64,000 nucleotides of DNA, taken from contig JAISUT010000047.1 of the NCBI GenBank assembly GCA_031271905.1, positions 26,350 through 90,349 of the forward strand. The letters are read 5' to 3'. Made by a program: the position numbers and the translations under genes. The notes beneath the pieces were generated by a model that saw only the letters and a program-made list of their open reading frames with translations, was not told the DNA's origin and searched no databases. Positions within the stretch are counted from its first letter, which is position 1. Every line of letters starts with the position of its first letter. The DNA is from Acidobacteriota bacterium. GTDB lineage: Bacteria; Acidobacteriota; UBA6911. Positions 1-64,000 of this stretch are shown piece by piece.

Positions 1-38
1 CCGGTGTCTGCCATGAAATCAATGAAACCCTGTAGCAT
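1..38 (-). CDS. N-terminal fragment (12 aa, MLQGFIDFMADT) of a putative Na+-translocating decarboxylase beta subunit; the gene runs off the window edge
   Basis: ATG at 38 preceded by GAGGA at spacing 7. Lies directly downstream of the biotin-carrier and OadG-like genes on the same strand, matching the delta-gamma-beta order of mmd/oad operons. Too short to confirm by sequence. Confidence 0.3.
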   Translation of the reverse strand, partial: MLQGFIDFMADT

Positions 39-89
39 GATTGCGTCCTCGGTGAGTCTGGCGGGGGCGGGAAGTCGCCCGCCCCGCGA

Positions 90-479
90 TCAGGAGATCA
101 CGGCGATCGTCGCCCCTTCTTCGATAGACACGCCGACCTGCGCGTTGATCGACGCCACCGTGCCGTCCTGCGGCGCGAAGACGGGAGTGTTCATCTTCAT
201 GGCCTCCAGCGTGACCAGTTGGTCGCCCTTCTTCACCTGCTGCCCCTGCTGGACGTGGATGGTGACGACCGTGCCGGAGATGGGGCATGGGACCGCCCCT
301 CCCCCGGCAGCCTTGCGCGGCGCGGCCGCAGGCTGGAAGACCGGCGGCGTCACCACGCTCGGCGCGTGGTATGCGGACGGCGCCGGGTGGTGCGGATGGA
401 TGTCTTCGTCCAGCATCTCTGCGGTGACATCGTAAGTTTTTCCCTCTACGGTGATGCGGATGTGTCGCGTAGTTGCCAT
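90..479 (-). CDS. biotin carboxyl carrier subunit of a Na+-pumping decarboxylase (biotin-requiring, lipoyl-like domain)
   Basis: 129 aa with the C-terminal biotinyl motif EAMKM embedded in ...GDQLVTLEAMKMNTPVFAPQDG..., and a Pro/Ala-rich linker typical of MmdC/GcdC/OadA C-domains. Confidence 0.8.
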   Translation of the reverse strand: MATTRHIRITVEGKTYDVTAEMLDEDIHPHHPAPSAYHAPSVVTPPVFQPAAAPRKAAGGGAVPCPISGTVVTIHVQQGQQVKKGDQLVTLEAMKMNTPVFAPQDGTVASINAQVGVSIEEGATIAVIS

Positions 480-534
480 TTGGGGTCGTGTCCTCGGTGA
501 AAAAAGTCAAAGAAAACCAACGGTGCGCGCAAAC

Positions 535-987
535 CTAGTGGTGGGCGTAGACGTGTCCGGCGAATATCTGCCGCCTGCCCTCCTCCGCCCAAGGGTTGTG
601 ATCGTCCAAGCCGTGCGCGGGGGCGATGCGCGTGATGCGATACTGGTGGTTCTCCAGCATCACCGCCACCGCCGCCGCGATCGCCACCAGCGGCGCATCG
701 TCCACCTGCGGCGCAACCGGGGGGGCGTCCGCCGCAGGCGCGGCCTTTGCCGCCGCCTTCGCCTTCGCGACGGCCTCCGAGCGCTTGAAGACGACGCCGA
801 TGAGCGCGCACAGGACGGCCAGCCCCACCAGCGTCGCCAGCACGATCAGGAGCCCCAGCCCCAAAAATCCGAAAACCTCCCCCCAGGAGGAGCCCGGGGT
901 GAGCGCGGGGCCCCGCCCCCCGGCTTGGATTGCGGCGCCCGCCGCCTCCACAGCCGCCAACGTCATGCCGAATGCCAGTGAGATCAT
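535..987 (-). CDS. OadG-like small membrane subunit (delta/gamma) of a Na+-translocating decarboxylase
   Basis: ~150 aa from the internal ATG (MISLAFGMTLAAV...). One N-terminal TM helix followed by an Ala/Pro/Lys-rich linker, typical of the OadG family. Sits directly upstream of the biotin carrier gene. Confidence 0.5.
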   Translation of the reverse strand: MISLAFGMTLAAVEAAGAAIQAGGRGPALTPGSSWGEVFGFLGLGLLIVLATLVGLAVLCALIGVVFKRSEAVAKAKAAAKAAPAADAPPVAPQVDDAPLVAIAAAVAVMLENHQYRITRIAPAHGLDDHNPWAEEGRRQIFAGHVYAHH

Positions 988-1259
988 GGGTGAACGAATC
1001 CTAGGATGGGAAGCGGGGAGACCCCCGGACGGCACTCCCGAAGCGCGCCGCACGGGTCGGACGGGATCCGGGGCGGGGTGGGAGAGGCCATGCTCCAATT
1101 TAATAGTGAGTTGCACATACGATTAGAAATAATAATATCTACGCAAGTGGAATTCCATAGCATTTTGGTTACAAAAGTGAATTTCACCCGCGCTCCCCCG
1201 CCCCTCCCGACTCCGCCCGACTCCCCGCCCCGCGCCTGTAATTCGGAGGCGGGCGGGGC

Positions 1260-1275
1260 TATAATCCATCCCATG
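1260..1275 (+). promoter_or_regulatory. TATAAT hexamer 7 nt upstream of the thioesterase ATG with no Shine-Dalgarno: candidate leaderless transcript
   Basis: gggcTATAATccatcccATG. Confidence 0.35.
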
Positions 1276-1662
1276 AAAATGGACGGACGGGTTTTGGAGT
1301 TTCGCATCTACTTGGAGGACACAGACGCCCAAGGCATCGTGTACCACGCCAACTACCTGAAGTACTTCGAGCGCGGGCGGAGCGAGGTCATGGAGCTGCT
1401 CGGCGTCCCGGTCGCGGAGGTCGCGCGCCCCGACTGCCGCCTGGTCGTCTACGAGGTGCGCGCCCGCTTCCGCCGCCCGGCGTTCCTCGGGGACGTCGTC
1501 GAGGTGACGACCTCGATGGAGCGCTCCTCGGAATACCGGCTCGTCTTCAGGCAGGCGATCCGCCGCAAGGGGGAGCCCGACGTCCTGGTCTCCGGCGAGA
1601 CCGACATCGTCGCCATCGACGGGGCGGGGGCGTTGACGGAGCTCCCCGCCTTCTTCAAGTAG
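1273..1662 (+). CDS. acyl-CoA thioesterase, 4HBT/YbgC hotdog-fold family
   Basis: 129 aa starting MKMDGRVLEFRIYLEDTDAQGIVYHANYLKYFERGRSE..., which matches the YbgC/4-hydroxybenzoyl-CoA thioesterase N-terminal signature (DxD, YHANY). Confidence 0.75.
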   Translation: MKMDGRVLEFRIYLEDTDAQGIVYHANYLKYFERGRSEVMELLGVPVAEVARPDCRLVVYEVRARFRRPAFLGDVVEVTTSMERSSEYRLVFRQAIRRKGEPDVLVSGETDIVAIDGAGALTELPAFFK

Positions 1663-1690
1663 GGGCGCCGCCCCTTTCCCGGCGGCGCCC
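1662..1690. terminator. perfect 11-bp GC hairpin between the convergent thioesterase and GGDEF genes (bidirectional terminator candidate without a U-tract)
   Basis: GGGGCGCCGCC-cctttccc-GGCGGCGCCCC. Confidence 0.4.
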
Positions 1691-2941
1691 CTACGCATCC
1701 TTCCCGCGCATCTCGTCCTCGTAGACGCAGTAGGTGTTCTTGCCGTCGCGCTTGGCGTGGTACATGGCGATGTCCGCGTACTTGATCAGGACGTTGTAGT
1801 TGTCCGAGTGGAACGGGTAGAGCGCGATGCCGATGCTCAACCCCACCTTGTACTTCTCGATGTAGCGGTCCAGCGCCTGCGAGCTGAAGTTGTCCAATAT
1901 CTTCTGGGCGATGATCGCCGCGTCGGTGCCCGTGGCGACGCCGGGGAAGACCTGGATGAACTCGTCGCCGCCGACCCGCGCCGAGACGTTCAGGACGCCG
2001 GCGGCGGGGCGGAACGCCTTGGAGTTCTCATGCACGCCGTCCAAGTATGCCGCGATATGGCGCAACAGGGCGTCGCCCGCATCGTGCCCGGCGTTGTCGT
2101 TGACCTTCTTGAAATTGTCCAAGTCCACGAACAGGAGCGCGAACGGCGCCTTTTCCTTGTTGTTGGCGGAGGCGATCTTCGCCAGGTAGTTCATGAGGTA
2201 CTGCCGGTTGGGCAGGCCCGTGACGACGTCGTAGTTCGCCAGCCGGAACAGCTTGTCCTGCGCGCTCTGCAAGCGCCGCAACAGGATGGACGTGAGCAGC
2301 AGCATCACCAGCATGGCGAGCCCCACGGCGATCGTCAGGTACCAGATGTTGTTGCGCGCCGACTCGTTGCTCTTCTCCCACAAGGTGTTGTCGATATCGA
2401 CGCCGATGACGCCGATCACCTTGTTGTTCTTGCGGATGGGGACGGCGCCGGTGTGGTAGCGCCCCCATTCGTCCTGCATGTCCATGTCCACGGATTCCTT
2501 GCCTAGGAACGCCTTGCCGAGCAAGTCGCCGTCCTCCATCTCGTAGGGCCCTTCGTCCTGCAGGATGGCCTGGTCTTCGAGGTCGGTGTCGAACACGAAA
2601 TAATATTCGCCGTCATCGAGCTGCTTGAGGGCGTAGATGTATTTCGAGCCGGTGTCCTGCTGGAGCTTCCGCAGCCGCGCGAGCGTCTCCTGGTAGGCGT
2701 CCGCGTCTTGCACCGTGTCCGCCACCGTGTTGTACGTCTCGAACCTGTCCGCGTCGATGATCTCCAGCGCCGCATGCGCGGTGGAGACAAGCCTGGACTG
2801 GATGCTGGAATCCAACATCTCGCGCAGATCCTCGGAGTTCTTTTGCGTCATCCACAGGACGATTCCGAGCACGACGGCGAAAAAGACTGCGACCGTCAGG
2901 ACACCGGTGATTTGCAGTTTGTGTTGTTGCGAATGTGTCAT
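1691..2941 (-). CDS. sensor diguanylate cyclase: N-terminal TM plus periplasmic sensor domain, C-terminal GGDEF domain
   Basis: Contains the GGDEF motif (RVGGDEF) and an RxxD-like I-site context. N-terminal TM helix, ~250-aa extracytoplasmic domain, then a second TM before the GGDEF domain. Start codon uncertain (2941 or 2989). Confidence 0.8.
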   Translation of the reverse strand: MTHSQQHKLQITGVLTVAVFFAVVLGIVLWMTQKNSEDLREMLDSSIQSRLVSTAHAALEIIDADRFETYNTVADTVQDADAYQETLARLRKLQQDTGSKYIYALKQLDDGEYYFVFDTDLEDQAILQDEGPYEMEDGDLLGKAFLGKESVDMDMQDEWGRYHTGAVPIRKNNKVIGVIGVDIDNTLWEKSNESARNNIWYLTIAVGLAMLVMLLLTSILLRRLQSAQDKLFRLANYDVVTGLPNRQYLMNYLAKIASANNKEKAPFALLFVDLDNFKKVNDNAGHDAGDALLRHIAAYLDGVHENSKAFRPAAGVLNVSARVGGDEFIQVFPGVATGTDAAIIAQKILDNFSSQALDRYIEKYKVGLSIGIALYPFHSDNYNVLIKYADIAMYHAKRDGKNTYCVYEDEMRGKDA

Positions 2942-2998
2942 ATCGGAATCACCATAGATATAGTTCGAACCCTGTAAAAGCAAAGGCATGCGCTCCCC

Positions 2999-4237
2999 TC
3001 AAATAGCCAAGATGCTGCTCCATTGGACGGCTTCCAGATACGTGTCCGCCAGCTTGTCCACAGGCAACGACAGCGATGACGCCAGGTCGGCGGCCGAGTC
3101 GAAATCGCCGCGCTCGTACAGTTCGATCAGGTGCAACAGCTCGTAGTCCGGCCCCTCGCGCGCCAGAAGCGGCGCAGACACGGCGTCGTCCACATGTATC
3201 TGCGAGAAGACCTCGTCCATCGGCATCTCCATGAGGACGTCCATCAGCGAGAACATCCCCATCAGGTAGAACGTCTCCGCCCGTAAGCCCCGCCCCGCGA
3301 CCGGTGCGATCAGCTCCAGGAAGCGCGCACGGATGAGCGCCATGCGCGTCAGTTCCGCCGTCTTGTCCTGGTTGAGTTCGATGAGGCACATCAGCGCCAT
3401 CCATTTGCGGACCTCGGTCGTGCCCAGCACCACCAGCGCCTGCTGGATGTTGGAGATGACGGCGTGGAAGCCGAAGTAGGCGGAGTTCACGAACTGGAGC
3501 AGGCGGTAGGAAAGCGCCACGTCCTGCTTGATCACGTCGGCGACGTCGTCGAAATTGACGACTTGCTGCATCGAGAGTTGCAACAGGCGTACGCGGTTGA
3601 TGGCCGTCGGGCTGAGGCTGCGTCCCGCCACGATGACGGGCTTGGAGAAATAGTACCCTTGGAAATACTCGAACCCCATGTCCTTCGCGATGGCGAAGAT
3701 GTCGTTGTTCTCGATCTTCTCCGCCAGGAGGCGCAACGGCTGGGACGGCGGGCGCATATCCCGCAGCTCGTGGACGTACTGCGCCAGGATGGCGATGTCG
3801 GAGACCGGCGTCTGGAGGAAGTCCACCTTGACGATGTCGGCGAAATCGAGGAACGTGCTGGTCTCGTCGTCGAGGATGAAGTCGTCCATGGCGATCGTGA
3901 ACCCGGCGTTTTTCAGCCGCACGCAGGCGTCGAGCACCTCCTTGGTCGGCGGGATGTTCTCCAGCACCTCGATGACCAGTTGGTCTGGCGACAAAAGCGA
4001 GGGGATGCCGTACCGCAACAGCTTCTCCGTGAAGTTGACGAAGGCTTTGCGTCCGCCGGTCAGCTTGTCCAGGCCGATGTCCACGAAGCTGTTGATGAGC
4101 GTGCGGGTGGACGCCTGGTCGAGATCCATCGTCTCGTCGAAGGCGTTGACCGCCATGTTCTTGCGGTACAACAGCTCATAGGCGTAGACGTCGTTGGATA
4201 TGTCGAAGATGGGTTGTCGGGCGACGAAGTTTTCCAT
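2999..4237 (-). CDS. EAL-like plus HDOD domain signalling protein
   Basis: N-terminus QPIFD...YELLYR is EAL-like; the C-terminal half has HDOD-type helical-domain features. ATG overlaps the upstream kinase stop (ATGA). Confidence 0.65.
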   Translation of the reverse strand: MENFVARQPIFDISNDVYAYELLYRKNMAVNAFDETMDLDQASTRTLINSFVDIGLDKLTGGRKAFVNFTEKLLRYGIPSLLSPDQLVIEVLENIPPTKEVLDACVRLKNAGFTIAMDDFILDDETSTFLDFADIVKVDFLQTPVSDIAILAQYVHELRDMRPPSQPLRLLAEKIENNDIFAIAKDMGFEYFQGYYFSKPVIVAGRSLSPTAINRVRLLQLSMQQVVNFDDVADVIKQDVALSYRLLQFVNSAYFGFHAVISNIQQALVVLGTTEVRKWMALMCLIELNQDKTAELTRMALIRARFLELIAPVAGRGLRAETFYLMGMFSLMDVLMEMPMDEVFSQIHVDDAVSAPLLAREGPDYELLHLIELYERGDFDSAADLASSLSLPVDKLADTYLEAVQWSSILAI

Positions 4238-6000
4238 CAGGCCATCCTGCTCAGGCTATGCTCGGAGCACAGGTACTTGTCTAGTTTGGCGAGCACTTCG
4301 TCCATGACGATGGGCTTGCCCAAGTGGTCGCGCATCCCCGCGGCCAGGGCCTTGTCTATGTCCTCTTTGAACACGTTCGCGGTCATGGCGATGATCGGTA
4401 CTGTCTTGGCGTTCGGGACGCCGGAGCGCTGTATCTGCCGCGTCGCCTCGTACCCGTCCATCTCGGGCATCTGGATGTCCATGAGCACCAAGTCGTAGTC
4501 GCCGTTTCTCTTGACGAACATATCGACCGCCTCGCGCCCGTTCTCGGCGCATTCCACGGCGATGTGCGTCGGTTCGAGCAGGGTGATGAGTATCTCCCGG
4601 TTGATGGCGACGTCTTCCGCCAGCAGGATGGTCCTGCCTGCGTAGTCGTGGACGTCGGAGCCATCCCCCCCGCGCGCGCTTTCCTCCACTTCCCCGCGCA
4701 GCATCGACACGTCGAAGGTGAACGAGGATCCTTTGCCCGGGGCGGAGGTCGCCCATATCTGCCCGCCCATCAGGTCGATGATGCGCTTGGATATGGCAAG
4801 GCCCAGCCCCGTGCCGCCGTATTTGCGCGAGGTGCTGTTGTCGGCCTGCTCGAAATAGGCGAACAGGCGCGACATCTGCTCCTTGGTGATGCCGATGCCG
4901 CTGTCCTCCACCGTGACGCGGATGAAGTACCTGTCCTCGTAGGAACCGCGGACGCGCACCGTGAGGCCGATGTGCCCGCCGTTGGGGGTGAACTTGACGG
5001 CGTTGGACAGGAGGTTGGTGATGACCTGCGCCATGCGCTGCCGGTCGCCCACGACGTAGTCGGGGATGCGCGGGTCGATGTGCACGGCGAGCGTCTGCCC
5101 GCGCTTGGTGACCTCGAAGTTGATGACGGTGACGATGCCGCCGGCCATCTTCTTGAAGTCGAACGGCTCGGTGAACAGCTCCAGCTTGTTGGCCTCGATC
5201 TTGGACATGTCCAGGATGTCGTTGATGACGCCGAGCAGGTGCGTGGAGGCGGCCTCGATCTTCTTCACGCCGTCGCGGAACTGCCTCAGGTCGTTCGCCG
5301 TGGACAAGATGGTGGTCATGCCGATGATGGCGTTCATCGGGGTGCGCATCTCATGGCTCATCTGCGCCAGGAAGTCGCCCTTCGCCTTGCTGGCAGAGGT
5401 CGCCTTGGCCTGCTCCTTCAAGAAGAGCGCGGACAGGCCGATGAACAGGATGCAGATGAACACCCCCGTGATGCTGATGGCGACGATGTTGTCCACATAG
5501 CGTTGCGTCTCGGTGAGTTCGAGGATGATCCCGCGGCTTTTGCCGTTCGTGCCCAGGGACATATGCCTTTCGTAGGTGTAGCAGCCGACGATGACGGCGA
5601 GGTGCGTCAGCAGGAAGAAAATGAACACCCAGCCGCGCGACAGCAGCACGATGAGGGCGATGGTCAGGATGAAGTAGGCGGCGATGCCGCTGTCGCCGCC
5701 GCCGTTGGTGAAGAAGACCATCGGCATGAACACGTCGCAAAAGGCGACGATCCCTATGATCCGCCCCTGCTTGTGCCAATCGAACCGGTTGCAGAACCAG
5801 AACAGCAGGATGACCATGGAGGTCATGAGGACTTTCACGAACAGGAGCACCGCGCTGGAACCCTGGTAGATGTGCGCCGCAGTCGAGCAAAGGAGCGCGA
5901 CTGTGCCGGCGAGCGCGGTGAGGTTGAAGACCCGCGCGTCGAAGGGGAGCGTGTCGGTGAAAATGTACTTGTTAAGTTTCCCGCGAATCCAATTCGTCAC
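4237..6000 (-). CDS. hybrid sensor histidine kinase: multi-TM N-terminal sensor, HisKA, HATPase_c, and C-terminal receiver domain
   Basis: H-box MSHEMRTPMNAIIGM. N, G1 and G2 boxes present (GGTGLGLAISKRII). C-terminal REC domain (ILLAEDVAINREIL...VLMDIQMPEMDGYEAT). Likely GTG start at 6000 behind a GGAGA RBS; the extended ORF reaches 6198. Confidence 0.85.
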   Translation of the reverse strand: MTNWIRGKLNKYIFTDTLPFDARVFNLTALAGTVALLCSTAAHIYQGSSAVLLFVKVLMTSMVILLFWFCNRFDWHKQGRIIGIVAFCDVFMPMVFFTNGGGDSGIAAYFILTIALIVLLSRGWVFIFFLLTHLAVIVGCYTYERHMSLGTNGKSRGIILELTETQRYVDNIVAISITGVFICILFIGLSALFLKEQAKATSASKAKGDFLAQMSHEMRTPMNAIIGMTTILSTANDLRQFRDGVKKIEAASTHLLGVINDILDMSKIEANKLELFTEPFDFKKMAGGIVTVINFEVTKRGQTLAVHIDPRIPDYVVGDRQRMAQVITNLLSNAVKFTPNGGHIGLTVRVRGSYEDRYFIRVTVEDSGIGITKEQMSRLFAYFEQADNSTSRKYGGTGLGLAISKRIIDLMGGQIWATSAPGKGSSFTFDVSMLRGEVEESARGGDGSDVHDYAGRTILLAEDVAINREILITLLEPTHIAVECAENGREAVDMFVKRNGDYDLVLMDIQMPEMDGYEATRQIQRSGVPNAKTVPIIAMTANVFKEDIDKALAAGMRDHLGKPIVMDEVLAKLDKYLCSEHSLSRMA

Positions 6001-6252
6001 AGTTCTCCGCCATCCAGACCCATGCAAAGCAGTCCAATACAATTTTCGGCACCGAGAGCTGTTTTCTTGATTTTTTTCAGGCGCGGAATCGACGTTATCC
6101 ACCCCGGCGCCGCGACTTCCCCGAAACACCCCGGCGCAGGCGCGCGGGGGGCGAAGGGATGGAGGAGGCGGGAAGGCGCCTGCGAGGCGTCTGCGCAACG
6201 CCCCTGGGCGGCGCGGCGACCCGGTGCGGGTCGCGGGACGGGTCCCTCGCGG

Positions 6253-6753
6253 CTACGCCCCGTCCCCGTCTGCGCCCCCGTCCATGCCGAAATAACGCAT
6301 CCATCCATCGACGTCGATGGCGTCGCCGGGGGCGGGGGATTTTTCCGGATGGACGAGGTGGATGGCGCGGACGCGGGGCGCGGCGGCGGGACGCGACAAC
6401 ACCTTCGCGGCGAAGCGCCCCCAGTCCATCGTGGAGGCGCCGGCGGCGCGGCAGCGCGCGGCGAGCTCCCGGTCGCCGGTGACGACGGTGACCTCGCCGG
6501 GACGTTCGATTTCCCGCAGGCGCCGGCAGATGGCGGCGTCGGCCGACTCCGGCGCGCTGTAGCGGACGGCGACCCCGGGCGGGGGCGAGGCGTCCGCCGG
6601 GTCGTCGCCGTCGAACCAGACCACCATGCGCCCGCCACCGGACTTGCGGCGGGCGCCGAGCGCGGCAAGGAACTCCACGCGCGTGCGGCGGTCCCGGCGG
6701 GCGGCGGCCGCAGAGAGCCCGATCAGGTTGTTCCCATCGAACCAGTAAGTCAT
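6253..6753 (-). CDS. NYN-domain (YacP-like) predicted RNA-binding protein / ribonuclease
   Basis: 166 aa starting MTYWFDGNNLIG, with later acidic residues (WFDGDD) resembling YacP/NYN family proteins. Confidence 0.5.
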   Translation of the reverse strand: MTYWFDGNNLIGLSAAAARRDRRTRVEFLAALGARRKSGGGRMVVWFDGDDPADASPPPGVAVRYSAPESADAAICRRLREIERPGEVTVVTGDRELAARCRAAGASTMDWGRFAAKVLSRPAAAPRVRAIHLVHPEKSPAPGDAIDVDGWMRYFGMDGGADGDGA

Positions 6754-6786
6754 CGTCCTCCACCTGCGGGAATCGCGGCGCGCCCG

Positions 6787-6951
6787 TCAAAGCGCGCGCC
6801 AGTTCGTGAAATCGGCGCCGGACGCGCGGAGCCCGTGCGGCCCGTCGCACACGACCTTCTTCGACGCGACGGGGACGCCCGCGTTTTTCTCGAAGGCGCA
6901 CACGTTGGCGGCGTATCTCCCATTGGCGCCCTGGGACGATTTTATTTCCAC
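6787..6951 (-). CDS. candidate small ORF (54 aa, GTG start) of unknown function, with CxxxxxxxxxxxxxxxxC spacing
   Basis: Open frame VEIKSSQGANGRYAANVCAFEKNAGVPVASKKVVCDGPHGLRASGADFTNWRAL between the NYN gene and the prmA promoter. No ATG start and only a weak SD. Confidence 0.2.
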   Translation of the reverse strand: MEIKSSQGANGRYAANVCAFEKNAGVPVASKKVVCDGPHGLRASGADFTNWRAL

Positions 6952-7109
6952 CAACTCGACTTTAGTCTGTCCATAAACCCTTCAAACGCCACAGCGAGAC
7001 ACCCGAAACCGCCTCGCCGACATTCCAGAAAATACTACATCAACGCTCCCGAAAACATTACATTGCGGATCCCGAAAACAATGCGCCGGGGTTCCCGACG
7101 GTCTTGGTC

Positions 7110-7126
7110 TATAATGTGCGCCTATG
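7110..7126 (+). promoter_or_regulatory. TATAAT hexamer 8 nt upstream of the prmA ATG with no Shine-Dalgarno: candidate leaderless transcript
   Basis: ggtcTATAATgtgcgcctATG. Confidence 0.35.
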
Positions 7127-8020
7127 GCAGAGGACTACATCGAGGTGAGTTTTCGCACGGTCGCCGCCTCCGGCGAAGGCGTCGATTCCGGCGAGATCTT
7201 GGCGCTGCTGCAAGGCGGCGAGGAGCTGGGGTGCTGGGAGGACGCCGGCGTCGCCCACATCTTCTGGCGGGAGTCGCGCTGGTCGCCCGAGGCGCTGGCG
7301 GACCTGCGCCGCGCGCTCGCCGCTTTCGCCATCGACGCGGACGCCGCAGGCATCGCCGTCGCGAACGTCCCCGACAAGGACTGGAACGCGACCTGGGCGG
7401 CTTCGCTGACCCCCGTCCGGCTGGGGCGGCGCATCCGCATCCGCCAGAGTTGGCATCCCCCGGACGCGGCGGACGGCGACATCGAGCTGGTGATCGACCC
7501 GCGTCGGGCGTTCGGCACCGGCTATCACGCGACGACGCAATTGGTGGCGGAGTGGCTGGAGGGGGGCTTGCGCGGCGGGGAGCGGGTGCTGGACGTGGGG
7601 ACGGGGAGCGGCATCCTCTCGATGGTGGCATTGCGCCTGGGGGCGTCATCGGCGTTGGGCATCGACAACGACCCGGTGGCGGTCGAGTGCGCGCGCGAAT
7701 ATGCCCGCGCCAACGGCTTCGGCGCGGAGCTGGAGTTGCGCGTCGGCAGCTTCGACGGGGGCGGCATGGGGACGTTCGACGTGGTCGTCGCCAACATCGA
7801 CGGCATGACGCTGCCGCGCCTCTGCCCCGGGTTGCCGCGCCTCTTGAAGCCGGACGGCGCGGCATGCCTGTCGGGTCTGCAGGAGCACGACCTCCCGGAG
7901 ATCGCTGCGGCGCTCGCCGGCGTCGGGCTTTCCGTCCGCGCCCGGTTCCAACGCGAGGAATGGCTGGCGCTGGAGGTGGGGCGAGCCCCGTCGAGGCGCG
8001 GCGGCGCCTGCGGCGACTGA
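7124..8020 (+). CDS. prmA: ribosomal protein L11 methyltransferase
   Basis: 298 aa. SAM-binding motif VLDVGTGSGILS, followed by ...IDNDPVAV... and ...DVVVANI..., with a PrmA-type N-terminal domain. TATAAT lies 8 nt upstream of the ATG. Confidence 0.85.
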   Translation: MAEDYIEVSFRTVAASGEGVDSGEILALLQGGEELGCWEDAGVAHIFWRESRWSPEALADLRRALAAFAIDADAAGIAVANVPDKDWNATWAASLTPVRLGRRIRIRQSWHPPDAADGDIELVIDPRRAFGTGYHATTQLVAEWLEGGLRGGERVLDVGTGSGILSMVALRLGASSALGIDNDPVAVECAREYARANGFGAELELRVGSFDGGGMGTFDVVVANIDGMTLPRLCPGLPRLLKPDGAACLSGLQEHDLPEIAAALAGVGLSVRARFQREEWLALEVGRAPSRRGGACGD

Positions 8021-8033
8021 AGGGGGGGCGCCG

Positions 8034-9362
8034 CTACAGGTACTGGTTGACGATGTTCTCCAAAAGCTCCTGCTTGCCGCTGACCGAGGGCAGCGACTCG
8101 TTTGCCGGGGCGAGAGCCGCCAGCGCCTCCAGCGTCAACTTGCCTTGCGCGAACTCCAGCCCCTTCCCTGCGGCGAACGACCGGTAGCGGTCGCGGCGCA
8201 TGGCGGGGAGCCTGCCATCCTCGATCAGCGCGGCGGCGATCTCCAGGCCGCGCGCGAAGGCGTCCATCCCGCCGATGTGCGCGATGAACAGGTCTTCCAA
8301 GTCGGTGGAGTTGCGCCGCACCTTGGCGTCGAAGTTCAGCCCGCCCGTGGTGAACCCGCCGTTTTCCAGCACGATCATCATCGCCTCCGCCGTCTGGTAG
8401 ACGTTCGTGGGGAACTGGTCGGTGTCCCAGCCGTTCTGCTCGTCGCCCCGGTTGGCGTCGATGCTGCCGAGCAACCCCGCGTCGGCGGCCGTCTGCAACT
8501 CGTGCGAGAAGGAGTGCCCAGCCAAGGTCGCGTGGTTGGCTTCGATGTTGAGCTTGAAGTCCTTGTCCAGGCCGTGCGCCCGCAGGAAGCCGATGACGGT
8601 CGCCGCGTCGTAGTCGTACTGGTGCTTGGTCGGCTCCATCGGCTTGGGCTCGATGTAGAACGCCCCCTTGAAGCCCAGCCCCCGCGCGTAGTCGCGCGCC
8701 ATGCCGAGGAAGCGCGCCAGGTTTTCGAGCTCCAGCCTCATGTCGGTGTTCAACAGGCAGGCGTACCCCTCGCGTCCGCCCCAGAAGACGTAGCCCGCGC
8801 CCCCCAGCTCGACGGTCGCGTCGATGGCGGCCTTCACCTGGGCGGCGGCGTGCGTGAGGACGCGGAAGTCGGGGTTGGTCGCCGCGCCGTTCATGTAGCG
8901 CTTGTGCGAGAAGAGGTTCGCCGTCCCCCAGAGCAACTTCACGCCGGTGGCGTCCTGCCGCTCCTTCGCCAGCGCGACCATCGTCCGCAAGTTCTTCTCC
9001 GACTCGGCGACCGTGGCGCCCTCGGGCGCGACGTCCCGGTCGTGGAAGCAGTAGTAGGGCGTCCCCAGCTTGGTGAAGAACTCGAACGCCGCGTCCATCC
9101 GGGCGCGGGCGTTCTCCATCGGGTCGGACGAGACCTCCCAGGGGAAGTCGCGCGTCCCCGTGCCGAACGGGTCGCTGCCGGCGGCGCAGAACGAGTGCCA
9201 GTAACAGGTGGCGAAGCGCAGGTGCTCGGCCATGGTCTTGCCGGCGACCACCTTGCCTTTGTCATAGAACTTGAACGCCAGGGGGTTCTTGGAGCCGCGT
9301 CCCTCGAACGGGATGGTCGCGACGCCGGGGAAGTATTCTTTGCTGCCGACGAAATAGGCCAT
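8034..9362 (-). CDS. xylA: xylose isomerase
   Basis: 442 aa. [13 protein letters not shown]...FKFYD...FWGGREGY and conserved metal-binding regions. AAGGAG RBS 7 nt upstream of the ATG at 9362. Confidence 0.9.
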
Positions 9363-9514
9363 GGTCTTCTCCTTGGGTGGGGCGGTGGCAAAGCGACCGC
9401 CGTCGAAACGCACACGATCCGAAAGCCGACATTATACTCAATTTGCCCTTGCCCTTCAGTCGGGAAATTCATATTGTCAACCTGGCAGTCAAAGGACAAG
9501 GAGGGGTGTCACAC

Positions 9515-10228
9515 ATGGACGAGACCGCGCTATATAAGATTTCCTATGGGCTCTATGTCGTCGGCGTCAAGGCGGAGGGGCGTTTCGGCGGTTGCGTGGT
9601 GGACGCGGTGGCGCAGGTGTCCAGCGGCAAGCCGCCGATGGTCATCCTCGGCAGCATGAACAACAACCAGACCAACCGGCGCATCAAGGAGGGCTGCGAG
9701 TTCACGCTCTCGGTGCTGCCGGAGGACGTCCACCCCTTCGTCATCGCCAACTTCGGGTTCCAGTCGGCGCAGGATGCGGACAAGTGGGCGAACGTGCGGC
9801 ACACGGTGTCGGACGGCCTTCCCGTCCTTGACGACGCGGTCGCCTACCTCCGTTGCAAGGTGGCGGAGGCGAAGGAGCTGGCGACCCACACGGTGTTCTT
9901 CTGCGAGGTGGCCGACGCCTGGAAGGGGGCGAACGCCGCGAAGCCCGTCGTCTACGGCGACTACCAGGCGACGATGAAGCCCGCCGCAGTCGCCGCCTTC
10001 AAGGCGTACAAGGACACGGGCGCCGTCCCGGAGACGAACCTGTCGCGGACGGACAAAGCCGTCGCGGCGACCGCCGCGCCATCCCAGGCCGGGGAGGCGA
10101 AGAAGCCCAAATGGCAGTGCCGCGTCTGCGGCTACGTGTACGAGGGGGATGTCCCGTTCGAGGAGTTGCCCGACGACTGGCGGTGCCCCTTGTGCGGCAT
10201 GGGCAAGGACTCCTTCGACAAGGTTTGA
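9515..10228 (+). CDS. flavin reductase-like domain fused to a C-terminal rubredoxin (high-molecular-weight rubredoxin, Hrb-type)
   Basis: N-terminal flavin reductase fold ([12 protein letters not shown]...GGCVVDAV). C-terminal rubredoxin with [10 protein letters not shown]...WRCPLCG. AAGGAGGGG RBS. Confidence 0.85.
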
Positions 10229-10275
10229 CGGAGGCGGCAGGCGGCATCTATCGAGGGGCGCAAGCGGAAGCCTTT

Positions 10276-10338
10276 TGGGAGCCTCCAAAAACCTCGCAGA
10301 CAAGGCGTCGCCGCAGGTCGAAAAGGCGCGGCACCGCT
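10276..10338 (+). repeat. copy A of the interspersed element (left half only)
   Basis: GGGAGCCTCCAAAAACCTCGCAGACAAGGCGTCGCCGCAGGTCGAAAAGGCGCGG..., located between hrb and the SYLF gene. Confidence 0.75.
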
Positions 10339-11126
10339 TACGGAAGGGCGGCGGGCGGCGGCTCCGGCGCGGCTTTGGGCTTCGGCGGGCTGATCTTGTT
10401 CAACTGCTCCAGGAATATCCCCACGTCCTTCGCGGCGTCGGGGGAAGGCTCGGGGACGGGGGACGCCTCCGCCCCGGCGCCATCCCCGTCGTCCCCGTCG
10501 CCATCCGCCGCCCCTTGCAGCAGGAGCGTGCGGGCGTCCACCGGCCGCTGGTACAGCCACATGTTGGCGTCCTTGTCCTGGCGGACAGTCCCCCCTTTGA
10601 CGACCAAGCCCCCGAACAGGCCGCGGGCGCGGGAATAGGCGAGGATTTCCGCCGACATCCAGAGGTCGGTCTCCGCCGCCGCCGTCCGTCCGACCGGACC
10701 CGCAGCGACCGAGGCGTCGCCGCCCAAGGTGAACTTGCTGTCGAGCAGGCTTTCGATCCCGCGCAGGTTCATGACCATCAGGATGAGATCGACCGACTGC
10801 GCTCCGATCTGGAACCCGAAGCTGCCCCCCTCGAGCCGGAACATGGACGGGTTGCTCCACGCGCCCGCGCCACCCTCCGTCCGGCAGGACATGAGCCCCT
10901 TGCCGTAGTTGGCTCCGAAGATGAACCCGCCCTTTTTCATCCCGGGGATGACCGCGACGCAGGCGCACCTGTCCAGCAACTCCTGCGGGATCCCGCCGTC
11001 CGGCGCGTCCGCGATCTCTTTGAGCACCACGGCGCCGCGCACGACGCGATCCTCGACGTCTCCCGCCGTCGCCAAGGCGGCGGCGCACAGGCACGACAAG
11101 ACTACTACCGGCAGGATTTTTCTCAT
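10338..11126 (-). CDS. exported SYLF (Ysc84/DUF500) lipid-binding domain protein with a Pro/Ala-rich C-terminal tail
   Basis: Signal peptide MRKILPVVVLSCLCAAALA. The core (...VIPGMKKGGFIFGANYGKG...GGSFGFQIGAQ...) is typical of the SYLF domain. Confidence 0.55.
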   Translation of the reverse strand: MRKILPVVVLSCLCAAALATAGDVEDRVVRGAVVLKEIADAPDGGIPQELLDRCACVAVIPGMKKGGFIFGANYGKGLMSCRTEGGAGAWSNPSMFRLEGGSFGFQIGAQSVDLILMVMNLRGIESLLDSKFTLGGDASVAAGPVGRTAAAETDLWMSAEILAYSRARGLFGGLVVKGGTVRQDKDANMWLYQRPVDARTLLLQGAADGDGDDGDGAGAEASPVPEPSPDAAKDVGIFLEQLNKISPPKPKAAPEPPPAALP

Positions 11127-11156
11127 GGACGCCTCAGATGCCTCAAGATGCCTGAA

Positions 11157-11197
11157 AACAAGGCGGGGCGGGCGGCGCACCGCCCGTCCGCCTTGGT
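11157..11197 (-). terminator. GC-rich hairpin terminator after the radical SAM gene
   Basis: AAGGCGGGGCGGGCGG-cgca-CCGCCCGTCCGCCTT flanked by T-runs on both strands. Confidence 0.45.
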
Positions 11198-11200
11198 GTT

Positions 11201-12283
11201 TTACGCGGCCTTCGACTTGAAAGAGAAGAACTCGGCGACGTTCTCGGTCAGCAGTTGGGTGTAGGACTTGTCCAGGTAGGAGCGGATGGAGACGTAGCAC
11301 TGGTCGCAGGTGTTCCTCTCGGTGAACTCCTTGACCATCTTCTCCTGCTCGTGGAGGCCGTAGCGCTTGAACTGCATCGAGCAGGGCTGGAGCGCGCCGT
11401 CGCTCGTGACGACCAGCCAGCGCAGGCCCGCCTTGCAGTTGGGCGTGCCGCCGCGGTGGAAATACTCCCGCGTCGCGTCCAGGGTGGTGTTGTTGGTGGT
11501 GATCCAATGGGAGCTGTTCATCCGCTCCTTGAGCCGGGCGAGCTCCCTGTCCAGCAGCTCCAACTGCTCCCGCCTGTCCGGGAAATACTCGCGCGCCACG
11601 CCCCGACGGGGCACGTCGCCCCACCGGCGCACCAGCGTCTCGGGCGTCTCGTGGAAATCCGCGCGGCAGGCGGTGCGCCACGGCGAGTAGGCGCTGAAGT
11701 TGATGTTGACCCCCCATTCCTCCGCCTTGCTGGCGTTGGCGTTGATGTCGCCGATGTTCCAGGCGGTGATGCAGTTGTTCATGACGATGTCGTCGAAGCC
11801 CAGCTTCGCCGCCGCCGGAATCACCTTGCCTAGATGGTCGAAGTGCCCCGGCAGGCCCCGGAAGTCGTCATGGCGCTGCGCGTCGGGGAAGTCCAAGCTG
11901 ACGCAGAATTCGTCCACGCCCACGTCCCGCAACCTCTTATACCGGTCCACGGTCATCTCCGACCAGTTGGAGACCAGGATCAGGTAGGGGAGCCCGGACG
12001 AGGACTTGATGTTTTTCACGACGTCTTCCAAGTCGTCGCGCAACAGGGGTTCGCCGCCGGAGACCTGCACGACGACGGGTCGCAACACTTCCATGTACCT
12101 TTTGTAGTCCGCAGGCTTCATGTCTTTCGACATGTCGCGGGGGCCGCCGTGGTCGCAATGCCTGCAATAGCAGGTGCAGGAGTCGGTGACTTCGAAAGAC
12201 ACGACGATCGGCCGCCCGGCCCGCCAATTCATGGAGCCTTGGGCGATGATCCGCAAGGATTCCCCAAAGGGGACTTTACGCAT
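11201..12283 (-). CDS. radical SAM enzyme with a SPASM/twitch-like C-terminal Cys cluster
   Basis: CxxxCxxC in DSCTCYCRHC, the GGEPLL SAM-binding motif, and C-terminal Cys clusters (CKAG...CSMQ, CDQCY). GGAGG RBS 8 nt before the ATG at 12283. Confidence 0.7.
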   Translation of the reverse strand: MRKVPFGESLRIIAQGSMNWRAGRPIVVSFEVTDSCTCYCRHCDHGGPRDMSKDMKPADYKRYMEVLRPVVVQVSGGEPLLRDDLEDVVKNIKSSSGLPYLILVSNWSEMTVDRYKRLRDVGVDEFCVSLDFPDAQRHDDFRGLPGHFDHLGKVIPAAAKLGFDDIVMNNCITAWNIGDINANASKAEEWGVNINFSAYSPWRTACRADFHETPETLVRRWGDVPRRGVAREYFPDRREQLELLDRELARLKERMNSSHWITTNNTTLDATREYFHRGGTPNCKAGLRWLVVTSDGALQPCSMQFKRYGLHEQEKMVKEFTERNTCDQCYVSIRSYLDKSYTQLLTENVAEFFSFKSKAA

Positions 12284-12457
12284 GATAATTACCTCCACAA
12301 AGGTTCGCTGCGCAAAAAGAACCGTAAATCGTAGCAGATGGCGTTTTGATAAAGCAAGTTTCAGTTTCCAGAGGGAGGCAGAGGGGTTTCCCGGAGTTTT
12401 CCCGGAGGGGGCGGCGCCGCCCCTGGACCGCCCCTGCGCCGCCTTGCCGTGGCGGGC

Positions 12458-13420
12458 TCACACTTCCGGCAGGCAGAACGAGGTCTCCAGCGACTCGCCG
12501 CAATCGGCGCAATGCCAGTCGATGTCCAGCTTCGTGCATTTGACCCCCTCGGCGGTGGACCATGCCGCCTCCCACGGGGCGTGGCAACGCGGGCAGACGG
12601 GGGACGCCGCGAGCAGGATCTCCAACCGCCTCCCGGCGGCGCGGGGGGCGCGGGGATCCTGTATGCGCAACTTGCGGACGCGCAGGTCGGCGACGCCCGC
12701 ATCCCGCAGCTCCCGGAGCAACTTGCGGAAGAAGCCGAGGGAGTCCCGCGCCTTCCCCGCCGCCATCCTGCGCCCCGCCGCAGTGCGCATGTTGCCGGGC
12801 AGGCAGGCGGCGTAGGTCAGCTCCTTGCTCAGGTGGCCGAGCATCGCCCCGTGCATCGAGCGCCCGCGCAGGGTCGCCTTGGTGAAGAACGCCGCGACCC
12901 CCATGGCGCCGAACTTGGACAGGAAGTCGGCGTCATGCACCAGCGCCGCGACGCGGTTCTTCGGCGACTTCTCGTTGTAAAGGGCGCCCAGCCCCCCGAG
13001 GACTGCGCGCAACTCCGCCGGTTTCAGCGGGGTTCCGCCTAGGAGCCGCCGCGCGACCTTCGCCGACTCCTCCTCCTCGGCGGTGTCCCCGCCGTGGTAC
13101 TCCCCGCCGGCGAACTTCCCCGCGTCATGGAAAAGCGCCGCGAGCACCGGGACGAGCGCGGCATCGTCATCCATGCCCTCCATCCGCGCCAGCTTGAAGG
13201 TGAGCGACGCCACCTGCGCCGTGTGCTCCCAGAGGTGGCTCTCGCCCCCCGGGCCCGTCGCGGCGCCCTTCCCCTCGTAGGCCCTCTCCAAAGCCTCGAC
13301 CGTCTCGCGTATCCTGTCCAGAAGCCCCGGCAGGCGCGCCTGGACGAGCCGCCCGTAGCTTTGCGCCGACGCATCGGCGGTCTTGCCGGCCTTCGACGGC
13401 CGCGCCCGTCTCATCATTTC
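12458..13420 (-). CDS. HD-domain phosphohydrolase with a C-terminal zinc-ribbon
   Basis: HD signature ...ALFHDAGK...ALVHDADFLSK. C-terminal CPRC...CADCG zinc-ribbon. Start uncertain. Confidence 0.6.
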   Translation of the reverse strand, partial: EMMRRARPSKAGKTADASAQSYGRLVQARLPGLLDRIRETVEALERAYEGKGAATGPGGESHLWEHTAQVASLTFKLARMEGMDDDAALVPVLAALFHDAGKFAGGEYHGGDTAEEEESAKVARRLLGGTPLKPAELRAVLGGLGALYNEKSPKNRVAALVHDADFLSKFGAMGVAAFFTKATLRGRSMHGAMLGHLSKELTYAACLPGNMRTAAGRRMAAGKARDSLGFFRKLLRELRDAGVADLRVRKLRIQDPRAPRAAGRRLEILLAASPVCPRCHAPWEAAWSTAEGVKCTKLDIDWHCADCGESLETSFCLPEV

Positions 13421-13542
13421 GACACCCGTCACCCGTATCCGTCTGAATCCGCCGCCTGCAAGGGCTGGGCGCGACCCCTCCTCCACGTCCAGCATTTGCC
13501 ATGCCGGGATTCCGCCCCCGCCGCAAACGGCGGGGCGCCCCC

Positions 13543-15057
13543 TCACGCGGGGAAGCTACGGCAGACCCCGTCGTACTCCTTCCACCACCCCTGGAGCTGG
13601 TCCATGCCCGCCATGCGCGGCTCGTCGCCGCCGCCCGCCGACTTCAGGTACTCGCGCAGGATGGGCTGGAAGTGCGGGTGCGCGCACTTCTCGATGATCT
13701 CCTCCGCGCGGTGGCGCGCCGAACGGACTTCCAGGTTCAGCGCGAACCCCTGCTCGGTCACCACGCAATGGATGTCGTGCTCGGTGTGGTCGATGTGCCG
13801 GACGTAGGGCAGGACGCAACTGACCACGCGCCCGTCCTTGAGCTTGCGCACCGACGGGGTGTGGACGACGCTCAGGTAGGCGTGGCGGAAGAAGTCGCCG
13901 CTGCCGCCCAGGCCGTTGATGACCTTCGAGCCGTCGACGTGCGTGGAGTTGACGTGGCCGTAGATGTCCACCTCGATAGGCGTGTTCATCGCGACCACGA
14001 ACATCCGCGTGATCATCTCGCCGTTGTTGGAGAGCCACATCGGCCGGAGCACCAGCCGCTCGCGGCACTTGGCGAACAGGCGGTGGAACTCGTCGCGCGC
14101 CTGCTGCGAGAAGGAGACGGCGGTCGCCGACGCCCCCTCGAACTTCTCGTCGTCCTCGACGTAGCGCATCATCCCGTCCTGGAACACCTCGGTCCAGAAG
14201 CGGATCTTCTTGAACGGCGAGTCGTACAGCGCCCCGACGATGGCGTTGGCGATGTTTCCCACCCCCGACTGCATCGGCGGCAGCTTGTCGCCCCAGCCGA
14301 AGCGCTTGTGGCAGTAGAGGAGGAACTCGATCACGTTCTGCGAGATCTTCAGCTCGGTCGGCGAGGTCGGCTTGAAGGCGACCGGGTAATCGGGCTGCCG
14401 CGACTCGACGACGGCCACGACCTTGCTCTTGTCGAACTCGACGTAGGGCGTGCCGACGCGGTCGCCGACGTTGACGATCGGCACCGGCCAGTTCGGCTTG
14501 GGGTACACGCCGGGGAGCGCGATGTCGTGGAAGCCCGTGTAGTCCGGCAGCTCGGGGTTCACCTCCAGGATGACCTTCTTGGCGTGGGTGAGCGCCTCGG
14601 CCGAGATGCCCGCCGAGCCGGAGAGGATGACGCTGCCGTCGGGGCGGATGCGCGTCACCTCGACCACGGCCAGGTTCAGGTCGCCGTAGAAGCCGTAGGC
14701 CAGGTTGCGCGCGAAGGCCGACAGGTGGATGTCGGCGAAATCCAGCTCGCCCGCGTGGATGCGCTTGCGCGACGCCTTGGAGGACATGTACGGGGCGCGG
14801 CGTTCGAGGTAGGGGGCGATCTTCCCCTCGACCTCTTCGGCGAGGGACGCGCCGGTGAACAGGCTGACCCGGTTCTCGGGCGCGGTCTTCTCGAAATGGG
14901 CCGCCAACGCGGGGAGGAACGTCTTGGGCTCGCCCGTCTTGGTGAAGCCGCTGATTCCTATCCTGTCGTGGTTCGAGACCAGTTTGACCGCCTCTTCGAC
15001 GGGCATGAGTTTATCCAGTAATTCCTTGCATTCGACGCGCTCGGCTATCGTTGACAT
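13543..15057 (-). CDS. acetyl-CoA hydrolase/transferase family protein (Cat1/ScpC-like CoA-transferase)
   Basis: 504 aa from MSTIAERVE...; conserved CoA-transferase family blocks (GxGGxxD-like ...INGLGGSGDF...). Confidence 0.85.
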   Translation of the reverse strand: MSTIAERVECKELLDKLMPVEEAVKLVSNHDRIGISGFTKTGEPKTFLPALAAHFEKTAPENRVSLFTGASLAEEVEGKIAPYLERRAPYMSSKASRKRIHAGELDFADIHLSAFARNLAYGFYGDLNLAVVEVTRIRPDGSVILSGSAGISAEALTHAKKVILEVNPELPDYTGFHDIALPGVYPKPNWPVPIVNVGDRVGTPYVEFDKSKVVAVVESRQPDYPVAFKPTSPTELKISQNVIEFLLYCHKRFGWGDKLPPMQSGVGNIANAIVGALYDSPFKKIRFWTEVFQDGMMRYVEDDEKFEGASATAVSFSQQARDEFHRLFAKCRERLVLRPMWLSNNGEMITRMFVVAMNTPIEVDIYGHVNSTHVDGSKVINGLGGSGDFFRHAYLSVVHTPSVRKLKDGRVVSCVLPYVRHIDHTEHDIHCVVTEQGFALNLEVRSARHRAEEIIEKCAHPHFQPILREYLKSAGGGDEPRMAGMDQLQGWWKEYDGVCRSFPA

Positions 15058-15405
15058 CTTTCTTGGCTCCAGAACTAAAAATCCTGCGGATTCGTTGGTT
15101 GTGTCCTTCCCCCTGCGTTGCGCCCCCGGCGTTCCCGGCGGTTGCGGGACGATCCCCATGGCTTCCCGCCAACGCTCGTGGACGATGGGGATTGTCGCCG
15201 GAAACCCGGTATTATGGCACATCCGCGCCTGGGAGACGGGTCAAATTTCAAGAAATGCGGATGTTTTCTTGCGCGGGGGCGCCCAGGACATTAAGATTAT
15301 CGCCTTGCCGCAGGGGCGCCGCGACTTCGGGGTGCCGGCGGCTGTGCGGCAAGCGGCGGATAGGAATCGTTTCCGACAGGGGGAACAGGGAAAACAGGGG
15401 GATGC

Positions 15406-16485
15406 ATGGCGCGGATTCATAATTTCAACGCAGGGCCAGCGGCGTTGCCGCTGGAGGTCATCGAACAGGCGCAGGCCGAGCTTCCGGACTACAACGGCCT
15501 CGGCATGTCCGTCATGGAGCTGTCCCACCGCTCCAAGGAGTTCCAGGCCGTCGCCGACGGCGCGGAGGCGGGCCTGCGGCGGCTGATGCGCATCCCGGAC
15601 GGCTACGACGTGCTGTTCCTGCAAGGGGGCGCGAGCCTCCAGTTCGCGATGGTGCCGATGAACCTGCGCCGCCCGGGCAAGAGCGCGGACTACATCGACA
15701 CCGGCAGTTGGGCCAACCGCGCGCTCAAGGAGGCGCAGGTCACCGGCGCGGTCAACGTCGCCTGGTCGGGGAAGGCCGACAACTACACGCGCATCCCCAA
15801 GGAGTCGGAGCTGCGCCTGTCGCCGGACGCGGAATACGTCCACCTTTGCTCGAACGAGACCATCGGCGGCATCCGCTGGACGCAGTTCCCCTCCGTCTCG
15901 ACGCCGCTGGTCGTGGACATGTCGAGCGACATCCTCTCGCGCGAGATCGACATCGCCCGGTTCGACATGGCCTACGCCGGGGCGCAGAAGAACCTCGGCC
16001 CGTCGGGACTGGCCGTCGTCATCATGAAAAAGGAGCTGGCCGCGCGCGCCCCGGAGGACACGCCGATCTTCTTCCGCTACTCCACGCACGCCAAGGACAA
16101 GAGCCTCTACAACACGCCCAACACCTGGGCGATCTACCTGCTGGACCTGACCTGCAAATGGGTCGAGGCGAAAGGCGGCGTGGCGGCGATGGAGCAGGCC
16201 AACGACAAGAAGGCCGCCGTGCTCTACGGCGTGCTCGACGCCAGCGACTTCTGGCGCTCGCCGGTGGAGGTGGAGAGCCGTTCGACCATGAACGTGGTCT
16301 GGCGCCTCGGCAGCGAGGAGCTGGAGGCGCGGTTCGTCTCCGAGGCGAAGCAGGCGGGGATGGTGGGCTTGAAGGGGCACCGCTCGGTGGGCGGCATCCG
16401 CGCCAGCATCTACAACGCCGTCACCTTGGAGTCGGTCGAGGCGCTGGCCGCGTTCATGAAGGACTTCGAAAAGAAGAACGGATAG
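15406..16485 (+). CDS. serC: phosphoserine aminotransferase
   Basis: 359 aa. MARIHNFNAGPAALP... with the class V aminotransferase PLP-lysine region. Confidence 0.9.
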   Translation: MARIHNFNAGPAALPLEVIEQAQAELPDYNGLGMSVMELSHRSKEFQAVADGAEAGLRRLMRIPDGYDVLFLQGGASLQFAMVPMNLRRPGKSADYIDTGSWANRALKEAQVTGAVNVAWSGKADNYTRIPKESELRLSPDAEYVHLCSNETIGGIRWTQFPSVSTPLVVDMSSDILSREIDIARFDMAYAGAQKNLGPSGLAVVIMKKELAARAPEDTPIFFRYSTHAKDKSLYNTPNTWAIYLLDLTCKWVEAKGGVAAMEQANDKKAAVLYGVLDASDFWRSPVEVESRSTMNVVWRLGSEELEARFVSEAKQAGMVGLKGHRSVGGIRASIYNAVTLESVEALAAFMKDFEKKNG

Positions 16486-16519
16486 CCGCGACAAACACGC
16501 GCTTGGGCGCGCGGGAAAA

Positions 16520-16768
16520 ATGGATCGCAAGGAATTCTTGAAAATGTCGGCGCTGGCGGCGGCGGGGGCCCTCGCCCCTTCCGTCGCGGCGCGCCCCGCC
16601 CGCGGCGAAACGGGGCTGAAAACCGTGCTGCGGGGCGGGCGGTGCTTCCTCTGGAACCATTGGCGGACGCATGACGTCGGCATCGACATGGTTTTCGTGA
16701 ACGGGAAGCTGGCATACCGCGACGGGGCGTTGAAAGAGACGGGCGGCGTCGCCATCAGGTATTCATAG
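16520..16768 (+). pseudogene. truncated gene fragment: Tat signal peptide plus the N-terminal ~50 aa of a metal-dependent amidohydrolase (D-aminoacylase-like), ending prematurely
   Basis: RKEFLKMSALAAAGALA twin-arginine-like signal. ...LRGGRCF...HDVGIDMVFVNGKLAYRDG... matches the first beta-strands of amidohydrolases. Stops after 82 aa, with only 67 nt to the next gene. The segment is flanked by 14-bp direct repeats. Confidence 0.35.
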
Positions 16769-16835
16769 GGGGGCGCTGCTCATAACGGATAGCCGCGCCC
16801 CTGCGGAGATCGTGCGCCGGGCGTCGGCGCGGCGC

Positions 16836-17444
16836 CTACAGCCGCCCTTTGCCTTGGCGCACGATTTCCGGCTCCCCCCCGGTGAAGTCGATGACGGTGG
16901 AGGGCTCCAGCCCTCCGGGGCCGGCGTCGAGGAAGATGTCCGCGATGTGCTCGAAGGCGTCGGCGATCTCCTCCGGGTCGCCCATGGGTGGCTGCTCGGC
17001 GAGGCAGGCGCTGGTGCTAACGACGGGTCGCCCGAACTCGGCGAGCAACGCCTGGCAGATGGCGCTGGACGGCACGCGGATGCCCACGGTCTTCCGCTTC
17101 TCCAGGAGGATGCGCGGCACCTGCTTGGTCGCGGTGAGGATGAAGGTGTACGGGCCGGGCAGGAGGCGCCGCATGATCTTGTAGGCGGAGTCGGGCACGT
17201 AGGCGTACTCGGATATCCCTTTCAGGTCGGGGCAGATGAAGCTCAGGAGCTTGCGCTTGTCGCGCCCCTTGCACTGGTAGATCTTCTCGACGGCGTTCTT
17301 GTTGAGCAGGTCGCACCCCAGCCCGTAGACCGAGTCGGTCGGGTAGACGATCAGCCCGCCGTCCTCGAGAACCCCCGTCGCCGCCCGGATGTGCCGCATC
17401 TGCGGGTTGTCCGGGTGTATCTGCAACCGCCTCATCCCCCTCAC
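16836..17444 (-). CDS. tsaC: L-threonylcarbamoyladenylate synthase (YrdC/Sua5 family, short form)
   Basis: 202 aa. ...GGLIVYPTDSVYGLGCD...KGR...RILLEKRKTVGIRVP... classic YrdC motifs. Confidence 0.85.
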   Translation of the reverse strand: MRGMRRLQIHPDNPQMRHIRAATGVLEDGGLIVYPTDSVYGLGCDLLNKNAVEKIYQCKGRDKRKLLSFICPDLKGISEYAYVPDSAYKIMRRLLPGPYTFILTATKQVPRILLEKRKTVGIRVPSSAICQALLAEFGRPVVSTSACLAEQPPMGDPEEIADAFEHIADIFLDAGPGGLEPSTVIDFTGGEPEIVRQGKGRL

Positions 17445-17616
17445 CTCGCGCGACCTGCGCCTGTCGGATTTGCAAGACGCGCATTATAGCCCGGAAGCCC
17501 CGCTTCCGGCAAAGGCAATGACGCCCCGCCGCGCGGGCCCCGCCGCGCCGCCTATGGACAAAGGCGGAGACGGGTGTGTATCGTTTCAACAGGCGCCTTT
17601 TCGACAGGTGCTTTGA

Positions 17617-18726
17617 ATGGGAGTTGACGAGATGACTGAGAATGTGAAGCAGGCTGGAAATGTGAGAAAGATATGCGTCCTTCCCGGCGACGGGATCGGC
17701 CCTGAAATCGTCGCCTCGGCGCTGGCGGTGCTGAAGCAGGTCGCCAGCGACGCCGGTTTCGCCGTCGAACTGCACGAGGAGGCCATCGGCGGCGTCGCCA
17801 TCGACGCCTTCGGCGACCCCTTGCCCGAGGCGACGCTCCGGCGCAGCCTGGAGAGCGACGCCGTGCTGCTCGGCGCGGTGGGCGGGCCCAAGTGGGACCC
17901 GAACCCGCCCGCGCTGAAGCCGGAGACGGGGCTCCTGGGCATCCGCAAGGCGCTCGGCCTTTACGGCAACCTGCGCCCGGTTAAGATGTTGCCGACCTTG
18001 GTGGACTGCTCCACCCTCAAGCCCGAGACCGTCTCGGGGGTGGACTTCGTGGTGGTGCGCGAACTCACCGGCGGGCTTTATTTCGGCAAGCCGCGCGGCG
18101 TCGAGGCCAGGGATGGCGTCGAAGTCGGCTTCAACAACATGGTCTACAGCCGCCCCGAGATCGAGCGCATCGCGCGCAAGGCGTTCGAGCTGGCGCGCCT
18201 GCGGCGGCGCAAGGTCACATCCGTGGACAAGGCGAACGTCTTGGAGGTCTGCCAGCTCTGGCGCAAGGTCGTGGCGGAGGTCGCCGGCGAATACCCCGAC
18301 GTGGAGCTGGAGCACATCCTGGTGGACAACTGCGCCATGCAACTGGTGCTGCGCCCGACGCGCTTCGACGTGCTGCTGACGGAGAACATGTTCGGCGACA
18401 TCCTCAGCGACATCGGCGGCGTCCTGACCGGCAGCATCGGGACGCTCCCGTCGGCGAGCGTGGGCGACGGCCCGGCGCTGTACGAGCCCATCCACGGCTC
18501 CGCCCCCGACATCGCGGGCAAGGACGTCGCCAACCCCGTGGGGACCGTCAACAGCGTCGCCATGATGTTCGAGCATTCGTTCGGCAGGCCCGACCTGGCG
18601 CGGCGCATCAACGACGCCGTGTGCCGCGTGCTGGAGGAGGGCTACAGGACGGCGGACGTCGCCAAGGCGGGGACGAAGACCATCGGCACGAAGGAGTTCA
18701 CCGCGAGAATCCAAGAGAAGCTGTAA
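17617..18726 (+). CDS. leuB: 3-isopropylmalate dehydrogenase
   Basis: 369 aa. [14 protein letters not shown]..., and the family signature [23 protein letters not shown] is present. Confidence 0.9.
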
Positions 18727-18953
18727 AGCCCCCGGGCAGGCTCGGCTATGCCCCAAACGCCGGTTTTCCGCGTAGATGTTGCGAGGTGCGGGGCGAAGCC
18801 CCGCCTTGGAAAGCGGCGGGCTCGCCGCCAGCAACCGTGAAGCGGTTGCAGAAGCCCCAACCCTGGGCTTCGTCCCAAAGCCCGGGGTTGGCGGGCGGCT
18901 TGCCGCCGTCTCCACATGTCCTCTGCGACAAATCGGGGGATTTTTTTGTAGGA

Positions 18954-18969
18954 TGTGACCCTGGTCACA
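18954..18969. promoter_or_regulatory. CRP/FNR-type palindrome TGTGACCCTGGTCACA, 155 bp upstream of the DAHP synthase start
   Basis: Perfect 16-bp palindrome with TGTGA-N6-TCACA geometry. Confidence 0.5.
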
Positions 18970-19123
18970 TCCCCCCGTTTCCCGGATGCTATCTTTCCTC
19001 GGAAATTAAAACGTCCCAAAACCGTCGGGGGCTCCACCCTCGATTGTCGCCGGACGGGGACGCCGCGACGTCGGCGGAAACGATGTTGGCAAACGGGGCG
19101 CGCCGCGCCCGAAGAGATGGGGA

Positions 19124-20173
19124 ATGAGAATCGTCAGGTTGCGCAAAGGATTGTCGGAGGCGGAAAAGGCCGTCGCGGTGTCGCGGATACAGGAGCTGTC
19201 CCCCGGCGCGAGGGTCATCGGCGCGGGCGGGGACGCCCCGTGCTTCGTCCGCGTCGAGCCGAAGGGGGTGGACGCCGCCGCAGTTCCGGCGGAGGAGTTC
19301 ACGCGCCTGGAAAACGTGCAGGACGTGATAGACGACGCGCCGGAGTACGCCCTCGGTTCGCGCCGCCTCCGCCCGGAGGACACTGCGGTCGCCGTCGGCG
19401 GCGGCGCGGAGGGCGCGGTCGTCATCGGCGGCGGGCGCCCCCCCGTCGTCATCGCGGGGCCATGCGCCGTCGAAGGCTACGACCAGATGGCGCGCGTCGC
19501 CGAAAGGCTCGCGGCGTTGGGGGTGCGCCTCATGCGGGCGGGGGCGTACAAGCCGCGCACCAGCCCCTACGCCTTCCAGGGTTTGAAAAAGCAGGGGCTG
19601 GAGATCATGGCGCGCGTCAAGCGCGAGTTCGGGATGAAGATGGTGACCGAGGTCATGAGCGGCGACAGGATAGACGAGGTCGCCGAGGTCGCCGACGTCC
19701 TGCAAGTCGGCTCGCGCAACATGTTCCACTACGCGATGCTGCAAGAGCTGGGGAGGCAGCCCAAGCCCGTCTTGCTCAAGCGGGGCATGGCGGCGGGGAT
19801 GCACGAGTTCCTGCTCGCCGCCGAGTACGTCCTGGCCGGCGGCAACCGCAACGTGATCCTGTGCGAGCGCGGCATCAAGACCTTCGAGACCGCCACGCGC
19901 AACACCCTCGACCTGAACGTGGTGCCTCACGTGAAGCAGAAGTCGCACCTGCCGATCCTCGTGGATCCGTCGCACGGGACGGGGTTGCGCCCCCTGGTCG
20001 CCCCCATGTCGCTCGCCGCGCTGGCATGCGGCGCGGACGGGCTGCTCATCGAGGTTCACGACCGCCCGGAGGAGGCGGTGTCCGACGGCGAGCAGTCCAT
20101 CACCCCCGTCGAGCTGGCGGCGTTGCTGGATGCGGTGCGCGGCGCAGCCGCCCCCGCCCGGGACGCGGCTTGA
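19124..20173 (+). CDS. 3-deoxy-7-phosphoheptulonate (DAHP) synthase, type I-beta, with an N-terminal ferredoxin-like regulatory domain
   Basis: C-terminal 250 aa match the AroG/KDO8PS-type TIM barrel (...KPRTSPY...LVDPSHGTG...). The ~95-aa N-terminal extension resembles the Thermotoga-type regulatory domain. Confidence 0.8.
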
Positions 20174-20209
20174 GCAAAGCAGGAAATAATTTCAAAGAAT
20201 CTTTCGAAA

Positions 20210-20225
20210 TGTGACCCTGGTCACA
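20210..20225. promoter_or_regulatory. CRP/FNR-type palindrome TGTGACCCTGGTCACA (identical to the 18954 site), upstream of the DUF2292-like and pilin genes
   Basis: Identical 16-mer, with GGAAATAATTTC 17 bp upstream and an AT-rich tract downstream. Confidence 0.5.
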
Positions 20226-20410
20226 ACGGGGCTTCGGAGACGATGTAGAATATGCCTCGAATGTTTGGCTAGGCTAAAACAATTAAACAAGGCTTTTTAT
20301 TTTAGATCGATTCAAACATTGGCCCCGTGGCGAGGCGGAGCGGCCGGAGCGTCGGCGAAAAGGAACGCGGGCCGGGTCGAGCCGGGGGCGGAACGGGAAC
20401 AGGTTCGGTC

Positions 20411-20626
20411 ATGGGGATGGCGGCTACGGCGACGAACAGGGACGTGCTGGAGATGTTCTCCCGGCTCTACCAGGAGGTTTTCGAGCATGACGGCTACGGG
20501 AACATCCAGGTGGAGATGCGCATCCTGCACCGGGGGCAGAAGGAGGTCATCATCCACTGCGGCAAGCAGTACAGGTTCGTGGTCGATTACGCCAACCCGG
20601 GCGTGAGACAGCCGCAACCTTCATAA
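20411..20626 (+). CDS. small YezD/DUF2292-like protein
   Basis: 71 aa ending ...DGYGNIQVEMRILHRGQKEVIIHCGKQYRF..., resembling the YG-I-V-Q-G-V-IE-EK-R pattern of DUF2292. Sits downstream of a CRP-type palindrome and an AT-rich promoter-like tract. Confidence 0.3.
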   Translation: MGMAATATNRDVLEMFSRLYQEVFEHDGYGNIQVEMRILHRGQKEVIIHCGKQYRFVVDYANPGVRQPQPS

Positions 20627-20870
20627 CCGAAAGTGGTTTTAGCCGCGTGCGGAGAGGGTCCGGCGCGGCGGCCTCCGCCGCGCGCCACAGTCGGCGTGGC
20701 GGAGGAGCAAGGGACGCCGGGACGGAGGGAGTCCGCCCCGGCGCGCCGGCACGGCTTGCTTGCCATGCCGGCGCGGAAACGAAGCAGTGAGGCAGACAAC
20801 TCCGAAGCGGCGGCCACTTGGGGAGGGGCGTCGCGGGGAAACGACAATTGAACGAAAGGAACCTGAGAAC

Positions 20871-21890
20871 ATGAAATCTCTGAAAAGCGTTTTGAAAGAC
20901 AGCGTGATTATGGGCCAGAAGGGGTTCACCCTCCTCGAACTCCTAGTGGTCGTCGCCATCCTGGCGGCCATCGCCGGCACCGCGGCCATCGCCTTGCAGG
21001 ACACCGACGCGCGCGCGTCCGCAGCGGCGCACGTCGCCATGATGGACGAGCTCAACAAGGGCGTGGCGACCTACCGCGTCCTGCACAAGAACGTCTACCC
21101 CGACAACTTCGACTCGTTGGCGTATGTGAATGACGCCAGCACCGATACTGCGGTAAATGGCGTGCTGTTACCACAAGAGGATGACGCCTCCGCTGGTGCC
21201 AATGGCGACATCCTTGGTTTTTCTGTAGATGACATTGCGCTGGGCACACTGATTGCTGGCGCTGAAGATTCTTTAGCGGATATCGGCATCACCAAGTTGC
21301 GCTATGTCAATGCCGCTTTTGACAACACCGATCTTCCCGAACTTACTCCGACTGAGAATTGCGACCCTGCTGGTGGCGCACTTCAGAAAGTCATCTCCAG
21401 CCGACGGAACAATATTGTCGCTGGGAATATCTTCAACGGTCCCGCCGCCAATGGGTGCGGTGCAAGTTTGGATATTGTTGCCGGTGCACAGGTTGCGTAT
21501 TGGGTCGGATCACTTGAACGTGTACTTGGCCCCGGTGAATATGGCGATGCCGCATTTTCTGGAACGGCCATGGCCTCAAATTCCAGTGTCCCGGCTGGTG
21601 TCACTGCACCTATTCTTATGGCGGTTGGTTTCGGTCCTGCCTCCGACCTGTTCAAGCCTGAGATCCTGGGCAGCATGACTTCCGTTCCCGTGTACCGTCA
21701 TGTCCGCGAAGACCAGTACAATCGTTTCATTGGGCTCTTCCGTGTCGGTGAAGCAACGACTACGGGGTCGGATGTTTGGGCGGCACCCACCACGACCGAG
21801 CAGGTGCTGTTCGTCGGCGTGGTCGATGGCGCCGGCGACACCAAGGAGGAAGAGCTGGGCGAATGGGACGGCACCCGCAGCACCATCTAA
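20871..21890 (+). CDS. prepilin-type N-terminal cleavage/methylation domain protein (pilin-like, 339 aa) with an unusually long 18-aa leader
   Basis: MKSLKSVLKDSVIMGQKG|FTLLELLVVVAILAAIAG: class III signal with the G/FTLLE motif. AAAGGAAC RBS. A strong terminator follows the gene. Confidence 0.75.
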   Translation: MKSLKSVLKDSVIMGQKGFTLLELLVVVAILAAIAGTAAIALQDTDARASAAAHVAMMDELNKGVATYRVLHKNVYPDNFDSLAYVNDASTDTAVNGVLLPQEDDASAGANGDILGFSVDDIALGTLIAGAEDSLADIGITKLRYVNAAFDNTDLPELTPTENCDPAGGALQKVISSRRNNIVAGNIFNGPAANGCGASLDIVAGAQVAYWVGSLERVLGPGEYGDAAFSGTAMASNSSVPAGVTAPILMAVGFGPASDLFKPEILGSMTSVPVYRHVREDQYNRFIGLFRVGEATTTGSDVWAAPTTTEQVLFVGVVDGAGDTKEEELGEWDGTRSTI

Positions 21891-21916
21891 CCCACCATCG
21901 ACGCAACCTCCAACAC

Positions 21917-21985
21917 GGGGCGGCTATGGCCTAGCCGCCCCGCCCCACCGCGCGGCCGGCTCCCATCGCCGGCCGCGCCTTTTTC
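21917..21985 (+). terminator. tandem hairpin intrinsic terminator downstream of the pilin gene
   Basis: Hairpin GGGGCGGCTA-tggcc-TAGCCGCCCC, then GCGCGGCCGGC-tcccatc-GCCGGCCGCGC followed by CTTTTT. Confidence 0.7.
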
Positions 21986-22102
21986 ACAAGTCCGCAACGC
22001 CGGCCCCGCCCCTTCGTCCATCCGCGTTTTGGGAAGCAGCCGCAATCAAAGACGATGAGTTGGAATGGACGGAGGACGCCGTGACAGCCAAGGATGAACT
22101 GT

Positions 22103-23029
22103 TTACGGGACGGCGGTCGATGGCGGCGTCGCAGTCCACGACGCACACACACTGCTATGCAACCGCAACGCCTCCCTCATCTTCCCCGCCAGCCTCTCGG
22201 AAACCTCGGACGGATGCGAAACCATCAGCATGTGGTCGTTGAAATCAAACACGACCAATTCCTTATGCGGCGCGCGCAGGCGTTCGAACACCAAGCGGGT
22301 ATAGTCGGCGGTGAACAACTTGTCGCCGCTGTCGGCGACGACGTAGACCGGGCACCGGACGCTGCCGTCCGTCAGTCCGGGGAACTCCGTGGTGAACAGG
22401 CTGCCCAAGAAATGCAGGGGGTAGCGGGTCAGGCACAGCGGGTCGCCGCCCACCTTGTCCCATATCTCCCGCGACGTGCTGATACGTTCGCGTTTCATAT
22501 AAAAATCCAGCGGCAGCGCCAAATCCGGCAATATCCGGGCGCAGAACTTGAACACGCCCCGCGTCGGACGGTATAGATGGCGCAACCACCTTGGGAAGCG
22601 CGACACATAGATCGACTGCGGGAGCTCCGTCAGGAGGAGGTTGTGGGGGAACGCCGCCGCCAGACGCCCGTCCTCCGCAGCCAGCACCGCCGCCACGACG
22701 CCGCCTTGGCTGGAGCCGAACGCGATCACGGGCAGTCCGAACCGCTCCAGCGCGAACGTGACCGCGTCGCGCCCGTTCCCCACAATATCGCGTATCGTGT
22801 AGCGCTTGACCTCGCGCGGGCTTTTGCCGTGCCCCACCGGATGCAGTCCGACGACGGCGAAGCCGCGTTCCGCGAAGCCGTGGAGCAACGCCTCGTAAAA
22901 CAGGGGGTGGACCATCGTCGCCGGGACGAACATGATCGCCGCCTCCGGCGCCGCCGACGCCCAGACCGACAGGACGACACGGGCGCCGCCCGATGTTATT
23001 TCGTGCTCCGTGTAAGAAACAGCCATGCC
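22103..23029 (-). CDS. alpha/beta-hydrolase fold esterase/lipase
   Basis: 308 aa. Nucleophile elbow GSSQGG, upstream HG oxyanion region, and a C-terminal D...H pair. Confidence 0.75.
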   Translation of the reverse strand, partial: GMAVSYTEHEITSGGARVVLSVWASAAPEAAIMFVPATMVHPLFYEALLHGFAERGFAVVGLHPVGHGKSPREVKRYTIRDIVGNGRDAVTFALERFGLPVIAFGSSQGGVVAAVLAAEDGRLAAAFPHNLLLTELPQSIYVSRFPRWLRHLYRPTRGVFKFCARILPDLALPLDFYMKRERISTSREIWDKVGGDPLCLTRYPLHFLGSLFTTEFPGLTDGSVRCPVYVVADSGDKLFTADYTRLVFERLRAPHKELVVFDFNDHMLMVSHPSEVSERLAGKMREALRLHSSVCASWTATPPSTAVP

Positions 23030-23237
23030 CCCCTCGCACCGTCGGTCGGCGACCTGCGGACTTCGACCAGTTCCGCGCATCGTTGCAACATCCTGGCGGG
23101 GAACCGCCGCGTCCGGGCGACGAGATCGAATAACCCGCCCGCGCGGCGGCGGCGAACGCCGCTTCCAAAAGCCGGCATCCCCCCGCAGTTACATTTCCAG
23201 CGAAAAGCCGGAGTATACCGGGAACGGGCCGCGACAT

Positions 23238-23253
23238 TGTGACCGAGGTCACA
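23238..23253. promoter_or_regulatory. CRP/FNR-type palindrome TGTGACCGAGGTCACA in the esterase/pilus-cluster intergenic region
   Basis: Perfect 16-bp palindrome. Confidence 0.45.
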
Positions 23254-23471
23254 ACCGCAAAAACAACCGGCTCGCCATCGGACGCCGCCATGCGGGATCG
23301 TGCGGCGCATATCGCTTCGCGGGGATGGGAGGGCTTTCGCCGACGCCGCGCCCTGCCGGGTTCGCACTCTGACAGACGCCCGGGCGGCAACGGATCCGAC
23401 GCATCCAAGGCTCACGCCTGCGCATGGTGGAACCCGGCGGGGCGCCCCCGGTGGAAATAATTTTCCCGAAC

Positions 23472-23487
23472 TGTGACCTCAGTCACA
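23472..23487. promoter_or_regulatory. CRP/FNR-type site TGTGACCTCAGTCACA, 135 bp upstream of the first plus-strand pilus-cluster gene
   Basis: TGTGA-N6-TCACA, with GGAAATAATTTTC upstream and TAGGCTAAATATT downstream. Confidence 0.5.
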
Positions 23488-23622
23488 TCGGACGCGCGGG
23501 GACGGGATAAAATGCCACCTTAAATTCGGAGAGACGAATTTGATTAGCATAGGCTAAATATTCGCCCGCCGCATGGGGCGGCGGCGGACAGAGGCCGCAA
23601 AGGACGGACTTCGGGGGCGACG

Positions 23623-23925
23623 ATGGACAGGAAGACGATGCTGGGGGGGCTGTTTTTCGGAATGCTGTTGTTCACCGGATGCGGGGAGTCGCCGGACGTC
23701 CCGGCGATGAAGGAGGGGTTGGTGAGATCGGGGATGCCCGAGGACGAGGCGGACTGCTTCGCGGAGAAGCTGGGCGACACGGTGGCTGGCGAAGCCTACA
23801 ACTACATGTCCGCCCTCATGGGCGAAGGGGTGGACGAGAAAGACGCCATCACCAAGGCTCGCCGGAAATACGGCGCCGAATTCCGCTCGGGCGTGACCGA
23901 GGCGCGCAAGGCATGCGCGGAATAG
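23623..23925 (+). CDS. small lipoprotein of unknown function
   Basis: Signal peptide plus lipobox (LLFTGC); 100 aa. First gene of the plus-strand pilus/T2SS cluster, after the CRP-type sites. Confidence 0.4.
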   Translation: MDRKTMLGGLFFGMLLFTGCGESPDVPAMKEGLVRSGMPEDEADCFAEKLGDTVAGEAYNYMSALMGEGVDEKDAITKARRKYGAEFRSGVTEARKACAE

Positions 23926-23961
23926 CCTCCTGGCGCAGGCGTCAGACAAGGAGGATGCCCC

Positions 23962-24774
23962 ATGCCCAAAGCACGGCGTTTTAAAACCCGGGAGCCGGGA
24001 ACCGGAACCGATTCCGGCTTCTCCCTGTTGGAGCTGCTGGTGGTCGCATCCATCCTGGTGGCGACCTCCGTCATCGCCGCCGCGACGTTCGGGGGCATCC
24101 GCCGCCACACCGACGGGCGGCTGGCGCATGCGGAGATGCAGGAGATCGCCGCCGCCATCCGGCGTTTCAAACAGGACACCGGTTATTATCCCAAGACAGG
24201 GCCGTTCGATTTGGAGACAAATGGCGGGAACGTGCCCTTGGCGGCGCTCCCCTCCTATGCCGGGACGACCGATGCGGAGAAAGAAGCGTGGTTTTACTCG
24301 CCAGCGAACTTCTGGCAGCTCATCACCACCCAAAGCCCCCTCATAGACCCCGGGTCGGAGGAGGGGGGGCATCCGCTGGCGAAGTGGGCTCCGGCGACAG
24401 GACGGGGTTGGCGCGGCCCGTATCTCAGCGGCCACAGAGACGGGTATCTGACCATCGGCGCGGGCGTCAACAGCTCCGCCCCGTCCCCGGCGCAGGGGGA
24501 GCGGACCGGCGATCCCGGCGCAGGCGACAAGATTCACGACGTCGCCGGCATCGCCGACCCGTTTGAACACAGCGGCGTCGGCGGTTTTCTGGAATGGAGC
24601 AGCCGGGAATGGGGCGGCCGGGGAGAGGGCGCAGCCCCCCCCGCATCGCATCCGGTGTGGGGACGGCCCTACCTCGTCTTTGGCTGGGACGCCGCCCACC
24701 CCACGCTCGTCAGCATGGGCCCGAACGGAGATTACGAGTACGGAGACGGAGACGACATTGAATTGGAGATTTGA
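23962..24774 (+). CDS. prepilin-type N-terminal cleavage/methylation domain protein (pseudopilin-like, 270 aa) with a long leader
   Basis: MPKARRFKTREPGTGTDSG|FSLLELLVVASILV... Confidence 0.7.
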   Translation: MPKARRFKTREPGTGTDSGFSLLELLVVASILVATSVIAAATFGGIRRHTDGRLAHAEMQEIAAAIRRFKQDTGYYPKTGPFDLETNGGNVPLAALPSYAGTTDAEKEAWFYSPANFWQLITTQSPLIDPGSEEGGHPLAKWAPATGRGWRGPYLSGHRDGYLTIGAGVNSSAPSPAQGERTGDPGAGDKIHDVAGIADPFEHSGVGGFLEWSSREWGGRGEGAAPPASHPVWGRPYLVFGWDAAHPTLVSMGPNGDYEYGDGDDIELEI

Positions 24775-24781
24775 CAGGCGC

Positions 24782-25360
24782 ATGAAGATCATCACGGGGG
24801 TGCTCGCGGCGCTCGCGGTCTGCGCGGCATCGTCACCGCCGCCCCTCAAGTCGCAGACGGGGGCGGGGGCGCGGGAGGAACCGTCGGGTGCGAAAGCGCC
24901 GGGCTCGGCGAAGCATGCCGAGCCGTTTTTCAAGGACATCGACCTCGACCGGTTCATCGAAAAAGAAAAGGCGACGGTCGCGCATGCGGGCAAGAAGTTG
25001 ATCGCCCGCGACGCGCCCATCCGCTTCGAGGCGACGATGAAACGCATCCCGGAAAAAAAGAAGATGGCGTACATCTACACGGCGATGAGCGCCGCAGGGG
25101 TGTCACCCCTGCCGGAAGTCGAACACCGGATGTTCATCGAGACCAAGGGGCGGCGGATCATCTCGGTGTATGTGGAGAAAGGGGTTGCGGCACGAATACC
25201 GGGCGGTTTGAAGGAAGGCGCGGCGGCTCAGTTCTTCGGCTACCACGTCTACAGCTATGACAAGGGTCCGGCGATCATGGTCGTGGATTTCTCCCCCGCC
25301 TCGGCCACGTCGAAGCCGAAAGCGGCGACGGGGGGGGCGACGAAGAAGAAACGCAAGTAG
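24782..25360 (+). CDS. exported protein of unknown function within the pilus/T2SS cluster
   Basis: Signal peptide MKIITGVLAALAVCAASS; 192 aa with a Lys-rich C-terminus. Confidence 0.45.
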   Translation: MKIITGVLAALAVCAASSPPPLKSQTGAGAREEPSGAKAPGSAKHAEPFFKDIDLDRFIEKEKATVAHAGKKLIARDAPIRFEATMKRIPEKKKMAYIYTAMSAAGVSPLPEVEHRMFIETKGRRIISVYVEKGVAARIPGGLKEGAAAQFFGYHVYSYDKGPAIMVVDFSPASATSKPKAATGGATKKKRK

Positions 25361-25371
25361 GGCGGGGGCAC

Positions 25372-26544
25372 ATGCGCATACAAGGTTATCGGGGCATCGG
25401 GGACTGCGAACCGGGGACCGACGACGGCTTCACGCTGCTGGAGCTGTTGGTGGCGGTGGTGTTGTTGTCCGCCATGGCGTGGATGACGCTCGGCCTGGTC
25501 GCCGACGACGTCAACCAGGCGCGCTACGAGGACACGCGCAACCGCCTCCGCGCCATCCGCGCAGCCGTGCTGGGCTCGCCCGCGCTCATGGAGAACGGAC
25601 TCGTCGGCGGTTTCGTCGCCGACAACGGCAGGCTGCCTTCGAGCATCGCCGAGCTGTCGGGCGTCGCGGAGGCCTTGGAGCCTTTCGGCCCCAAGGCCCC
25701 CGTATTCGATCCGACCCCCGACGCCAAGGGCTTCGACAACGGCGACGAACCAGGCGAAGAAGAAGCGGACAAGGTGGTCGAATTGGGCGGCGCGCGGCAA
25801 CTGCTGATGAAGGGGCATCGCGGCTTCTACCTGGACGGCGGCGCATACCGCGACGGCTGGGGCAACCGGTCCAGCTTCATTTCACCCGGCGTGTCGTGCC
25901 CGAGCCCGCCGGGCGTGGCATTCTCGGATGATGACGGCCATGAGAGCGACGACGGCGATGACAACTACGGGTGGTGCGTGACGCGCAAGAAAACCGACGA
26001 CGACGGCTACACGGAGCTTTACGTCGCCAGCTACGGCATGGACGGCGTCGAAGGCACGACGACCTGCGAAGAGGGCGACGCCACGCCGGTATGCGCCTAT
26101 GAGGAAGACGCCCAGATGTCGCCGCCGATCCTGGAAGCCGACTGGCGGACGCCCGTCCCAAGCATCGAAGTCTCGGTCGTCAGCCGCGGGGGGGGCGGCA
26201 TCCCTTCGAGCGACACCCCCTGGGGCGTCGCCCTGCTCGTCTATGTCAGCGACGCCGGCGACGACGATTCGAAACCGCCGCCCGGGCGGTGGCGGCAGTG
26301 GTTCTCCGACACCGCATCGACCGCAGCCCACTGCGCAGACGGCAGGTGCGATTTCGATTTTGTCTTCGCCGGCGGCGAGACGTCCCCGATTCCGCAAATC
26401 CCCATGGGGGAGCACCTGCTGGCGCTGTTCGAGGTCGATGGCGCCGCCAAGGCGTTGGTCAAGGACGGGGACGAATACGTCACGGCGCGGGTGAAGTTCT
26501 TCCCGCGCGGCGGCGTGCCGACGGCGAGGTTGGCGATACAGTAG
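25372..26544 (+). CDS. prepilin-type N-terminal cleavage/methylation domain protein (large pseudopilin-like, 390 aa) with a long leader
   Basis: MRIQGYRGIGDCEPGTDDG|FTLLELLVAVVLLSAMAW... Confidence 0.7.
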   Translation: MRIQGYRGIGDCEPGTDDGFTLLELLVAVVLLSAMAWMTLGLVADDVNQARYEDTRNRLRAIRAAVLGSPALMENGLVGGFVADNGRLPSSIAELSGVAEALEPFGPKAPVFDPTPDAKGFDNGDEPGEEEADKVVELGGARQLLMKGHRGFYLDGGAYRDGWGNRSSFISPGVSCPSPPGVAFSDDDGHESDDGDDNYGWCVTRKKTDDDGYTELYVASYGMDGVEGTTTCEEGDATPVCAYEEDAQMSPPILEADWRTPVPSIEVSVVSRGGGGIPSSDTPWGVALLVYVSDAGDDDSKPPPGRWRQWFSDTASTAAHCADGRCDFDFVFAGGETSPIPQIPMGEHLLALFEVDGAAKALVKDGDEYVTARVKFFPRGGVPTARLAIQ

Positions 26545-26562
26545 GATGGATTCCCCGAGCCC

Positions 26563-28431
26563 ATGCCACATCCCGGGCGGAGAGGGTTCGCCGGACGACA
26601 GGTGCGCGACTTGGACAGCAAGAAGAAATCGAGATTCCCCGCCCTGGGTTTGGGGCGACCGTCACGGACGCTGGTCTTCGAAACCACCGGTTGCGCCCTG
26701 TACGGCCTAGTCGCCACCCGGGGACGCGCCGCCGACCCGGAGTTCAGCCCGGTCGCCGTCTCGCGGGAGGTCGATTTCGAAAAGGCCGTCGCCGAGGTGC
26801 GCGAACGCCTCGCGGCGGCGACCGGGAGGCGGCTGCCGAAGACGGCGGTGCTGGTCACCCCGTCCGCCGTCGGAACCTTGACCAGCCTGCCGGTGAGTCC
26901 GCAAAAGCCCCGGCCGCGCGAGCAGATGAAGGAGCTGGTCCGTTGGGAGTTGCAAGACCTGTTCGCCCGGCAGGATTTGGCATGGTCGCTGGGCGCGCTC
27001 CTGGTGGGGCGCGGATACCTGACGCCCGACGAGCGCGCCGAACTGGAGGCGGATGGCAACCGGGGCGGCGCCGAGCTTTACGCCGGGATGGCGACGCGGG
27101 CGCAGCTCGACGAATGCCGCGCGTTGCAAGAGGCGTTGCTGTCCGGCGAAGGGGCGGAAGAGGACGACATCGCCGCCGCATGGGTGGCGCAAGCCGCCGC
27201 CGAGGAGACCGGCCCGTTCACCTGGCATGTCGCCGGCATCGGCGACGCCCTGCGCCGTCGCTGGGTGCGCGCATTCAAAAAAAACGGCATCTCCTGCTCC
27301 GTCATCTACCCGCAACTGGGGGCGGCCATCCCCCTGGCGGGCGCGGGCGCCGGAGACGACGAGGGATGGCTGCTGGCGGACGTCCGGCAGGAACAGTTCG
27401 GCATGTTCCATGGCGAGGGCGGGAGGCTGGTGTCGGCGGCGACCAAGGCGTGCGCGGGCGGCGTCTTCGACCCGCTTGCCGCCGCCGAAGCCGCCCGCCG
27501 CCCGCTCCGCTCCGGTGTGCGCAAGGTCTATTGCGCGGCGGAGGACGGACAGGCGGATGCGTTGCGCGCCGCGCTGGAAGACGCCGACCCCGGCGGCACC
27601 GTCGAATTCATCCGGTTCCTGCACGCCCCGGGGCTCGGCGCGGACGGGGGCGGTTGCCCGGTCGCCGTGTTCGCATCGTTGCGCGGCGCGGCGATGCGCG
27701 CCTTGGCGGGCAGGGCGAAGACGGCGGCGGCGCCCGCCGGCATCTCCGCCTCCCCGCCACGCCCCCCCGCATGGAAGGACCGGAACCTTTGGCCCTGGGC
27801 AGCCATCGCGCTCCTGGCGCTGGGATTCGCCGGTTTAGACACTTGGATGCGATCCGAGGCGAAAAGGCTCGACTGGGAGAAAGAGAAGCTCGATATCGAG
27901 AGAGACCGCCGCCAGCGGGTGATCCGCGAGACGCAGGGCGTAAACGCGGAATCACGCCGCCTGGCGGCGGAACTGGCGGCGGTGGAGGCGGAATTGCGGA
28001 TGGAGCAAAGCCTCCGCGAATTCCGCGACACGGTGGTGGCGGAGAGGTTGGACTTCGCGCCGGAGGCGTTGAAAACCATAGCGGAGGCCGTCACGGACGA
28101 CATCGTGCTGACGAAGATCGAGGAAGGGGACAACGGCGCCGGCTTCGCCTTGAGCGGCAACGCCGCCCGCGACACCGCCGGGTTGCAATTCAGCAAACGC
28201 CTGACCGACGCCTTCGCCCCCTGGGGTTATCGCGTGGACGACATGCAGATAGACCGCACCGGAGCAACCGGGCAGGTGGGGGGATTCTCCTTCCGCCTGC
28301 TGTTGGCCAAGCCACCGCAAAAGGCGGCCGCACCCGAAGCCGCGACCGGCGCCGCCGAAAGCGAGACGGCGGGGAAAGGCGGGGGCGCGGAAGGCGAGAC
28401 GAAGGAGCCGGCGAAGAAGGGGGGGCTCTAA
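26563..28431 (+). CDS. PilM-like cytoplasmic actin-fold domain fused to a PilN-like TM/periplasmic domain (assembly platform protein)
   Basis: The N-terminal ~350 aa resemble PilM/GspL-cyto. One TM helix (LWPWAAIALLALGFAG) is followed by a coiled-coil and a PilN-like periplasmic domain. The stop codon lies inside a repeat element. Confidence 0.55.
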   Translation: MPHPGRRGFAGRQVRDLDSKKKSRFPALGLGRPSRTLVFETTGCALYGLVATRGRAADPEFSPVAVSREVDFEKAVAEVRERLAAATGRRLPKTAVLVTPSAVGTLTSLPVSPQKPRPREQMKELVRWELQDLFARQDLAWSLGALLVGRGYLTPDERAELEADGNRGGAELYAGMATRAQLDECRALQEALLSGEGAEEDDIAAAWVAQAAAEETGPFTWHVAGIGDALRRRWVRAFKKNGISCSVIYPQLGAAIPLAGAGAGDDEGWLLADVRQEQFGMFHGEGGRLVSAATKACAGGVFDPLAAAEAARRPLRSGVRKVYCAAEDGQADALRAALEDADPGGTVEFIRFLHAPGLGADGGGCPVAVFASLRGAAMRALAGRAKTAAAPAGISASPPRPPAWKDRNLWPWAAIALLALGFAGLDTWMRSEAKRLDWEKEKLDIERDRRQRVIRETQGVNAESRRLAAELAAVEAELRMEQSLREFRDTVVAERLDFAPEALKTIAEAVTDDIVLTKIEEGDNGAGFALSGNAARDTAGLQFSKRLTDAFAPWGYRVDDMQIDRTGATGQVGGFSFRLLLAKPPQKAAAPEAATGAAESETAGKGGGAEGETKEPAKKGGL

Positions 28432-28540
28432 AAAGCCCGCAGACAAGGCGTCGCAGCAGGTCGGAAAGCGGAGTCTACTGCGGCGAACGAGTATTTCGAC
28501 CAAGGCGCAACGCAGCATCCGGGGTTTTCAGAGGTTTCCC
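28421..28540 (+). repeat. copy B of a ~120-bp interspersed palindromic element (MITE/REP-like)
   Basis: GGGGGCTCTAAAAAGCCCGCAGACAAGGCGTCGC...CAAGGCGCAACGCAGCATCCGGGGTTTTCAGAGGTTTCCC, bounded by terminal inverted repeats. Confidence 0.85.
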
Positions 28541-28554
28541 AAGGGGGATGGACG

Positions 28555-29262
28555 ATGATCGAGCGCTGGAAGGGGATGTCCCGAGGCGAACGCCTCAAAT
28601 GGCAGGTGGTGATCGCCTTCATGACCGTAGCCGTCTACGGGCTGGCGGTCTACCCGCCGTTGCACAAGGATTACCAGTCGGCGAAGAACATGCTGAACCG
28701 GAGCCGCGACCGGATGGAGAAACGCGCGGACATCAGCAAGGTGAGCATCGAAGGGGTCGGCCCCGCCGCCTTGGAAAAGAGGATAGCCGAGGCGCGGGAG
28801 AAGCTCGCGGCGATCGAGGGCGATTCCGAAGACCTCGACTCCTGGTTCCCCGCGTCCGGCGACAAGGAGGCGCGCCAGCAACAACTGTTGGAACTCGCCA
28901 CGCTTTCGGAGCGGATAGGCATGGAGATAGTGTCGATCACCGACAAGCCGGCGCCCGGCGCCGGCGGGGGGAACAAGACAAAGCCGGCCAAGAAGGCGTC
29001 GAAGAAGGACGCGCAGGAGGACGATGCCGCGAAGGCGCCGCCGCCGCTGGAGGCGGCGCGCCCCCGCCTGGTCATCAAGGCGAACGCCTCGTTCACCCAG
29101 GTGTTGGAGTTCCTCGACGGATTGGCGGATCTGTCCTTCATCACATGCGCGACGAACCTGAAGCTCTACGCCTCGCCTGCGGACGCCCCCGGCGGCGCGC
29201 GCGACAAATCGTCGAAAGCGAAAGCGGGCAGGCTTTACGTGATCCTCGAGGTGTCGGTCTGA
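28555..29262 (+). CDS. PilO/GspM-like inner-membrane assembly protein
   Basis: 235 aa with one N-terminal TM (WQVVIAFMTVAVYGLAVY), a coiled-coil, and a C-terminal alpha/beta domain. Position between the PilMN fusion and GspE supports the call. Confidence 0.45.
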   Translation: MIERWKGMSRGERLKWQVVIAFMTVAVYGLAVYPPLHKDYQSAKNMLNRSRDRMEKRADISKVSIEGVGPAALEKRIAEAREKLAAIEGDSEDLDSWFPASGDKEARQQQLLELATLSERIGMEIVSITDKPAPGAGGGNKTKPAKKASKKDAQEDDAAKAPPPLEAARPRLVIKANASFTQVLEFLDGLADLSFITCATNLKLYASPADAPGGARDKSSKAKAGRLYVILEVSV

Positions 29263-29263
29263 C

Positions 29264-30922
<1,659 letters not shown>

Positions 30923-30925
30923 GCG

Positions 30926-32158
30926 ATGCCGCAATACCGATATGTGGGTTTGGACTCAGGCGGCGCCGAGCGGCGCGGCGTCATAGAAGCCGAGGACGGG
31001 AAGGCCGCCGCACGGCTCTTGCGGCAACGCTCCATCTTCCCCGAAAAGGTGTCGGCCGTGAATGCGGCGGCGGACGGAGACGGAGTCGGGCCCCTGGCAC
31101 ACCTCAACCCTCTCCGGCTCCTGTCGCCCGGCGTCAACGACATGGTGACGCTCTACCGGCAACTCGCCATGATGTTGCGGGCGGGCATCCCGCTGGCGAC
31201 GGCGCTGGAGGAGTGCGCGCGGATGCAGCAACGGCTCACCTTGGCGCGCGCGATCGGGAGGGTGAACAAGAGGATCGCCGAAGGGGCGTCGTTCGCCGCC
31301 GCCTGCGGACAGGAGAAGCGGATATTCCCCCCGCTGGCGACCAACCTCATGGCGGCGGGGGAGCAGAGCGGCAACCTGGAGATGGTGTTGGACAGGCTGG
31401 CGGAGAGCATCGAGCGCAGCCATGACATCAAGCGACAGCTCATGTCGGCGATGTTCTATCCGTCCTTCGTGCTGGTCGTCGCGGCAGGCATCGTGGTCTT
31501 CATGGTGGTGTGGGTCATCCCCAAGTTCTCGACCTTCCTCTCGGCGCGCCACGCCGAGCTGCCGGCATCGACCCTGATGCTGCTGGACTTCGCGCAGTGG
31601 GCGCGCGACTACGGCATGTACGTCTCCGGGGCGTTGGGGGGTGCCGTGCTCCTGCTCCTCGCGGCATACACGACCAAGGCGGGCAAACGGCGGATAGACG
31701 CCTTCGTCTTGCGGATCCCCGTCATCGGCGCCGCGACGCTGGTGGCGGCGATGGCGCAGGCGTCGTGGAACCTCTCCATGCTCATACGGAGCGGCATCAC
31801 GATCCTCGAGGCGTTGCGCGTCCTCGGGCGGGTGGTCGGCAACCTGGCGGTGGCGGACTGCTTCAAGGGCGCCGCCGATGAATTGCTCAAAGGATGCGCC
31901 TTGTCCAAGGCGTTCGAGCGCCAGAGGCACATCACGCGGATGATGCGGCAGATGGCGGCGGTCGGGGAGCGGAGCGGCGAACTGGACGCGGTGATGCGGG
32001 GGGTGGGCGAGTATTACCAGAAGGAGCTGGCCTCGAAGCTGAAGTTCCTGGTGGTCGTCATCGAGCCGACGCTGATATTGCTGACGGGCGGCATCGTCTT
32101 CTGCGTCTACTACTCGCTGTTCCAGGCGGTCATGGCGGTTTCAAAGGGGGGGATGTAG
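30926..32158 (+). CDS. gspF: type II secretion system protein F / PilC-family inner-membrane platform protein
   Basis: 410 aa. Duplicated GspF domain (LYRQLAMMLRAGIPLATAL...) and three TM segments. Confidence 0.9.
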   Translation: MPQYRYVGLDSGGAERRGVIEAEDGKAAARLLRQRSIFPEKVSAVNAAADGDGVGPLAHLNPLRLLSPGVNDMVTLYRQLAMMLRAGIPLATALEECARMQQRLTLARAIGRVNKRIAEGASFAAACGQEKRIFPPLATNLMAAGEQSGNLEMVLDRLAESIERSHDIKRQLMSAMFYPSFVLVVAAGIVVFMVVWVIPKFSTFLSARHAELPASTLMLLDFAQWARDYGMYVSGALGGAVLLLLAAYTTKAGKRRIDAFVLRIPVIGAATLVAAMAQASWNLSMLIRSGITILEALRVLGRVVGNLAVADCFKGAADELLKGCALSKAFERQRHITRMMRQMAAVGERSGELDAVMRGVGEYYQKELASKLKFLVVVIEPTLILLTGGIVFCVYYSLFQAVMAVSKGGM

Positions 32159-32160
32159 CG

Positions 32161-32736
32161 ATGTCCATGGAACGTATGCGGCGCAAGTCCGGCGTCCGCC
32201 GAATGGCGGTGCGTCTGCTGGTTTGCGCATGGGCGGCGACGACCGCCCCGGCGGTTTCCGCCCAGGCGTCACAGGCGGGGGGAGGCGTGGGCGCGGCGGT
32301 GGAGGAGGGCCAGCGGCGGCGAGACGACGCCATGCGCAGGGCGTTGGACGTGGACGCGGACACGGCGAGCGAGGACGAGGGGGGCGCAGGGGGGCGCGGC
32401 GCCTCGCGCCGCCCCGCCCCGCGCGAGGAAGCCCGACCGCTGCGCGACCCGTTCTCGCCCGTCGGCGCATTTGACGACGCCGAGTTCCGCGCCGGCGGGA
32501 TGCAACGCGCGCAAGACATCCCCAAGATGCGCTTGCGCGGGCACCTGAAGGTCAGAGGCGGCGAGACGATCGCCTTGCTGGAGATCGTGGGCGGCGGCGT
32601 CCACATCGTGCGCGAAGGGGACACGGTGGGGCTGTACGACCTGGGGCTGGATTCGGTGATCCGCATACGGAAGATCGACAAGCTGCACCTGGTGGTGGAG
32701 TCGGGCTCCCTGGGCAAAACCATCATCGTGAGGTAG
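32161..32736 (+). CDS. exported PilP/GspC-like protein
   Basis: Signal peptide, an Arg/Asp/Gly-rich linker, and a C-terminal beta domain (IALLEIVGGGVHIVREGDTVGLYDL...). AGGGGGGG RBS. Confidence 0.4.
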   Translation: MSMERMRRKSGVRRMAVRLLVCAWAATTAPAVSAQASQAGGGVGAAVEEGQRRRDDAMRRALDVDADTASEDEGGAGGRGASRRPAPREEARPLRDPFSPVGAFDDAEFRAGGMQRAQDIPKMRLRGHLKVRGGETIALLEIVGGGVHIVREGDTVGLYDLGLDSVIRIRKIDKLHLVVESGSLGKTIIVR

Positions 32737-32749
32737 GAGGGGAGGGAAA

Positions 32750-34677
32750 ATGCGGTTGCCATCGAGAGAAAGTCGCAAACGGGCGGGGACGGGCGCGGTC
32801 ACGCGCAGGCGGCCGCAGACGGCGGGCAAGTCCATCGCCTGCGCGCTGCTCCTGCTGCTCGCGACCACGCCGGGCGTCGGCGCGGTCGCCGCACCCCCCG
32901 AAGACGCCCCGTCGCAGGAGACCGTCCTCGACACGGTGGAGTTCAAGCAGGCGCGGATACAGGACGTGGTGCGCACCATCTCCGAACTGACCGGCGTCAA
33001 CATCGTCGCGACATCCGAAGCCGGCAGGAAGGAGGTCACCCTGTTCGTCCGCAACGCTTCGGTCGCCGAGATCGTGGACAGCGTCTGCCGCATCGCCAGC
33101 CTCTGGTACCGCTACAACCCTGAAACCGGGGTGTTCATCGTCATGACCGCCGAGGAGTACCAGAAGGACATCGTGGTCTACCGCGACGAGCTGGTGCGCA
33201 TCTTCCAACTGCAATACCTCAACGTCGGCGTCGCCGCGCGCGTCGTCGCCGACCTGTTCGGCGACCGGGTGGAGCTGCTCGGGCGCGCCAACCGCCACCT
33301 GGGCGACGACTTCCGCATCTCGTCGTCGGACGCCGACAGCGAGTCCGTCTTCGAGGACGACTACGACGAGGGGGACATGGAGGGCGGGAGCGGTTACGGC
33401 GGCTACAACGGCTCGTCGGGCGGTTATGGTTCGAGCGGGCGGCGGCGTTCGCGCTCCTCGTCATCCTACAGCCGCGACTCCCGCTACGGCAGTCGCAGCC
33501 AGAGGGGCGATGAGATCCAAGGGCTCAGGGACGAGAAGCTGACGCCGGAGCAGATCGCGCGGCTGGAGGCGAGCACGGCGGGTTCGCAGATGGTCGCCGA
33601 GGGGACGGTGGGGCGGATCGTGCAACGGGGCGAGTCGGCGACCATCTACGTGACCGTCAACCGTCCGCACAATTTGCTGCTGGTGCGCACCTCGGACGAA
33701 AAGGCGATGGCGGAGATCGAGAAGATCATAAAGGCCTCCGACCGGCAGACGCCGGAGGTGCTGCTGGAGATGAAGGTGCTGGAAGTCCGGCTGACCGACG
33801 AGTTCCAATCGGCGTTCGACATCAGCGGCCTGACGGGCGCCACCCAGACGGGCCCCGCCGACGGACAGCCCGCCAACCCGCTGGACACGTCGTCCAGCTC
33901 GTCGCGCACCGCCGTGCTGGGGCTGGGCAACGGCACGCTGCAAGGCGGGTCGATGATCTTCCAAGTCCTGAGCGGCAACCTGCGCGCCCGCATGCAACTG
34001 CTCGAACGTGAAAACAACGTCAGGATGCTCGCCACCCCCATGCTGCTGGCGGCGAACAACCACCCGGCGCGGCTTTTCATCGGCGAGGAGACGGTCATCA
34101 CGACCGGCTTCGAGACGCAGGGCCAGGGCGGCGGGGTGGACGGCGCCTACATGGTCGTCAACTCGATCCCCGTGCCGGTCACCGAGGTGCGCAGCCTCGG
34201 CAACACCCTGTCGATACTCCCGTCCATCAACGCCGACCGCTCCGTGGTGATGCGCATCGTGCATGAGAACTCCACCATACACCCCGGCGGCGGCAGCATC
34301 CCCATGCCCATCGGGAGCAGGCTGGAAAACGTGGCCGTGGACACGGTGGACACCTCGCGTCTGGAGGGGACGGTGCTGGCGATGGACGGCATGACGGTCG
34401 CGGTGGGGGGGATGATGCGCACCACCAGCAGCAACGACAAGTCGAAAGTCCCGGTGCTGGGCGACGTGCCGCTGTTCGGCTTCCTCTTCCGCGACCAGAC
34501 GAAGTCGGAGGTCAAGACCGAACTCGTGTTGTTGATCACGCCGCACGTCATCAGCGCCCCCGACCAGGGGGAGGATGTGACGCGGCGGAGCCTGACGGGG
34601 TTGCGGGAGACGATGCTGCAACATCCATACGAGTTGGACATCTACATCGACAAGCAGGGACAAGGAGGGGAAGGAAG

Positions 34678-34681
<4 letters not shown>
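32750..34681 (+). CDS. secretin (GspD/PilQ family) outer-membrane channel
   Basis: C-terminal secretin domain ...VPVLGDVPLFGFLFRDQTKSEVKTELVLLITPHVI. N-domains plus an unusual RS/GY-rich low-complexity insert. Confidence 0.85.
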
Positions 34682-35612
<931 letters not shown>

Positions 35613-35613
<1 letters not shown>

Positions 35614-36548
35614 TGGGCGCGGGCATCGTCGCATGGTTGCGCCGGCCCGTCACCCTGGGGCGGAAGCCGCGTCCGGGACGTGTACGCACGCGCCCCACGG
35701 CCTCGGGTTGGGGATTCTTCGCGCTCATCTCCTGCTCTTTCCTGTTGTCGGTGAACTTCACCAACAACTTGGTGTTCACCCTGACCTTCCTGCTCGCGTC
35801 CGTCGCGGCGGTCGGGTGGGTGCATACGCGCATGAACGTCAGGGGCGTGCGCCTCGCCGCATGGAGGTGCGAGCCGGTGTTCGCCGGACAGACGGCGGTC
35901 TACCGCGCGACGGTCGAGAACCTGCGCCGCGAGCGCCGCTTCGACCTGCACGCGGCGCTGTGCGCCAAGCCCGCGCCGGAAGCCGCGTCGAGGGAGGCGG
36001 TGCATGTCGCGGGCGGGGGCGCGGCGGAGCTCCGGCTCTCGCGCCCCGCCCCGGCGCGCGGCCTGCTCCGCGCCGCGCGCGCGGAGGTGCGCAGCGGCTT
36101 CCCGCTGGGCGTGTTCCAGGCGCGGCTGGACGCGGGCGAGCTGCCAGAGTGCCTGGTCTACCCCGCGCCGTCGGGCGGGCAGCCCTTCCCCGACCGGGCG
36201 GCGGACGCGCGCTCGCACCTCGCGTCGGAGGCGGGCGAGTACCGCGACCTGCGACGCTTCGCGCCGGGCGACCCCCTCTCGCGCGTGGACTGGAAGGCGC
36301 TGGCGCGCTTCGACGAGCTTTACACCAAGGAGTTCGACGGGGCGCGGGGGGAGCCCGCGCTGCGTCTGCGCTGGGACGACGTGGCGGCGGGGGACGCGGA
36401 GCGGAAGTTGTCGCAGTTGTGCCAGTGGGCGCTGGAGGCGCACAAGCAGGGCAGGGAATACGGGCTGGAGCTCCCCGGCGCCGTCATCGCGCCCGCGCGC
36501 GGCGAGGCGCACCTGCGGGAGTGCCTGCGGGCGCTCGCCCTCCATTAA
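35613..36548 (+). CDS. DUF58 family protein (MoxR partner; two TM helices plus a vWA-like fold)
   Basis: Two N-terminal TM helices, a conserved ...DWKALARFDELYTKEFD... block; start overlaps moxR stop. Confidence 0.8.
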
Positions 36549-36573
36549 ACGACAGATCATAGGAAATTTCATT

Positions 36574-38658
36574 ATGAACGCCGGTTACGCCCCAGTGCTC
36601 TTGACGCTCGTTTTAGCCGCCCTGCCGAGCCTCGTCCACCTCCCCCTGTGGGTGGGCGGCGTCGCGCTCGGGGGCGCGGCGCTGCGTTGCGCCGGCTGGC
36701 GCAGGCGTTGGCAGGGGAAATGCGCCGGCGCGGCGCTGCTCCTAGCGACTGCGGCGGGGGTGTGGCACAGCTTCGACAGTTGGCTCGGCGGCGACGCGGT
36801 CTTGAGCTTCTTCGTCTGCGCGGTCTTCCTCAAATGGGCGGAGTCGCACACGCGGCGCGAGCATCTGCTGCTGTCGTTCGCCGCCGTCATCCTTGCCGCC
36901 GTCGGCGGCCTGTATTACGAAAACGTCCTCGGCCTCCTGCACATCCTCGCCGTGGTCTTCGCCCTCGCCACGAGCCTGGTCCACATCCACACGGAGGGGG
37001 CTGGGCTGGGCGCGCGCCAGTTGCTCCGCAGCGCGGGGCTGCTGTTCCTGATGGGCATGCCCCTGGCGCTGTTGTTGTTTTTGACCTTCCCGCGCATCCC
37101 CGGCCCGCTCTGGGACGTCGGCCTGGCGTTCGGGCTGCCGGTGAAGGCGATGATGGACAAGGGGCCGGGGGAGTTCGGCAAGCTCAAGACCCTGCAACCG
37201 GGCGGCATCCACCGGGCGGGGCAGGAGAACGAGAACGTGCTGGTCGCCGAGTTCCAAGGGCCGCCGCCGTTCAAGAGCCGCCTGTACTGGCGCGGCCCGG
37301 TGTTCTGGGAGTTCGACGGGGAGAACTGGAACCTGCCGGAGGATTGGGACAACCGCGGGCGCTTGCTGCAAAAGGCGGTGCGCTCGCCTGCCGCGCTGGA
37401 CAGGATGTTGCGTCGCAAGGGCGACCCGGTGCGCTACACCCTGCGGGTGATGCCCAACGGCGGGCGCTGGCTCTACGGGCTGGACGCGCCCGCCGCGCCC
37501 GCGCCGGAGGCGTTCATCTCCGAGGAGATGCAGCTTCTAAGCATCCGCAAGATCGCCGAGCACGAGCCCAAGTTCCCGATGCTCGCGTACCTCGAATACG
37601 GCTTCGGCTCGCGTTTGACCGAGGCGCAGCGGACACGGGGGCTCGCGTTCCCCGAAGGGCAGAACCCCCGCTTGCGTGCGCTGGGGCGCGAGCTGGCGGA
37701 AAAGCACGGGGATGCGGAGGAGGTCGTGCGGCAGGCGTTAGTCCTGCTCGCCGAAGGGGATTACGCCTACGACCCGGCATACGTCATACCCCCATCGCCG
37801 CCGGAGGCGCCCGTCAAAGACCTGCTCGACCGCTACTTCTTCGACGAGCGGCGCGGGGGCGCGGAGTACCTGGCGGGCGCGTTGGCGATGCTGATGCGCG
37901 CGGCGGGCGTCCCGGCGCGGCTGGTGGGCGGCTTCCGGGGCGGGACCATCGTCGCGCTCACGGACTTCGTCATCGTCAAACGCGCCGACGCGCACGCCTG
38001 GCTGGAGGTCTGGCTGGAGGACAAGGGTTGGACGCGGGTGGAGGCGAAAGACATCGTCGCGCCCCCCGGGCCGGAGGAGTCCGCCCCCGCCACCGCCGCG
38101 CCGAAACCCGTCGCACCGGAGGTGCAAGCCGTGCGCGAGGCGGCGGCGCCCCCCAAGCGGCGAACCCCGCAACAGCGGAGCTCTCCATCGTCCCGGCAAG
38201 GTGGCGGCTGGAGCCCTCCCGACCTCGCATCCCTGTTCGGCGACATGCGCAAGTGGGTCATCCGTTACGACCCCGACCGGCAGATGGAGATCTTGCAGGG
38301 GATGGGGATGGAAAAGGGGGGCTGGTCGGACTTGCTGCTCGGGGGCGCGGCGGGCGCGCTCGCGATCTTCGGCGCCTACCTGCTGCTCGCGTGGTGGCGC
38401 GGGCGGCAGGCCGCAGACCCGGTGGCGAAGGCGTGGCGGCGGTTCCTCGCGGCGATGAAAAGGCTCGGCATGGGGAAGGCGCCCCGCGAATGCCCGCGCG
38501 ACTACCTGCGCCGCATCGGGCGGGAGCGGCCCGAGCTGGCCGAGGCGGCGACCGACATCGTCGGCAGGTACATCGACCTGCGTTACGGCGCGGGGGACGC
38601 ACCCGATGCGAAGCGGCTTTTCCGCCGCCAGGTGCACCGTTTCACGTCCATGACCTAA
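36574..38658 (+). CDS. transglutaminase-like family membrane protein (TgpA-like: N-terminal multi-TM, transglutaminase core, and C-terminal TM)
   Basis: 695 aa. Six N-terminal TM helices, transglutaminase core region (...GYAYDPAY..., ...HAWLEVW...), and a C-terminal TM. Completes the canonical moxR-DUF58-tgpA triad. Confidence 0.8.
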   Translation: MNAGYAPVLLTLVLAALPSLVHLPLWVGGVALGGAALRCAGWRRRWQGKCAGAALLLATAAGVWHSFDSWLGGDAVLSFFVCAVFLKWAESHTRREHLLLSFAAVILAAVGGLYYENVLGLLHILAVVFALATSLVHIHTEGAGLGARQLLRSAGLLFLMGMPLALLLFLTFPRIPGPLWDVGLAFGLPVKAMMDKGPGEFGKLKTLQPGGIHRAGQENENVLVAEFQGPPPFKSRLYWRGPVFWEFDGENWNLPEDWDNRGRLLQKAVRSPAALDRMLRRKGDPVRYTLRVMPNGGRWLYGLDAPAAPAPEAFISEEMQLLSIRKIAEHEPKFPMLAYLEYGFGSRLTEAQRTRGLAFPEGQNPRLRALGRELAEKHGDAEEVVRQALVLLAEGDYAYDPAYVIPPSPPEAPVKDLLDRYFFDERRGGAEYLAGALAMLMRAAGVPARLVGGFRGGTIVALTDFVIVKRADAHAWLEVWLEDKGWTRVEAKDIVAPPGPEESAPATAAPKPVAPEVQAVREAAAPPKRRTPQQRSSPSSRQGGGWSPPDLASLFGDMRKWVIRYDPDRQMEILQGMGMEKGGWSDLLLGGAAGALAIFGAYLLLAWWRGRQAADPVAKAWRRFLAAMKRLGMGKAPRECPRDYLRRIGRERPELAEAATDIVGRYIDLRYGAGDAPDAKRLFRRQVHRFTSMT

Positions 38659-38673
38659 GGGGAGGGAATCATC

Positions 38674-39882
38674 ATGCGCGTTATCTTCATTCTGTTGTGC
38701 ATCGCCGCCGCGTCCGCACCGGCCTTGGCCGGGACGCAGGGGGTGACGGAAGACTACGGGCCCGTGGTCGCGGAAATCGTCGAGCGGGGCGACAAGGCGG
38801 TCGCGGCATATGCGCCAGCGGACGCCGTCCCGACCGGGAACGAGTTCTCGCGCCTCTATTTCGACGTCTTCGAGTCGAGCGGCATGGAGTTCACCCTGAA
38901 CCTCAAGGACTCCTCGGCGATGCTGAAGATCGAGTCGGGCTTCAGCTCGATCATCAGCCAGTGCATGCGCGGAGAGCCCAAGGCCGAGGTCGAGAAGACC
39001 TGGGCGGCGATGAAGCGCGACATGGACTACGCCGTCGAGCGCTATTCGAGCGGCGGCGCGGAGCAGGGCTTCCGGGGCCGCGCCGCGCAGTCGTTCCTCA
39101 TCATCGCGCGCGAGGGGTTGGAGGCGATGCTGGTGGTGGTCGCCCTGGTCGCATACCTGCGCCGCTCCGGCTACGCCGACAGGGTGCGGGTCATATGGTG
39201 TGGCGTGGCATGCGCCTTGGTCGCGAGCGCCGCCGTCGCGTGGGTTTTCAACGCCGTCCTCGGCGCGAGCGGAGCGAACCGCGAGGCTATGGAGGGCGTC
39301 ACCATGCTGGTCGCCGCCGCCGTCCTCGTCCAGGTCGGCCACTGGCTGGCGGGCAAGCGCGACGCCGACCGCTGGAACGCCTTCATCAAAGGGAAGATGG
39401 AGCAGGCGCTGGGGCGGCGCAGCCTGTTCGCGCTGGGCTTCACCGCGTTCCTGGCGGTCTTCCGCGAGGGGGCGGAGACCATCCTGTTCTACCAGGCGCT
39501 GCTGGGCGGCGTGCAGGGCGGGCGCGGCGCGATCTGGGTGGGCATGGGGCTCGGGGCGGTGGCGCTGGCGGGAGCATTCCTGCTCATCCGGCTCGCCTCC
39601 GTCCGTCTGCCGCTGGGACCGTTCTTCGGGGCGACGGCGGTCTTCCTGTTCGGCATGGCGTTCATGTTCGCAGGCAAGGGGGTCTTCGAGTTGCAGGCGA
39701 GCGGGTGGATCCCCACCAACGGGATCGAAGGGTGGCCGATGGTGAGCTGGCTCGGCGTATTCCCCACGCGCGAGACCCTGCTGGGGCAGGCCCTCGTGCT
39801 GGCGACGCTGCCGTTGGGCTGGCTGTGGCTGCGCCGCAAGGGGAAGCCGCACCCTGCGCCAGCCGCCGTCGCGGGCAGGTGA
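38674..39882 (+). CDS. FTR1-family high-affinity iron permease with an N-terminal periplasmic extension
   Basis: Two REXXE motifs (IIAREGLEAM, VFREGAETILF), seven TM segments, and a signal peptide plus ~140-aa periplasmic N-domain. Confidence 0.75.
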   Translation: MRVIFILLCIAAASAPALAGTQGVTEDYGPVVAEIVERGDKAVAAYAPADAVPTGNEFSRLYFDVFESSGMEFTLNLKDSSAMLKIESGFSSIISQCMRGEPKAEVEKTWAAMKRDMDYAVERYSSGGAEQGFRGRAAQSFLIIAREGLEAMLVVVALVAYLRRSGYADRVRVIWCGVACALVASAAVAWVFNAVLGASGANREAMEGVTMLVAAAVLVQVGHWLAGKRDADRWNAFIKGKMEQALGRRSLFALGFTAFLAVFREGAETILFYQALLGGVQGGRGAIWVGMGLGAVALAGAFLLIRLASVRLPLGPFFGATAVFLFGMAFMFAGKGVFELQASGWIPTNGIEGWPMVSWLGVFPTRETLLGQALVLATLPLGWLWLRRKGKPHPAPAAVAGR

Positions 39883-39978
39883 CGCGACCGGGGCGCGCAG
39901 ACGCCAACAAAGGCCGTCCCCGCAAAGGGAATTGCGGTATACTTCTCCCATCACATTTTTGAAGGAGGAGGCATTCCA

Positions 39979-40521
39979 ATGAAAAAGTATGTTTGCACGG
40001 TTTGCGGTTATGTACACGAAGGGGACGAGCCCCCGAAGACCTGTCCGGTCTGCAACGCCCCCGCAGCCAAGTTCAAAGAGCAAGGGGCGGGCTTGACCTG
40101 GGCCGCCGAGCATGTCGTCGGCATCGCCAAAGATGCGCCTGCCGACATCCTCGAAGACCTGCGCGCCAATTTCAACGGGGAATGCACCGAGGTCGGGATG
40201 TACCTGGCGTTCGCGCGCGTCGCGTTCCGCGAAGGCTACCCGGAGATCGGGCTGTACTGGGAGAAGGCCGCCTACGAGGAGGCGGATCACGCCTCGCGGT
40301 TTGCGGAACTGCTCGGGGAGGTCATCACCGACAGCACGAAGAAGAACCTCGAGATGCGCATCGAGGCGGAGAACGGCGCCACCGCCGGCAAGACCGACCT
40401 CGCCAAGCGCGCCAAGGCGTTGAACCTCGACGCCATCCATGACACCGTCCACGAGATGGCGCGCGACGAAGCCCGCCACGGCAGGGCGTTCCAGTCGCTG
40501 TACGAGCGGTATTTCAAATAA
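39979..40521 (+). CDS. reverse rubrerythrin (N-terminal rubredoxin-like domain plus C-terminal ferritin-like diiron domain)
   Basis: N-terminal [10 protein letters not shown]...CPVCNAP, then diiron ligand motifs (E...EXXH twice: ECTEVGMY..., [18 protein letters not shown]). Confidence 0.85.
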
Positions 40522-40642
40522 GGGAACCCCTGAAAAGCTCGCAGACAAGGCGTCGCCGCAGACCGAAAAGCGGAGTTCGCCGAGGCGAATGGGCATTTTC
40601 GACCAAGGCGCAACGCAGCGTCCGGGGTTTTTAGAGGTTCCC
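40522..40642 (+). repeat. copy C of the interspersed palindromic element (most complete copy, 121 bp)
   Basis: GGGAACCCCTGAAAAGCTCGCAGACAAGGCGTCGCCGCAGACCGAAAAGCGGAGTTCGCCGAGGCGAATGGGCATTTTCGACCAAGGCGCAACGCAGCGTCCGGGGTTTTTAGAGGTTCCC. Confidence 0.9.
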
Positions 40643-40780
40643 ATAAGCCCCTGGTTTCCTGTTTTGCCGCAGAGGCGTTTTGCCGGGGGGGGGGGCGGCT
40701 CGCCGCTCCCCCCCGGCATCCGCGCCCCCATCGCCGCATTCACGCATTTATATGACATTGCATTCGGAGTCACTAAGGAA

Positions 40781-41353
40781 ATGGCGCTCATCGGAGCCAA
40801 CGAACTGAAGAAGAAGATGTTGATCACCATCGAGAACCAACCCTACGCGATCATGGACGTCGTCTACGCCTCGCCCACGGCGCGGGGCGCGGGCACCATG
40901 GTGAAGGCGAAAGTCAGGAACCTGATCACCGACGCGGTGCTGGACAAGACCTTCCGCACGAGCGAGAAATTCGAGGAGCCGGATGTCGTCCTCGCGCAGG
41001 CGTCCTGCCTCTACTCGGACGGCGAGAGCTTCCACTTCATGGACGAGACCACCTACGAGCAGTTCTCCCTAGGCGTGGATCAGCTCCGGGACGACGTGAA
41101 CTACCTCAAGGAAGGGCTCTCCCTGCACGTCATGAAGTACAACGGCAACGCCATCGCCATCGAACTACCCCCGTTCGTGGAGCTCGCCGTCTCATCCACC
41201 GAGCCCGGCGGACGCGCCGACACCGGCTCGGGCGGCGCCACCAAGCCCGCGACGTTGGAGAGCGGGCTCACCGTGCGCGTCCCCCTGTTCATCAAGGAAG
41301 GGGAGCTGGTGCGCGTCAGCACGCAGACCGGCGAGTTCGTCTCCCGCGCATGA
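40781..41353 (+). CDS. efp: elongation factor P
   Basis: 190 aa with EF-P signatures throughout (KAKVRNLITD...FHFMDETTYEQ...GGATKPATLESGLTVRVPLFIKEGE...TGEFVSRA). AAGGA RBS. Confidence 0.9.
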   Translation: MALIGANELKKKMLITIENQPYAIMDVVYASPTARGAGTMVKAKVRNLITDAVLDKTFRTSEKFEEPDVVLAQASCLYSDGESFHFMDETTYEQFSLGVDQLRDDVNYLKEGLSLHVMKYNGNAIAIELPPFVELAVSSTEPGGRADTGSGGATKPATLESGLTVRVPLFIKEGELVRVSTQTGEFVSRA

Positions 41354-41430
41354 CCCGCCCCGTCCGCCTGCGCGCGGCGTCGAGCCAATGAATCGCTAAC
41401 TTCCGGCGCGGTTCTGCCGATACGTCAATC

Positions 41431-41796
41431 GTGGAACGGAACAAGAGACTTGAAGACAACGCGGACGTGGACGGCAGGGAGCTTTGCGCAGACCTGGTCA
41501 AAGTGACCTGGACGCCCGAACTGGAAACGCCTAAGACGGATTGGGCCATCCTGGGGGACATCTCCCCCGCCGGGGCTTGCCTCGAACTGGAAGAGCCGAT
41601 TCCGACCAACGCCGCCGTCGAACTCGAATTCGGCGACGACCGTTGCCGTGCGCAGGTGCAATACTGCAAGTTCGACAAGGTCAACTACATCGTCGGCGTC
41701 GAATTCCTCGACGGCTACCGCTGGTCGCGCAGTCGTTGGAAGCCGGGGCACCTGATCCAATTCCGTTTACGCAAAGTCGCGGACAAGACGGCCTGA
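41431..41796 (+). CDS. stand-alone PilZ-domain protein (c-di-GMP receptor candidate)
   Basis: 121 aa with a beta-barrel pattern. Upstream RxxxR-like residues are weak, so the call rests mainly on length and the DxSxxG-like segment (DISPAG). Confidence 0.5.
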   Translation: MERNKRLEDNADVDGRELCADLVKVTWTPELETPKTDWAILGDISPAGACLELEEPIPTNAAVELEFGDDRCRAQVQYCKFDKVNYIVGVEFLDGYRWSRSRWKPGHLIQFRLRKVADKTA

Positions 41797-41899
41797 TCCC
41801 CTCGGGGGCGCCCTGCCACACAGACATGCGCGACACGGTCTCGCACGTCGGCAGGGCGCTTTTCCGCGCCTATCGCGCCGCGCCCCGCATCCCCCCCTT

Positions 41900-42022
41900 G
41901 ACCGGCACCCGACCAGACACGAACCAAGCAGGCGCATGCCAAACCGAACTGCGGAGTCTTCCAAGGCGGATGGGCATTCCCGGGCAGGGCGCAAACGCCG
42001 CATCCGGGTTTTGGAGGTTCCC
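41900..42022 (+). repeat. copy D of the interspersed element (degenerate left half, conserved right terminal repeat)
   Basis: ...GCGGAGTCTTCCAAGGCGGATGGGCATTCCCGGGCAGGGCGCAAACGCCGCATCCGGGTTTTGGAGGTTCCC abuts the stop of the minus-strand membrane-protein gene. Confidence 0.7.
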
Positions 42023-42537
42023 TAGAAATAGGCCCCGTCGCTTGACGGGCCAGGAGGGGTGTCGGGGGAGGACGCCGCCTTGCGACGGCGGAAGAACACG
42101 CTCGCGGCGACCTTCAACGCCTGGGTCAGGGCGTTGACGCGCGTGATGGGCATGAGCACGTTGTCACTCAGGGCGTTGACCGCCTCTTGGGTCCGCTCAG
42201 TCACTACATGTATGGTTTCTTGGATCGCGACGATCTCCCGGCGGGAGTTCTCCACCACCTCGCCGAGGAAACCGTCGATCTCCACCACCCGGTCATGCAC
42301 GGCAGTCGCCGAAGCCGCCAGCTTCTGCGCGGCGGGCTTGACGGTGTCCGCGATCTCCGAGACCTTCTCCAAGGCGGTCTCCGCCTGCTCCGCGACCTTC
42401 TTTACGCCCGGGAGCACGTTTTCAGCCAGTTTGCGGAAATGCCGGAACGCCAAGAACAGCACGACGCTCTGCATCAACACGGCCAAGGCGAGGATGCCGG
42501 TGAAAACCGCCAGGAGGGCTTCGCTCATGGACGTCAC
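42022..42537 (-). CDS. membrane-anchored coiled-coil protein (DUF948-like)
   Basis: N-terminal TM (LLAVFTGILALAVLMQSVVLFLAF) followed by a long helical region. Start overlaps the stop of the upstream YtxH-like gene. Confidence 0.45.
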   Translation of the reverse strand: MTSMSEALLAVFTGILALAVLMQSVVLFLAFRHFRKLAENVLPGVKKVAEQAETALEKVSEIADTVKPAAQKLAASATAVHDRVVEIDGFLGEVVENSRREIVAIQETIHVVTERTQEAVNALSDNVLMPITRVNALTQALKVAASVFFRRRKAASSPDTPPGPSSDGAYF

Positions 42538-42833
42538 GCCTTTTCCTTTTCGTCCAGATACGCCTGCTTGCCAGCTTCAAACGCTTCGACGAACTGGTCT
42601 TTTTGCTGCTGCAACAGATCCCTGCCCCGCTCGACGTACGCCGTGGCCTTGTCCGCCACCTGCCGCGACCGGCTGGCGACGACATCCGCGCCTTCGCGCG
42701 CCTTGGTCACGATCAGCTTGCGCGTCTCCGCGCCGCTGCGCGGTGCGAGCAAAAGCGCCGCCGCCCCGCCGATCGCCGCACCCACTAGGAAAAACAACGC
42801 CTTCTCACCAGCACATGCCTCATCACTCATCAC
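42534..42833 (-). CDS. YtxH-like small membrane/general-stress protein
   Basis: 99 aa. N-terminal hydrophobic helix (LFFLVGAAIGGAAALLLAP) and a KEKA-rich helical C-terminus. Confidence 0.5.
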   Translation of the reverse strand: MMSDEACAGEKALFFLVGAAIGGAAALLLAPRSGAETRKLIVTKAREGADVVASRSRQVADKATAYVERGRDLLQQQKDQFVEAFEAGKQAYLDEKEKA

Positions 42834-42981
42834 GCTCCTCCTTAATCTTTTCGACTTCAGTCCCTGCTTCCTTCAGACGCCCTGATTCCTCAGACAGATG
42901 CCTTGTTGATAACACCCTGCCTGGGAAAAGTCAATCGCCGCCATCCCTTCGCGGCGAACAATCCCCCGCCCTGCGGGGTGG

Positions 42982-43935
42982 TCACGCGAAGGTGAGCACC
43001 GGATGCATGCGCACCCAGCGCACCGGCTGCTCCGTGGGCGGGTCGAAGACCTGGACTTTGCGGGCGACGGCGACCAGCGCACCGTCGGCGTCGATCAACT
43101 TGTAGTTCTCCGACGACCAGTCGGCGGCGAGGAGGTTCAGGTCGTTGCCATGCGACAGCCGCTCCTTGTCCCCGCCGGAGACGACGATCACGGGCATCTC
43201 CGGCAGCAACTCCCCCATGGGGATCACCCGGCTGGAAAAATAGCCGGCGGGATGGTAGCGTTGCGCGCCACCCTCCGCAACCGGCGCCCCGGCGTTCGCG
43301 CCATCCGACGCAGTCAGCGTCGTCGCCCCTTCGATGGCGAAATCGCCGCACCGGATCCTGCGGAGTTGCACCAAGTGCGCGCCGCAACCATAGTCGCGCC
43401 CGAGGTCGTGCGCCACGCTGCGCGCATAGCACCCGGCGGCGCACGCCAGCTCGAAATCCGCGTGACTGCCGTCCACCCCGAGCAACGTCATGGAGTGGAT
43501 GACGACCTCTTTGACGGTCGGCGCCATCTCGATGCCCTTGCGCGCATAGTCGTACAAGGGCTTGCCGTTCACCTTCTTCGCCGAATACGGCGGCAGCGTC
43601 TGGCGAACCGCCCCCTGGCACCGGGCGAACATCTCCCGCAACCGCGCGGCGTCCAGTTGCGGGTGCGCGTCCTCGCCCAGCGGCACCCCCTCCACGTCGT
43701 AAGTGTCGGTGGCGAAGCCGAAGCGGATGCGTCCGCGATAGACCTTGTCGGAAGCTTGGAAATAGTTGGTGAGCCGGGTCGCCCGCCCGAGGACCAGCGG
43801 CAAGACACCGGTGGCGAAGGGGTCGAGCGTGCCGGTGTGCCCGACCTTCTTGACGCGGGTGATGGCGCGCACCTTCGCCACCACGTCGTGCGAAGTCCAT
43901 CCCGCAGGCTTGTCGATCACCAATACGCCGTCCAC
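42982..43935 (-). CDS. truB: tRNA pseudouridine(55) synthase
   Basis: GVLVIDKPAGWTSHDVV...VGHTGTLDPFATGVLPL (catalytic Asp), plus a PUA domain. GTG start behind GGAGGAGGAGGGG, 1 nt after the rbfA stop. Confidence 0.9.
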   Translation of the reverse strand: MDGVLVIDKPAGWTSHDVVAKVRAITRVKKVGHTGTLDPFATGVLPLVLGRATRLTNYFQASDKVYRGRIRFGFATDTYDVEGVPLGEDAHPQLDAARLREMFARCQGAVRQTLPPYSAKKVNGKPLYDYARKGIEMAPTVKEVVIHSMTLLGVDGSHADFELACAAGCYARSVAHDLGRDYGCGAHLVQLRRIRCGDFAIEGATTLTASDGANAGAPVAEGGAQRYHPAGYFSSRVIPMGELLPEMPVIVVSGGDKERLSHGNDLNLLAADWSSENYKLIDADGALVAVARKVQVFDPPTEQPVRWVRMHPVLTFA

Positions 43936-43936
43936 G

Positions 43937-44335
43937 CTACCCCTCCTCCTCCACCTGCCCGTCCGGCTCCGTTCCGCCGCCCTCCCCCTCCCGCCTGTGG
44001 ATCTCGGCGAGCAGGCTGTCGATGCGGTCTCCGTACTCCTTCGACGTGTCCAGCACGAATTCGATCTCCGGCAGGAAGCGCGTGCGGATGCGTTGTCCGA
44101 GTTCGCGGCGCACCCAGCCGGAGGCGTGGCGCAGGGCGTCCAAGCCCTCCCTCTTCTCCGTCTCGTCGCCCATCGGGGAGACGAACACCCGCGCATATTT
44201 CAGGTCGGGGCTCAGGCGCACCCCTGTGACCGTGACGAAGCCGACGCGGCGGTCTTTGAGGTCGCGGGAAAGCATCAGGCTGATCTCCTGCTGGATTTGC
44301 AGGGCGAGTCGCTGGGGTCTTCTCGAAGGTTGCAT
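43937..44335 (-). CDS. rbfA: ribosome-binding factor A
   Basis: RLALQIQQEISLMLSRDLKDRRVGFVTVTGVRLSPDLKYARVFVS... is the canonical RbfA KH-like fold sequence. Confidence 0.85.
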   Translation of the reverse strand: MQPSRRPQRLALQIQQEISLMLSRDLKDRRVGFVTVTGVRLSPDLKYARVFVSPMGDETEKREGLDALRHASGWVRRELGQRIRTRFLPEIEFVLDTSKEYGDRIDSLLAEIHRREGEGGGTEPDGQVEEEG

Positions 44336-44409
44336 AGTTCGGCGGCACCTCACGTCGATCGCATACGGGCGCGTCCTGCGCCGTCAGCGCTGGTTCGGCC
44401 TACTCGGCG

Positions 44410-44700
44410 TCATTCCGGGGTGATGTAGGAGACTTGGCAGTCCACCAAGAGGTCCTGGAAGATCTCCTCCGCCTCCCGCACGAATTGCCCCGTCACCCGC
44501 TCCAATTCCGCATCGTCCGCGCCGACCGTCACCGCCGCCAGCAGGGCGCGCTGCCACAGGTCTTGATACCCCGTCTCGGCGACCGCGAAGTTGAACCGCG
44601 CCCGCAACCGGTCTTTCGCCTTGCGCAACACCATCCGCTTTTCCTTGAGCGATTGGGAATAGGGCAGGTGAAGCTCGAACGTGCAGTACGCGATCGACAT
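44410..44700 (-). CDS. DUF503 (YlxP-like) protein
   Basis: 96 aa, located between infB and rbfA as is typical of this family. Starts MSIAYCTFELHLPYSQSLKEKR. Confidence 0.7.
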   Translation of the reverse strand: MSIAYCTFELHLPYSQSLKEKRMVLRKAKDRLRARFNFAVAETGYQDLWQRALLAAVTVGADDAELERVTGQFVREAEEIFQDLLVDCQVSYITPE

Positions 44701-44718
44701 AGTGGCCAGCGCCCGTCT

Positions 44719-47580
44719 TTACAGGCTCGTCGGTTGGATCTTCTCGATCACATACGCCTCGATGACGTCCCCCACCTTGATGTCGGAGTAGTGCTCGAAG
44801 CCGATGCCGCATTCGAAGCCCGACTTCACCTCCGAGGCGTCTTCCTTGAAGCGTCGCAAAGAGGCGATCTTCCCTTCGTGGATGACCGCGTTGTCACGCA
44901 GGAGGCGCGCGTCGGAGTTGCGCTTGATCAGGCCGTCCTGCACCAGGCAGCCGGCGATGACGCCGAACTTCGGGACCCGGAAGGTGTCCCGCACCTCGGC
45001 GCGGCCGACGTACTTCTCCTGGATGGTCTTTTCCAGCATCCCGATCATGGCGGCGGTGATCTCGTTCGTCAGGTTGTAGATGACCGTATAGAGGCGGATT
45101 TCGACCCCTTCCGTGTCCGCCAGCTCCTGCGCCTTGCGCTCCGGCCGCACGTTGAAGCCGATGACGATGGCGTTGGACGCCGACGCCAAGAGCACGTCGG
45201 TCTCCGTGACCGCCCCCGCGCCGCTGTGCAGTATCTTCACCTTCACCTTGTCGGTGCTCAACTTGTTGAGCATCTCCGAGACGACTTCCACCGAGCCCTG
45301 CACGTCGGCCTTGACGATGAGCGGCAGTTCCTTGACCACGCCGTCGCGCATCTGGTCGTACAGCGCCTGGAGCGACAGGCGAGAGGTCTTCTGCAACGAC
45401 GCCTCGCGCTCCTTCGCCTTGCGGAACTCGGCGACCTGGCGCGCCCTGTTGGCGTCGTCGAAGACCTGGAAGATGTCGCCCGCCAACGGCAGGTCTTGCA
45501 ACCCCATGATCTCCGCCGGAATCGACGGCCCCGCCGACTCTATGGCCCTGCCCCGGTCGTTGACCAGCGCGCGCACGCGCCCGTGCGCCGAGCCGGCGAC
45601 GAAGGCGTCCCCTTGGCGCAGGGTGCCGTTCTGCACCAGCACCGTGGCGACGTTGCCGCGCCCGCGATCCACCTTCGCCTCCAGCACCACGCCGGATGCC
45701 AGCCGCTTGGGGTTCGCCTTCAGGTCGCGCATGTCGGCGACCAGGACGATCATCTCCAAGAGCAGGTCGATGTGGATCCTCTGCTTGGCGGACACCTCCA
45801 CCGTCACCGTCTCGCCGCCCCAGTCCTCCGCAAGCAACCCTTGATCCGCCAACGCCTGCTTGACGCGGTCAACCTGCGCGCCAGGCTTGTCGATCTTGTT
45901 GATCGCCACGATGATCGGCACGCCCGCCGCCCTGGAGTGGTGGATGGCCTCGATGGTCTGCGGCATCACGCCGTCGTCGGCGGCGACCACCAGGACGACG
46001 ATGTCGGTCGCCTGCGCGCCGCGCGCGCGCATCATGGTGAACGCCTCGTGGCCGGGGGTGTCCAGGAAGACGATGCTCCGCTCCCTCCCCTCCACCGGTA
46101 TCTCCACCTGGTAGGCGCCGATGTGCTGGGTGATGCCCCCCGCCTCGGTGGCGGTGACATTGGTCTCGCGGATGACGTCCAGCAGCGAGGTCTTGCCGTG
46201 GTCGACGTGCCCCATGATGGTGACGACCGGGGGACGGGTCACGTAGTCCTCCGGATTGTCGGGGATCTCCTGCTTGGACACCGCCTCGTCCTCAAAGCTG
46301 ATAACCGAGGCGCGGAAGCCGAACTCGGCGCAGACGTTCTTCGCAGCCTCGACGTCCAGCGTCTGGTTGATGCCCGCGATGATCCCCTTTTTCAGCAGGT
46401 TCTGGATGATCGCCTTCGCCGGGACGTTGTCCATCTTATCGGCAAGCTCTTTGATGGTGACGCCTTCTGTGATGTCGATAGGCTTGAACTCCTCGGGGTT
46501 GGACGGGACGGTCCACTTCGCGTCCCGGGGTCGGATCGGCTCCGTCGTCCTGGCTCCGCCGTGCCGGACCCGGACGCCCTGGGCACCCCCCTTGCGGATG
46601 TACCGCGTCTTCTGTTGCGGCGCCCCGCCGGGACGGAAGTCGGGACGCCCCGGCTTATATTTAGCGATGTCTATGTGCCCCACTATGTTGGTGCGCGGCG
46701 CGGGGACTGGCGCGGTGTCCTTGATCACGACCGCAGGCTTGGGGGGCTTGGGCGGTTTGGGAACGGGAACCGCCGCATTGTCCTTCTTGCCGCCACCCGG
46801 CGCATCCGCCTGTTTATCGGCACCCCCACCCGGCGTCGGCGCAGGAGGCGTCGAATCGGGCGAATCGGTCGGGGCGGCGCCCTCCACCGGCGGCGCCGGC
46901 ATGGACGCAACGGCAACCACGCCCTCTTCATTTTCCGGCGACCCCGGCGTGTTTTGCGCGACCTGCCCGCCCCCGCCATGGGCGCCGTCCTGCTCGCCAC
47001 CTTCGGGCGCGGACGTCGCGGGCGTCTCGGAGTTCACCACGATGGAAACCGGGGCGGCGGGCTCCTCTTTGGGCGCCTTTTTCACCCGGACCTTCTTCTT
47101 GACCGGTGCCGCATCAGCCGGTGCCGCAACAACCTCCACCACCGGTTCCGATGCGGGCGGGGGCGTCGGCTTGGGCGTTTCCACGGGGCTGGCCCCGCCT
47201 TTTCCCGAAGCGGGCGCGGCAGACCCGGCCTTTCCCGGCTCGCCCGGGGCGGCTATGGCCGGCGTCTTGTCTTCAGGTTGCACCGGCTTGGGCTTGGAGG
47301 TGCGGACGCGCGGGGTTTTACCGCCCTTCTCTTTTTCTTTCTCCTTCTCCTTCTCCCTCTTGGCCCGCTCCTTCTCGCGTTTTGCGGCGGCGGCGTTTTT
47401 CTTATCTTCTTGCGCCTCCTTCTGCGAGAGGATTTTCTTGCGGATCGTCTCGACAAACTTCGGATCGATCGTCGCGGCAGACGAAGACACATACAGCCCC
47501 AGGTGTCTCAATTCCTTGAAAATATCCTGGTCTTTTACGGCACATTCCTTCGCCAATTCCGCGACGGTCATCATATCCAT
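44719..47580 (-). CDS. infB: translation initiation factor IF-2
   Basis: 953 aa. KEKE-rich N-terminus, G-domain ([12 protein letters not shown]...DTPGHEAF...NKID), and the C-terminal beta-barrels. Confidence 0.95.
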
Positions 47581-47721
47581 TTACGCAAAGACCTCGACCA
47601 CATCCGCCTTACGGCGCGTGTTTGTTAAATCGGAAATGTTAAATCGCGCGTCCGCACTTTGCAACCGCGTAATTTCGCCGAACTTCCCCCGGCGGCGCGC
47701 CGCCGCACTTCAAAGACGCGA

Positions 47722-49404
<1,683 letters not shown>

Positions 49405-49431
49405 AGCTCAGAACCCCTGCAACCCCCTTAT

Positions 49432-49554
49432 GGCACCTGCAAAAACCCGGACGCCGCGTCTCGGCCCTTGCCCGGAAACGCCCGCCCTACCTTGGCAAAC
49501 TCCGCTTCCCGGGCGGCGGCGACGCCGTGTCTGCGGGTTTTTGGGAGGCGCCCC
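49432..49554 (-). repeat. copy E of the interspersed element (reverse orientation), overlapping the 3' end of rimP
   Basis: The reverse complement reads GGGGCGCCTCCCAAAAACCCGCAGACACGGCGTCGCCGC...GGCGTCCGGGTTTTTGCAGGTGCC. Confidence 0.8.
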
Positions 49555-50065
49555 CATGGATACCCCGTGTCAAATCAGCAACCAGATGCGCCTTGTCGAT
49601 GTCCGACACTTCGATGACCACCTGCTTGTCCGGCGCCTCCTCGATCGTCACCCGACCGCCGTCCGCGCCCACGATCCTGCCCTTGAAGTTCTTCTGCCCC
49701 TCGACGGGGGTGCGCGTCCGCACCCTGGCGACCTCCCCGGCGAACCGCTGGAAATCCCTTTCTTTGACCAGCGGGCGGTTCAACCCCGGCGAGGACGCCT
49801 CCAAGACATAGGCGAACGGGATGAAGTCCTCCACGTCCAGGGCCACGGAAAACCGCTTGCTGAACCGCTCGCAATCGTCCAAGGATATCCCCGACGGCTG
49901 GTCGAGGAAAACCCTCAGCACTTGCCGCCCCCCTTCGTTTTTCAACTCGACGAGCACGACCTCCAGCTTCATGGAGGCGGCGGTCTTTTCCGCCAGTTCC
50001 GCGACGCGGGTCTTCAGAGACCGCCGGCCGCCTGCATCCGCCTCGCCCGCCCCCCCGTCTGGCAC
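49487..50065 (-). CDS. rimP: ribosome maturation factor RimP, with a C-terminal tail and stop codon supplied by the repeat element
   Basis: Aligns to RimP (LKTRVAELAEKTAASMKLEVVLVEL...SSPGLNRPL...). Likely GTG start at 50065 behind GGGGGGA. The TTG at 50083 that extends the ORF lies inside the terminator T-run. Confidence 0.75.
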   Translation of the reverse strand: MPDGGAGEADAGGRRSLKTRVAELAEKTAASMKLEVVLVELKNEGGRQVLRVFLDQPSGISLDDCERFSKRFSVALDVEDFIPFAYVLEASSPGLNRPLVKERDFQRFAGEVARVRTRTPVEGQKNFKGRIVGADGGRVTIEEAPDKQVVIEVSDIDKAHLVADLTRGIHGGASQKPADTASPPPGKRSLPR

Positions 50066-50079
50066 CGCCGTCCCCCCAT

Positions 50080-50109
50080 ACAAAAAAGAGTGGGCATTTG
50101 CCCACTCTT
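50080..50109 (-). terminator. intrinsic terminator (or attenuator) immediately upstream of rimP
   Basis: Minus-strand RNA reads AAGAGUGGGC-aaau-GCCCACUCUU followed by UUUUUUG. A perfect 10-bp stem. Confidence 0.7.
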
Positions 50110-50331
50110 ACGAAAGCAGCAACCGGAATTCTACACGAGCGGTTGCAAATTTTAAAGGACAACATTTGCCGCGATTTAGCCGACCGCCGACCGGCCCGCC
50201 CGGAAGTTTGCGCGGGCGCCCCGCCCCCACATCTTTTTTCAAATCCGACGCCCGATGCGCCCATGCGCCCAGAAGCGCACCCCCGCCGGACGAAACGACC
50301 GCAGGGGCGCGGGTCTGCGGCAGGCGCATCC

Positions 50332-50943
50332 CTATTTCTTCTTGATCCGGTAGACCTCCGCATATATCCGGCGCAACGGCGCGACGCAGTATTGCCGGAT
50401 CAGCTCCTGGAAGTTCTGCGGCTCCGCGACCAGGTCTTCCAAGTGCTCGTCCGAGATGCAGAAGATCAGGCGCACGATGTCGGCCTTCCCCGCCCTCTCG
50501 TCCACTTTGATTTCCTTGAGGTGGAATGCGTCGCAGTTGCGGATCTTGGGGAGGCGGGAAAAGCCTTCGACCGGCTTCTCCCGGTTTTTCTGGTAATGCG
50601 CGTCCAAACGCCGCTTCAGCTCTTGGTAGTTGAAGTTAGGGACTTTGTTGTTGACGCTGACGTCGAGGGCGCAGCAGTCGTCTTCGGTGCCGAGGCTGAG
50701 GCCGTAGGTGAAGTCCAAGTCCGCTTTGTCGAACTTGATGCGGTGCCCCGTCTCGTCATGGAACCGCTTGAGTTCCTCCGGGCCGAAAATGTCGGGGTTC
50801 CCCGCCTTTTTCTCGGTGGTGATGTAATAGTCGCTGACGCTCAGATACCATTGATCGATAATGGCTTCCAAGGCTTTGTCTATCATCTCCGCAATTTTGG
50901 GTGGAATCTTCTTTGCAGGCAATCTTTTACCCTCATTAATCAT
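50332..50943 (-). CDS. hypothetical cytoplasmic protein (203 aa) with lower GC (~57%) than its surroundings; no recognisable family
   Basis: Clean ORF (MINEGKRLPAKKIPPKIAEMIDKALE...). Lys-rich with atypical codon usage. AT-richer 316-bp upstream region, with a terminator downstream. Confidence 0.5.
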   Translation of the reverse strand: MINEGKRLPAKKIPPKIAEMIDKALEAIIDQWYLSVSDYYITTEKKAGNPDIFGPEELKRFHDETGHRIKFDKADLDFTYGLSLGTEDDCCALDVSVNNKVPNFNYQELKRRLDAHYQKNREKPVEGFSRLPKIRNCDAFHLKEIKVDERAGKADIVRLIFCISDEHLEDLVAEPQNFQELIRQYCVAPLRRIYAEVYRIKKK

Positions 50944-51260
50944 TCCACGCGCCACAGGGGATGTTTTTCGTAGACATGGCGTGCTCTAGCGTATACACCA
51001 TCCCCCTCCTCTGTGCGACCCGCGAAACACATCAGAAACGTTAATCATGACACCCAATCCATGTGCTACGAAGCCCACACTATAGCACGGTGGCGGGAAA
51101 TTTGGAGAAGTTTCTTCGGGGCGCGTCCAAAAATCCCGTCGCATCCGAAAGTCGCGGACGCCGTCGGGGACGGGGCGACGAATCTCCGTAAATACATAGA
51201 TGTCGGGATAGATAGCGCGCCGCCCACAGCGACCGCGCGTCCGGGGCGACGGCAATGCCG

Positions 51261-52145
51261 CTACGGCTTGCGGGGCAGCATGTCCGCATACGCCTTCCCC
51301 AAGCGGTCTCGCAGGGAGCGCATCGTCCGCCCCATCGCCGTCGCGGCGATGTTTTCGACCATGGGGCGGGCCATGCGCTCCAAAAGCCCGGGGACGGGGC
51401 GGCTCATCGTGATGGACTCGCATTCGACCAGCACCCCGCCCGGCACCCGTCGGTAGCGCCAATAGGAGTTCATGCGCCAGAGGAACCCCCTGTCCCGCCC
51501 CTCGGGCTTTTCCCGCTCCCGCCCGCCTGCGAGCCGCTCCACTTCGGCTATCTTCGCCGACACGCTGAAGATGGCGAGCCTGTCGTCGTCCAGCCGCCTC
51601 ACGCGGACGTCATGCTCGGTGTTGTAGACGACCGTGACGACCTGGGTGCGTTCCAATTTGAGGAACAGCCGGTAGCGCCCCCCCTCGCGCCAGAGCACGC
51701 GCGAGTCCAGCACGTCCTCCTGCAACCCGTCCCCGTCCTCCGGGTGCTCCGCCCGGTGGACGGTGAATTCGTAGGGCACGCCGGGGATGAACACCGCGCC
51801 GCGCAGATGGTGGATCTCGCCCCCCGGGACTTGCACCGACGTTCCGGAGGTGGCGCCCGCGCCGGCGGCCATGCCGCGCACCGAGACCTCGCCGGCGAGC
51901 ACGGAGCGGCGTTCCGCCGCGGCGGCCTGGGGGTTTTGGAAGTCCATCGCCAGGAACCCCTCCGTCGATTCCAGCTCCGCCTCTATTCGCCGCTCGCGGG
52001 CGGAGACGTAATCGTCCCACGCCTTGACCGCCTCCGGCGTCAGGTCGGCGGCGGAGGCGGCGAGGGCGGCGAGGAGGGTCGCGGCAATGGCGGCGAGGGC
52101 GGCGCGAGCCGCCGGGGTCCGCCTCATCGGATTCGCATCAGGCAT
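51261..52145 (-). CDS. exported hypothetical protein (294 aa) located downstream of the activase gene
   Basis: Signal peptide (MRRTPAARAALAAIAATLLAALAASAAD), then a mixed alpha/beta globular region. No motif recognised. Confidence 0.45.
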   Translation of the reverse strand: MPDANPMRRTPAARAALAAIAATLLAALAASAADLTPEAVKAWDDYVSARERRIEAELESTEGFLAMDFQNPQAAAAERRSVLAGEVSVRGMAAGAGATSGTSVQVPGGEIHHLRGAVFIPGVPYEFTVHRAEHPEDGDGLQEDVLDSRVLWREGGRYRLFLKLERTQVVTVVYNTEHDVRVRRLDDDRLAIFSVSAKIAEVERLAGGREREKPEGRDRGFLWRMNSYWRYRRVPGGVLVECESITMSRPVPGLLERMARPMVENIAATAMGRTMRSLRDRLGKAYADMLPRKP

Positions 52146-52179
52146 CGCATCATTCCCGGCGGGCGGGCGCGCCCCGGCG

Positions 52180-55100
52180 TCACACCCGCTCCATGTTGTC
52201 CAAGAAAAGCAACAGGCGGTTGGCTATGTTGACTTGGCTCGTCCCGCCGTCGTAGTCCAGCGACAGCAGGTTCAGGCGGGGGTAGAGCGCCTTGATCTTC
52301 TTCTCCACCCCTTTGGCGACGATGTGGTTCGAGATGCAGCCGAAGGGTTGGAGGCAGATCACGTTGTTGACGCCGTTCCTGGCGAACGAGACCGTCTCGG
52401 CGGGAAGCAGCCAGCCTTCGCCGAACTGCGCCGCCAGGCTGACGACCTCGGCGGCGCCGTCCGCCTCCTCGAAGATGTCGGGGAACGGGGTGAAATAACG
52501 GAAGCCGCGCCCCGCCGCGTTCGCCCGCGCGATCTGCCGCCGCGCCCAATAGTAGGTCTTGGCGAGGAGGAAGTCCGCCCAAGACGCGCGCTGGAGCCCG
52601 AGGTCGGCGTTGACCCGGAGGTTGACGAACGCCTGCATGAAGAAGGGGAGCAGGCCGGGGGGGGAGACCTCCACCCCCCGCTCCATCAGCCACTGCGCCG
52701 CCGAGCGGTTCGCATAGGAGTTCAGCTTCAGGAATATCTCTCCGACCAGGCCCGCCTTGGGCAGGACGGCGTCCACCACGGCGTCGTCGTAGTCGCGCGC
52801 CGCCTGGGCGAGCAGGCGCATCAAGCCGGAGCGGTCGGCACGGGCGACCAGCGGCCCCGCCAAGGCGAGGTGCTTGTCGGTCAACGCCTGCACCGCGCCC
52901 GGCGCCTTCTCGCGTACGACGGCGGCGTGGTGGAACTTGGATATGCCGTCGGCGAACAGTATCGCCGAGAAAGCCGTGGGCAGGACGCGCCGCCAACTGA
53001 TCCCCAGCCCCTCCGCCTTCTCCACGAAGCCCATCCCCAGCACGGGCACGTCGGCGAAGCCCGCCTCCGCCAAGGCGCCGCGGATGAGGGCGATGTAGTT
53101 CGAGGCGCGGCACTGGCCGCCGGTCTGGCTGATGAGGACGGCGGTCGCGTCCGGGTCGCGCCCCCCTTCCTGCAAGGCGCGCACGATGTCGCCCACCACC
53201 AGCGTCGCCGGATAGCAGACCTCGTTGTTCGCGTAACGCAGGCCGATCTCGGCGGTCTCATCCGTGCTGCGGGGGAGCACCTCCACGTCGAAGCCCGCCA
53301 GCCGCCCCAGCGCAGGCAGCAGCGGCGCGATGAACTCGCTCATGAACGGCACCAGCAACGTGCGCCGCCGGTCTTCACGCCGGAAGAACCTGGTCGGGGG
53401 GAACGGCTTCGCCTTGCGGGGGTTGCCGTCCCGGTAGCGGCGGCTCTCCACCAGCGAGCGCACCCGCAGCTTCAGGGCGCCGGCGCTGGACATGTCGTCG
53501 ATCTTCAGGAGCGTCGGCGCCTTGCCCCGCCGTTTCAACAGGGCGTCCACCTCCTCCTGCAGGAAGGCGTCCGGCCCGCAGCCGAAGGAGGTCAGCTCGG
53601 CGAACTGCACATCGTCGTTTTTGCGCGCCACCCACTCCGCCGCACGGAGGATGCGGTTCACGTACGCCCACTGCCGCACCAGGCGCCCGTCCTCGACGTC
53701 GTAGCCCTCGGCGGCGTCATCCCCGCGGACGATGTCGTCGGTCAACACATCGACGCCGAGCGCCGCGATCATGGAGGACGCCTTGTGTTGGATGAGCGGG
53801 TCGGCGTGGTAGGGGCGCCCCGCCAAGAGCACGGCCGGCCGCCCCGCCTCGCGCGACCTGCGGAATGCCTCCAGGTTCAGCCACCGCACCTTGTCGGCGA
53901 ACTCCGCTTGAGCCCGCTCCGCCTTTTCCAGCGCGGCGGCGGCGAGGGCGTCGCCCACCCCCAGGGAGCGCAGGTAGCGGCGGCAGGCGACCGACAGCAG
54001 CTTCCCGTCCTGGAACGTGACGGCGGGGGAGTCGATGGGGACGTCTGCGGCGGTCACGCTCTTCACCACGTCGCTGTAGCCGGAGACGACGGGGCAGTTC
54101 CAACTGTTGACCTCTCCCGCGCCCTCCCGCCTCTCGTGCGCCACCCAGGGCATGAAGATGCGGTCCACCCCCCGCTCGACCAGGTTGCGGACGTGCCCGT
54201 GGACCAGCTTGGCGGGGAAGCAGAGGTTGTCGGACATGACGCAGCGAGCCCCCGACTCGTAGAGCCCGAACGTGGAGGCGTCGGAAAGCACGACCTCGAA
54301 GCCGCAGGCGCCGAACAGGGCGTGCCAGAAGGGGAACTCCTCGTACATGTTCAACACGCGCGGAACCCCTATCCTGAGCCGAGGCGCCGTCGGGCGGGCG
54401 GCGGCCGCCCCCGCGTCGCGCGCCTGCGCGGCGGGGGCGGCTGCGCGGTCGAACAGCAGGCTGTACTTCTCCGCATAGACGTCGGCGCCGGGGGTCTCGG
54501 CGCCGCCCCGGTTGTGGAACACCTTCTCGCACTTGTTGCCGGAGACGTAGGCGCCGCCGCCGGCGAAGGCGTACCGCGTGACCGCGCAACGGTTTTCGCA
54601 CCCCTGGCAACGGAAGGTCGAGCATGCGGGCGCGGGGACGCCCGCCAGGGCGGAGAGGGCGCGGGGGGCGCGCGCGACCCGCTCGGCGGCGGCCTGCGAC
54701 CGCGCGTAGAGCGCCGCGCCGTAAGCCCCCGCCAACTCGGGGCGGTCGGGGCGGTGGACGGGGCGGCCGGTCAGGCGCTCGAACGCCGCCACGACGGCGT
54801 CGTTGCGCATCGCGCCGCCCTGGACGACGATCTCGTCGCCCAGCTCCTCCACCTGGCGCAGCTTGAGGACCTTGTAGAGGCAGTTCTTGGCGACGGAGTA
54901 GGCGAGCCCCGCCGCGATGTCCCCCACCCCCGCCCCCTCGCGCAACGCCTGCTTGACCTTCGAGTTCATGAACACCGTGCAGCGGGTGCCGAGGTCGGCG
55001 GGCGCCTGCGCCGTCGCGGCGAGCGCCGAGAATTCCGCCGCCGTGCGCCCGAGCGAGCGGGCGAAGGTCTCGATGAACGAGCCGCACCCGGAGGAGCAGG

Positions 55101-56457
55101 CCTCGTTGATCTCCATGCGCACCAGCGCCCCTCGGGAGACGAAGATCGCCTTCATGTCCTGCCCGCCGATGTCCAGTATGAACGACACGCCGGGGGCGAG
55201 CCGCCGCGCCGCCAGGTAGTGCGCCACCGTCTCGATCAGCCCGTACTCCAGGCCGAACGCCGCCTTGACCAGCTCCTCGCCGTAGCCGGTGGCGGCCGCC
55301 GCCGCGACGACGAGCCCGGGACGGGCGCGCCCCAGCTCCGCCAAGGCGCCCCGGACGACATCGAGCGGGCTCCCCTCGTTGGAGGCGTAGCGGGAGAAGA
55401 CGATCTCGCCGTCGGCGTTGGTCGCGACGACCTTGGTGGTCGTCGAGCCGGAGTCGATGCCCAGGTAGACCCCGCCCGCCGGCGCCTGCGCAGCGTCGCA
55501 CGGCGGCGCGACCGGCAACGCGTCCCCGCCCTTGCCCCGCTTCCACTCCTCGTACGCGCCGGCGTCCGCGAAGATCGGCGGCAGCGCGGCGGACTCCCTC
55601 TCCGCGGCGCGCCCCTCCAGCATCCGCAAGAGGTCGCGGGGGGAGAGCCCACGGGAGTCGCCCGGGGCGGACGCCGCCGACAAAGCCGCCCCCCAGGCGG
55701 GCACCAGGTGGGCGTGCTCCGTGACGACGAACTCCTCCGGCGGGAGCCGTAACGCCGTGGCGAAAGCCCGCCGCAGCGCCGGCAGGAAGGTCAACGGGCC
55801 TCCGCAGAGGAACACCTTGGGCGCGACCTCGCACCCGCGCGACAGGGCGGTCAGCGTCTGCAGGGCGACGGCCTGGAAGACGCTGGCGGCGATCTCCTCG
55901 CGCGGCACGTTGGCGCTGATCAGGTTTTGCACGTCGGTCTTGGAGAAGACGCCGCAACGCGAGGCGATGGGATGCACGGCGCGGGCGTCGAGCGCCAAGT
56001 CGTTCATCCCCGCCAGGTCGACGCCGAGCAGGATCGCCATCTGGTCGAGGAAGGCACCGGTGCCCCCCGCGCAGGCGCCGTTCATGCGCAGGTCGGCGCC
56101 GCCGTCCTGCTTGAGGTAGATGACCTTGGCGTCCTCGCCGCCGATGTCGATGAGCGTGGCGATGCCGGGATGCCGCCGCCGGACGAACGCCAGCGCCGCC
56201 GCGACCTCCTGCACGAAGGGGAGTGCCAGGCGCTGGGACGTCCCCATGCCGACCGAGCCGGTCACGGCCAGGCGGACGGGGGCGTCCCCGACCGCCTGCG
56301 CCACGTCGCCGAGCACGTCGCGCAAGACGGCGCCGACGTCGGCGTTGTGCCGGAGGTAGCGGGAAAAGGACAGCGTCCCGCCGGGACGGTCGTCGCCGAC
56401 TTCGACCATGACCGCCTTCAGAGTCGTGGAACCGATATCCAATCCGATGCTTTTCAT
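52180..56457 (-). CDS. giant CoA-substrate-specific enzyme activase: two tandem BadF/BadG/BcrA/BcrD (HgdC-like) ATPase modules, each followed by a DUF2229/HgdB-like dehydratase-like domain
   Basis: Two actin-fold ATPase N-termini (IGLDIGSTTLKAV...; YLGIDSGSTTTKVV...). Cys-rich inserts (CSTFRCQGCENRCAV), and large HgdB-like domains. Length 1426 aa from MKSIGLDIGS. Confidence 0.85.
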   Translation of the reverse strand: MKSIGLDIGSTTLKAVMVEVGDDRPGGTLSFSRYLRHNADVGAVLRDVLGDVAQAVGDAPVRLAVTGSVGMGTSQRLALPFVQEVAAALAFVRRRHPGIATLIDIGGEDAKVIYLKQDGGADLRMNGACAGGTGAFLDQMAILLGVDLAGMNDLALDARAVHPIASRCGVFSKTDVQNLISANVPREEIAASVFQAVALQTLTALSRGCEVAPKVFLCGGPLTFLPALRRAFATALRLPPEEFVVTEHAHLVPAWGAALSAASAPGDSRGLSPRDLLRMLEGRAAERESAALPPIFADAGAYEEWKRGKGGDALPVAPPCDAAQAPAGGVYLGIDSGSTTTKVVATNADGEIVFSRYASNEGSPLDVVRGALAELGRARPGLVVAAAAATGYGEELVKAAFGLEYGLIETVAHYLAARRLAPGVSFILDIGGQDMKAIFVSRGALVRMEINEACSSGCGSFIETFARSLGRTAAEFSALAATAQAPADLGTRCTVFMNSKVKQALREGAGVGDIAAGLAYSVAKNCLYKVLKLRQVEELGDEIVVQGGAMRNDAVVAAFERLTGRPVHRPDRPELAGAYGAALYARSQAAAERVARAPRALSALAGVPAPACSTFRCQGCENRCAVTRYAFAGGGAYVSGNKCEKVFHNRGGAETPGADVYAEKYSLLFDRAAAPAAQARDAGAAAARPTAPRLRIGVPRVLNMYEEFPFWHALFGACGFEVVLSDASTFGLYESGARCVMSDNLCFPAKLVHGHVRNLVERGVDRIFMPWVAHERREGAGEVNSWNCPVVSGYSDVVKSVTAADVPIDSPAVTFQDGKLLSVACRRYLRSLGVGDALAAAALEKAERAQAEFADKVRWLNLEAFRRSREAGRPAVLLAGRPYHADPLIQHKASSMIAALGVDVLTDDIVRGDDAAEGYDVEDGRLVRQWAYVNRILRAAEWVARKNDDVQFAELTSFGCGPDAFLQEEVDALLKRRGKAPTLLKIDDMSSAGALKLRVRSLVESRRYRDGNPRKAKPFPPTRFFRREDRRRTLLVPFMSEFIAPLLPALGRLAGFDVEVLPRSTDETAEIGLRYANNEVCYPATLVVGDIVRALQEGGRDPDATAVLISQTGGQCRASNYIALIRGALAEAGFADVPVLGMGFVEKAEGLGISWRRVLPTAFSAILFADGISKFHHAAVVREKAPGAVQALTDKHLALAGPLVARADRSGLMRLLAQAARDYDDAVVDAVLPKAGLVGEIFLKLNSYANRSAAQWLMERGVEVSPPGLLPFFMQAFVNLRVNADLGLQRASWADFLLAKTYYWARRQIARANAAGRGFRYFTPFPDIFEEADGAAEVVSLAAQFGEGWLLPAETVSFARNGVNNVICLQPFGCISNHIVAKGVEKKIKALYPRLNLLSLDYDGGTSQVNIANRLLLFLDNMERV

Positions 56458-56742
56458 AACCGCGCGTTCACGTCCGATGGTGCGTCCGGCGTCGCACCAG
56501 ACACCACTACCGTCAGCCTGCACCCGCAAGCTCCCCTAGGCCCGCCGCCGACGGGCGCCATCCCGGATGCCGTCGAGTCTCTCACGGCGCTCCAACACAC
56601 GTCAATTAAAATATTTGAAAGGTGAAAATTCAAGTTTCAACCATGCGGGCAACCATGCGGGGAACTCCTTGGCGGCGTGTTTTCCCACTGTTGCAAAAGG
56701 GCGCTTCGATGTTAATATCATCCCGTCTTTCGTCCAAGTCCT

Positions 56743-56850
56743 GGGAGCCTCTAAAAACCTCGCAGACGCAGGTCGAAAAGTGGAGTTTACAAAGGCGAAT
56801 GGGCATTTTCGACCAAGGCGCGACGCAGCGTCCGGGGTTTTCATAGGTTC
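56743..56850 (+). repeat. copy F of the interspersed element
   Basis: GGGAGCCTCTAAAAACCTCGCAGACGCAGGTCGAAAAGTGGAGTTTACAAAGGCGAATGGGCATTTTCGACCAAGGCGCGACGCAGCGTCCGGGGTTTTCATAGGTTC. Confidence 0.85.
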
Positions 56851-56896
56851 TTTTCTTTCAAATCGCAACTATCCGACATCAGAGGGGGGACATACC

Positions 56897-57493
56897 ATGG
56901 GCATGCAAATCACCGACATCCTGGCGCAGATGGGCGGGCTCAAATCCATGGCGCAGGAGCTGGGGGTCAGCGAGAACCAGGCCGCCAGCGGCGCGGCGGC
57001 GCTCCTGCCGGCGATCATGGGCGGGTTCAAAAGGCAGGCGCAGTCGCATCCGTCCGGCGTGGACGGGCTCGGCGGACTGCTCGGCCAGCTCGGCGGCGGC
57101 GGCTTGCTCGACGCGGTGCTGGCGCCGCAACAGACGGACGTGAGCCAAGGCGACAACATCCTGGGACAGATCTTCGGCTCCAAGGACGTCAGCCGCGCGG
57201 TCGCGCAGAAGGCGGCGGCGCAATCGGGGCTCGACTCCTCGCTGCTCAAGAAGATGCTGCCGATGGTGGCGATGATGGTCGCGGGCCACATGTCGAAGCA
57301 ACACGCGGGGTCGGCGGAACCCGCCTCCGCAGGCGGCGGGCTCGGCGGACTGCTGGGCGGCGTGTTGGGGGGCCAGCGCGCCTCCACGGGCGCAAAGCAG
57401 CAGGGCGGCGGGCTCGCCTCCCTGCTGGACATGGACGGCGACGGCAACCCGCTGGACGACATCCTGCGCCTGGCGGGCAAGGCGTTGCATTGA
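56897..57493 (+). CDS. DUF937 (YidB-like) Gly-rich protein
   Basis: 199 aa. Repeated GGLGGLLG blocks and an LLDMDGDGNPLDDILRLAGK C-terminus. AGAGGGGGGA RBS. Confidence 0.45.
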   Translation: MGMQITDILAQMGGLKSMAQELGVSENQAASGAAALLPAIMGGFKRQAQSHPSGVDGLGGLLGQLGGGGLLDAVLAPQQTDVSQGDNILGQIFGSKDVSRAVAQKAAAQSGLDSSLLKKMLPMVAMMVAGHMSKQHAGSAEPASAGGGLGGLLGGVLGGQRASTGAKQQGGGLASLLDMDGDGNPLDDILRLAGKALH

Positions 57494-57652
57494 CCGGGGC
57501 ATGCCCATGAAGCGCGGGCGTGGGGACATGGAGAGGCAAACGGCGGTTTGTGTCGCACGTGCGCATGGCGGGCGCCAGCAGCTCGCGGCTTCGCCGATTT
57601 GTCGCGGGGATGTTGCAGGCTTCGCGACGAAGGCTCGAACGCGGGGCGGCAT

Positions 57653-58358
57653 TCACTCCCGCGTCGCGCATTCGGTCAGACGCCCCTGCTCCATGCGCAA
57701 CGCCCGGTCGGCGAGGGCGGCGGCGGCGGGGTCGTGGGTCGCGAGCAGCACGGCGACGCCCTGGTGCGCGATTTGCCGGAACAGCTCCATCACGGCGGCG
57801 GCGTTCTCGGGGTCGAGGTCTCCGGTCGGCTCGTCGGCGAGGACCAGGGACGGGTCGTTGACCAGCGCCCGCGCGATGGCGACCCGCCGCGCCTCGCCAC
57901 CCGAGATCTCGCCGGGGCGGGTGCGGGTGCGCGCGAACCGCCCGAGGCCGACCTGTTCGAGCAGCGCGGCGGCCTTCGCGGCGGCGTCGCCCGACCGGCC
58001 GGCGGCGGCGAGGAAGAAGGGGAGCCGCACATTGTCCAGGACGCTCAAGCCGCCGAGCAGGTTCGCCCCTTGGGAGACGTAGCCGATCTTGGCGTTGCGC
58101 ACCAGGGACGCCTCCCGGTCGGAGACGCCGAACAGGTCGAGCCCGTCGAGAAGCACGGCGCCGGAAGTCGGGCGCAACACCCCCGCGACCATGTTCAGGA
58201 GCGTGCTCTTGCCGCTGCCGCTCCGCCCGGTGACGCAGGCGAACTCCCCCGCACCGAGCGCCAGGTCGACGCCGGCGACGGCCGCCACCCCCGGCGCGTA
58301 CTCCTTGGACAGGCCTTTCACCTCCACCAGCGGCGCAGGCGTCGCCATCGGGTTCACT
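57653..58358 (-). CDS. ABC transporter ATP-binding protein (LolD/MacB-type exporter ATPase)
   Basis: Walker A GRSGSGKSTL, Q-loop, signature ISGGEARRVAIARAL, Walker B LVLADEPTGDLD, and an H-loop. Confidence 0.85.
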
Positions 58359-59583
58359 CCCCCTCCCGCAGCGTCAGGCACGGATCCGACGCGCCGGCCT
58401 TGACTGCCGCGAAACCCGCCGCCAGCGGGCCGAGCGCCGCCGTCGCCGCGAAACTCGCCACGACCAACGCCGCGACGGCCTCCGGCGCGGGCGTCAGCAT
58501 CGGGAGTTGCAACTTCACCCCGATGTAGGCGTTGAAGGGGAACACCGCCAGCGCCGCCAGCGCGACGCCGAGCGCGCCCCCGGCGGCGCAGACCAGCGCC
58601 GACTCGCACAGCACGAGCGCGGCCAGCCTCCCCTTGGTCGCCCCCAGCACCCGGAGCAGGGCGAACTCCTTCTTGCGCCCGTTCGCGCTCCCGGCGAACA
58701 GCGCCGCCAAAATGAGCGCGGCGGCCAGCCAGATGGCGCAGGAGAGGTCGCGGACGCGCCCCGTGAACTTGCGCAGGCTGCCGGAGATCGCGGAGACGAC
58801 GCTTTGGGAGACGATCACGTCCACGCCGGGGTTGTCCCTCCGTATCCTCCAAGCGACGTAGACGGGGGTGTGCCCCTCGGCGACCTTGACCATGACCGCC
58901 GAGACCGCCCCTTCGGGCACGGGGTCGATGGGCGAATCGAGCTCCTCCGCCTGTGCGGCGGCGACGACCTGCCGGGCGGTGGCGCGGCTCATGAAGAGCG
59001 ACGTGTCGAAGCCCGTCGAAGTCCGGGCGAGCTTGGCGGCCACCGGGTACCGCCTGCCGAACAGCCGCACCGTCCGGTCCGGGCGCACCAAGATGTTGTT
59101 GCCCGCCACCATCTCCCCGTCACGCAGCCCCGAGCCGAGGCTGCGGGCGAGCCACGGCTGGACCACGAAGTCGGTGGCGGGGTCGAAGGCGACCAACTGC
59201 ACCAGCGCGTCGCAGCAGTCCGCCGACAGGGACGTCATGAAAAGCTGCGGGGAGACGCGCTCCACCCCGTCCATGCGGGCGATCTTGTCGGCGACGCCGC
59301 CGTCGAAGTGGAAGTAGCCGGGGTCGCCGCCTAGCAGGATCGCCTCGGCCTTTCGCGCCGCCCCCGCAGGCACGACCATGAGGTCGGCGCCGAACCGCTC
59401 GCCCACGCTGCGCAACCCCCGCTCCAGCCCGATGACCAGCACCGACCCGCCGAACAGGGAGCAACCGACCACGGCGGCGGCCAACATCAGGCAGAGGCTG
59501 CGGAAGGGGCGGCTGCGGATGTTCTCCCACGCCAGCCGCCGCGTCCCGAGCGGATACGAGAAACGTTCGCAGCGCCCGCCCAT
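58354..59583 (-). CDS. FtsX/MacB-like ABC exporter permease
   Basis: N-terminal TM, a large periplasmic domain, and three C-terminal TM helices containing the FtsX signature region. Stop overlaps the ATPase start codon. Confidence 0.8.
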   Translation of the reverse strand: MGGRCERFSYPLGTRRLAWENIRSRPFRSLCLMLAAAVVGCSLFGGSVLVIGLERGLRSVGERFGADLMVVPAGAARKAEAILLGGDPGYFHFDGGVADKIARMDGVERVSPQLFMTSLSADCCDALVQLVAFDPATDFVVQPWLARSLGSGLRDGEMVAGNNILVRPDRTVRLFGRRYPVAAKLARTSTGFDTSLFMSRATARQVVAAAQAEELDSPIDPVPEGAVSAVMVKVAEGHTPVYVAWRIRRDNPGVDVIVSQSVVSAISGSLRKFTGRVRDLSCAIWLAAALILAALFAGSANGRKKEFALLRVLGATKGRLAALVLCESALVCAAGGALGVALAALAVFPFNAYIGVKLQLPMLTPAPEAVAALVVASFAATAALGPLAAGFAAVKAGASDPCLTLREGE

Positions 59584-59586
59584 GCC

Positions 59587-60006
59587 CTACCCCCTGCCGC
59601 GCCGGACGCCCGCGAACGCCCGCCACCCCTGCATGGCGGAGGCGAGCATGAGCAGCGAGCCCAGCACCGCCAGCGCCGGCAGCGTCAGCAGACGGCAGGG
59701 CATATGCGCCCCTTGGCAGACGCCGACCAGGGCGGTGGGCACCAGCAACGCCAGCGCCGCGTCGAGGAAGACGGCGACGTGCAATCCCGGCGCGCAGGAC
59801 TCCGCCCCGCCCCGGGCGCAGAGGATCAACGCCACGCCGAGCAGCGCCAGCACCCCGCCGACGCCAGCCTCGACCAAGGCGGTCCAGTGACAGGGCATCG
59901 ACGGGTCGTCCAGCCCCTCGCAGACCGGGAAGAGCGTGCGCGGCCCGACGGCGACCAGGATCCCCACGAGCACCGCCGGAAGACCCGCGACCAATCTCCG
60001 AACCAT
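59587..60006 (-). CDS. small Cys-containing membrane protein (DUF4418-like), a common companion of FtsX-type ABC exporters
   Basis: 139 aa, four TM helices, conserved Cys residues (PVCEG, PCHW, CARGG, CAPG, CQGAHMPC). Confidence 0.45.
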   Translation of the reverse strand: MVRRLVAGLPAVLVGILVAVGPRTLFPVCEGLDDPSMPCHWTALVEAGVGGVLALLGVALILCARGGAESCAPGLHVAVFLDAALALLVPTALVGVCQGAHMPCRLLTLPALAVLGSLLMLASAMQGWRAFAGVRRGRG

Positions 60007-60065
60007 ATCGCCACCCCCCTTGCGGCGGCCAAGTCGCCGCGCCCCAAGGCGCGCCGCACCCGGCT

Positions 60066-61217
60066 TTAGAAGCTGTACTTCGCACCCAGGTGGATGCGAT
60101 GGTTGACCTGATCCTGCGACGGGAGGGCGTAGTCGGTGCGCATATAGGAGTATTCGACGCCGATCTGCGCCTTGTCCGTCAGGTTATAGAAGAAGTTGGC
60201 GAAAAACCGGTCGTTGAACGTCCGCGCGTTCCCGGAGAGCTCGGCGTCGTCCGGGTCGTCGATGCCATACCCTACCCCCAGTTGGAACTGTCGGGACGGG
60301 ATGTATACGAGCTGCCCCCAACCGCCGGCGCTCTTGATCTCCGTGCCGATGGCGACGTTGACCCCCTGGCCGACACCCCCGAGGTAGTTGTCGAGGTTTT
60401 CACCCGTCCAGGCGACCCCTTGCAGGGTGAGCTTGTCATGGAGCGGCAACTGCACGCCGCCGTGCAGGAGCCAGCTCTGGTAGGTGCCGGGATTCGCGGA
60501 ACCGCGCACCTTCTCGCGGCCATACGCGCCGGAGACGGTGAAGGTGCTCTGCTTGGCGCCGATGAGCTTGGCCTTCACCGCGAGGCTGCCGTGGAAGCTC
60601 GGCGAGGCGGCGGCGTTCTCGTCCGGCTGGGCGTCGCCGTCGTAGTTGGCGCCGTTGCGCCCGTGCTGCACCGCGAGCTTCACGGTCACGGTGGCGTCCC
60701 CGCCCACCTTGGAGTCCTTGGTCAGGCGTATCTGCGGATGCCGGCCGTAGAGGTGCCCCGCGTTCCCCAGGATGCCCGCGTCCACCATCGAGGGGTGGAA
60801 GCTGCTGTAGGTGTCCCAGTCCTGACCGAAACGGAGCGACCAGCCCTCGCCCCACGCCACGTCCAGATAGGCGAGGCGCAGGCGGGGCGAATACTTGTTC
60901 GCGGTGCTCGCCTCCTCGAACAAGTCCCCCTCGATCTTGCCCGTGACCTTCACCTTCCCGCTTTCGTGCCCGGTGATGTTCAGCCCGAGGCGGGTGTCGC
61001 GCGCGCTGAAGGTCAGCTCCTCCTCGCCGCCGCCCACGGTGGTTTTCGGCAACGCCCAGAAGGACAGGTCGCCATACGCCGTGCGCGCCGTGTCATACAC
61101 CGAGTCCAGCTTGACGTAGCCGTAGGGCGTGATCTTCACGCTGGAAGCCTGTTGCGCGAAAAGCGTCGTGCCGCCGAGCGCGGCGAACAAAAACAAAAGT
61201 TGCATCTTCCGAATCAT
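60066..61217 (-). CDS. outer-membrane beta-barrel porin-like protein
   Basis: Signal peptide (MIRKMQLLFLFAALGGTTLFA), alternating amphipathic beta-strands, and a C-terminal aromatic residue (…GAKYSF). Confidence 0.6.
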   Translation of the reverse strand: MIRKMQLLFLFAALGGTTLFAQQASSVKITPYGYVKLDSVYDTARTAYGDLSFWALPKTTVGGGEEELTFSARDTRLGLNITGHESGKVKVTGKIEGDLFEEASTANKYSPRLRLAYLDVAWGEGWSLRFGQDWDTYSSFHPSMVDAGILGNAGHLYGRHPQIRLTKDSKVGGDATVTVKLAVQHGRNGANYDGDAQPDENAAASPSFHGSLAVKAKLIGAKQSTFTVSGAYGREKVRGSANPGTYQSWLLHGGVQLPLHDKLTLQGVAWTGENLDNYLGGVGQGVNVAIGTEIKSAGGWGQLVYIPSRQFQLGVGYGIDDPDDAELSGNARTFNDRFFANFFYNLTDKAQIGVEYSYMRTDYALPSQDQVNHRIHLGAKYSF

Positions 61218-61238
61218 CGCGTTTCCTTTCGTTCGTCA

Positions 61239-61301
61239 GGGAACCTCTAAAAACCCCGGGTGCCGCGTTGCGCCTTGCCTGCGAGGTTTTTAGAGGTTCC
61301 C
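61239..61301 (-). repeat. copy G of the interspersed element: a 63-bp internally deleted (core) form in reverse orientation
   Basis: GGGAACCTCTAAAAACC-CCGGGTGCCGCGTTGCGCCTTG-CCTGCGAGG-TTTTTAGAGGTTCCC. A perfect 17-bp terminal inverted repeat. Confidence 0.85.
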
Positions 61302-61398
61302 ATTCGTCCATTCCGTCCATTCGTCACACACATGCGCATGCGCCCGAGGCGGGCGCGTCACCGCCGCCGTCCGGCGCAGAGGCGGAGGGCGGGGTCGC

Positions 61399-62049
61399 CT
61401 ACCGCGCCAACCCGCACTCCGCCTTCAAGACCTTCACCGCCTCTGCGGCGTCCTTCGCGTAAAGGTCGGCGCCGATCCTGCGGCAGAACTCGGGCGAGAC
61501 CGGGCCGCCCCCCACCATCACCTTGTACTTGGGGCGGAGCCCCCGCCCCACCAGCATCTCCACCAGCGTCTTCATCCCCACCAGGGTGGTGGACATCAGG
61601 GTGGACATGGCGATGACCTGCGCGCCGACCTCCTCGGCCTTCTCCACGAAGCGCTCCACGGCGACGTCGCGCCCCAGGTCGAACATCTCCGCGCCGGAAG
61701 TCTCCATCATCATCTTCACGATGTTCTTCCCGATGTCGTGGGTGTCGCCCTTGACCACGCCGATCACCACCTTCACGGCCTTTTCGCCCCGCTCCGTCTC
61801 GATGTGGGGCTTGAGCACCTCCAGGCCGGCGTACATGGCGTCGGACGCCGACAGCACCTCCGGCACGAAATACTCCGACTCCGCATAGAGGCGGGACACC
61901 TCGTCCATGCCCGGTATCAGCCCCCGGTACAGCGCCTCTTTCGCCGGGACGCCCTCTTGCAAAGACCGCCCGCACAGCTCCGCCGCCCGCTCCTCCTCCA
62001 TGTCCACGACCGCCTGCGCAATCGACTTCAACAGCCCGTCCTTGTCCAT
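61399..62049 (-). CDS. cobalamin-binding corrinoid protein of a methyltransferase system (MtbC/MttC/MtaC-like)
   Basis: B12-binding DxHxxG motif (GDTHDIGKN), Rossmann-like B12 domain, and an N-terminal helical cap. Confidence 0.85.
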   Translation of the reverse strand: MDKDGLLKSIAQAVVDMEEERAAELCGRSLQEGVPAKEALYRGLIPGMDEVSRLYAESEYFVPEVLSASDAMYAGLEVLKPHIETERGEKAVKVVIGVVKGDTHDIGKNIVKMMMETSGAEMFDLGRDVAVERFVEKAEEVGAQVIAMSTLMSTTLVGMKTLVEMLVGRGLRPKYKVMVGGGPVSPEFCRRIGADLYAKDAAEAVKVLKAECGLAR

Positions 62050-62125
62050 CGCCAACCGCCCCCTGTCATATCCCTGCCGTTTCCCCCGCGACGCCGTGCG
62101 CAGGTGCACGGCGCCGCCGAGCCCG

Positions 62126-63214
62126 TCAATCCCCCGCGCCCAGCTCGCGCAACATCCCCTCCACCTTCCCGGGCTTGACCGGGTAGCCCACGTCCCGCAC
62201 CGCGTCCATCATGGCGGCGACGTTCTCCTGCGGGCTTTCCACGGGCAGGCTGCACCCGGACATCACCACGTAGCCCTTGGGGGAGTCGTAGGCGGCGAGG
62301 ATGCACTCCAGCGTCTTGCGCCGCACGTCGGCGGGGGTGCCCGCGTACATCACCGTGGACGGATCCACGTTGCCCAGCATCTTCGTCCTGCCGCCGATGG
62401 CACGGCAGCATTTCTTCAGATCCACCACGTTGTCCACGCTGAAGCCGCCGACCCCGAGGTCGGCGATGTCGTCCCAAATCTCGGTCGTGTCGCCGCAGAT
62501 GTGGATGACCGGCACCTTGCCTTTGCCCTTGATGAAATCCACCAGCTCCTTCAGGCAGGGGAGCGAGTATTCGCGGAAGGTGGCGGGGCTCACGACCGTG
62601 CAGGAGGACATCGGCTCGGAGATGGTGACGCCCAGCCCCTTGGCGATCGTCGCCGCCGCGTAGGCTTTGCAGGTCTCCAAGGAGACCCGGCACAGCTTCC
62701 TCATGGCGTCCGGGTTTTTCTTGAACAGTCGGAGCGCCTCGTTCACCCCGTAGAGGAAGAAGGCGTTCGTGAACGGGCCGGCCAGCGACCCGGAGCAAGG
62801 GACTTCGCCGCCGACGCGGTCCACCAAGCGATCCATCGCCTCCAGTTGGACCGCCAGCCGTCCGCCCTTGTACGGGTCGGCGGGGACGAGCCGGTCGATG
62901 TCCTTGACGTCGCCGACCGCCGGCCGCGCCAGGTCGGCCGTGTCGTCGTCGGGTTTGACCACCTCCGCCCCCATCGCCTCCGCCCAGGGGAACAGGTCGG
63001 TGAATATCCTGACGCTGTCGTAGCCGAACTTCCGGTAGGCGGCGACCTGCGCCTCGGCCTGCGCCTTGGGGTCGGTGTTGAACTCGGAGATCTTGCACCC
63101 GTAGATCCGCGCCACGCCGTTGGCGATGTTGGGGTTCACCGGCAGGCGATCCACCTCGCCCCCCGCCGCGAGGGCGGCTGCCCGCTCCAGCGGCGTCATT
63201 GCGTCTTTTTTCAT
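62126..63214 (-). CDS. methylcobamide methyltransferase of the MtaA/CmuA (uroporphyrinogen decarboxylase-like) family
   Basis: 362 aa. URO-D-like TIM barrel with Zn-ligand motifs (HICGDT, MSGCSLP). Confidence 0.8.
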   Translation of the reverse strand: MKKDAMTPLERAAALAAGGEVDRLPVNPNIANGVARIYGCKISEFNTDPKAQAEAQVAAYRKFGYDSVRIFTDLFPWAEAMGAEVVKPDDDTADLARPAVGDVKDIDRLVPADPYKGGRLAVQLEAMDRLVDRVGGEVPCSGSLAGPFTNAFFLYGVNEALRLFKKNPDAMRKLCRVSLETCKAYAAATIAKGLGVTISEPMSSCTVVSPATFREYSLPCLKELVDFIKGKGKVPVIHICGDTTEIWDDIADLGVGGFSVDNVVDLKKCCRAIGGRTKMLGNVDPSTVMYAGTPADVRRKTLECILAAYDSPKGYVVMSGCSLPVESPQENVAAMMDAVRDVGYPVKPGKVEGMLRELGAGD

Positions 63215-63256
63215 GGCATGCCTCCTTTACAGGCGTCCTTTGCCGTCAAGGTTCCG

Positions 63257-64000
63257 TCAGTTGTTGAGCGTCCAGTGCAATATCCTGGCCTTGAGCCGGT
63301 CGAACCCGTGCATGATGACGACCAGGACGACGGACACGAAGAAGAACCCCAGCATCACCAGGTCGAACCGCGCGAAGTCCGAGTAATACTGGATGAAGAA
63401 AGCCATCCCCGACTTGGCGCCGAACATCTCCGCCACCGCCAGCATCATGAACGAGAGCGTCAGGGCGATGGAGCAGCCGACGAGGATGGTGGGCGACGCC
63501 GCAGGCAGGATGACGCGGAACAGCTTCGTGCGCGGCGGCATCTCCAGCATCGCGGCGTTCTCCAGGTAGCGCCGGTCGATGCTCATGACCGCGCCGATGG
63601 TCGTCCCCAGGATGACCCAGAAGGCCGCCAGCCAGATCAGGAAGATCGAGGCGGCCTTGAACGTGGGGAAGATGTGGATGGCGTAAGGGGTCAACAGCGG
63701 CACGGGGATGGCGCTGAAGGCGTTGATGTACGGCGTCAGGTTGCGCCGCAGGATGTTCTTCAGCCCGATCAACGTCCCCAAGGATATCGCCATGGCCACC
63801 GCCAGAACGTAGGCGGTGACCAAGAGGAACAACGAGCTTTGCAAGCCTTCCAGCAACTGCCCCGTGTAGCCGGGCGTGAGCCGGACCACCTTCCCCAGGC
63901 TGGGGAACAGGAACGGCGGCAGGACTTGGAAGCCGTCGGTCAGAAGGACGTAGCCGACGACCAGCAAGACGCCGATGAAGATGACCCCTTGGTATCTCTT
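63257..64000 (-). CDS. ABC transporter permease (NitT/TauT-like binding-protein-dependent family), partial because cut by the window end
   Basis: Multi-TM with an EAA-like loop (...IDRRYLENAAMLEMPPRTKLFRVILPAA...). Confidence 0.7.
   Translation of the reverse strand, partial: KRYQGVIFIGVLLVVGYVLLTDGFQVLPPFLFPSLGKVVRLTPGYTGQLLEGLQSSLFLLVTAYVLAVAMAISLGTLIGLKNILRRNLTPYINAFSAIPVPLLTPYAIHIFPTFKAASIFLIWLAAFWVILGTTIGAVMSIDRRYLENAAMLEMPPRTKLFRVILPAASPTILVGCSIALTLSFMMLAVAEMFGAKSGMAFFIQYYSDFARFDLVMLGFFFVSVVLVVIMHGFDRLKARILHWTLNN

Follow-up and report, generated by a model that had tools for sequence, protein, structure and literature searches.

Seven short repeats dispersed over the window, by which we mean the whole stretch of 64,000 nucleotides that was analysed, are very probably non-autonomous MITEs of IS5-family (IS5-group) descent, as judged from their termini and target-site duplications. 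The seven-copy repeat family proposed in the preliminary description proved to be real: the 17-mer GGGAACCTCTAAAAACC, searched with up to two mismatches, matched seven times in the window against 0.00 expected from 100 shuffles, and an nhmmer search with a profile of the four full copies recovered exactly the seven reported loci and no further ones. The same families were also recovered by repeat finding in the window (D1, D3, I1, I4 and I6). All seven positions stand, with slightly refined extents; the start previously placed at about 41900 is not homologous, and this copy begins at 41921 (Table 1). Four full-length copies of 108–123 bp are accompanied by a right half, a copy shortened both internally and at one end, and a 63-bp deletion derivative, in agreement with the variable truncation described before, and the copies, with overall lengths of 63–123 bp, have no transposase-sized coding capacity. 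Pairwise identity among the copies is 75–88%. The terminal inverted repeats are 17–20 bp long, and the shared termini hold as a family-wide 17-bp repeat but not as an invariant pair, as both ends are perfect in the mini copy 61239-61301 only, while the other copies have 1–5 terminal mismatches or lack one end. In this mini copy, two CAAGGCG direct repeats that are present in the full element mark the limits of a deletion that removed the interior. Moreover, Logan contigs from an independent assembly of the same organism break inside the copies 56743-56852 and 61239-61301, which is expected of a multi-copy repeat.

Table 1. Positions of the repeat copies and of the unambiguous target-site duplication in the window.
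Feature	Position	Strand	Remarks
Degenerate copy	10277-10338	+	left terminal repeat GGGAGCCTCCAAAAACC, 49-nt left arm, right-arm remnant; right terminus lost
Full copy, 120 bp	28421-28540	+	start uncertain by 1 nt (G run)
Target duplication ATAA, left	40518-40521	+	includes TAA stop of rubrerythrin gene
Full copy, 121 bp, best preserved	40522-40642	+	right terminus perfect, left with 3 mismatches
Target duplication ATAA, right	40643-40646	+	
Right-half copy	41921-42022	+	terminus GGGTTTTGGAGGTTCCC; left half missing or replaced
Full copy, 123 bp, most diverged	49432-49554	-	inside rimP 3' end
Full copy, 11-bp internal deletion	56743-56852	+	
Mini copy, 63 bp	61239-61301	-	perfect 20-bp terminal repeats flanking a short loop

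The same terminus is carried by elements in other bacteria. A 1286-bp full-length IS of Acidovorax (L051) has both GGGAACCTCTAAAAACC ends exact and encodes a 367-aa protein with DDE_Tnp_1 (3.8e-27) and DUF772 (1.8e-21) domains, and homologous transposases lie beside the same terminus in L004, L102 (Thiothrix) and L058 (Leptospira). Near-identical ends were found in an element of pWW0 recorded as "IS5 family transposase" (GGGCACCTCGAAAAACC), which we take to be IS1246, and in ISAzo41, annotated as IS5 family (GGGCGCCTCGAAAAACC). A Diaphorobacter IS, also annotated as IS5 family, ends in GGGAACCTCTCAAAACC and is flanked by a TCAC/TCAC duplication, and the ends of IS5-family-annotated plasmid elements are 1–3 mismatches away from GGGAACCTCTAAAAACC. 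The autonomous IS5-group elements (the pWW0 element, ISAzo41 and those of Acidovorax, Diaphorobacter, Thiothrix and Leptospira) have ends of the form GGG(A/C)(A/G)CCTC(T/G)AAAAACC, with 17-bp termini identical to or 1–3 nt off those of the window; they are 1.0–1.3 kb long, encode a transposase of about 340–370 aa, and have only the termini in common with the window elements. Autonomous elements with such ends are likely the class that mobilises the repeats. In addition, GGGAACCTCTAAAAACC bounds many unrelated, transposase-less elements of 90–230 bp across several phyla, including Firmicutes, Spirochaetes, Bacteroidota, Proteobacteria, Planctomycetes and others. The interior of the window elements had no match in JGI metagenome contigs, searched with two patterns, or in plasmids, and no cognate IS5-type element was found in the window plus about 2 kb. 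As had been noted before, the window contains no transposase: tblastn with an IS5 transposase gave nothing, and Pfam scans of 50 window ORFs found no transposase, integrase or Y1 transposase domain.

IS5-group elements are characterized by a 4-bp target duplication and by ends starting with GG or GA (ISfinder), in line with the data on MITEPsy1 (PMC3189936). In the window, an unambiguous 4-bp duplication (ATAA/ATAA) is present at only one of the four complete copies, 40522-40642, while at copy 28421-28540 a G run leaves the reading of a possible AAGG duplication ambiguous. Inspection of the flanks showed the duplication to be absent or decayed at the complete copies 49432-49554 and 56743-56852, and the flanks of the mini copy, despite its perfect ends, carry no target duplication. 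Among 60 related elements elsewhere that have both ends, 31 show an exact, AT-rich duplication of 4 bp, and none shows a longer one. IS5-type termini (exact in the Acidovorax element), a 4-bp duplication and ends beginning with GG or GA are thus all found, and the IS5-family assignment rests on common termini and duplication length rather than on a demonstrated transposase–end interaction.

Within the rimP-nusA-infB operon, copy 49432-49554 is inserted in the final codons of rimP and points along the direction of transcription; the rimP reading frame now extends 22 codons into it, and downstream of it the ancestral end of rimP (GGGTTCTGA) and the start of nusA can still be recognised. In the relative L121 (NusA 74% identical), the rimP-nusA gap is 3 bp and contains no element, which represents an empty site, the comparison being of one site in one distant relative rather than in a sister strain. 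The copies had all been described as intergenic, which fails for this copy and also for copy 28421-28540, since the upstream ORF 26563-28431 stops on a TAA within the left terminal repeat of the element; this copy is flanked by two ORFs that run in the same direction and belong to a type II secretion / pilus-like cluster. In rimP and ORF 26563-28431, the copies therefore supply new C-terminal codons or a stop codon. Copy 10277-10338 abuts the stop codon of a convergent Ysc84-domain gene (10338-11717, minus strand), and copy 40522-40642 is located between a rubrerythrin gene (39979-40521) and efp (EF-P start at about 40792). The end of copy 41921-42022 overlaps the TAG stop of a minus-strand gene (42022-42537), and this copy is also the point where gene order ceases to match L121. 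Copy 56743-56852 separates divergently oriented genes and ends 45 bp before the point at which a DUF937 gene probably starts (56897), and copy 61239-61301 precedes an outer-membrane-protein-like gene on the minus strand (60066-61217). A/T-only 4-mers are about threefold denser in non-coding sequence (33 per kb vs. 10.7 per kb). The elements are short, non-coding, dispersed in multiple copies and equipped with terminal inverted repeats, a target duplication and an empty site, as is general for MITEs, and the suggestion that they are non-autonomous mobile elements rather than genes is borne out by the IS5-type termini elsewhere, the 4-bp duplications and the empty rimP-nusA junction of the relative.

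The potential to fold into a long hairpin was confirmed, with full copies reaching -40 to -69 kcal/mol (z-scores of -2.0 to -4.6, and -6.7 for the mini copy). Copies born as MITEs might now be kept as sense-oriented RNA hairpins that govern transcript processing or stability, or that act as attenuators or weak terminators, for instance in the rimP-nusA and rubrerythrin-efp gaps, but we consider this decidedly unlikely. Such a role was described as possible for MITEs in a 2024 review (PMC10969869), and long hairpins are present in all full copies; both strands, however, fold about equally, as expected for a DNA palindrome, and nothing therefore indicates RNA-specific selection. The copies between co-directional genes (28421, 40522, 49432 and 61239) are all oriented alike relative to transcription, but four of four gives a two-sided p of only 0.125. 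Similarly, 5 of the 42 consensus pairs hold through two-sided changes, mostly in the diverged copy 49432, but with four sequences these compensatory changes represent in effect a single independent contrast. The right arm has only a weak 5-bp stem followed by GGGGTTTTT, which might favor a terminator, but no T run was seen after the full hairpin, and terminator-like sites in the region (3 vs. 1.8 +/- 1.6 in shuffled sequence) are not above expectation. The Rfam search proposed in the preliminary description was run against Rfam 15 and returned nothing at gathering thresholds for the whole window and nothing at E<=1 for copy 40522-40642. The copies are, moreover, decaying via truncations and deletions. 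None of these observations clearly supports a terminator or RNA-stability role for the elements. The RNA-hairpin reading would in any case add to a MITE origin and not replace it. A wider proposal, in which GGGAACCTCTAAAAACC is the mark of one pan-bacterial IS5-group MITE superfamily with a near-invariant end in many phyla, and in which sense-oriented copies in operons (rimP-nusA, rubrerythrin-efp, secretion/pilus cluster) have been exapted as RNA hairpins tuning processing, stability or read-through, seems unlikely as well.

The copies are palindromic, mostly extragenic and found in both orientations with no transposase in the window, which could reflect REP/BIME-type palindromes spread by a RAYT (Y1, IS200/IS605-like) transposase rather than a DDE transposase. 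REP units, however, are 20–40 bp, and elements of about 120 bp exceed this size; their terminal inverted repeats are well delimited and identical to IS5-type ends, the 4-bp duplications at copy 40522 and in 31 of the 60 related elements are lacking in REPs, no REP-doublet arrangement of copies is seen, and a Y1 transposase domain occurs in none of the 50 ORFs scanned. Such an origin is highly improbable, and the identical IS5-type termini, the 4-bp duplications and the empty rimP-nusA junction instead argue for an IS5-family MITE. Tn3-derived TIMEs have ends of about 38 bp starting with GGGG and a 5-bp duplication, and IS630-derived MITEs have a TA duplication. Descent from either is scarcely conceivable here, for although the termini begin with GGG, loosely as in Tn3, and the target is A+T-rich, the common terminus is about 17–20 bp and not 38 bp, the exact duplication in those 31 related elements is 4 bp, never 5 bp and not TA, and the full-length elements with these ends (1.0–1.3 kb) encode DDE_Tnp_1/DUF772 IS5-type transposases and not Tn3 TnpA or IS630 ones.

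As an IS5-family MITE, the window element has its closest described relative in MITEPsy1/ISPsy2 of Pseudomonas syringae. MITEPsy1 of P. syringae pv. phaseolicola is 100 nt long, carries terminal repeats of the form G(G/T)A..TCTGAAAAAGCC and duplicates 4 nt at its target, CTAG or YTAA. It was trapped in sacB, and its presumed parent is the IS5-family ISPsy2 (Bardaji et al. 2011, PMC3189936). Both are transposase-less elements of comparable length, and the 18-nt repeats of MITEPsy1 (GGAAGGTCTGAAAAAGCC / GTATCCTCTGAAAAAGCC) are of the same motif type as GGGAACCTCTAAAAACC, as is seen beside the window terminus variants ...CCTCTGAAAACC and ...CCCCTGAAAAGC. A new avrPphE allele arose through a MITEPsy1 copy inserted at the 3' end of that gene (PMC3189936), which parallels the insertion at the rimP 3' end. 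The interiors, however, show no relatedness, and several terminal positions differ, with one or two extra G. In addition, MITEPsy1 copies are near-identical and their movement was shown experimentally in a gammaproteobacterial host, whereas the window copies, from an Acidobacteria-like host, are diverged, partly truncated and only putatively mobile. BrickBuilt, MITE464, MITE293 and MITE700 of P. gingivalis and ATR / ISNme1 of Neisseria are likewise short and non-coding with IS5-family-matching repeats, but these repeats are different (GAGACCTTTGCA...), belong to other IS5 subgroups and go with duplications of 2–9 bp (PMC4596501). REP/BIME, ERIC and Correia elements are also small repeats that form hairpins, lie dispersed at gene ends and are often co-transcribed (PMC10969869), but REPs are RAYT-dependent and without the terminal-repeat and duplication architecture, Correia elements duplicate TA, and their sequences are unrelated to those of the window.

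A DDE transposase, now or once encoded elsewhere in the genome, would bind the terminal repeats of about 17 bp (GGGAACCTCTAAAAACC) and excise or copy the element, which would then be inserted at a staggered, usually A+T-rich 4-bp target that becomes duplicated. In this genome of 67% G+C, A+T-rich targets would be concentrated at stop codons and in intergenic stretches, while insertions within genes would be purged, and copies would therefore accumulate at gene ends. Both the mobilisation by an IS5-type transposase in the host and this reason for the gene-end positions are what we infer. Judged by the identity of 75–88% between copies, the family is old; it decays by point mutation, by truncation and by loss of internal sequence between short direct repeats, and most copies are probably no longer mobile. 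For the host, the consequence would be predicted co-transcribed palindromes. The family is an ordinary kind of bacterial mobile DNA and no new kind of system.

For annotation, the finding explains seven conserved non-coding blocks and two altered gene ends, namely the C-terminus of rimP and the stop codon of ORF 26563-28431, as well as the short-read assembly breaks of the source organism at the copies. It also contributes a MITE family that is G+C-rich, lineage-specific and from a phylum that has been little studied. Moreover, one IS5-group terminus is common, base for base, to autonomous elements and many unrelated MITE families in distant phyla, which makes the 17-mer GGGAACCTCTAAAAACC a convenient probe for such elements.

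The 17-bp terminus GGGAACCTCTAAAAACC has seven matches with at most two mismatches in the 64-kb window, compared with none expected from 100 dinucleotide-preserving shuffles, and an nhmmer search with a profile of the four full copies returned exactly the seven reported loci (E 3e-37 to 2e-07) and no eighth copy in the window. The repeat family described earlier from the sequence alone is, therefore, real. An independent repeat search of the window joined the same loci through two direct families (D1, D3) and three inverted pairs (I1, I4, I6), and a MAFFT alignment showed both the termini and the interior to be common to the copies, which are named here by start coordinate and share 75–88% pairwise identity in a window of 66.7% G+C. 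The mini copy 61239 has perfect 20-bp terminal repeats and no interior, its deletion being bounded exactly by two CAAGGCG direct repeats, one in the left and one in the right arm of the full element.

Coordinates of the MITE copies and of other features in the window and in other genomes
Feature	Sequence	Coordinates	Strand	Remark
Degenerate copy	window	10277-10338	+	left arm and right-arm remnant; right terminus gone
Full copy	window	28421-28540	+	
Full copy	window	40522-40642	+	best preserved
Right-half copy only	window	41921-42022	+	
Full copy	window	49432-49554	-	most diverged
Full copy	window	56743-56852	+	11-bp deletion
Mini copy	window	61239-61301		63 bp
Long ORF, secretion/pilus-like cluster	window	20760-21890		no Pfam match or prepilin motif only
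Long ORF, secretion/pilus-like cluster	window	23554-25074		no Pfam match or prepilin motif only
Long ORF, secretion/pilus-like cluster	window	25372-26544		no Pfam match or prepilin motif only
Long ORF, secretion/pilus-like cluster	window	26563-28431		no Pfam match or prepilin motif only
Multi-hairpin element, spirochaete MAG	L009	6644-6760		
Multi-hairpin element, spirochaete MAG	L064	1003-1120		
Multi-hairpin element, spirochaete MAG	L016	6397-6520		
Multi-hairpin element, spirochaete MAG	L093	1338-1480		
Multi-hairpin element, spirochaete MAG	L103			
Multi-hairpin element, spirochaete MAG	L002			
134-bp MITE, Cd354_bin66	L095	2297-2430		
134-bp MITE, Cd354_bin66	L111	7050-7183		
134-bp MITE, Cd354_bin66	L116	602-735		
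134-bp MITE, Cd354_bin66	L008			

In the related ENA contig L121, whose NusA and RimP are 74% and 73% identical to those of the window, rimP terminates in ...GGGTCCTGA, 3 bp before the nusA start. The window keeps the homologous ...GGGTTCTGAGCTATGCC, with the ancestral rimP stop and nusA start, now downstream of the 123-bp copy 49432, which splits the final few rimP codons; the RimP reading frame extends 22 codons into this copy, and the Pfam RimP C-terminal domain stops at residue 169 of 198. Compared with L121, the arrangement bears the signature of an insertion. A conserved regulatory region at rimP-nusA was rejected, since the ancestral stop and start persist beyond the element and the site is empty in L121. 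This empty site, the terminal repeats and the 4-bp duplication uphold the initial reading of a non-autonomous mobile element and not a gene.

As for target duplications, copy 40522 is flanked by ATAA/ATAA, the left ATAA containing the rubrerythrin stop codon, and copy 28421 possibly by AAGG/AAGG, where a G run leaves the boundary ambiguous. At copies 49432 and 56743, the flanks either lack a duplication or match at only 3 of 4 positions, and at the mini copy there is none. The sparse duplications fit the 12–25% divergence between copies and an old family with decayed flanks. Adjoining the mini copy, a short imperfect tandem repeat of the ATTCGTC type, ATTCGTCC ATTCCGTCC ATTCGTCA, occupies 61302-61326; as the opposite flank ends in TTCGTCA, the mini copy sits within this repeat, which may mimic or hide its target duplication.

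Synteny was compared between 41921-42537 of the window and 8703-9990 of L121. The order nusA-infB-...-truB-YtxH-(~170-aa gene) is common to both, up to the stop of the gene at 42022-42537, and beyond that stop L121 has an OsmC gene, while the window has the half copy 41921 followed, on the other strand, by PilZ-like and efp genes. Gene order, thus, ceases to match at the half copy, so that a truncated copy marks a break in synteny, possibly the result of a rearrangement associated with the MITE.

In species-representative genomes (596 Gb), a scan located the exact 17-mer at no fewer than 116 loci, none of those listed belonging to the source organism, against a chance expectation of ~70 matches by a uniform-composition estimate. 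Among the matches listed, nearly all have an A+T-rich tetranucleotide just before the terminus and many have an inverted terminus 90–230 bp further on, so these matches are not random. Of the 60 listed elements with both termini within 400 bp, 31 have a longest flank duplication of exactly 4 bp, and none has a longer one. The interiors of the listed elements belong to several unrelated families, and their hosts include Oscillospiraceae/Ruminococcus, Treponema, other spirochaetes, Prevotellaceae, Sulfurovum, Francisella, Thiothrix, Nitrospinota and a planctomycete. At least four loci (L051, L102, L004 and L058) hold full-length insertion sequences with this terminus. The Acidovorax element (L051) is 1286 bp long with the exact 17-mer at both ends, and its 367-aa product contains DDE_Tnp_1 (3.8e-27) and DUF772 (1.8e-21); the transposases of L102 and L004 (Thiothrix) are 53–56% identical and that of L058 (Leptospira noguchii) 38% identical. 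Searched against annotated plasmids, the L051 transposase matched genes for an "IS5 family transposase" and an "IS5-like element ISAzo41 family transposase". Moreover, the plasmid IS5 relatives pWW0 and ISAzo41 have the ends GGGCACCTCGAAAAACC and GGGCGCCTCGAAAAACC, respectively, and an insertion sequence of a Diaphorobacter plasmid has the ends GGGAACCTCTCAAAACC with a TCAC/TCAC duplication. By these ends, transposases and duplications, the terminus is that of an IS5-family clade duplicating 4 bp, and the window elements are very probably non-autonomous miniatures of this clade.

Other genomes display further arrangements of the terminus. In Treponema/Spirochaetaceae MAGs, it occurs in 37–44-bp mini-hairpins (terminus, 4–6-nt loop, terminus), each with a second conserved hairpin after it and, further on, a third that resembles the terminus (...CTCTAAAAACTGAAGTTTTTAGAG...); these composite elements are quite unlike the 120–230-bp MITEs of other phyla, and the 4-bp duplication is often absent. 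The Prevotellaceae MAG Cd354_bin66 has a 134-bp MITE family with both 17-mers perfect, whose flanks, for example AATA/TACA and TATA/TTTA, lack the 4-bp duplication, pointing either to a different target rule or to decayed flanks. A 174-bp MITE of a Deltaproteobacteria MAG (L060, 5216-5389) also has both 17-mers perfect, and its flanks TTAA/TAAA share a longest exact match of 3 bp (TAA); a further terminus-like GGGCACCTCTAATAACC just outside it suggests nested or tandem insertions.

Among known systems, MITEPsy1 of Pseudomonas syringae pv. phaseolicola is the closest documented relative of the window MITEs. It is 100 nt long with terminal repeats GGAAGGTCTGAAAAAGCC/GTATCCTCTGAAAAAGCC, targets CTAG or YTAA with a 4-nt duplication, is ascribed to the IS5-family ISPsy2 and has been caught experimentally in sacB, while a copy at the avrPphE 3' end produced a new allele; sequences like it might be widespread, according to its authors (PMC3189936). 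Porphyromonas gingivalis and Neisseria also have IS5-family MITEs, with terminal ends unlike those of the window family (PMC4596501). The exact terminal sequence, as text, was not found in the searchable literature. Every MITE-defining feature tested was found in the window elements, as was every tested feature of IS5-group derivatives, and the features of REP/BIME and of Tn3-derived TIMEs were not. Integron attC sites, CRISPR repeats and a coding motif were rejected because the copies are dispersed between housekeeping genes, not arrayed, have terminal repeats and a target duplication, and lie outside ORFs or at their very ends.

The window is an ordinary chromosomal region, in which Pfam scans of 50 likely genes found rimP-nusA-infB-truB, efp, rubrerythrin, metabolic genes and signalling proteins, as well as a type II secretion/type IV pilus-like cluster (T2SSE, T2SSF, secretin and prepilin-type N-terminal motifs). 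The preliminary description had seen no transposase gene in the window, and, in agreement, no transposase or integrase domain occurs among these 50 genes and tblastn of an IS5 transposase against the window gave no match. Acidobacteria MAGs supply the best named NusA homologues, and as the closest non-identical one reaches only 74% identity, the host is Acidobacteria-like, and the collection searched contains no near relative of it. For several long ORFs of the secretion/pilus-like cluster (20760-28431), Pfam gave no match or nothing beyond a prepilin N-methylation motif, and third-position G+C is lower around 20-25 kb than elsewhere in the window. In addition, 52180-56529 (-) is a single 1449-aa ORF with BcrAD_BadFG ATPase and DUF2229 domains (gene table of L117), an activator/dehydratase-like fusion.

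The copies are situated at gene ends. All had been called intergenic, which is not strictly so, as copy 49432 lies within the last rimP codons. The rubrerythrin TAA directly precedes copy 40522, with efp ~150 bp downstream of the copy; the ORF upstream of copy 28421 stops at a TAA inside the MITE's own terminal repeat; copy 41921 runs into the TAG of a convergent gene, and copy 10277 adjoins the stop codon of another. Copy 56743 lies between divergent genes, with the start of a DUF937 gene 45 bp downstream, and copy 61239 precedes by 22 bp a gene whose product resembles an outer-membrane protein. A/T-only tetranucleotides are three times as dense at non-coding or terminal-codon positions as inside genes (33.4 vs 10.7 per kb), and ~70% of such sites are still within genes. 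From these counts, the probability that target preference alone would keep all seven copies outside gene interiors is roughly 2e-4; purifying selection against intragenic insertions must, therefore, contribute, and we infer that it adds to the A/T target preference in gene-end placement.

Long imperfect hairpins, as had been proposed, are predicted for all full copies (-39.9 to -69.1 kcal/mol, z -2.0 to -4.6); the mini copy folds with z -6.7, and the fold of the half copy is not significant (z +0.46). Reverse strands fold about as well as forward strands, which indicates DNA-palindrome behaviour and gives no sign of selection specific to RNA. When the four full copies are folded as a consensus, 5 of 42 pairs are maintained despite changes on both sides, nearly all of them owing to the one diverged copy and, thus, a single contrast. 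All four copies between co-directional genes are in sense orientation, a suggestive bias that does not reach significance (two-sided p = 0.125). The surroundings of copies 40522 and 41921 yielded no σ70-like promoter, the sole terminator-like feature within an element consists of a 5-pair stem with GGGGTTTTT after it, and terminator-like sites in the region do not exceed shuffled expectation. The Rfam comparison suggested earlier matched no family at gathering or permissive thresholds. A putative terminator or RNA-stability role of the copies is speculative. The certain effects are structural, namely a palindrome transcribed as part of the rimP-nusA operon and, for two genes, new C-terminal codons or a new stop. 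Immediately downstream of copy 40522 (40682-40717), a G11 run (40685-40695) pairs with a C7 run, GCCGGGGGGGGGGGCGGCTCGCCGCTCCCCCCCGGC; this is probably the native post-rubrerythrin hairpin, now parted from its stop codon by the MITE, and the 11-nt G homopolymer upstream of efp is a potential slippage site.

In JGI metagenome contigs, the right-arm pattern had no match and the left-arm pattern 24, none of them a true copy; a profile search matched only contigs L122 and L136, weakly, and the terminal repeat was absent from both on inspection. Nothing similar to copy 40522 was found in plasmids by blastn. The organism's only other sequences, Logan contigs from run SRR14710912, match the window at 100% identity, and two of the contig ends lie within copies 56743 and 61239, as expected of an assembler meeting a multi-copy repeat; their extensions (~1.5 kb to the right and 0.3 kb to the left of the window) contained no new copies. 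By extrapolation only, seven copies per 64 kb would scale to hundreds per genome. The window elements very probably represent a decaying, lineage-specific IS5-group MITE family in an Acidobacteria-like chromosome. As a mildly notable by-product, one 17-bp IS5-group terminus is, base for base, common to autonomous elements and many unrelated MITE families in distant phyla.

What the first reader, a model, noticed from the sequence alone, without database searches (positions are those of the whole stretch)
18954..23487. Four perfect CRP-type palindromes (TGTGA-N6-TCACA) within 4.5 kb, placed upstream of DAHP synthase and the pilin/pilus-cluster genes
The sites are TGTGACCCTGGTCACA (twice, identical, at 18954 and 20210), TGTGACCGAGGTCACA (23238) and TGTGACCTCAGTCACA (23472). 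All are intergenic and all match the canonical CRP/FNR-family half-site spacing. Established knowledge: CRP-family regulators (for example HcpR-type regulators in anaerobes) bind TGTGA-N6-TCACA. The 20210 and 23472 sites share an upstream GGAAATAATTT(C/T) motif ~17 bp 5' of the palindrome, and an AT-rich TAGGCTAAA-containing tract ~45-75 bp downstream just before pilin-like genes. This looks like a shared promoter architecture for a co-regulated set that includes the secretion/pilus genes.
Basis: partly seen in the sequence, partly recalled or inferred. Interest (0 to 1): 0.7.

Follow-up and report, generated by a model that had tools for sequence, protein, structure and literature searches.

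The report
CRP-type activator sites, pilus regulon
The four palindromes are real and are most likely docking sites where one CRP/FNR-family regulator, encoded on another contig of the same genome, switches on promoters for a DAHP synthase, a pilus/secretion gene cluster and a hydrolase; this is an ordinary kind of gene switch used by an unstudied branch of the regulator family.

Summary
Observation confirmed: four perfect TGTGAC-N4-GTCACA palindromes (18954, 20210, 23238, 23472; 0.01 expected), all intergenic, with no degenerate copies elsewhere in the 64 kb. Each has a TAnnnT -10-like hexamer exactly 20 bp past the palindrome on the gene-ward side, no -35 hexamer and a T-tract just upstream. 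That is the geometry of a class II CRP/FNR-activated promoter. Site 3 faces the minus-strand alpha/beta hydrolase. The same architecture sits at matching positions in relatives of 43-62% GC (24 sites, at least 7 lineages). In six of these lineages a CRP/FNR-family gene lies within about 0.5 kb of a site, divergently transcribed from the regulated operon. The window organism's ortholog (P0122, MDR1726643.1) is on another contig of the same MAG. That contig carries a fifth perfect site upstream of an M75-peptidase/DHOR operon, which is also site-linked in Desulfobacter. The regulator keeps the Arg180/Glu181/Arg185 triad that reads TGTGA, but lacks the cAMP-contact residues and has a conserved C-x3-C-x-C motif, so cAMP is probably not its signal. 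It is neither canonical CRP nor demonstrably HcpR. This is a new member of a known kind, of moderate-to-low interest. A second recurrent palindrome (TTAG-N6-CTAA) remains unexplained.

The parts
18941..18947 (+). T7 tract 6 bp upstream of site 1; a UP-like element, the candidate alpha-CTD contact in a class II promoter
   Evidence: Sequence. The T fraction is 0.7-0.8 at positions -13 to -7 before the palindrome across 24 sites.
18954..18969 (.). Site 1, TGTGACCCTGGTCACA, operator of the DAHP synthase promoter
   Evidence: Near-perfect sites lie in the same position upstream of DAHP synthase in L082 (141), L083 (1484) and L084 (2253).
18990..18995 (+). -10-like hexamer TATCTT (preceded by TGc), exactly 20 bp after site 1
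19124..20173 (+). DAHP synthase (type I-beta, PF00793), target gene of site 1
   Evidence: Pfam. It equals P0001 / MDR1728108.1.
20182..20209 (+). AT-rich upstream tract of site 2, including GGAAATAATTTC
20210..20225 (.). Site 2, TGTGACCCTGGTCACA, operator of the promoter for the small-protein/pilin operon
   Evidence: Matching sites lie before the small-protein gene in L082 (1363), L083 (2661), L085 (5381), L089 (5033, 5360), L108 (1238), L152 (9799), L153 (7990) and L154 (9835).
20246..20251 (+). -10-like hexamer TAGAAT, 20 bp after site 2
20264..20279 (+).
20411..20626 (+). Conserved 71-aa protein of unknown function, first gene after site 2
   Evidence: Gene call. 557 homologs, 53-84% identical among those listed. 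No Pfam or NCBIfam match. The AF2 model has no significant fold match.
20871..21890 (+). Pilin-like protein (339 aa) with a prepilin N-methylation motif
   Evidence: Pfam and NCBIfam. 61-65% identical to relatives.
21950..21988 (+). Strong intrinsic terminator after the pilin gene (11 G-C pairs, then CTTTTTC)
22103..23026 (-). Alpha/beta hydrolase, target of site 3; absent at this position in relatives
   Evidence: Pfam. Gene call of 307 aa. L082, L084 and L152 have only a hairpin between the pilin gene and the ~100-aa gene.
23212..23217 (-). -10-like hexamer TATACT on the minus strand, 20 bp from site 3
23238..23253 (.). Site 3, TGTGACCGAGGTCACA, operator of the minus-strand hydrolase promoter
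23453..23464 (+). GGAAATAATTTT, AT-rich tract upstream of site 4
23472..23487 (.). Site 4, TGTGACCTCAGTCACA, operator of the promoter for the pseudopilin/T2SS-like operon
23508..23513 (+). -10-like hexamer TAAAAT, 20 bp after site 4
23544..23557 (.). Second motif TTAGCATAGGCTAA (TTAG-N6-CTAA palindrome) in the leader at about +24
23638..35613 (+). Operon-like run of genes: 95-aa lipoprotein-like ORF, pseudopilins, unknown proteins, T2SSE ATPase with an MshEN domain, T2SSF, secretin, MoxR ATPase
   Evidence: Pfam and NCBIfam. The same gene order is seen in L084, L152, L153 and L154.

Best explanation
The four palindromes are operators for a dimeric CRP/FNR-family transcription factor. They sit in class II-type, activator-dependent promoters. 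Each promoter has, in order: a T-rich UP-like tract; the 16-bp palindrome occupying the place of the missing -35 element; a 20-bp GC-rich spacer; a TAnnnT -10 hexamer; and a 118-180 nt leader. With a start 6-8 nt after the hexamer, the palindrome centre falls near -40.5/-41.5.

The bound dimer would recruit RNA polymerase (sigma region 4 and alpha-NTD contacts, with alpha-CTD on the T-tract) and switch on four transcription units: the DAHP synthase; the 71-aa protein plus major pilin-like protein; a lineage-specific alpha/beta hydrolase (minus strand); and the pseudopilin/T2SS-like assembly operon.

The cognate regulator is most likely P0122 (MDR1726643.1, 244 aa). It is encoded on another contig of the same MAG and belongs to a small, distinct CRP/FNR subfamily of about 26 clusters at 50% identity. 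The regulon extends beyond the window to an M75-peptidase/DHOR/L-PSP operon. The regulon is conserved in Desulfobacter, where all these genes flank the regulator gene. The input signal is probably not cAMP.

Shown: the sites, their geometry, their conservation, their co-occurrence with the regulator gene, and the DNA-reading residues. Inferred: physical binding, activation rather than repression, the transcription start sites, and the signal.
For: - The sites are non-random and all intergenic.
- TAnnnT occurs at offset 20 for 4 of 4 sites and at no other offset from 10 to 30. The local intergenic frequency of TAnnnT is about 0.006 per position, so the chance of 4 of 4 in either orientation is about 3e-8.
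- No -35/-10 sigma-70 promoter is found in the region.
- The composite recurs at matching positions in relatives of 43-62% GC whose flanks are otherwise diverged. The 24-site consensus is tTtTTTT-c-aa-TGTGAyc..gGTCACA-N20-TAta.T.
- Only 3 composite hits, all with 2 mismatches, occur in 1.29 Mb of control loci. The family loci hold 18 hits with 0-1 mismatch, 16 once the duplicate contigs L086 and L117 are set aside.
- An orthologous CRP/FNR gene (cNMP_binding + HTH_Crp_2) lies within about 0.5 kb of a site in L083, L085, L089, L108, L152, L153 and L154.
- Among the pilin loci from the metagenome scan, every locus with the TF gene has a 0-1-mismatch composite and no locus without it does.
- The ortholog P0122 comes from the same sample and the same accession block as the window. 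Its contig carries a fifth perfect site before the M75/DHOR operon, and the same operon is site-linked in Desulfobacter.
- The R-E-T-x-S-R recognition helix is invariant in the clade and aligns with E. coli CRP R180/E181/R185. The literature ties this triad, and Arg180 in particular, to TGTGA specificity (PMC2677863, PMC545781).
- The class II description is in PMC10187061.
Against: - There are no transcription-start or binding data, so the -40.5/-41.5 position rests on an inferred -10 hexamer.
- The regulator gene is not in the window, and other CRP/FNR paralogs of this MAG could not be surveyed.
- A site overlapping the -35 region could also repress if another promoter is used.
- In the window organism all five known sites are perfect and no weaker ones were seen, which is unusual for a regulon. 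However, only 76 kb of the genome was available.
- In Desulfobacter the palindrome-to-hexamer spacing varies from 20 to 22 bp.
Confidence: 0.8

Rival explanations
1. The sites are repressor operators. The same CRP/FNR-family protein binds over the -35 region and blocks RNA polymerase, so the genes are expressed when the regulator is inactive.
For: CRP/FNR proteins can repress, and the outcome depends on site position (PMC545781). The sites overlap the region where a -35 element would lie.
Against: None of the promoters has a recognisable -35 hexamer, so they would be weak without an activator. The rigid 20-bp register to the -10 hexamer and the upstream T-tract are conserved across 24 sites; these are expected for activation geometry and are not needed for simple occlusion. 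In PMC545781 the repressing HcpR sites overlap the -10 box, not the -35 box.
Confidence: 0.1
2. The palindromes are bound by a different CRP-type regulator of this genome, for example a canonical cAMP-CRP or an HcpR-like paralog, and not by the P0122 clade. On this view the neighbourhood of P0122 orthologs in relatives is coincidental.
For: TGTGA-N6-TCACA is shared by many CRP-type proteins (PMC10187061, PMC545781). The rest of the MAG could not be searched. P0122 is not adjacent to any of the four window sites.
Against: Orthologs of P0122 lie within about 0.5 kb of such sites in six independent lineages. The sites co-occur with that gene among the pilin loci. P0122 keeps the R/E/R triad. A fifth site lies 7.7 kb from P0122 on its own contig.
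Confidence: 0.08
3. The palindromes are not protein-binding sites. They are copies of a short repeat (REP/MITE-like) or RNA hairpins/terminators.
For: Sites 1 and 2 are identical 17-mers. Each palindrome could form a 6-7 bp hairpin.
Against: Similarity between copies ends at 17 nt and the flanks do not align. The central N4 differs between copies. No U-tract follows any hairpin; the T-tract lies on the 5' side. No Rfam family matches. Sites at matching positions in relatives differ in sequence but keep the half-sites and the register to the -10 hexamer.
Confidence: 0.02

Closest known systems
E. coli CRP (CAP) at class II promoters (e.g. galP1)
   Same: The half-sites and spacing are the same (TGTGA-N6-TCACA). 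The regulator has the same fold (cNMP_binding + HTH_Crp_2) and the same R180/E181/R185 DNA-reading triad. The site replaces the -35 element, with an A/T-rich tract upstream for alpha-CTD.
   Different: The regulator scores far below NCBIfam's CRP cut-off (for P0129, 28 bits against 266; CRP is not among P0122's hits at E<=0.001). The cAMP contacts are not conserved: E72 becomes Leu, R82 becomes His/Tyr, T127/S128 become Phe/Cys. It has a conserved C-x3-C-x-C motif in the C-helix. The palindrome-to-hexamer spacing implies a centre near -40.5 rather than a measured -41.5.
HcpR of Desulfovibrio (predicted regulon, Rodionov et al. 2004, PMC545781)
   Same: It is an FNR-like regulator of anaerobes. 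Having Arg at the position of Arg180 correlates with a CRP-like TGTGA signal, and sites that overlap the -35 box are predicted to activate.
   Different: HcpR is defined by control of, and co-localisation with, hcp-frdX. No hcp was found in the window or next to the regulator in any locus. The targets here are pilus/T2SS-like genes, DAHP synthase and an M75/DHOR operon.
CRP-family regulators of type IV pili / T2SS (Clp of Xanthomonas and Lysobacter; from my own knowledge also Vfr and SYCRP1)
   Same: The theme is the same: a CRP-type protein binding TGTGA-type sites controls pilus or secretion machinery (PMC8246147, listed). The ATPase of the cluster here has a c-di-GMP-type MshEN domain.
   Different: It is not orthologous: the closest solved relatives are DNR and FNR at E about 1e-10. 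The effector is unknown. The regulon also includes DAHP synthase and iron/redox-type genes.
FNR / DNR (closest solved structures: 3dkw DNR, 5cvr FNR)
   Same: The overall fold and the ETxSR part of the recognition helix are shared. The presence of sensor cysteines suggests redox sensing.
   Different: FNR and DNR have Val/Pro rather than Arg before the Glu, and they read TTGAT-N4-ATCAA. FNR's N-terminal Cys cluster is absent; the cysteines here lie in the C-helix.

Membership tests
CRP/FNR-family operator | Inverted repeat of 5-bp half-sites separated by 6 bp (TGTGA-N6-TCACA type) | tested here: met
   Four perfect matches, 0.01 expected.
CRP/FNR-family operator | Located in promoter regions, not distributed through coding sequence | tested here: met
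   All 4 window sites and the fifth on L151 are intergenic, although about 89% of the window is coding.
CRP/FNR-family operator | A cognate regulator with cNMP-binding-like and HTH_Crp_2 domains is present in the same genome | tested here: met
   P0122 (MDR1726643.1) comes from the same sample and the same accession block as the window protein MDR1728108.1.
CRP/FNR-family operator | Recognition-helix residues compatible with TGTGA (Arg180/Glu181/Arg185 of E. coli CRP) | tested here: met
   ARETFSR is invariant or nearly so in the clade and aligns with SRETVGR of CRP. The specificity rule comes from PMC2677863 and PMC545781.
CRP/FNR-family operator | Physical binding of the regulator to the sites | not testable with these tools
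   This needs EMSA, DAP-seq or ChIP.
Class II activator-dependent promoter | Activator site overlaps the -35 region (centre near -41.5 from the transcription start) | tested here: inconclusive
   The distance to a -10-like hexamer is fixed at 20 bp, which puts the centre at about -40.5/-41.5. No start site has been mapped.
Class II activator-dependent promoter | No functional -35 hexamer of its own | tested here: met
   No two-hexamer sigma-70 match occurs in 18600-24000. The bases at the -35 position are ACAtcc, ACAacg, ACAatg and ACAtcg.
Canonical cAMP receptor protein (CRP/CAP orthologue) | cAMP-contact residues E72, R82/S83 and T127/S128 | tested here: not met
   In alignment A2, E72 is Leu, R82 is His/Tyr and T127/S128 are Phe/Cys. 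The residue list is from PMC10187061. The NCBIfam CRP equivalog is far below its cut-off.
HcpR regulon | Regulator co-localised with, and sites upstream of, hcp (hybrid cluster protein) / frdX | tested here: not met
   No hcp was found among the window genes or in L083, L151, L152, L153 or L154. The rest of the genome was not seen.
FNR (oxygen sensor) | N-terminal Cys cluster plus Cys122 binding a [4Fe-4S] cluster, and a TTGAT-N4-ATCAA operator | tested here: not met
   There is no N-terminal Cys cluster; the conserved cysteines lie in the C-helix. The operator is TGTGA-type. The Fnr subfamily model scores 41 bits against a cut-off of 228.
REP/MITE-like repeat | Copies share extended flanking homology and occur irrespective of promoters | tested here: not met
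   The shared unit is 17 nt only.

The most novel reading that the evidence does not exclude
The sites mark the regulon of an undescribed, cysteine-rich CRP/FNR subfamily, recognisable by the signature SCRxxC(L/I)CRK plus ARETFSR and comprising about 26 clusters at 50% identity. On this reading the regulator senses a redox, metal or Fe-S-type signal instead of cAMP. It co-activates an uncharacterised but widespread pilus/T2SS-like apparatus (led by a conserved 71-aa protein of unknown fold), a dedicated DAHP synthase with a chorismatase-like partner, and an imelysin/di-haem (M75/DHOR) module. A second operator (TTAG-N6-CTAA), which also sits in front of the regulator gene itself, would add a second layer of control.
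Probability: 0.35. Interest if true: 0.55.

Novelty: new member of a known kind. Interest (0 to 1): 0.35.

Why it matters
This gives a concrete, testable regulon and a promoter grammar for an unstudied branch of the CRP/FNR family in uncultured anaerobes and in Desulfobacter. It links three sets of genes that are neighbours in Desulfobacter and motif-linked across contigs in this MAG:
- a widespread pilus/secretion-like system of unknown role;
- a dedicated DAHP synthase, replaced by the non-homologous type II enzyme in one Desulfobacter, which argues for a functional tie;
- an M75/DHOR operon.

The motif can be used to annotate regulon members in MAGs, and it suggests experiments in culturable Desulfobacter. 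It does not change what is known about how CRP-type activators work.

Tried and rejected
- The GTDB scan with the DAHP synthase returned only distant relatives (57% identity or less). None carries the motif, so they served only as a negative control.
- Rfam finds no family at gathering threshold anywhere in the window. The long leaders are therefore not known riboswitches.
- A tblastn of the L083 regulator and of E. coli CRP against the window finds no CRP/FNR gene there. Pfam scans of 50 window ORFs agree.
- I tried to walk beyond the window with an edge protein, but the sequence was not on record, probably because its start codon was called differently.
- The repeat-element reading is rejected: the flanks do not align and the shared unit is 17 nt.
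- The terminator/hairpin reading is rejected: no U-tract follows the palindromes.
- The sigma-54 reading of the TAGGCTAAA tract was rejected by eye: there is no GG-N10-GC.
- Reading the TAGGCTAAA/GCTAAA element as the -10 of a second promoter found no consistent -35 partner.
- The 71-aa protein has no Pfam or NCBIfam match. Its AF2 model (pLDDT 82) has no significant PDB fold match (best E = 0.2).
- A weaker-site scan of the window (up to 3 mismatches plus TAnnnT at 19-21 bp) gave only three extra hits, each with 3 mismatches (9498; 51014 and 51064). I regard these as noise.


Full report
**1. The observation**

The pattern TGTGA-N6-TCACA occurs exactly four times in the 64-kb window: 18954 and 20210 (both TGTGACCCTGGTCACA), 23238 (TGTGACCGAGGTCACA) and 23472 (TGTGACCTCAGTCACA). 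Dinucleotide-preserving shuffles predict 0.01 occurrences. Allowing up to two mismatches to TGTGAC-N4-GTCACA adds no further site.

The window is about 66% G+C. Its source is an NCBI MAG labelled Acidobacteriota bacterium, on a 141-kb contig. The same DNA occurs on a Logan contig from run SRR14710912. Gene calls on that contig, and my own GC3-based gene set (coding fraction 0.89), place all four sites between genes.

The flanking genes are:
- an isocitrate/isopropylmalate dehydrogenase (17617-18726);
- a type I-beta DAHP synthase (19124-20173);
- a 71-aa ORF (20411-20626);
- a 339-aa pilin-like protein with a prepilin methylation motif (20871-21890);
- a convergent alpha/beta hydrolase (22103-23026, minus strand);
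- a 95-aa ORF (23638-23925);
- a long plus-strand run of pseudopilins, unknown proteins, a T2SSE ATPase with an MshEN domain, T2SSF, a secretin and a MoxR ATPase.

GGAAATAATTTY is at 20182 and 23453. TAGGCTAAA is at 20270 and 23550. Their distances to the palindrome differ between the two promoters: 16 vs 7 bp upstream and 44 vs 62 bp downstream.

**2. Promoter anatomy**

I oriented each site towards its gene. A TAnnnT hexamer then starts exactly 20 bp after the palindrome in all four cases: TATCTT at 18990, TAGAAT at 20246, TATACT on the minus strand at 23217-23212, and TAAAAT at 23508. No TAnnnT occurs at any other offset from 10 to 30 bp on either side of any site.

TAnnnT has a frequency of about 0.006 per position in the local intergenic DNA and 0.0015 in the whole window. 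The chance of four out of four at one offset in either orientation is therefore about 3e-8.

The bases where a -35 hexamer would lie are the last three bases of the palindrome plus three unrelated bases. A two-hexamer sigma-70 scan finds nothing between 18600 and 24000. A T-rich tract lies just upstream of each palindrome.

Site 3 therefore belongs to the divergent hydrolase, not to the pilus genes. The layout is a T-tract, a palindrome in place of the -35 element, a fixed spacer and a -10 hexamer. This is the layout of class II CRP/FNR-dependent promoters, in which the dimer sits in the -35 region and contacts alpha-CTD, alpha-NTD and sigma region 4 (PMC10187061). With a start 6-8 nt after the hexamer, the centre of the palindrome is near -40.5/-41.5. 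This figure is inferred, because no start site has been mapped.

**3. Not a repeat element or an RNA structure**

The four copies share only 17 nt, and their flanks do not align. No T-run follows the palindromes. Rfam finds nothing in the window.

**4. Comparative evidence**

Close relatives are missing from GTDB representatives. The best DAHP synthase matches are 57% identical or less and lack the motif.

Protein searches found closer relatives. Three of them (L082, L083, L084; 62-68% DAHP synthase identity; 55-58% G+C) keep the same gene order: DAHP synthase, small protein, pilin-like protein, ~100-aa protein, pseudopilins, T2SSE and T2SSF. A metagenome scan with a pilin alignment added 66 loci.

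Near-perfect sites lie at matching positions in these loci, and every one has TAnnnT at +20 and a TTTTTTTCAAAA-like tract upstream:
- before DAHP synthase in L082 (141), L083 (1484) and L084 (2253);
- before the small-protein gene in L082 (1363), L083 (2661), L085 (5037 and 5381), L089 (5033 and 5360, a tandem duplication) and L108 (1238).

The control was 1.29 Mb of unrelated DAHP synthase loci. It holds three composite hits, all with two mismatches. The family loci hold 18 hits with zero or one mismatch, or 16 once the duplicate contigs L086 and L117 are set aside.

**5. The regulator**

In L083 a CRP/FNR-family gene lies divergently upstream of DAHP synthase, about 350 bp from the site. Orthologs that are 41-42% identical to it lie in the same divergent position in L085/L086, L089 and L108/L117. 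All carry cNMP_binding and HTH_Crp_2 domains. Among the pilin loci of the metagenome scan, the zero-or-one-mismatch composites occur only in the loci that carry this gene.

The window itself has no such gene. A search with the L083 protein found P0122 (244 aa, 56% identical), annotated as a Crp/Fnr regulator of an Acidobacteriota MAG. Three facts place it in the same genome. It lies on a 67% G+C contig from the same run, SRR14710912. Its accession (MDR1726643.1) is within about 1,500 of the window's DAHP synthase (MDR1728108.1). And it carries the same source labels.

That contig (L151) holds a fifth perfect site, TGTGACTGAGGTCACA at 9736. It lies between an operon of two M75 peptidases, a DHOR di-haem protein and a 390-aa L-PSP-domain protein (minus strand) and a DUF2325 gene. 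In the minus orientation it has the usual T-tract and TATATT at +21.

**6. Regulon conservation**

In a 6.5-Mb Desulfobacter contig (L152) the orthologous regulator gene is flanked on one side by the small-protein/pilin/pseudopilin/T2SSE cluster. On the other side are DAHP synthase, the L-PSP protein, a DsbA-like protein, DHOR and two M75 peptidases. Perfect or one-mismatch sites precede the small-protein operon (9799), the L-PSP-DAHP synthase operon (13497, with TATAAT at +20) and the M75 operon (19797, with TATATT at +22). One further site is at 20376.

Two more lineages show the same arrangement. L153 (43% G+C) has a site at 7990. L154 (Desulfobacter, CP054837.1) has sites at 9741, 9835, 12368, 19962 and 20021. 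In L154 the DAHP synthase next to the L-PSP gene is of the non-homologous type II family (PF01474). This argues that DAHP synthase activity, not that particular gene, belongs to the system.

So genes that are motif-linked across two contigs in the window organism are physical neighbours of the regulator in Desulfobacter. A consensus over 24 sites from 10 loci reads tTtTTTT-c-aa-TGTGAyc..gGTCACA-N20-TAta.T.

In relatives the pilin gene is followed only by a hairpin and then the ~100-aa gene. The window has a strong terminator (21950-21978), an inserted hydrolase and two extra sites. Sites 3 and 4 therefore look lineage-specific.

**7. What kind of CRP/FNR protein**

The recognition helix is ARETFSR. 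It is invariant or nearly so across the clade and aligns with SRETVGR of E. coli CRP, that is, with R180, E181 and R185. This triad determines specificity in the family (PMC2677863). Arg180 in particular goes with the CRP-like TGTGA signal rather than the FNR-like TTTGA signal (PMC545781).

The residues that hold cAMP in CRP are E72, R82/S83 and T127/S128 (PMC10187061). They are not conserved here: the clade has Leu, His/Tyr and Phe/Cys at these positions. Instead the clade has a conserved SCRxxC(L/I)CRK motif in the C-helix, and usually a further Cys in the motif CLRR.

The nearest solved structures are DNR and FNR, at E about 1e-10. All NCBIfam equivalogs (FtrB, Fnr, CRP, NtcA) score far below their cut-offs. 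An exhaustive search of 1.84 billion cluster representatives finds only 26 with E of 1e-30 or better, and then a gap in scores.

The regulator is therefore CRP-like in what it reads on DNA. It is not a canonical cAMP-CRP. It is not FNR, because it has no N-terminal Cys cluster. And it cannot be filed as HcpR, because no hcp target was seen anywhere in the loci examined. A redox, metal or Fe-S signal is a reasonable guess, but it is untested.

**8. Unexplained second motif**

In the 76 kb available for this organism the relaxed pattern TT[AT]G-N5-GCTAA occurs at four places: window 20264, window 23544, L151 1018 (in front of the regulator gene) and L151 9785 (next to the fifth site). That is five strand matches against 0.26 expected.

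The motif recurs in relatives:
- in the leaders of the small-protein operon in L083 (2714) and L089 (5085, 5412);
- just upstream of the regulator gene in L153 (8125) and L154 (9901);
- before the L-PSP gene in L154 (17868);
- inside a sigma-70-like promoter in L083 (191).

It could be the operator of a second regulator or a 5'-proximal RNA hairpin. I could not decide between these.

**9. Side results**

The 71-aa protein belongs to a large family of hypothetical proteins. The search returned 557 homologs, and those listed are 53-84% identical, from Desulfobulbus, Desulfotalea, Chromatiaceae and others. Its AF2 model is one helix plus three strands at pLDDT 82, and it has no significant fold match.

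The best solved match of the L-PSP-domain protein is 5ag3/5a3k (E = 2e-9). I recall these entries as Hyg5-type chorismatases. [quoted passage not shown] A DAHP synthase plus chorismatase module is therefore plausible but not shown.

**10. Verdict**

The palindromes are operators of class II-type promoters controlled by a small, uncharacterised, probably cAMP-independent CRP/FNR subfamily. Its regulon is conserved between this MAG and Desulfobacter. This is a new member of a well-known kind of system. It is useful for annotation and for designing experiments, but it is not mechanistically surprising.

Noticed in passing
window 23544-23557 and 20264-20279; L151 1018 and 9785; L083 191 and 2714; L089 5085 and 5412; L153 8125; L154 9901 and 17868: A second palindrome, TTAG-N6-CTAA (often tTTAG-N6-CTAAa), recurs in leaders of regulon operons and just upstream of the regulator gene in three lineages. 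In window+L151 it gives 5 strand matches against 0.26 expected. No binding protein has been assigned.
   Followed up: partly
window 20411-20626: The 71-aa protein at the head of the pilin operon belongs to a large, strongly conserved family of hypothetical proteins (557 homologs, found from Desulfobulbus to Chromatiaceae and Nitrotoga). It has no Pfam or NCBIfam model. The confident AF2 model (helix plus 3 strands) has no significant PDB fold match.
   Followed up: partly
window 20871-21890: The pilin-like gene has GC3 of about 0.63, against 0.83-0.95 in neighbouring genes, and the window's G+C dips to 0.59 here. This may reflect horizontal replacement or diversifying selection of the pilin's central part.
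   Followed up: no
window 22103-23026 with sites at 23238 and 23472: The alpha/beta hydrolase lies between the pilin gene and the pseudopilin operon only in this organism. L082, L084 and L152 have just a hairpin there. The insertion coincides with two extra divergent operator sites 234 bp apart.
   Followed up: partly
L085 5037/5381, L089 5033/5360, L154 9741/9835: Several relatives have tandem copies of the whole promoter (T-tract, palindrome, -10) 94-345 bp apart upstream of the small-protein gene. In L089 the two copies are nearly identical. The ~300-bp stretch between them has no obvious ORF.
   Followed up: no
L154 15210-16469 vs L152 10914-11942 and window 19124-20173: One Desulfobacter genome has a type II DAHP synthase (PF01474) next to the L-PSP-domain gene, where the other loci have the type I-beta enzyme. 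This is a non-orthologous replacement within a conserved neighbourhood. The 390-aa L-PSP protein weakly matches PDB 5ag3/5a3k, which I recall as chorismatases.
   Followed up: partly
L083 231-337 and 1270-1386: A direct repeat of about 110-150 bp (87-90% identical, 1039 bp apart) flanks the regulator gene in L083.
   Followed up: partly
window 1691-6198 and 29264-30922: The window starts with a GGDEF protein, an EAL-HDOD protein and a hybrid histidine kinase. The T2SSE ATPase of the pilus cluster has an MshEN domain, which is a c-di-GMP receptor domain in MshE-type ATPases. c-di-GMP control of the apparatus is therefore possible.
   Followed up: no
window 34678-40521: Directly after the secretin come a MoxR AAA ATPase, a TgpA-type transglutaminase (884 aa), an FTR1 iron permease and a rubrerythrin. 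No operator site precedes them.
   Followed up: no
window 20182-20193 and 23453-23464: The 12-mer GGAAATAATTT(C/T) occurs only at these two promoters in the window (none expected). It lies at different distances from the palindrome (16 and 7 bp). It may be a UP-like element or a remnant of a promoter duplication.
   Followed up: partly
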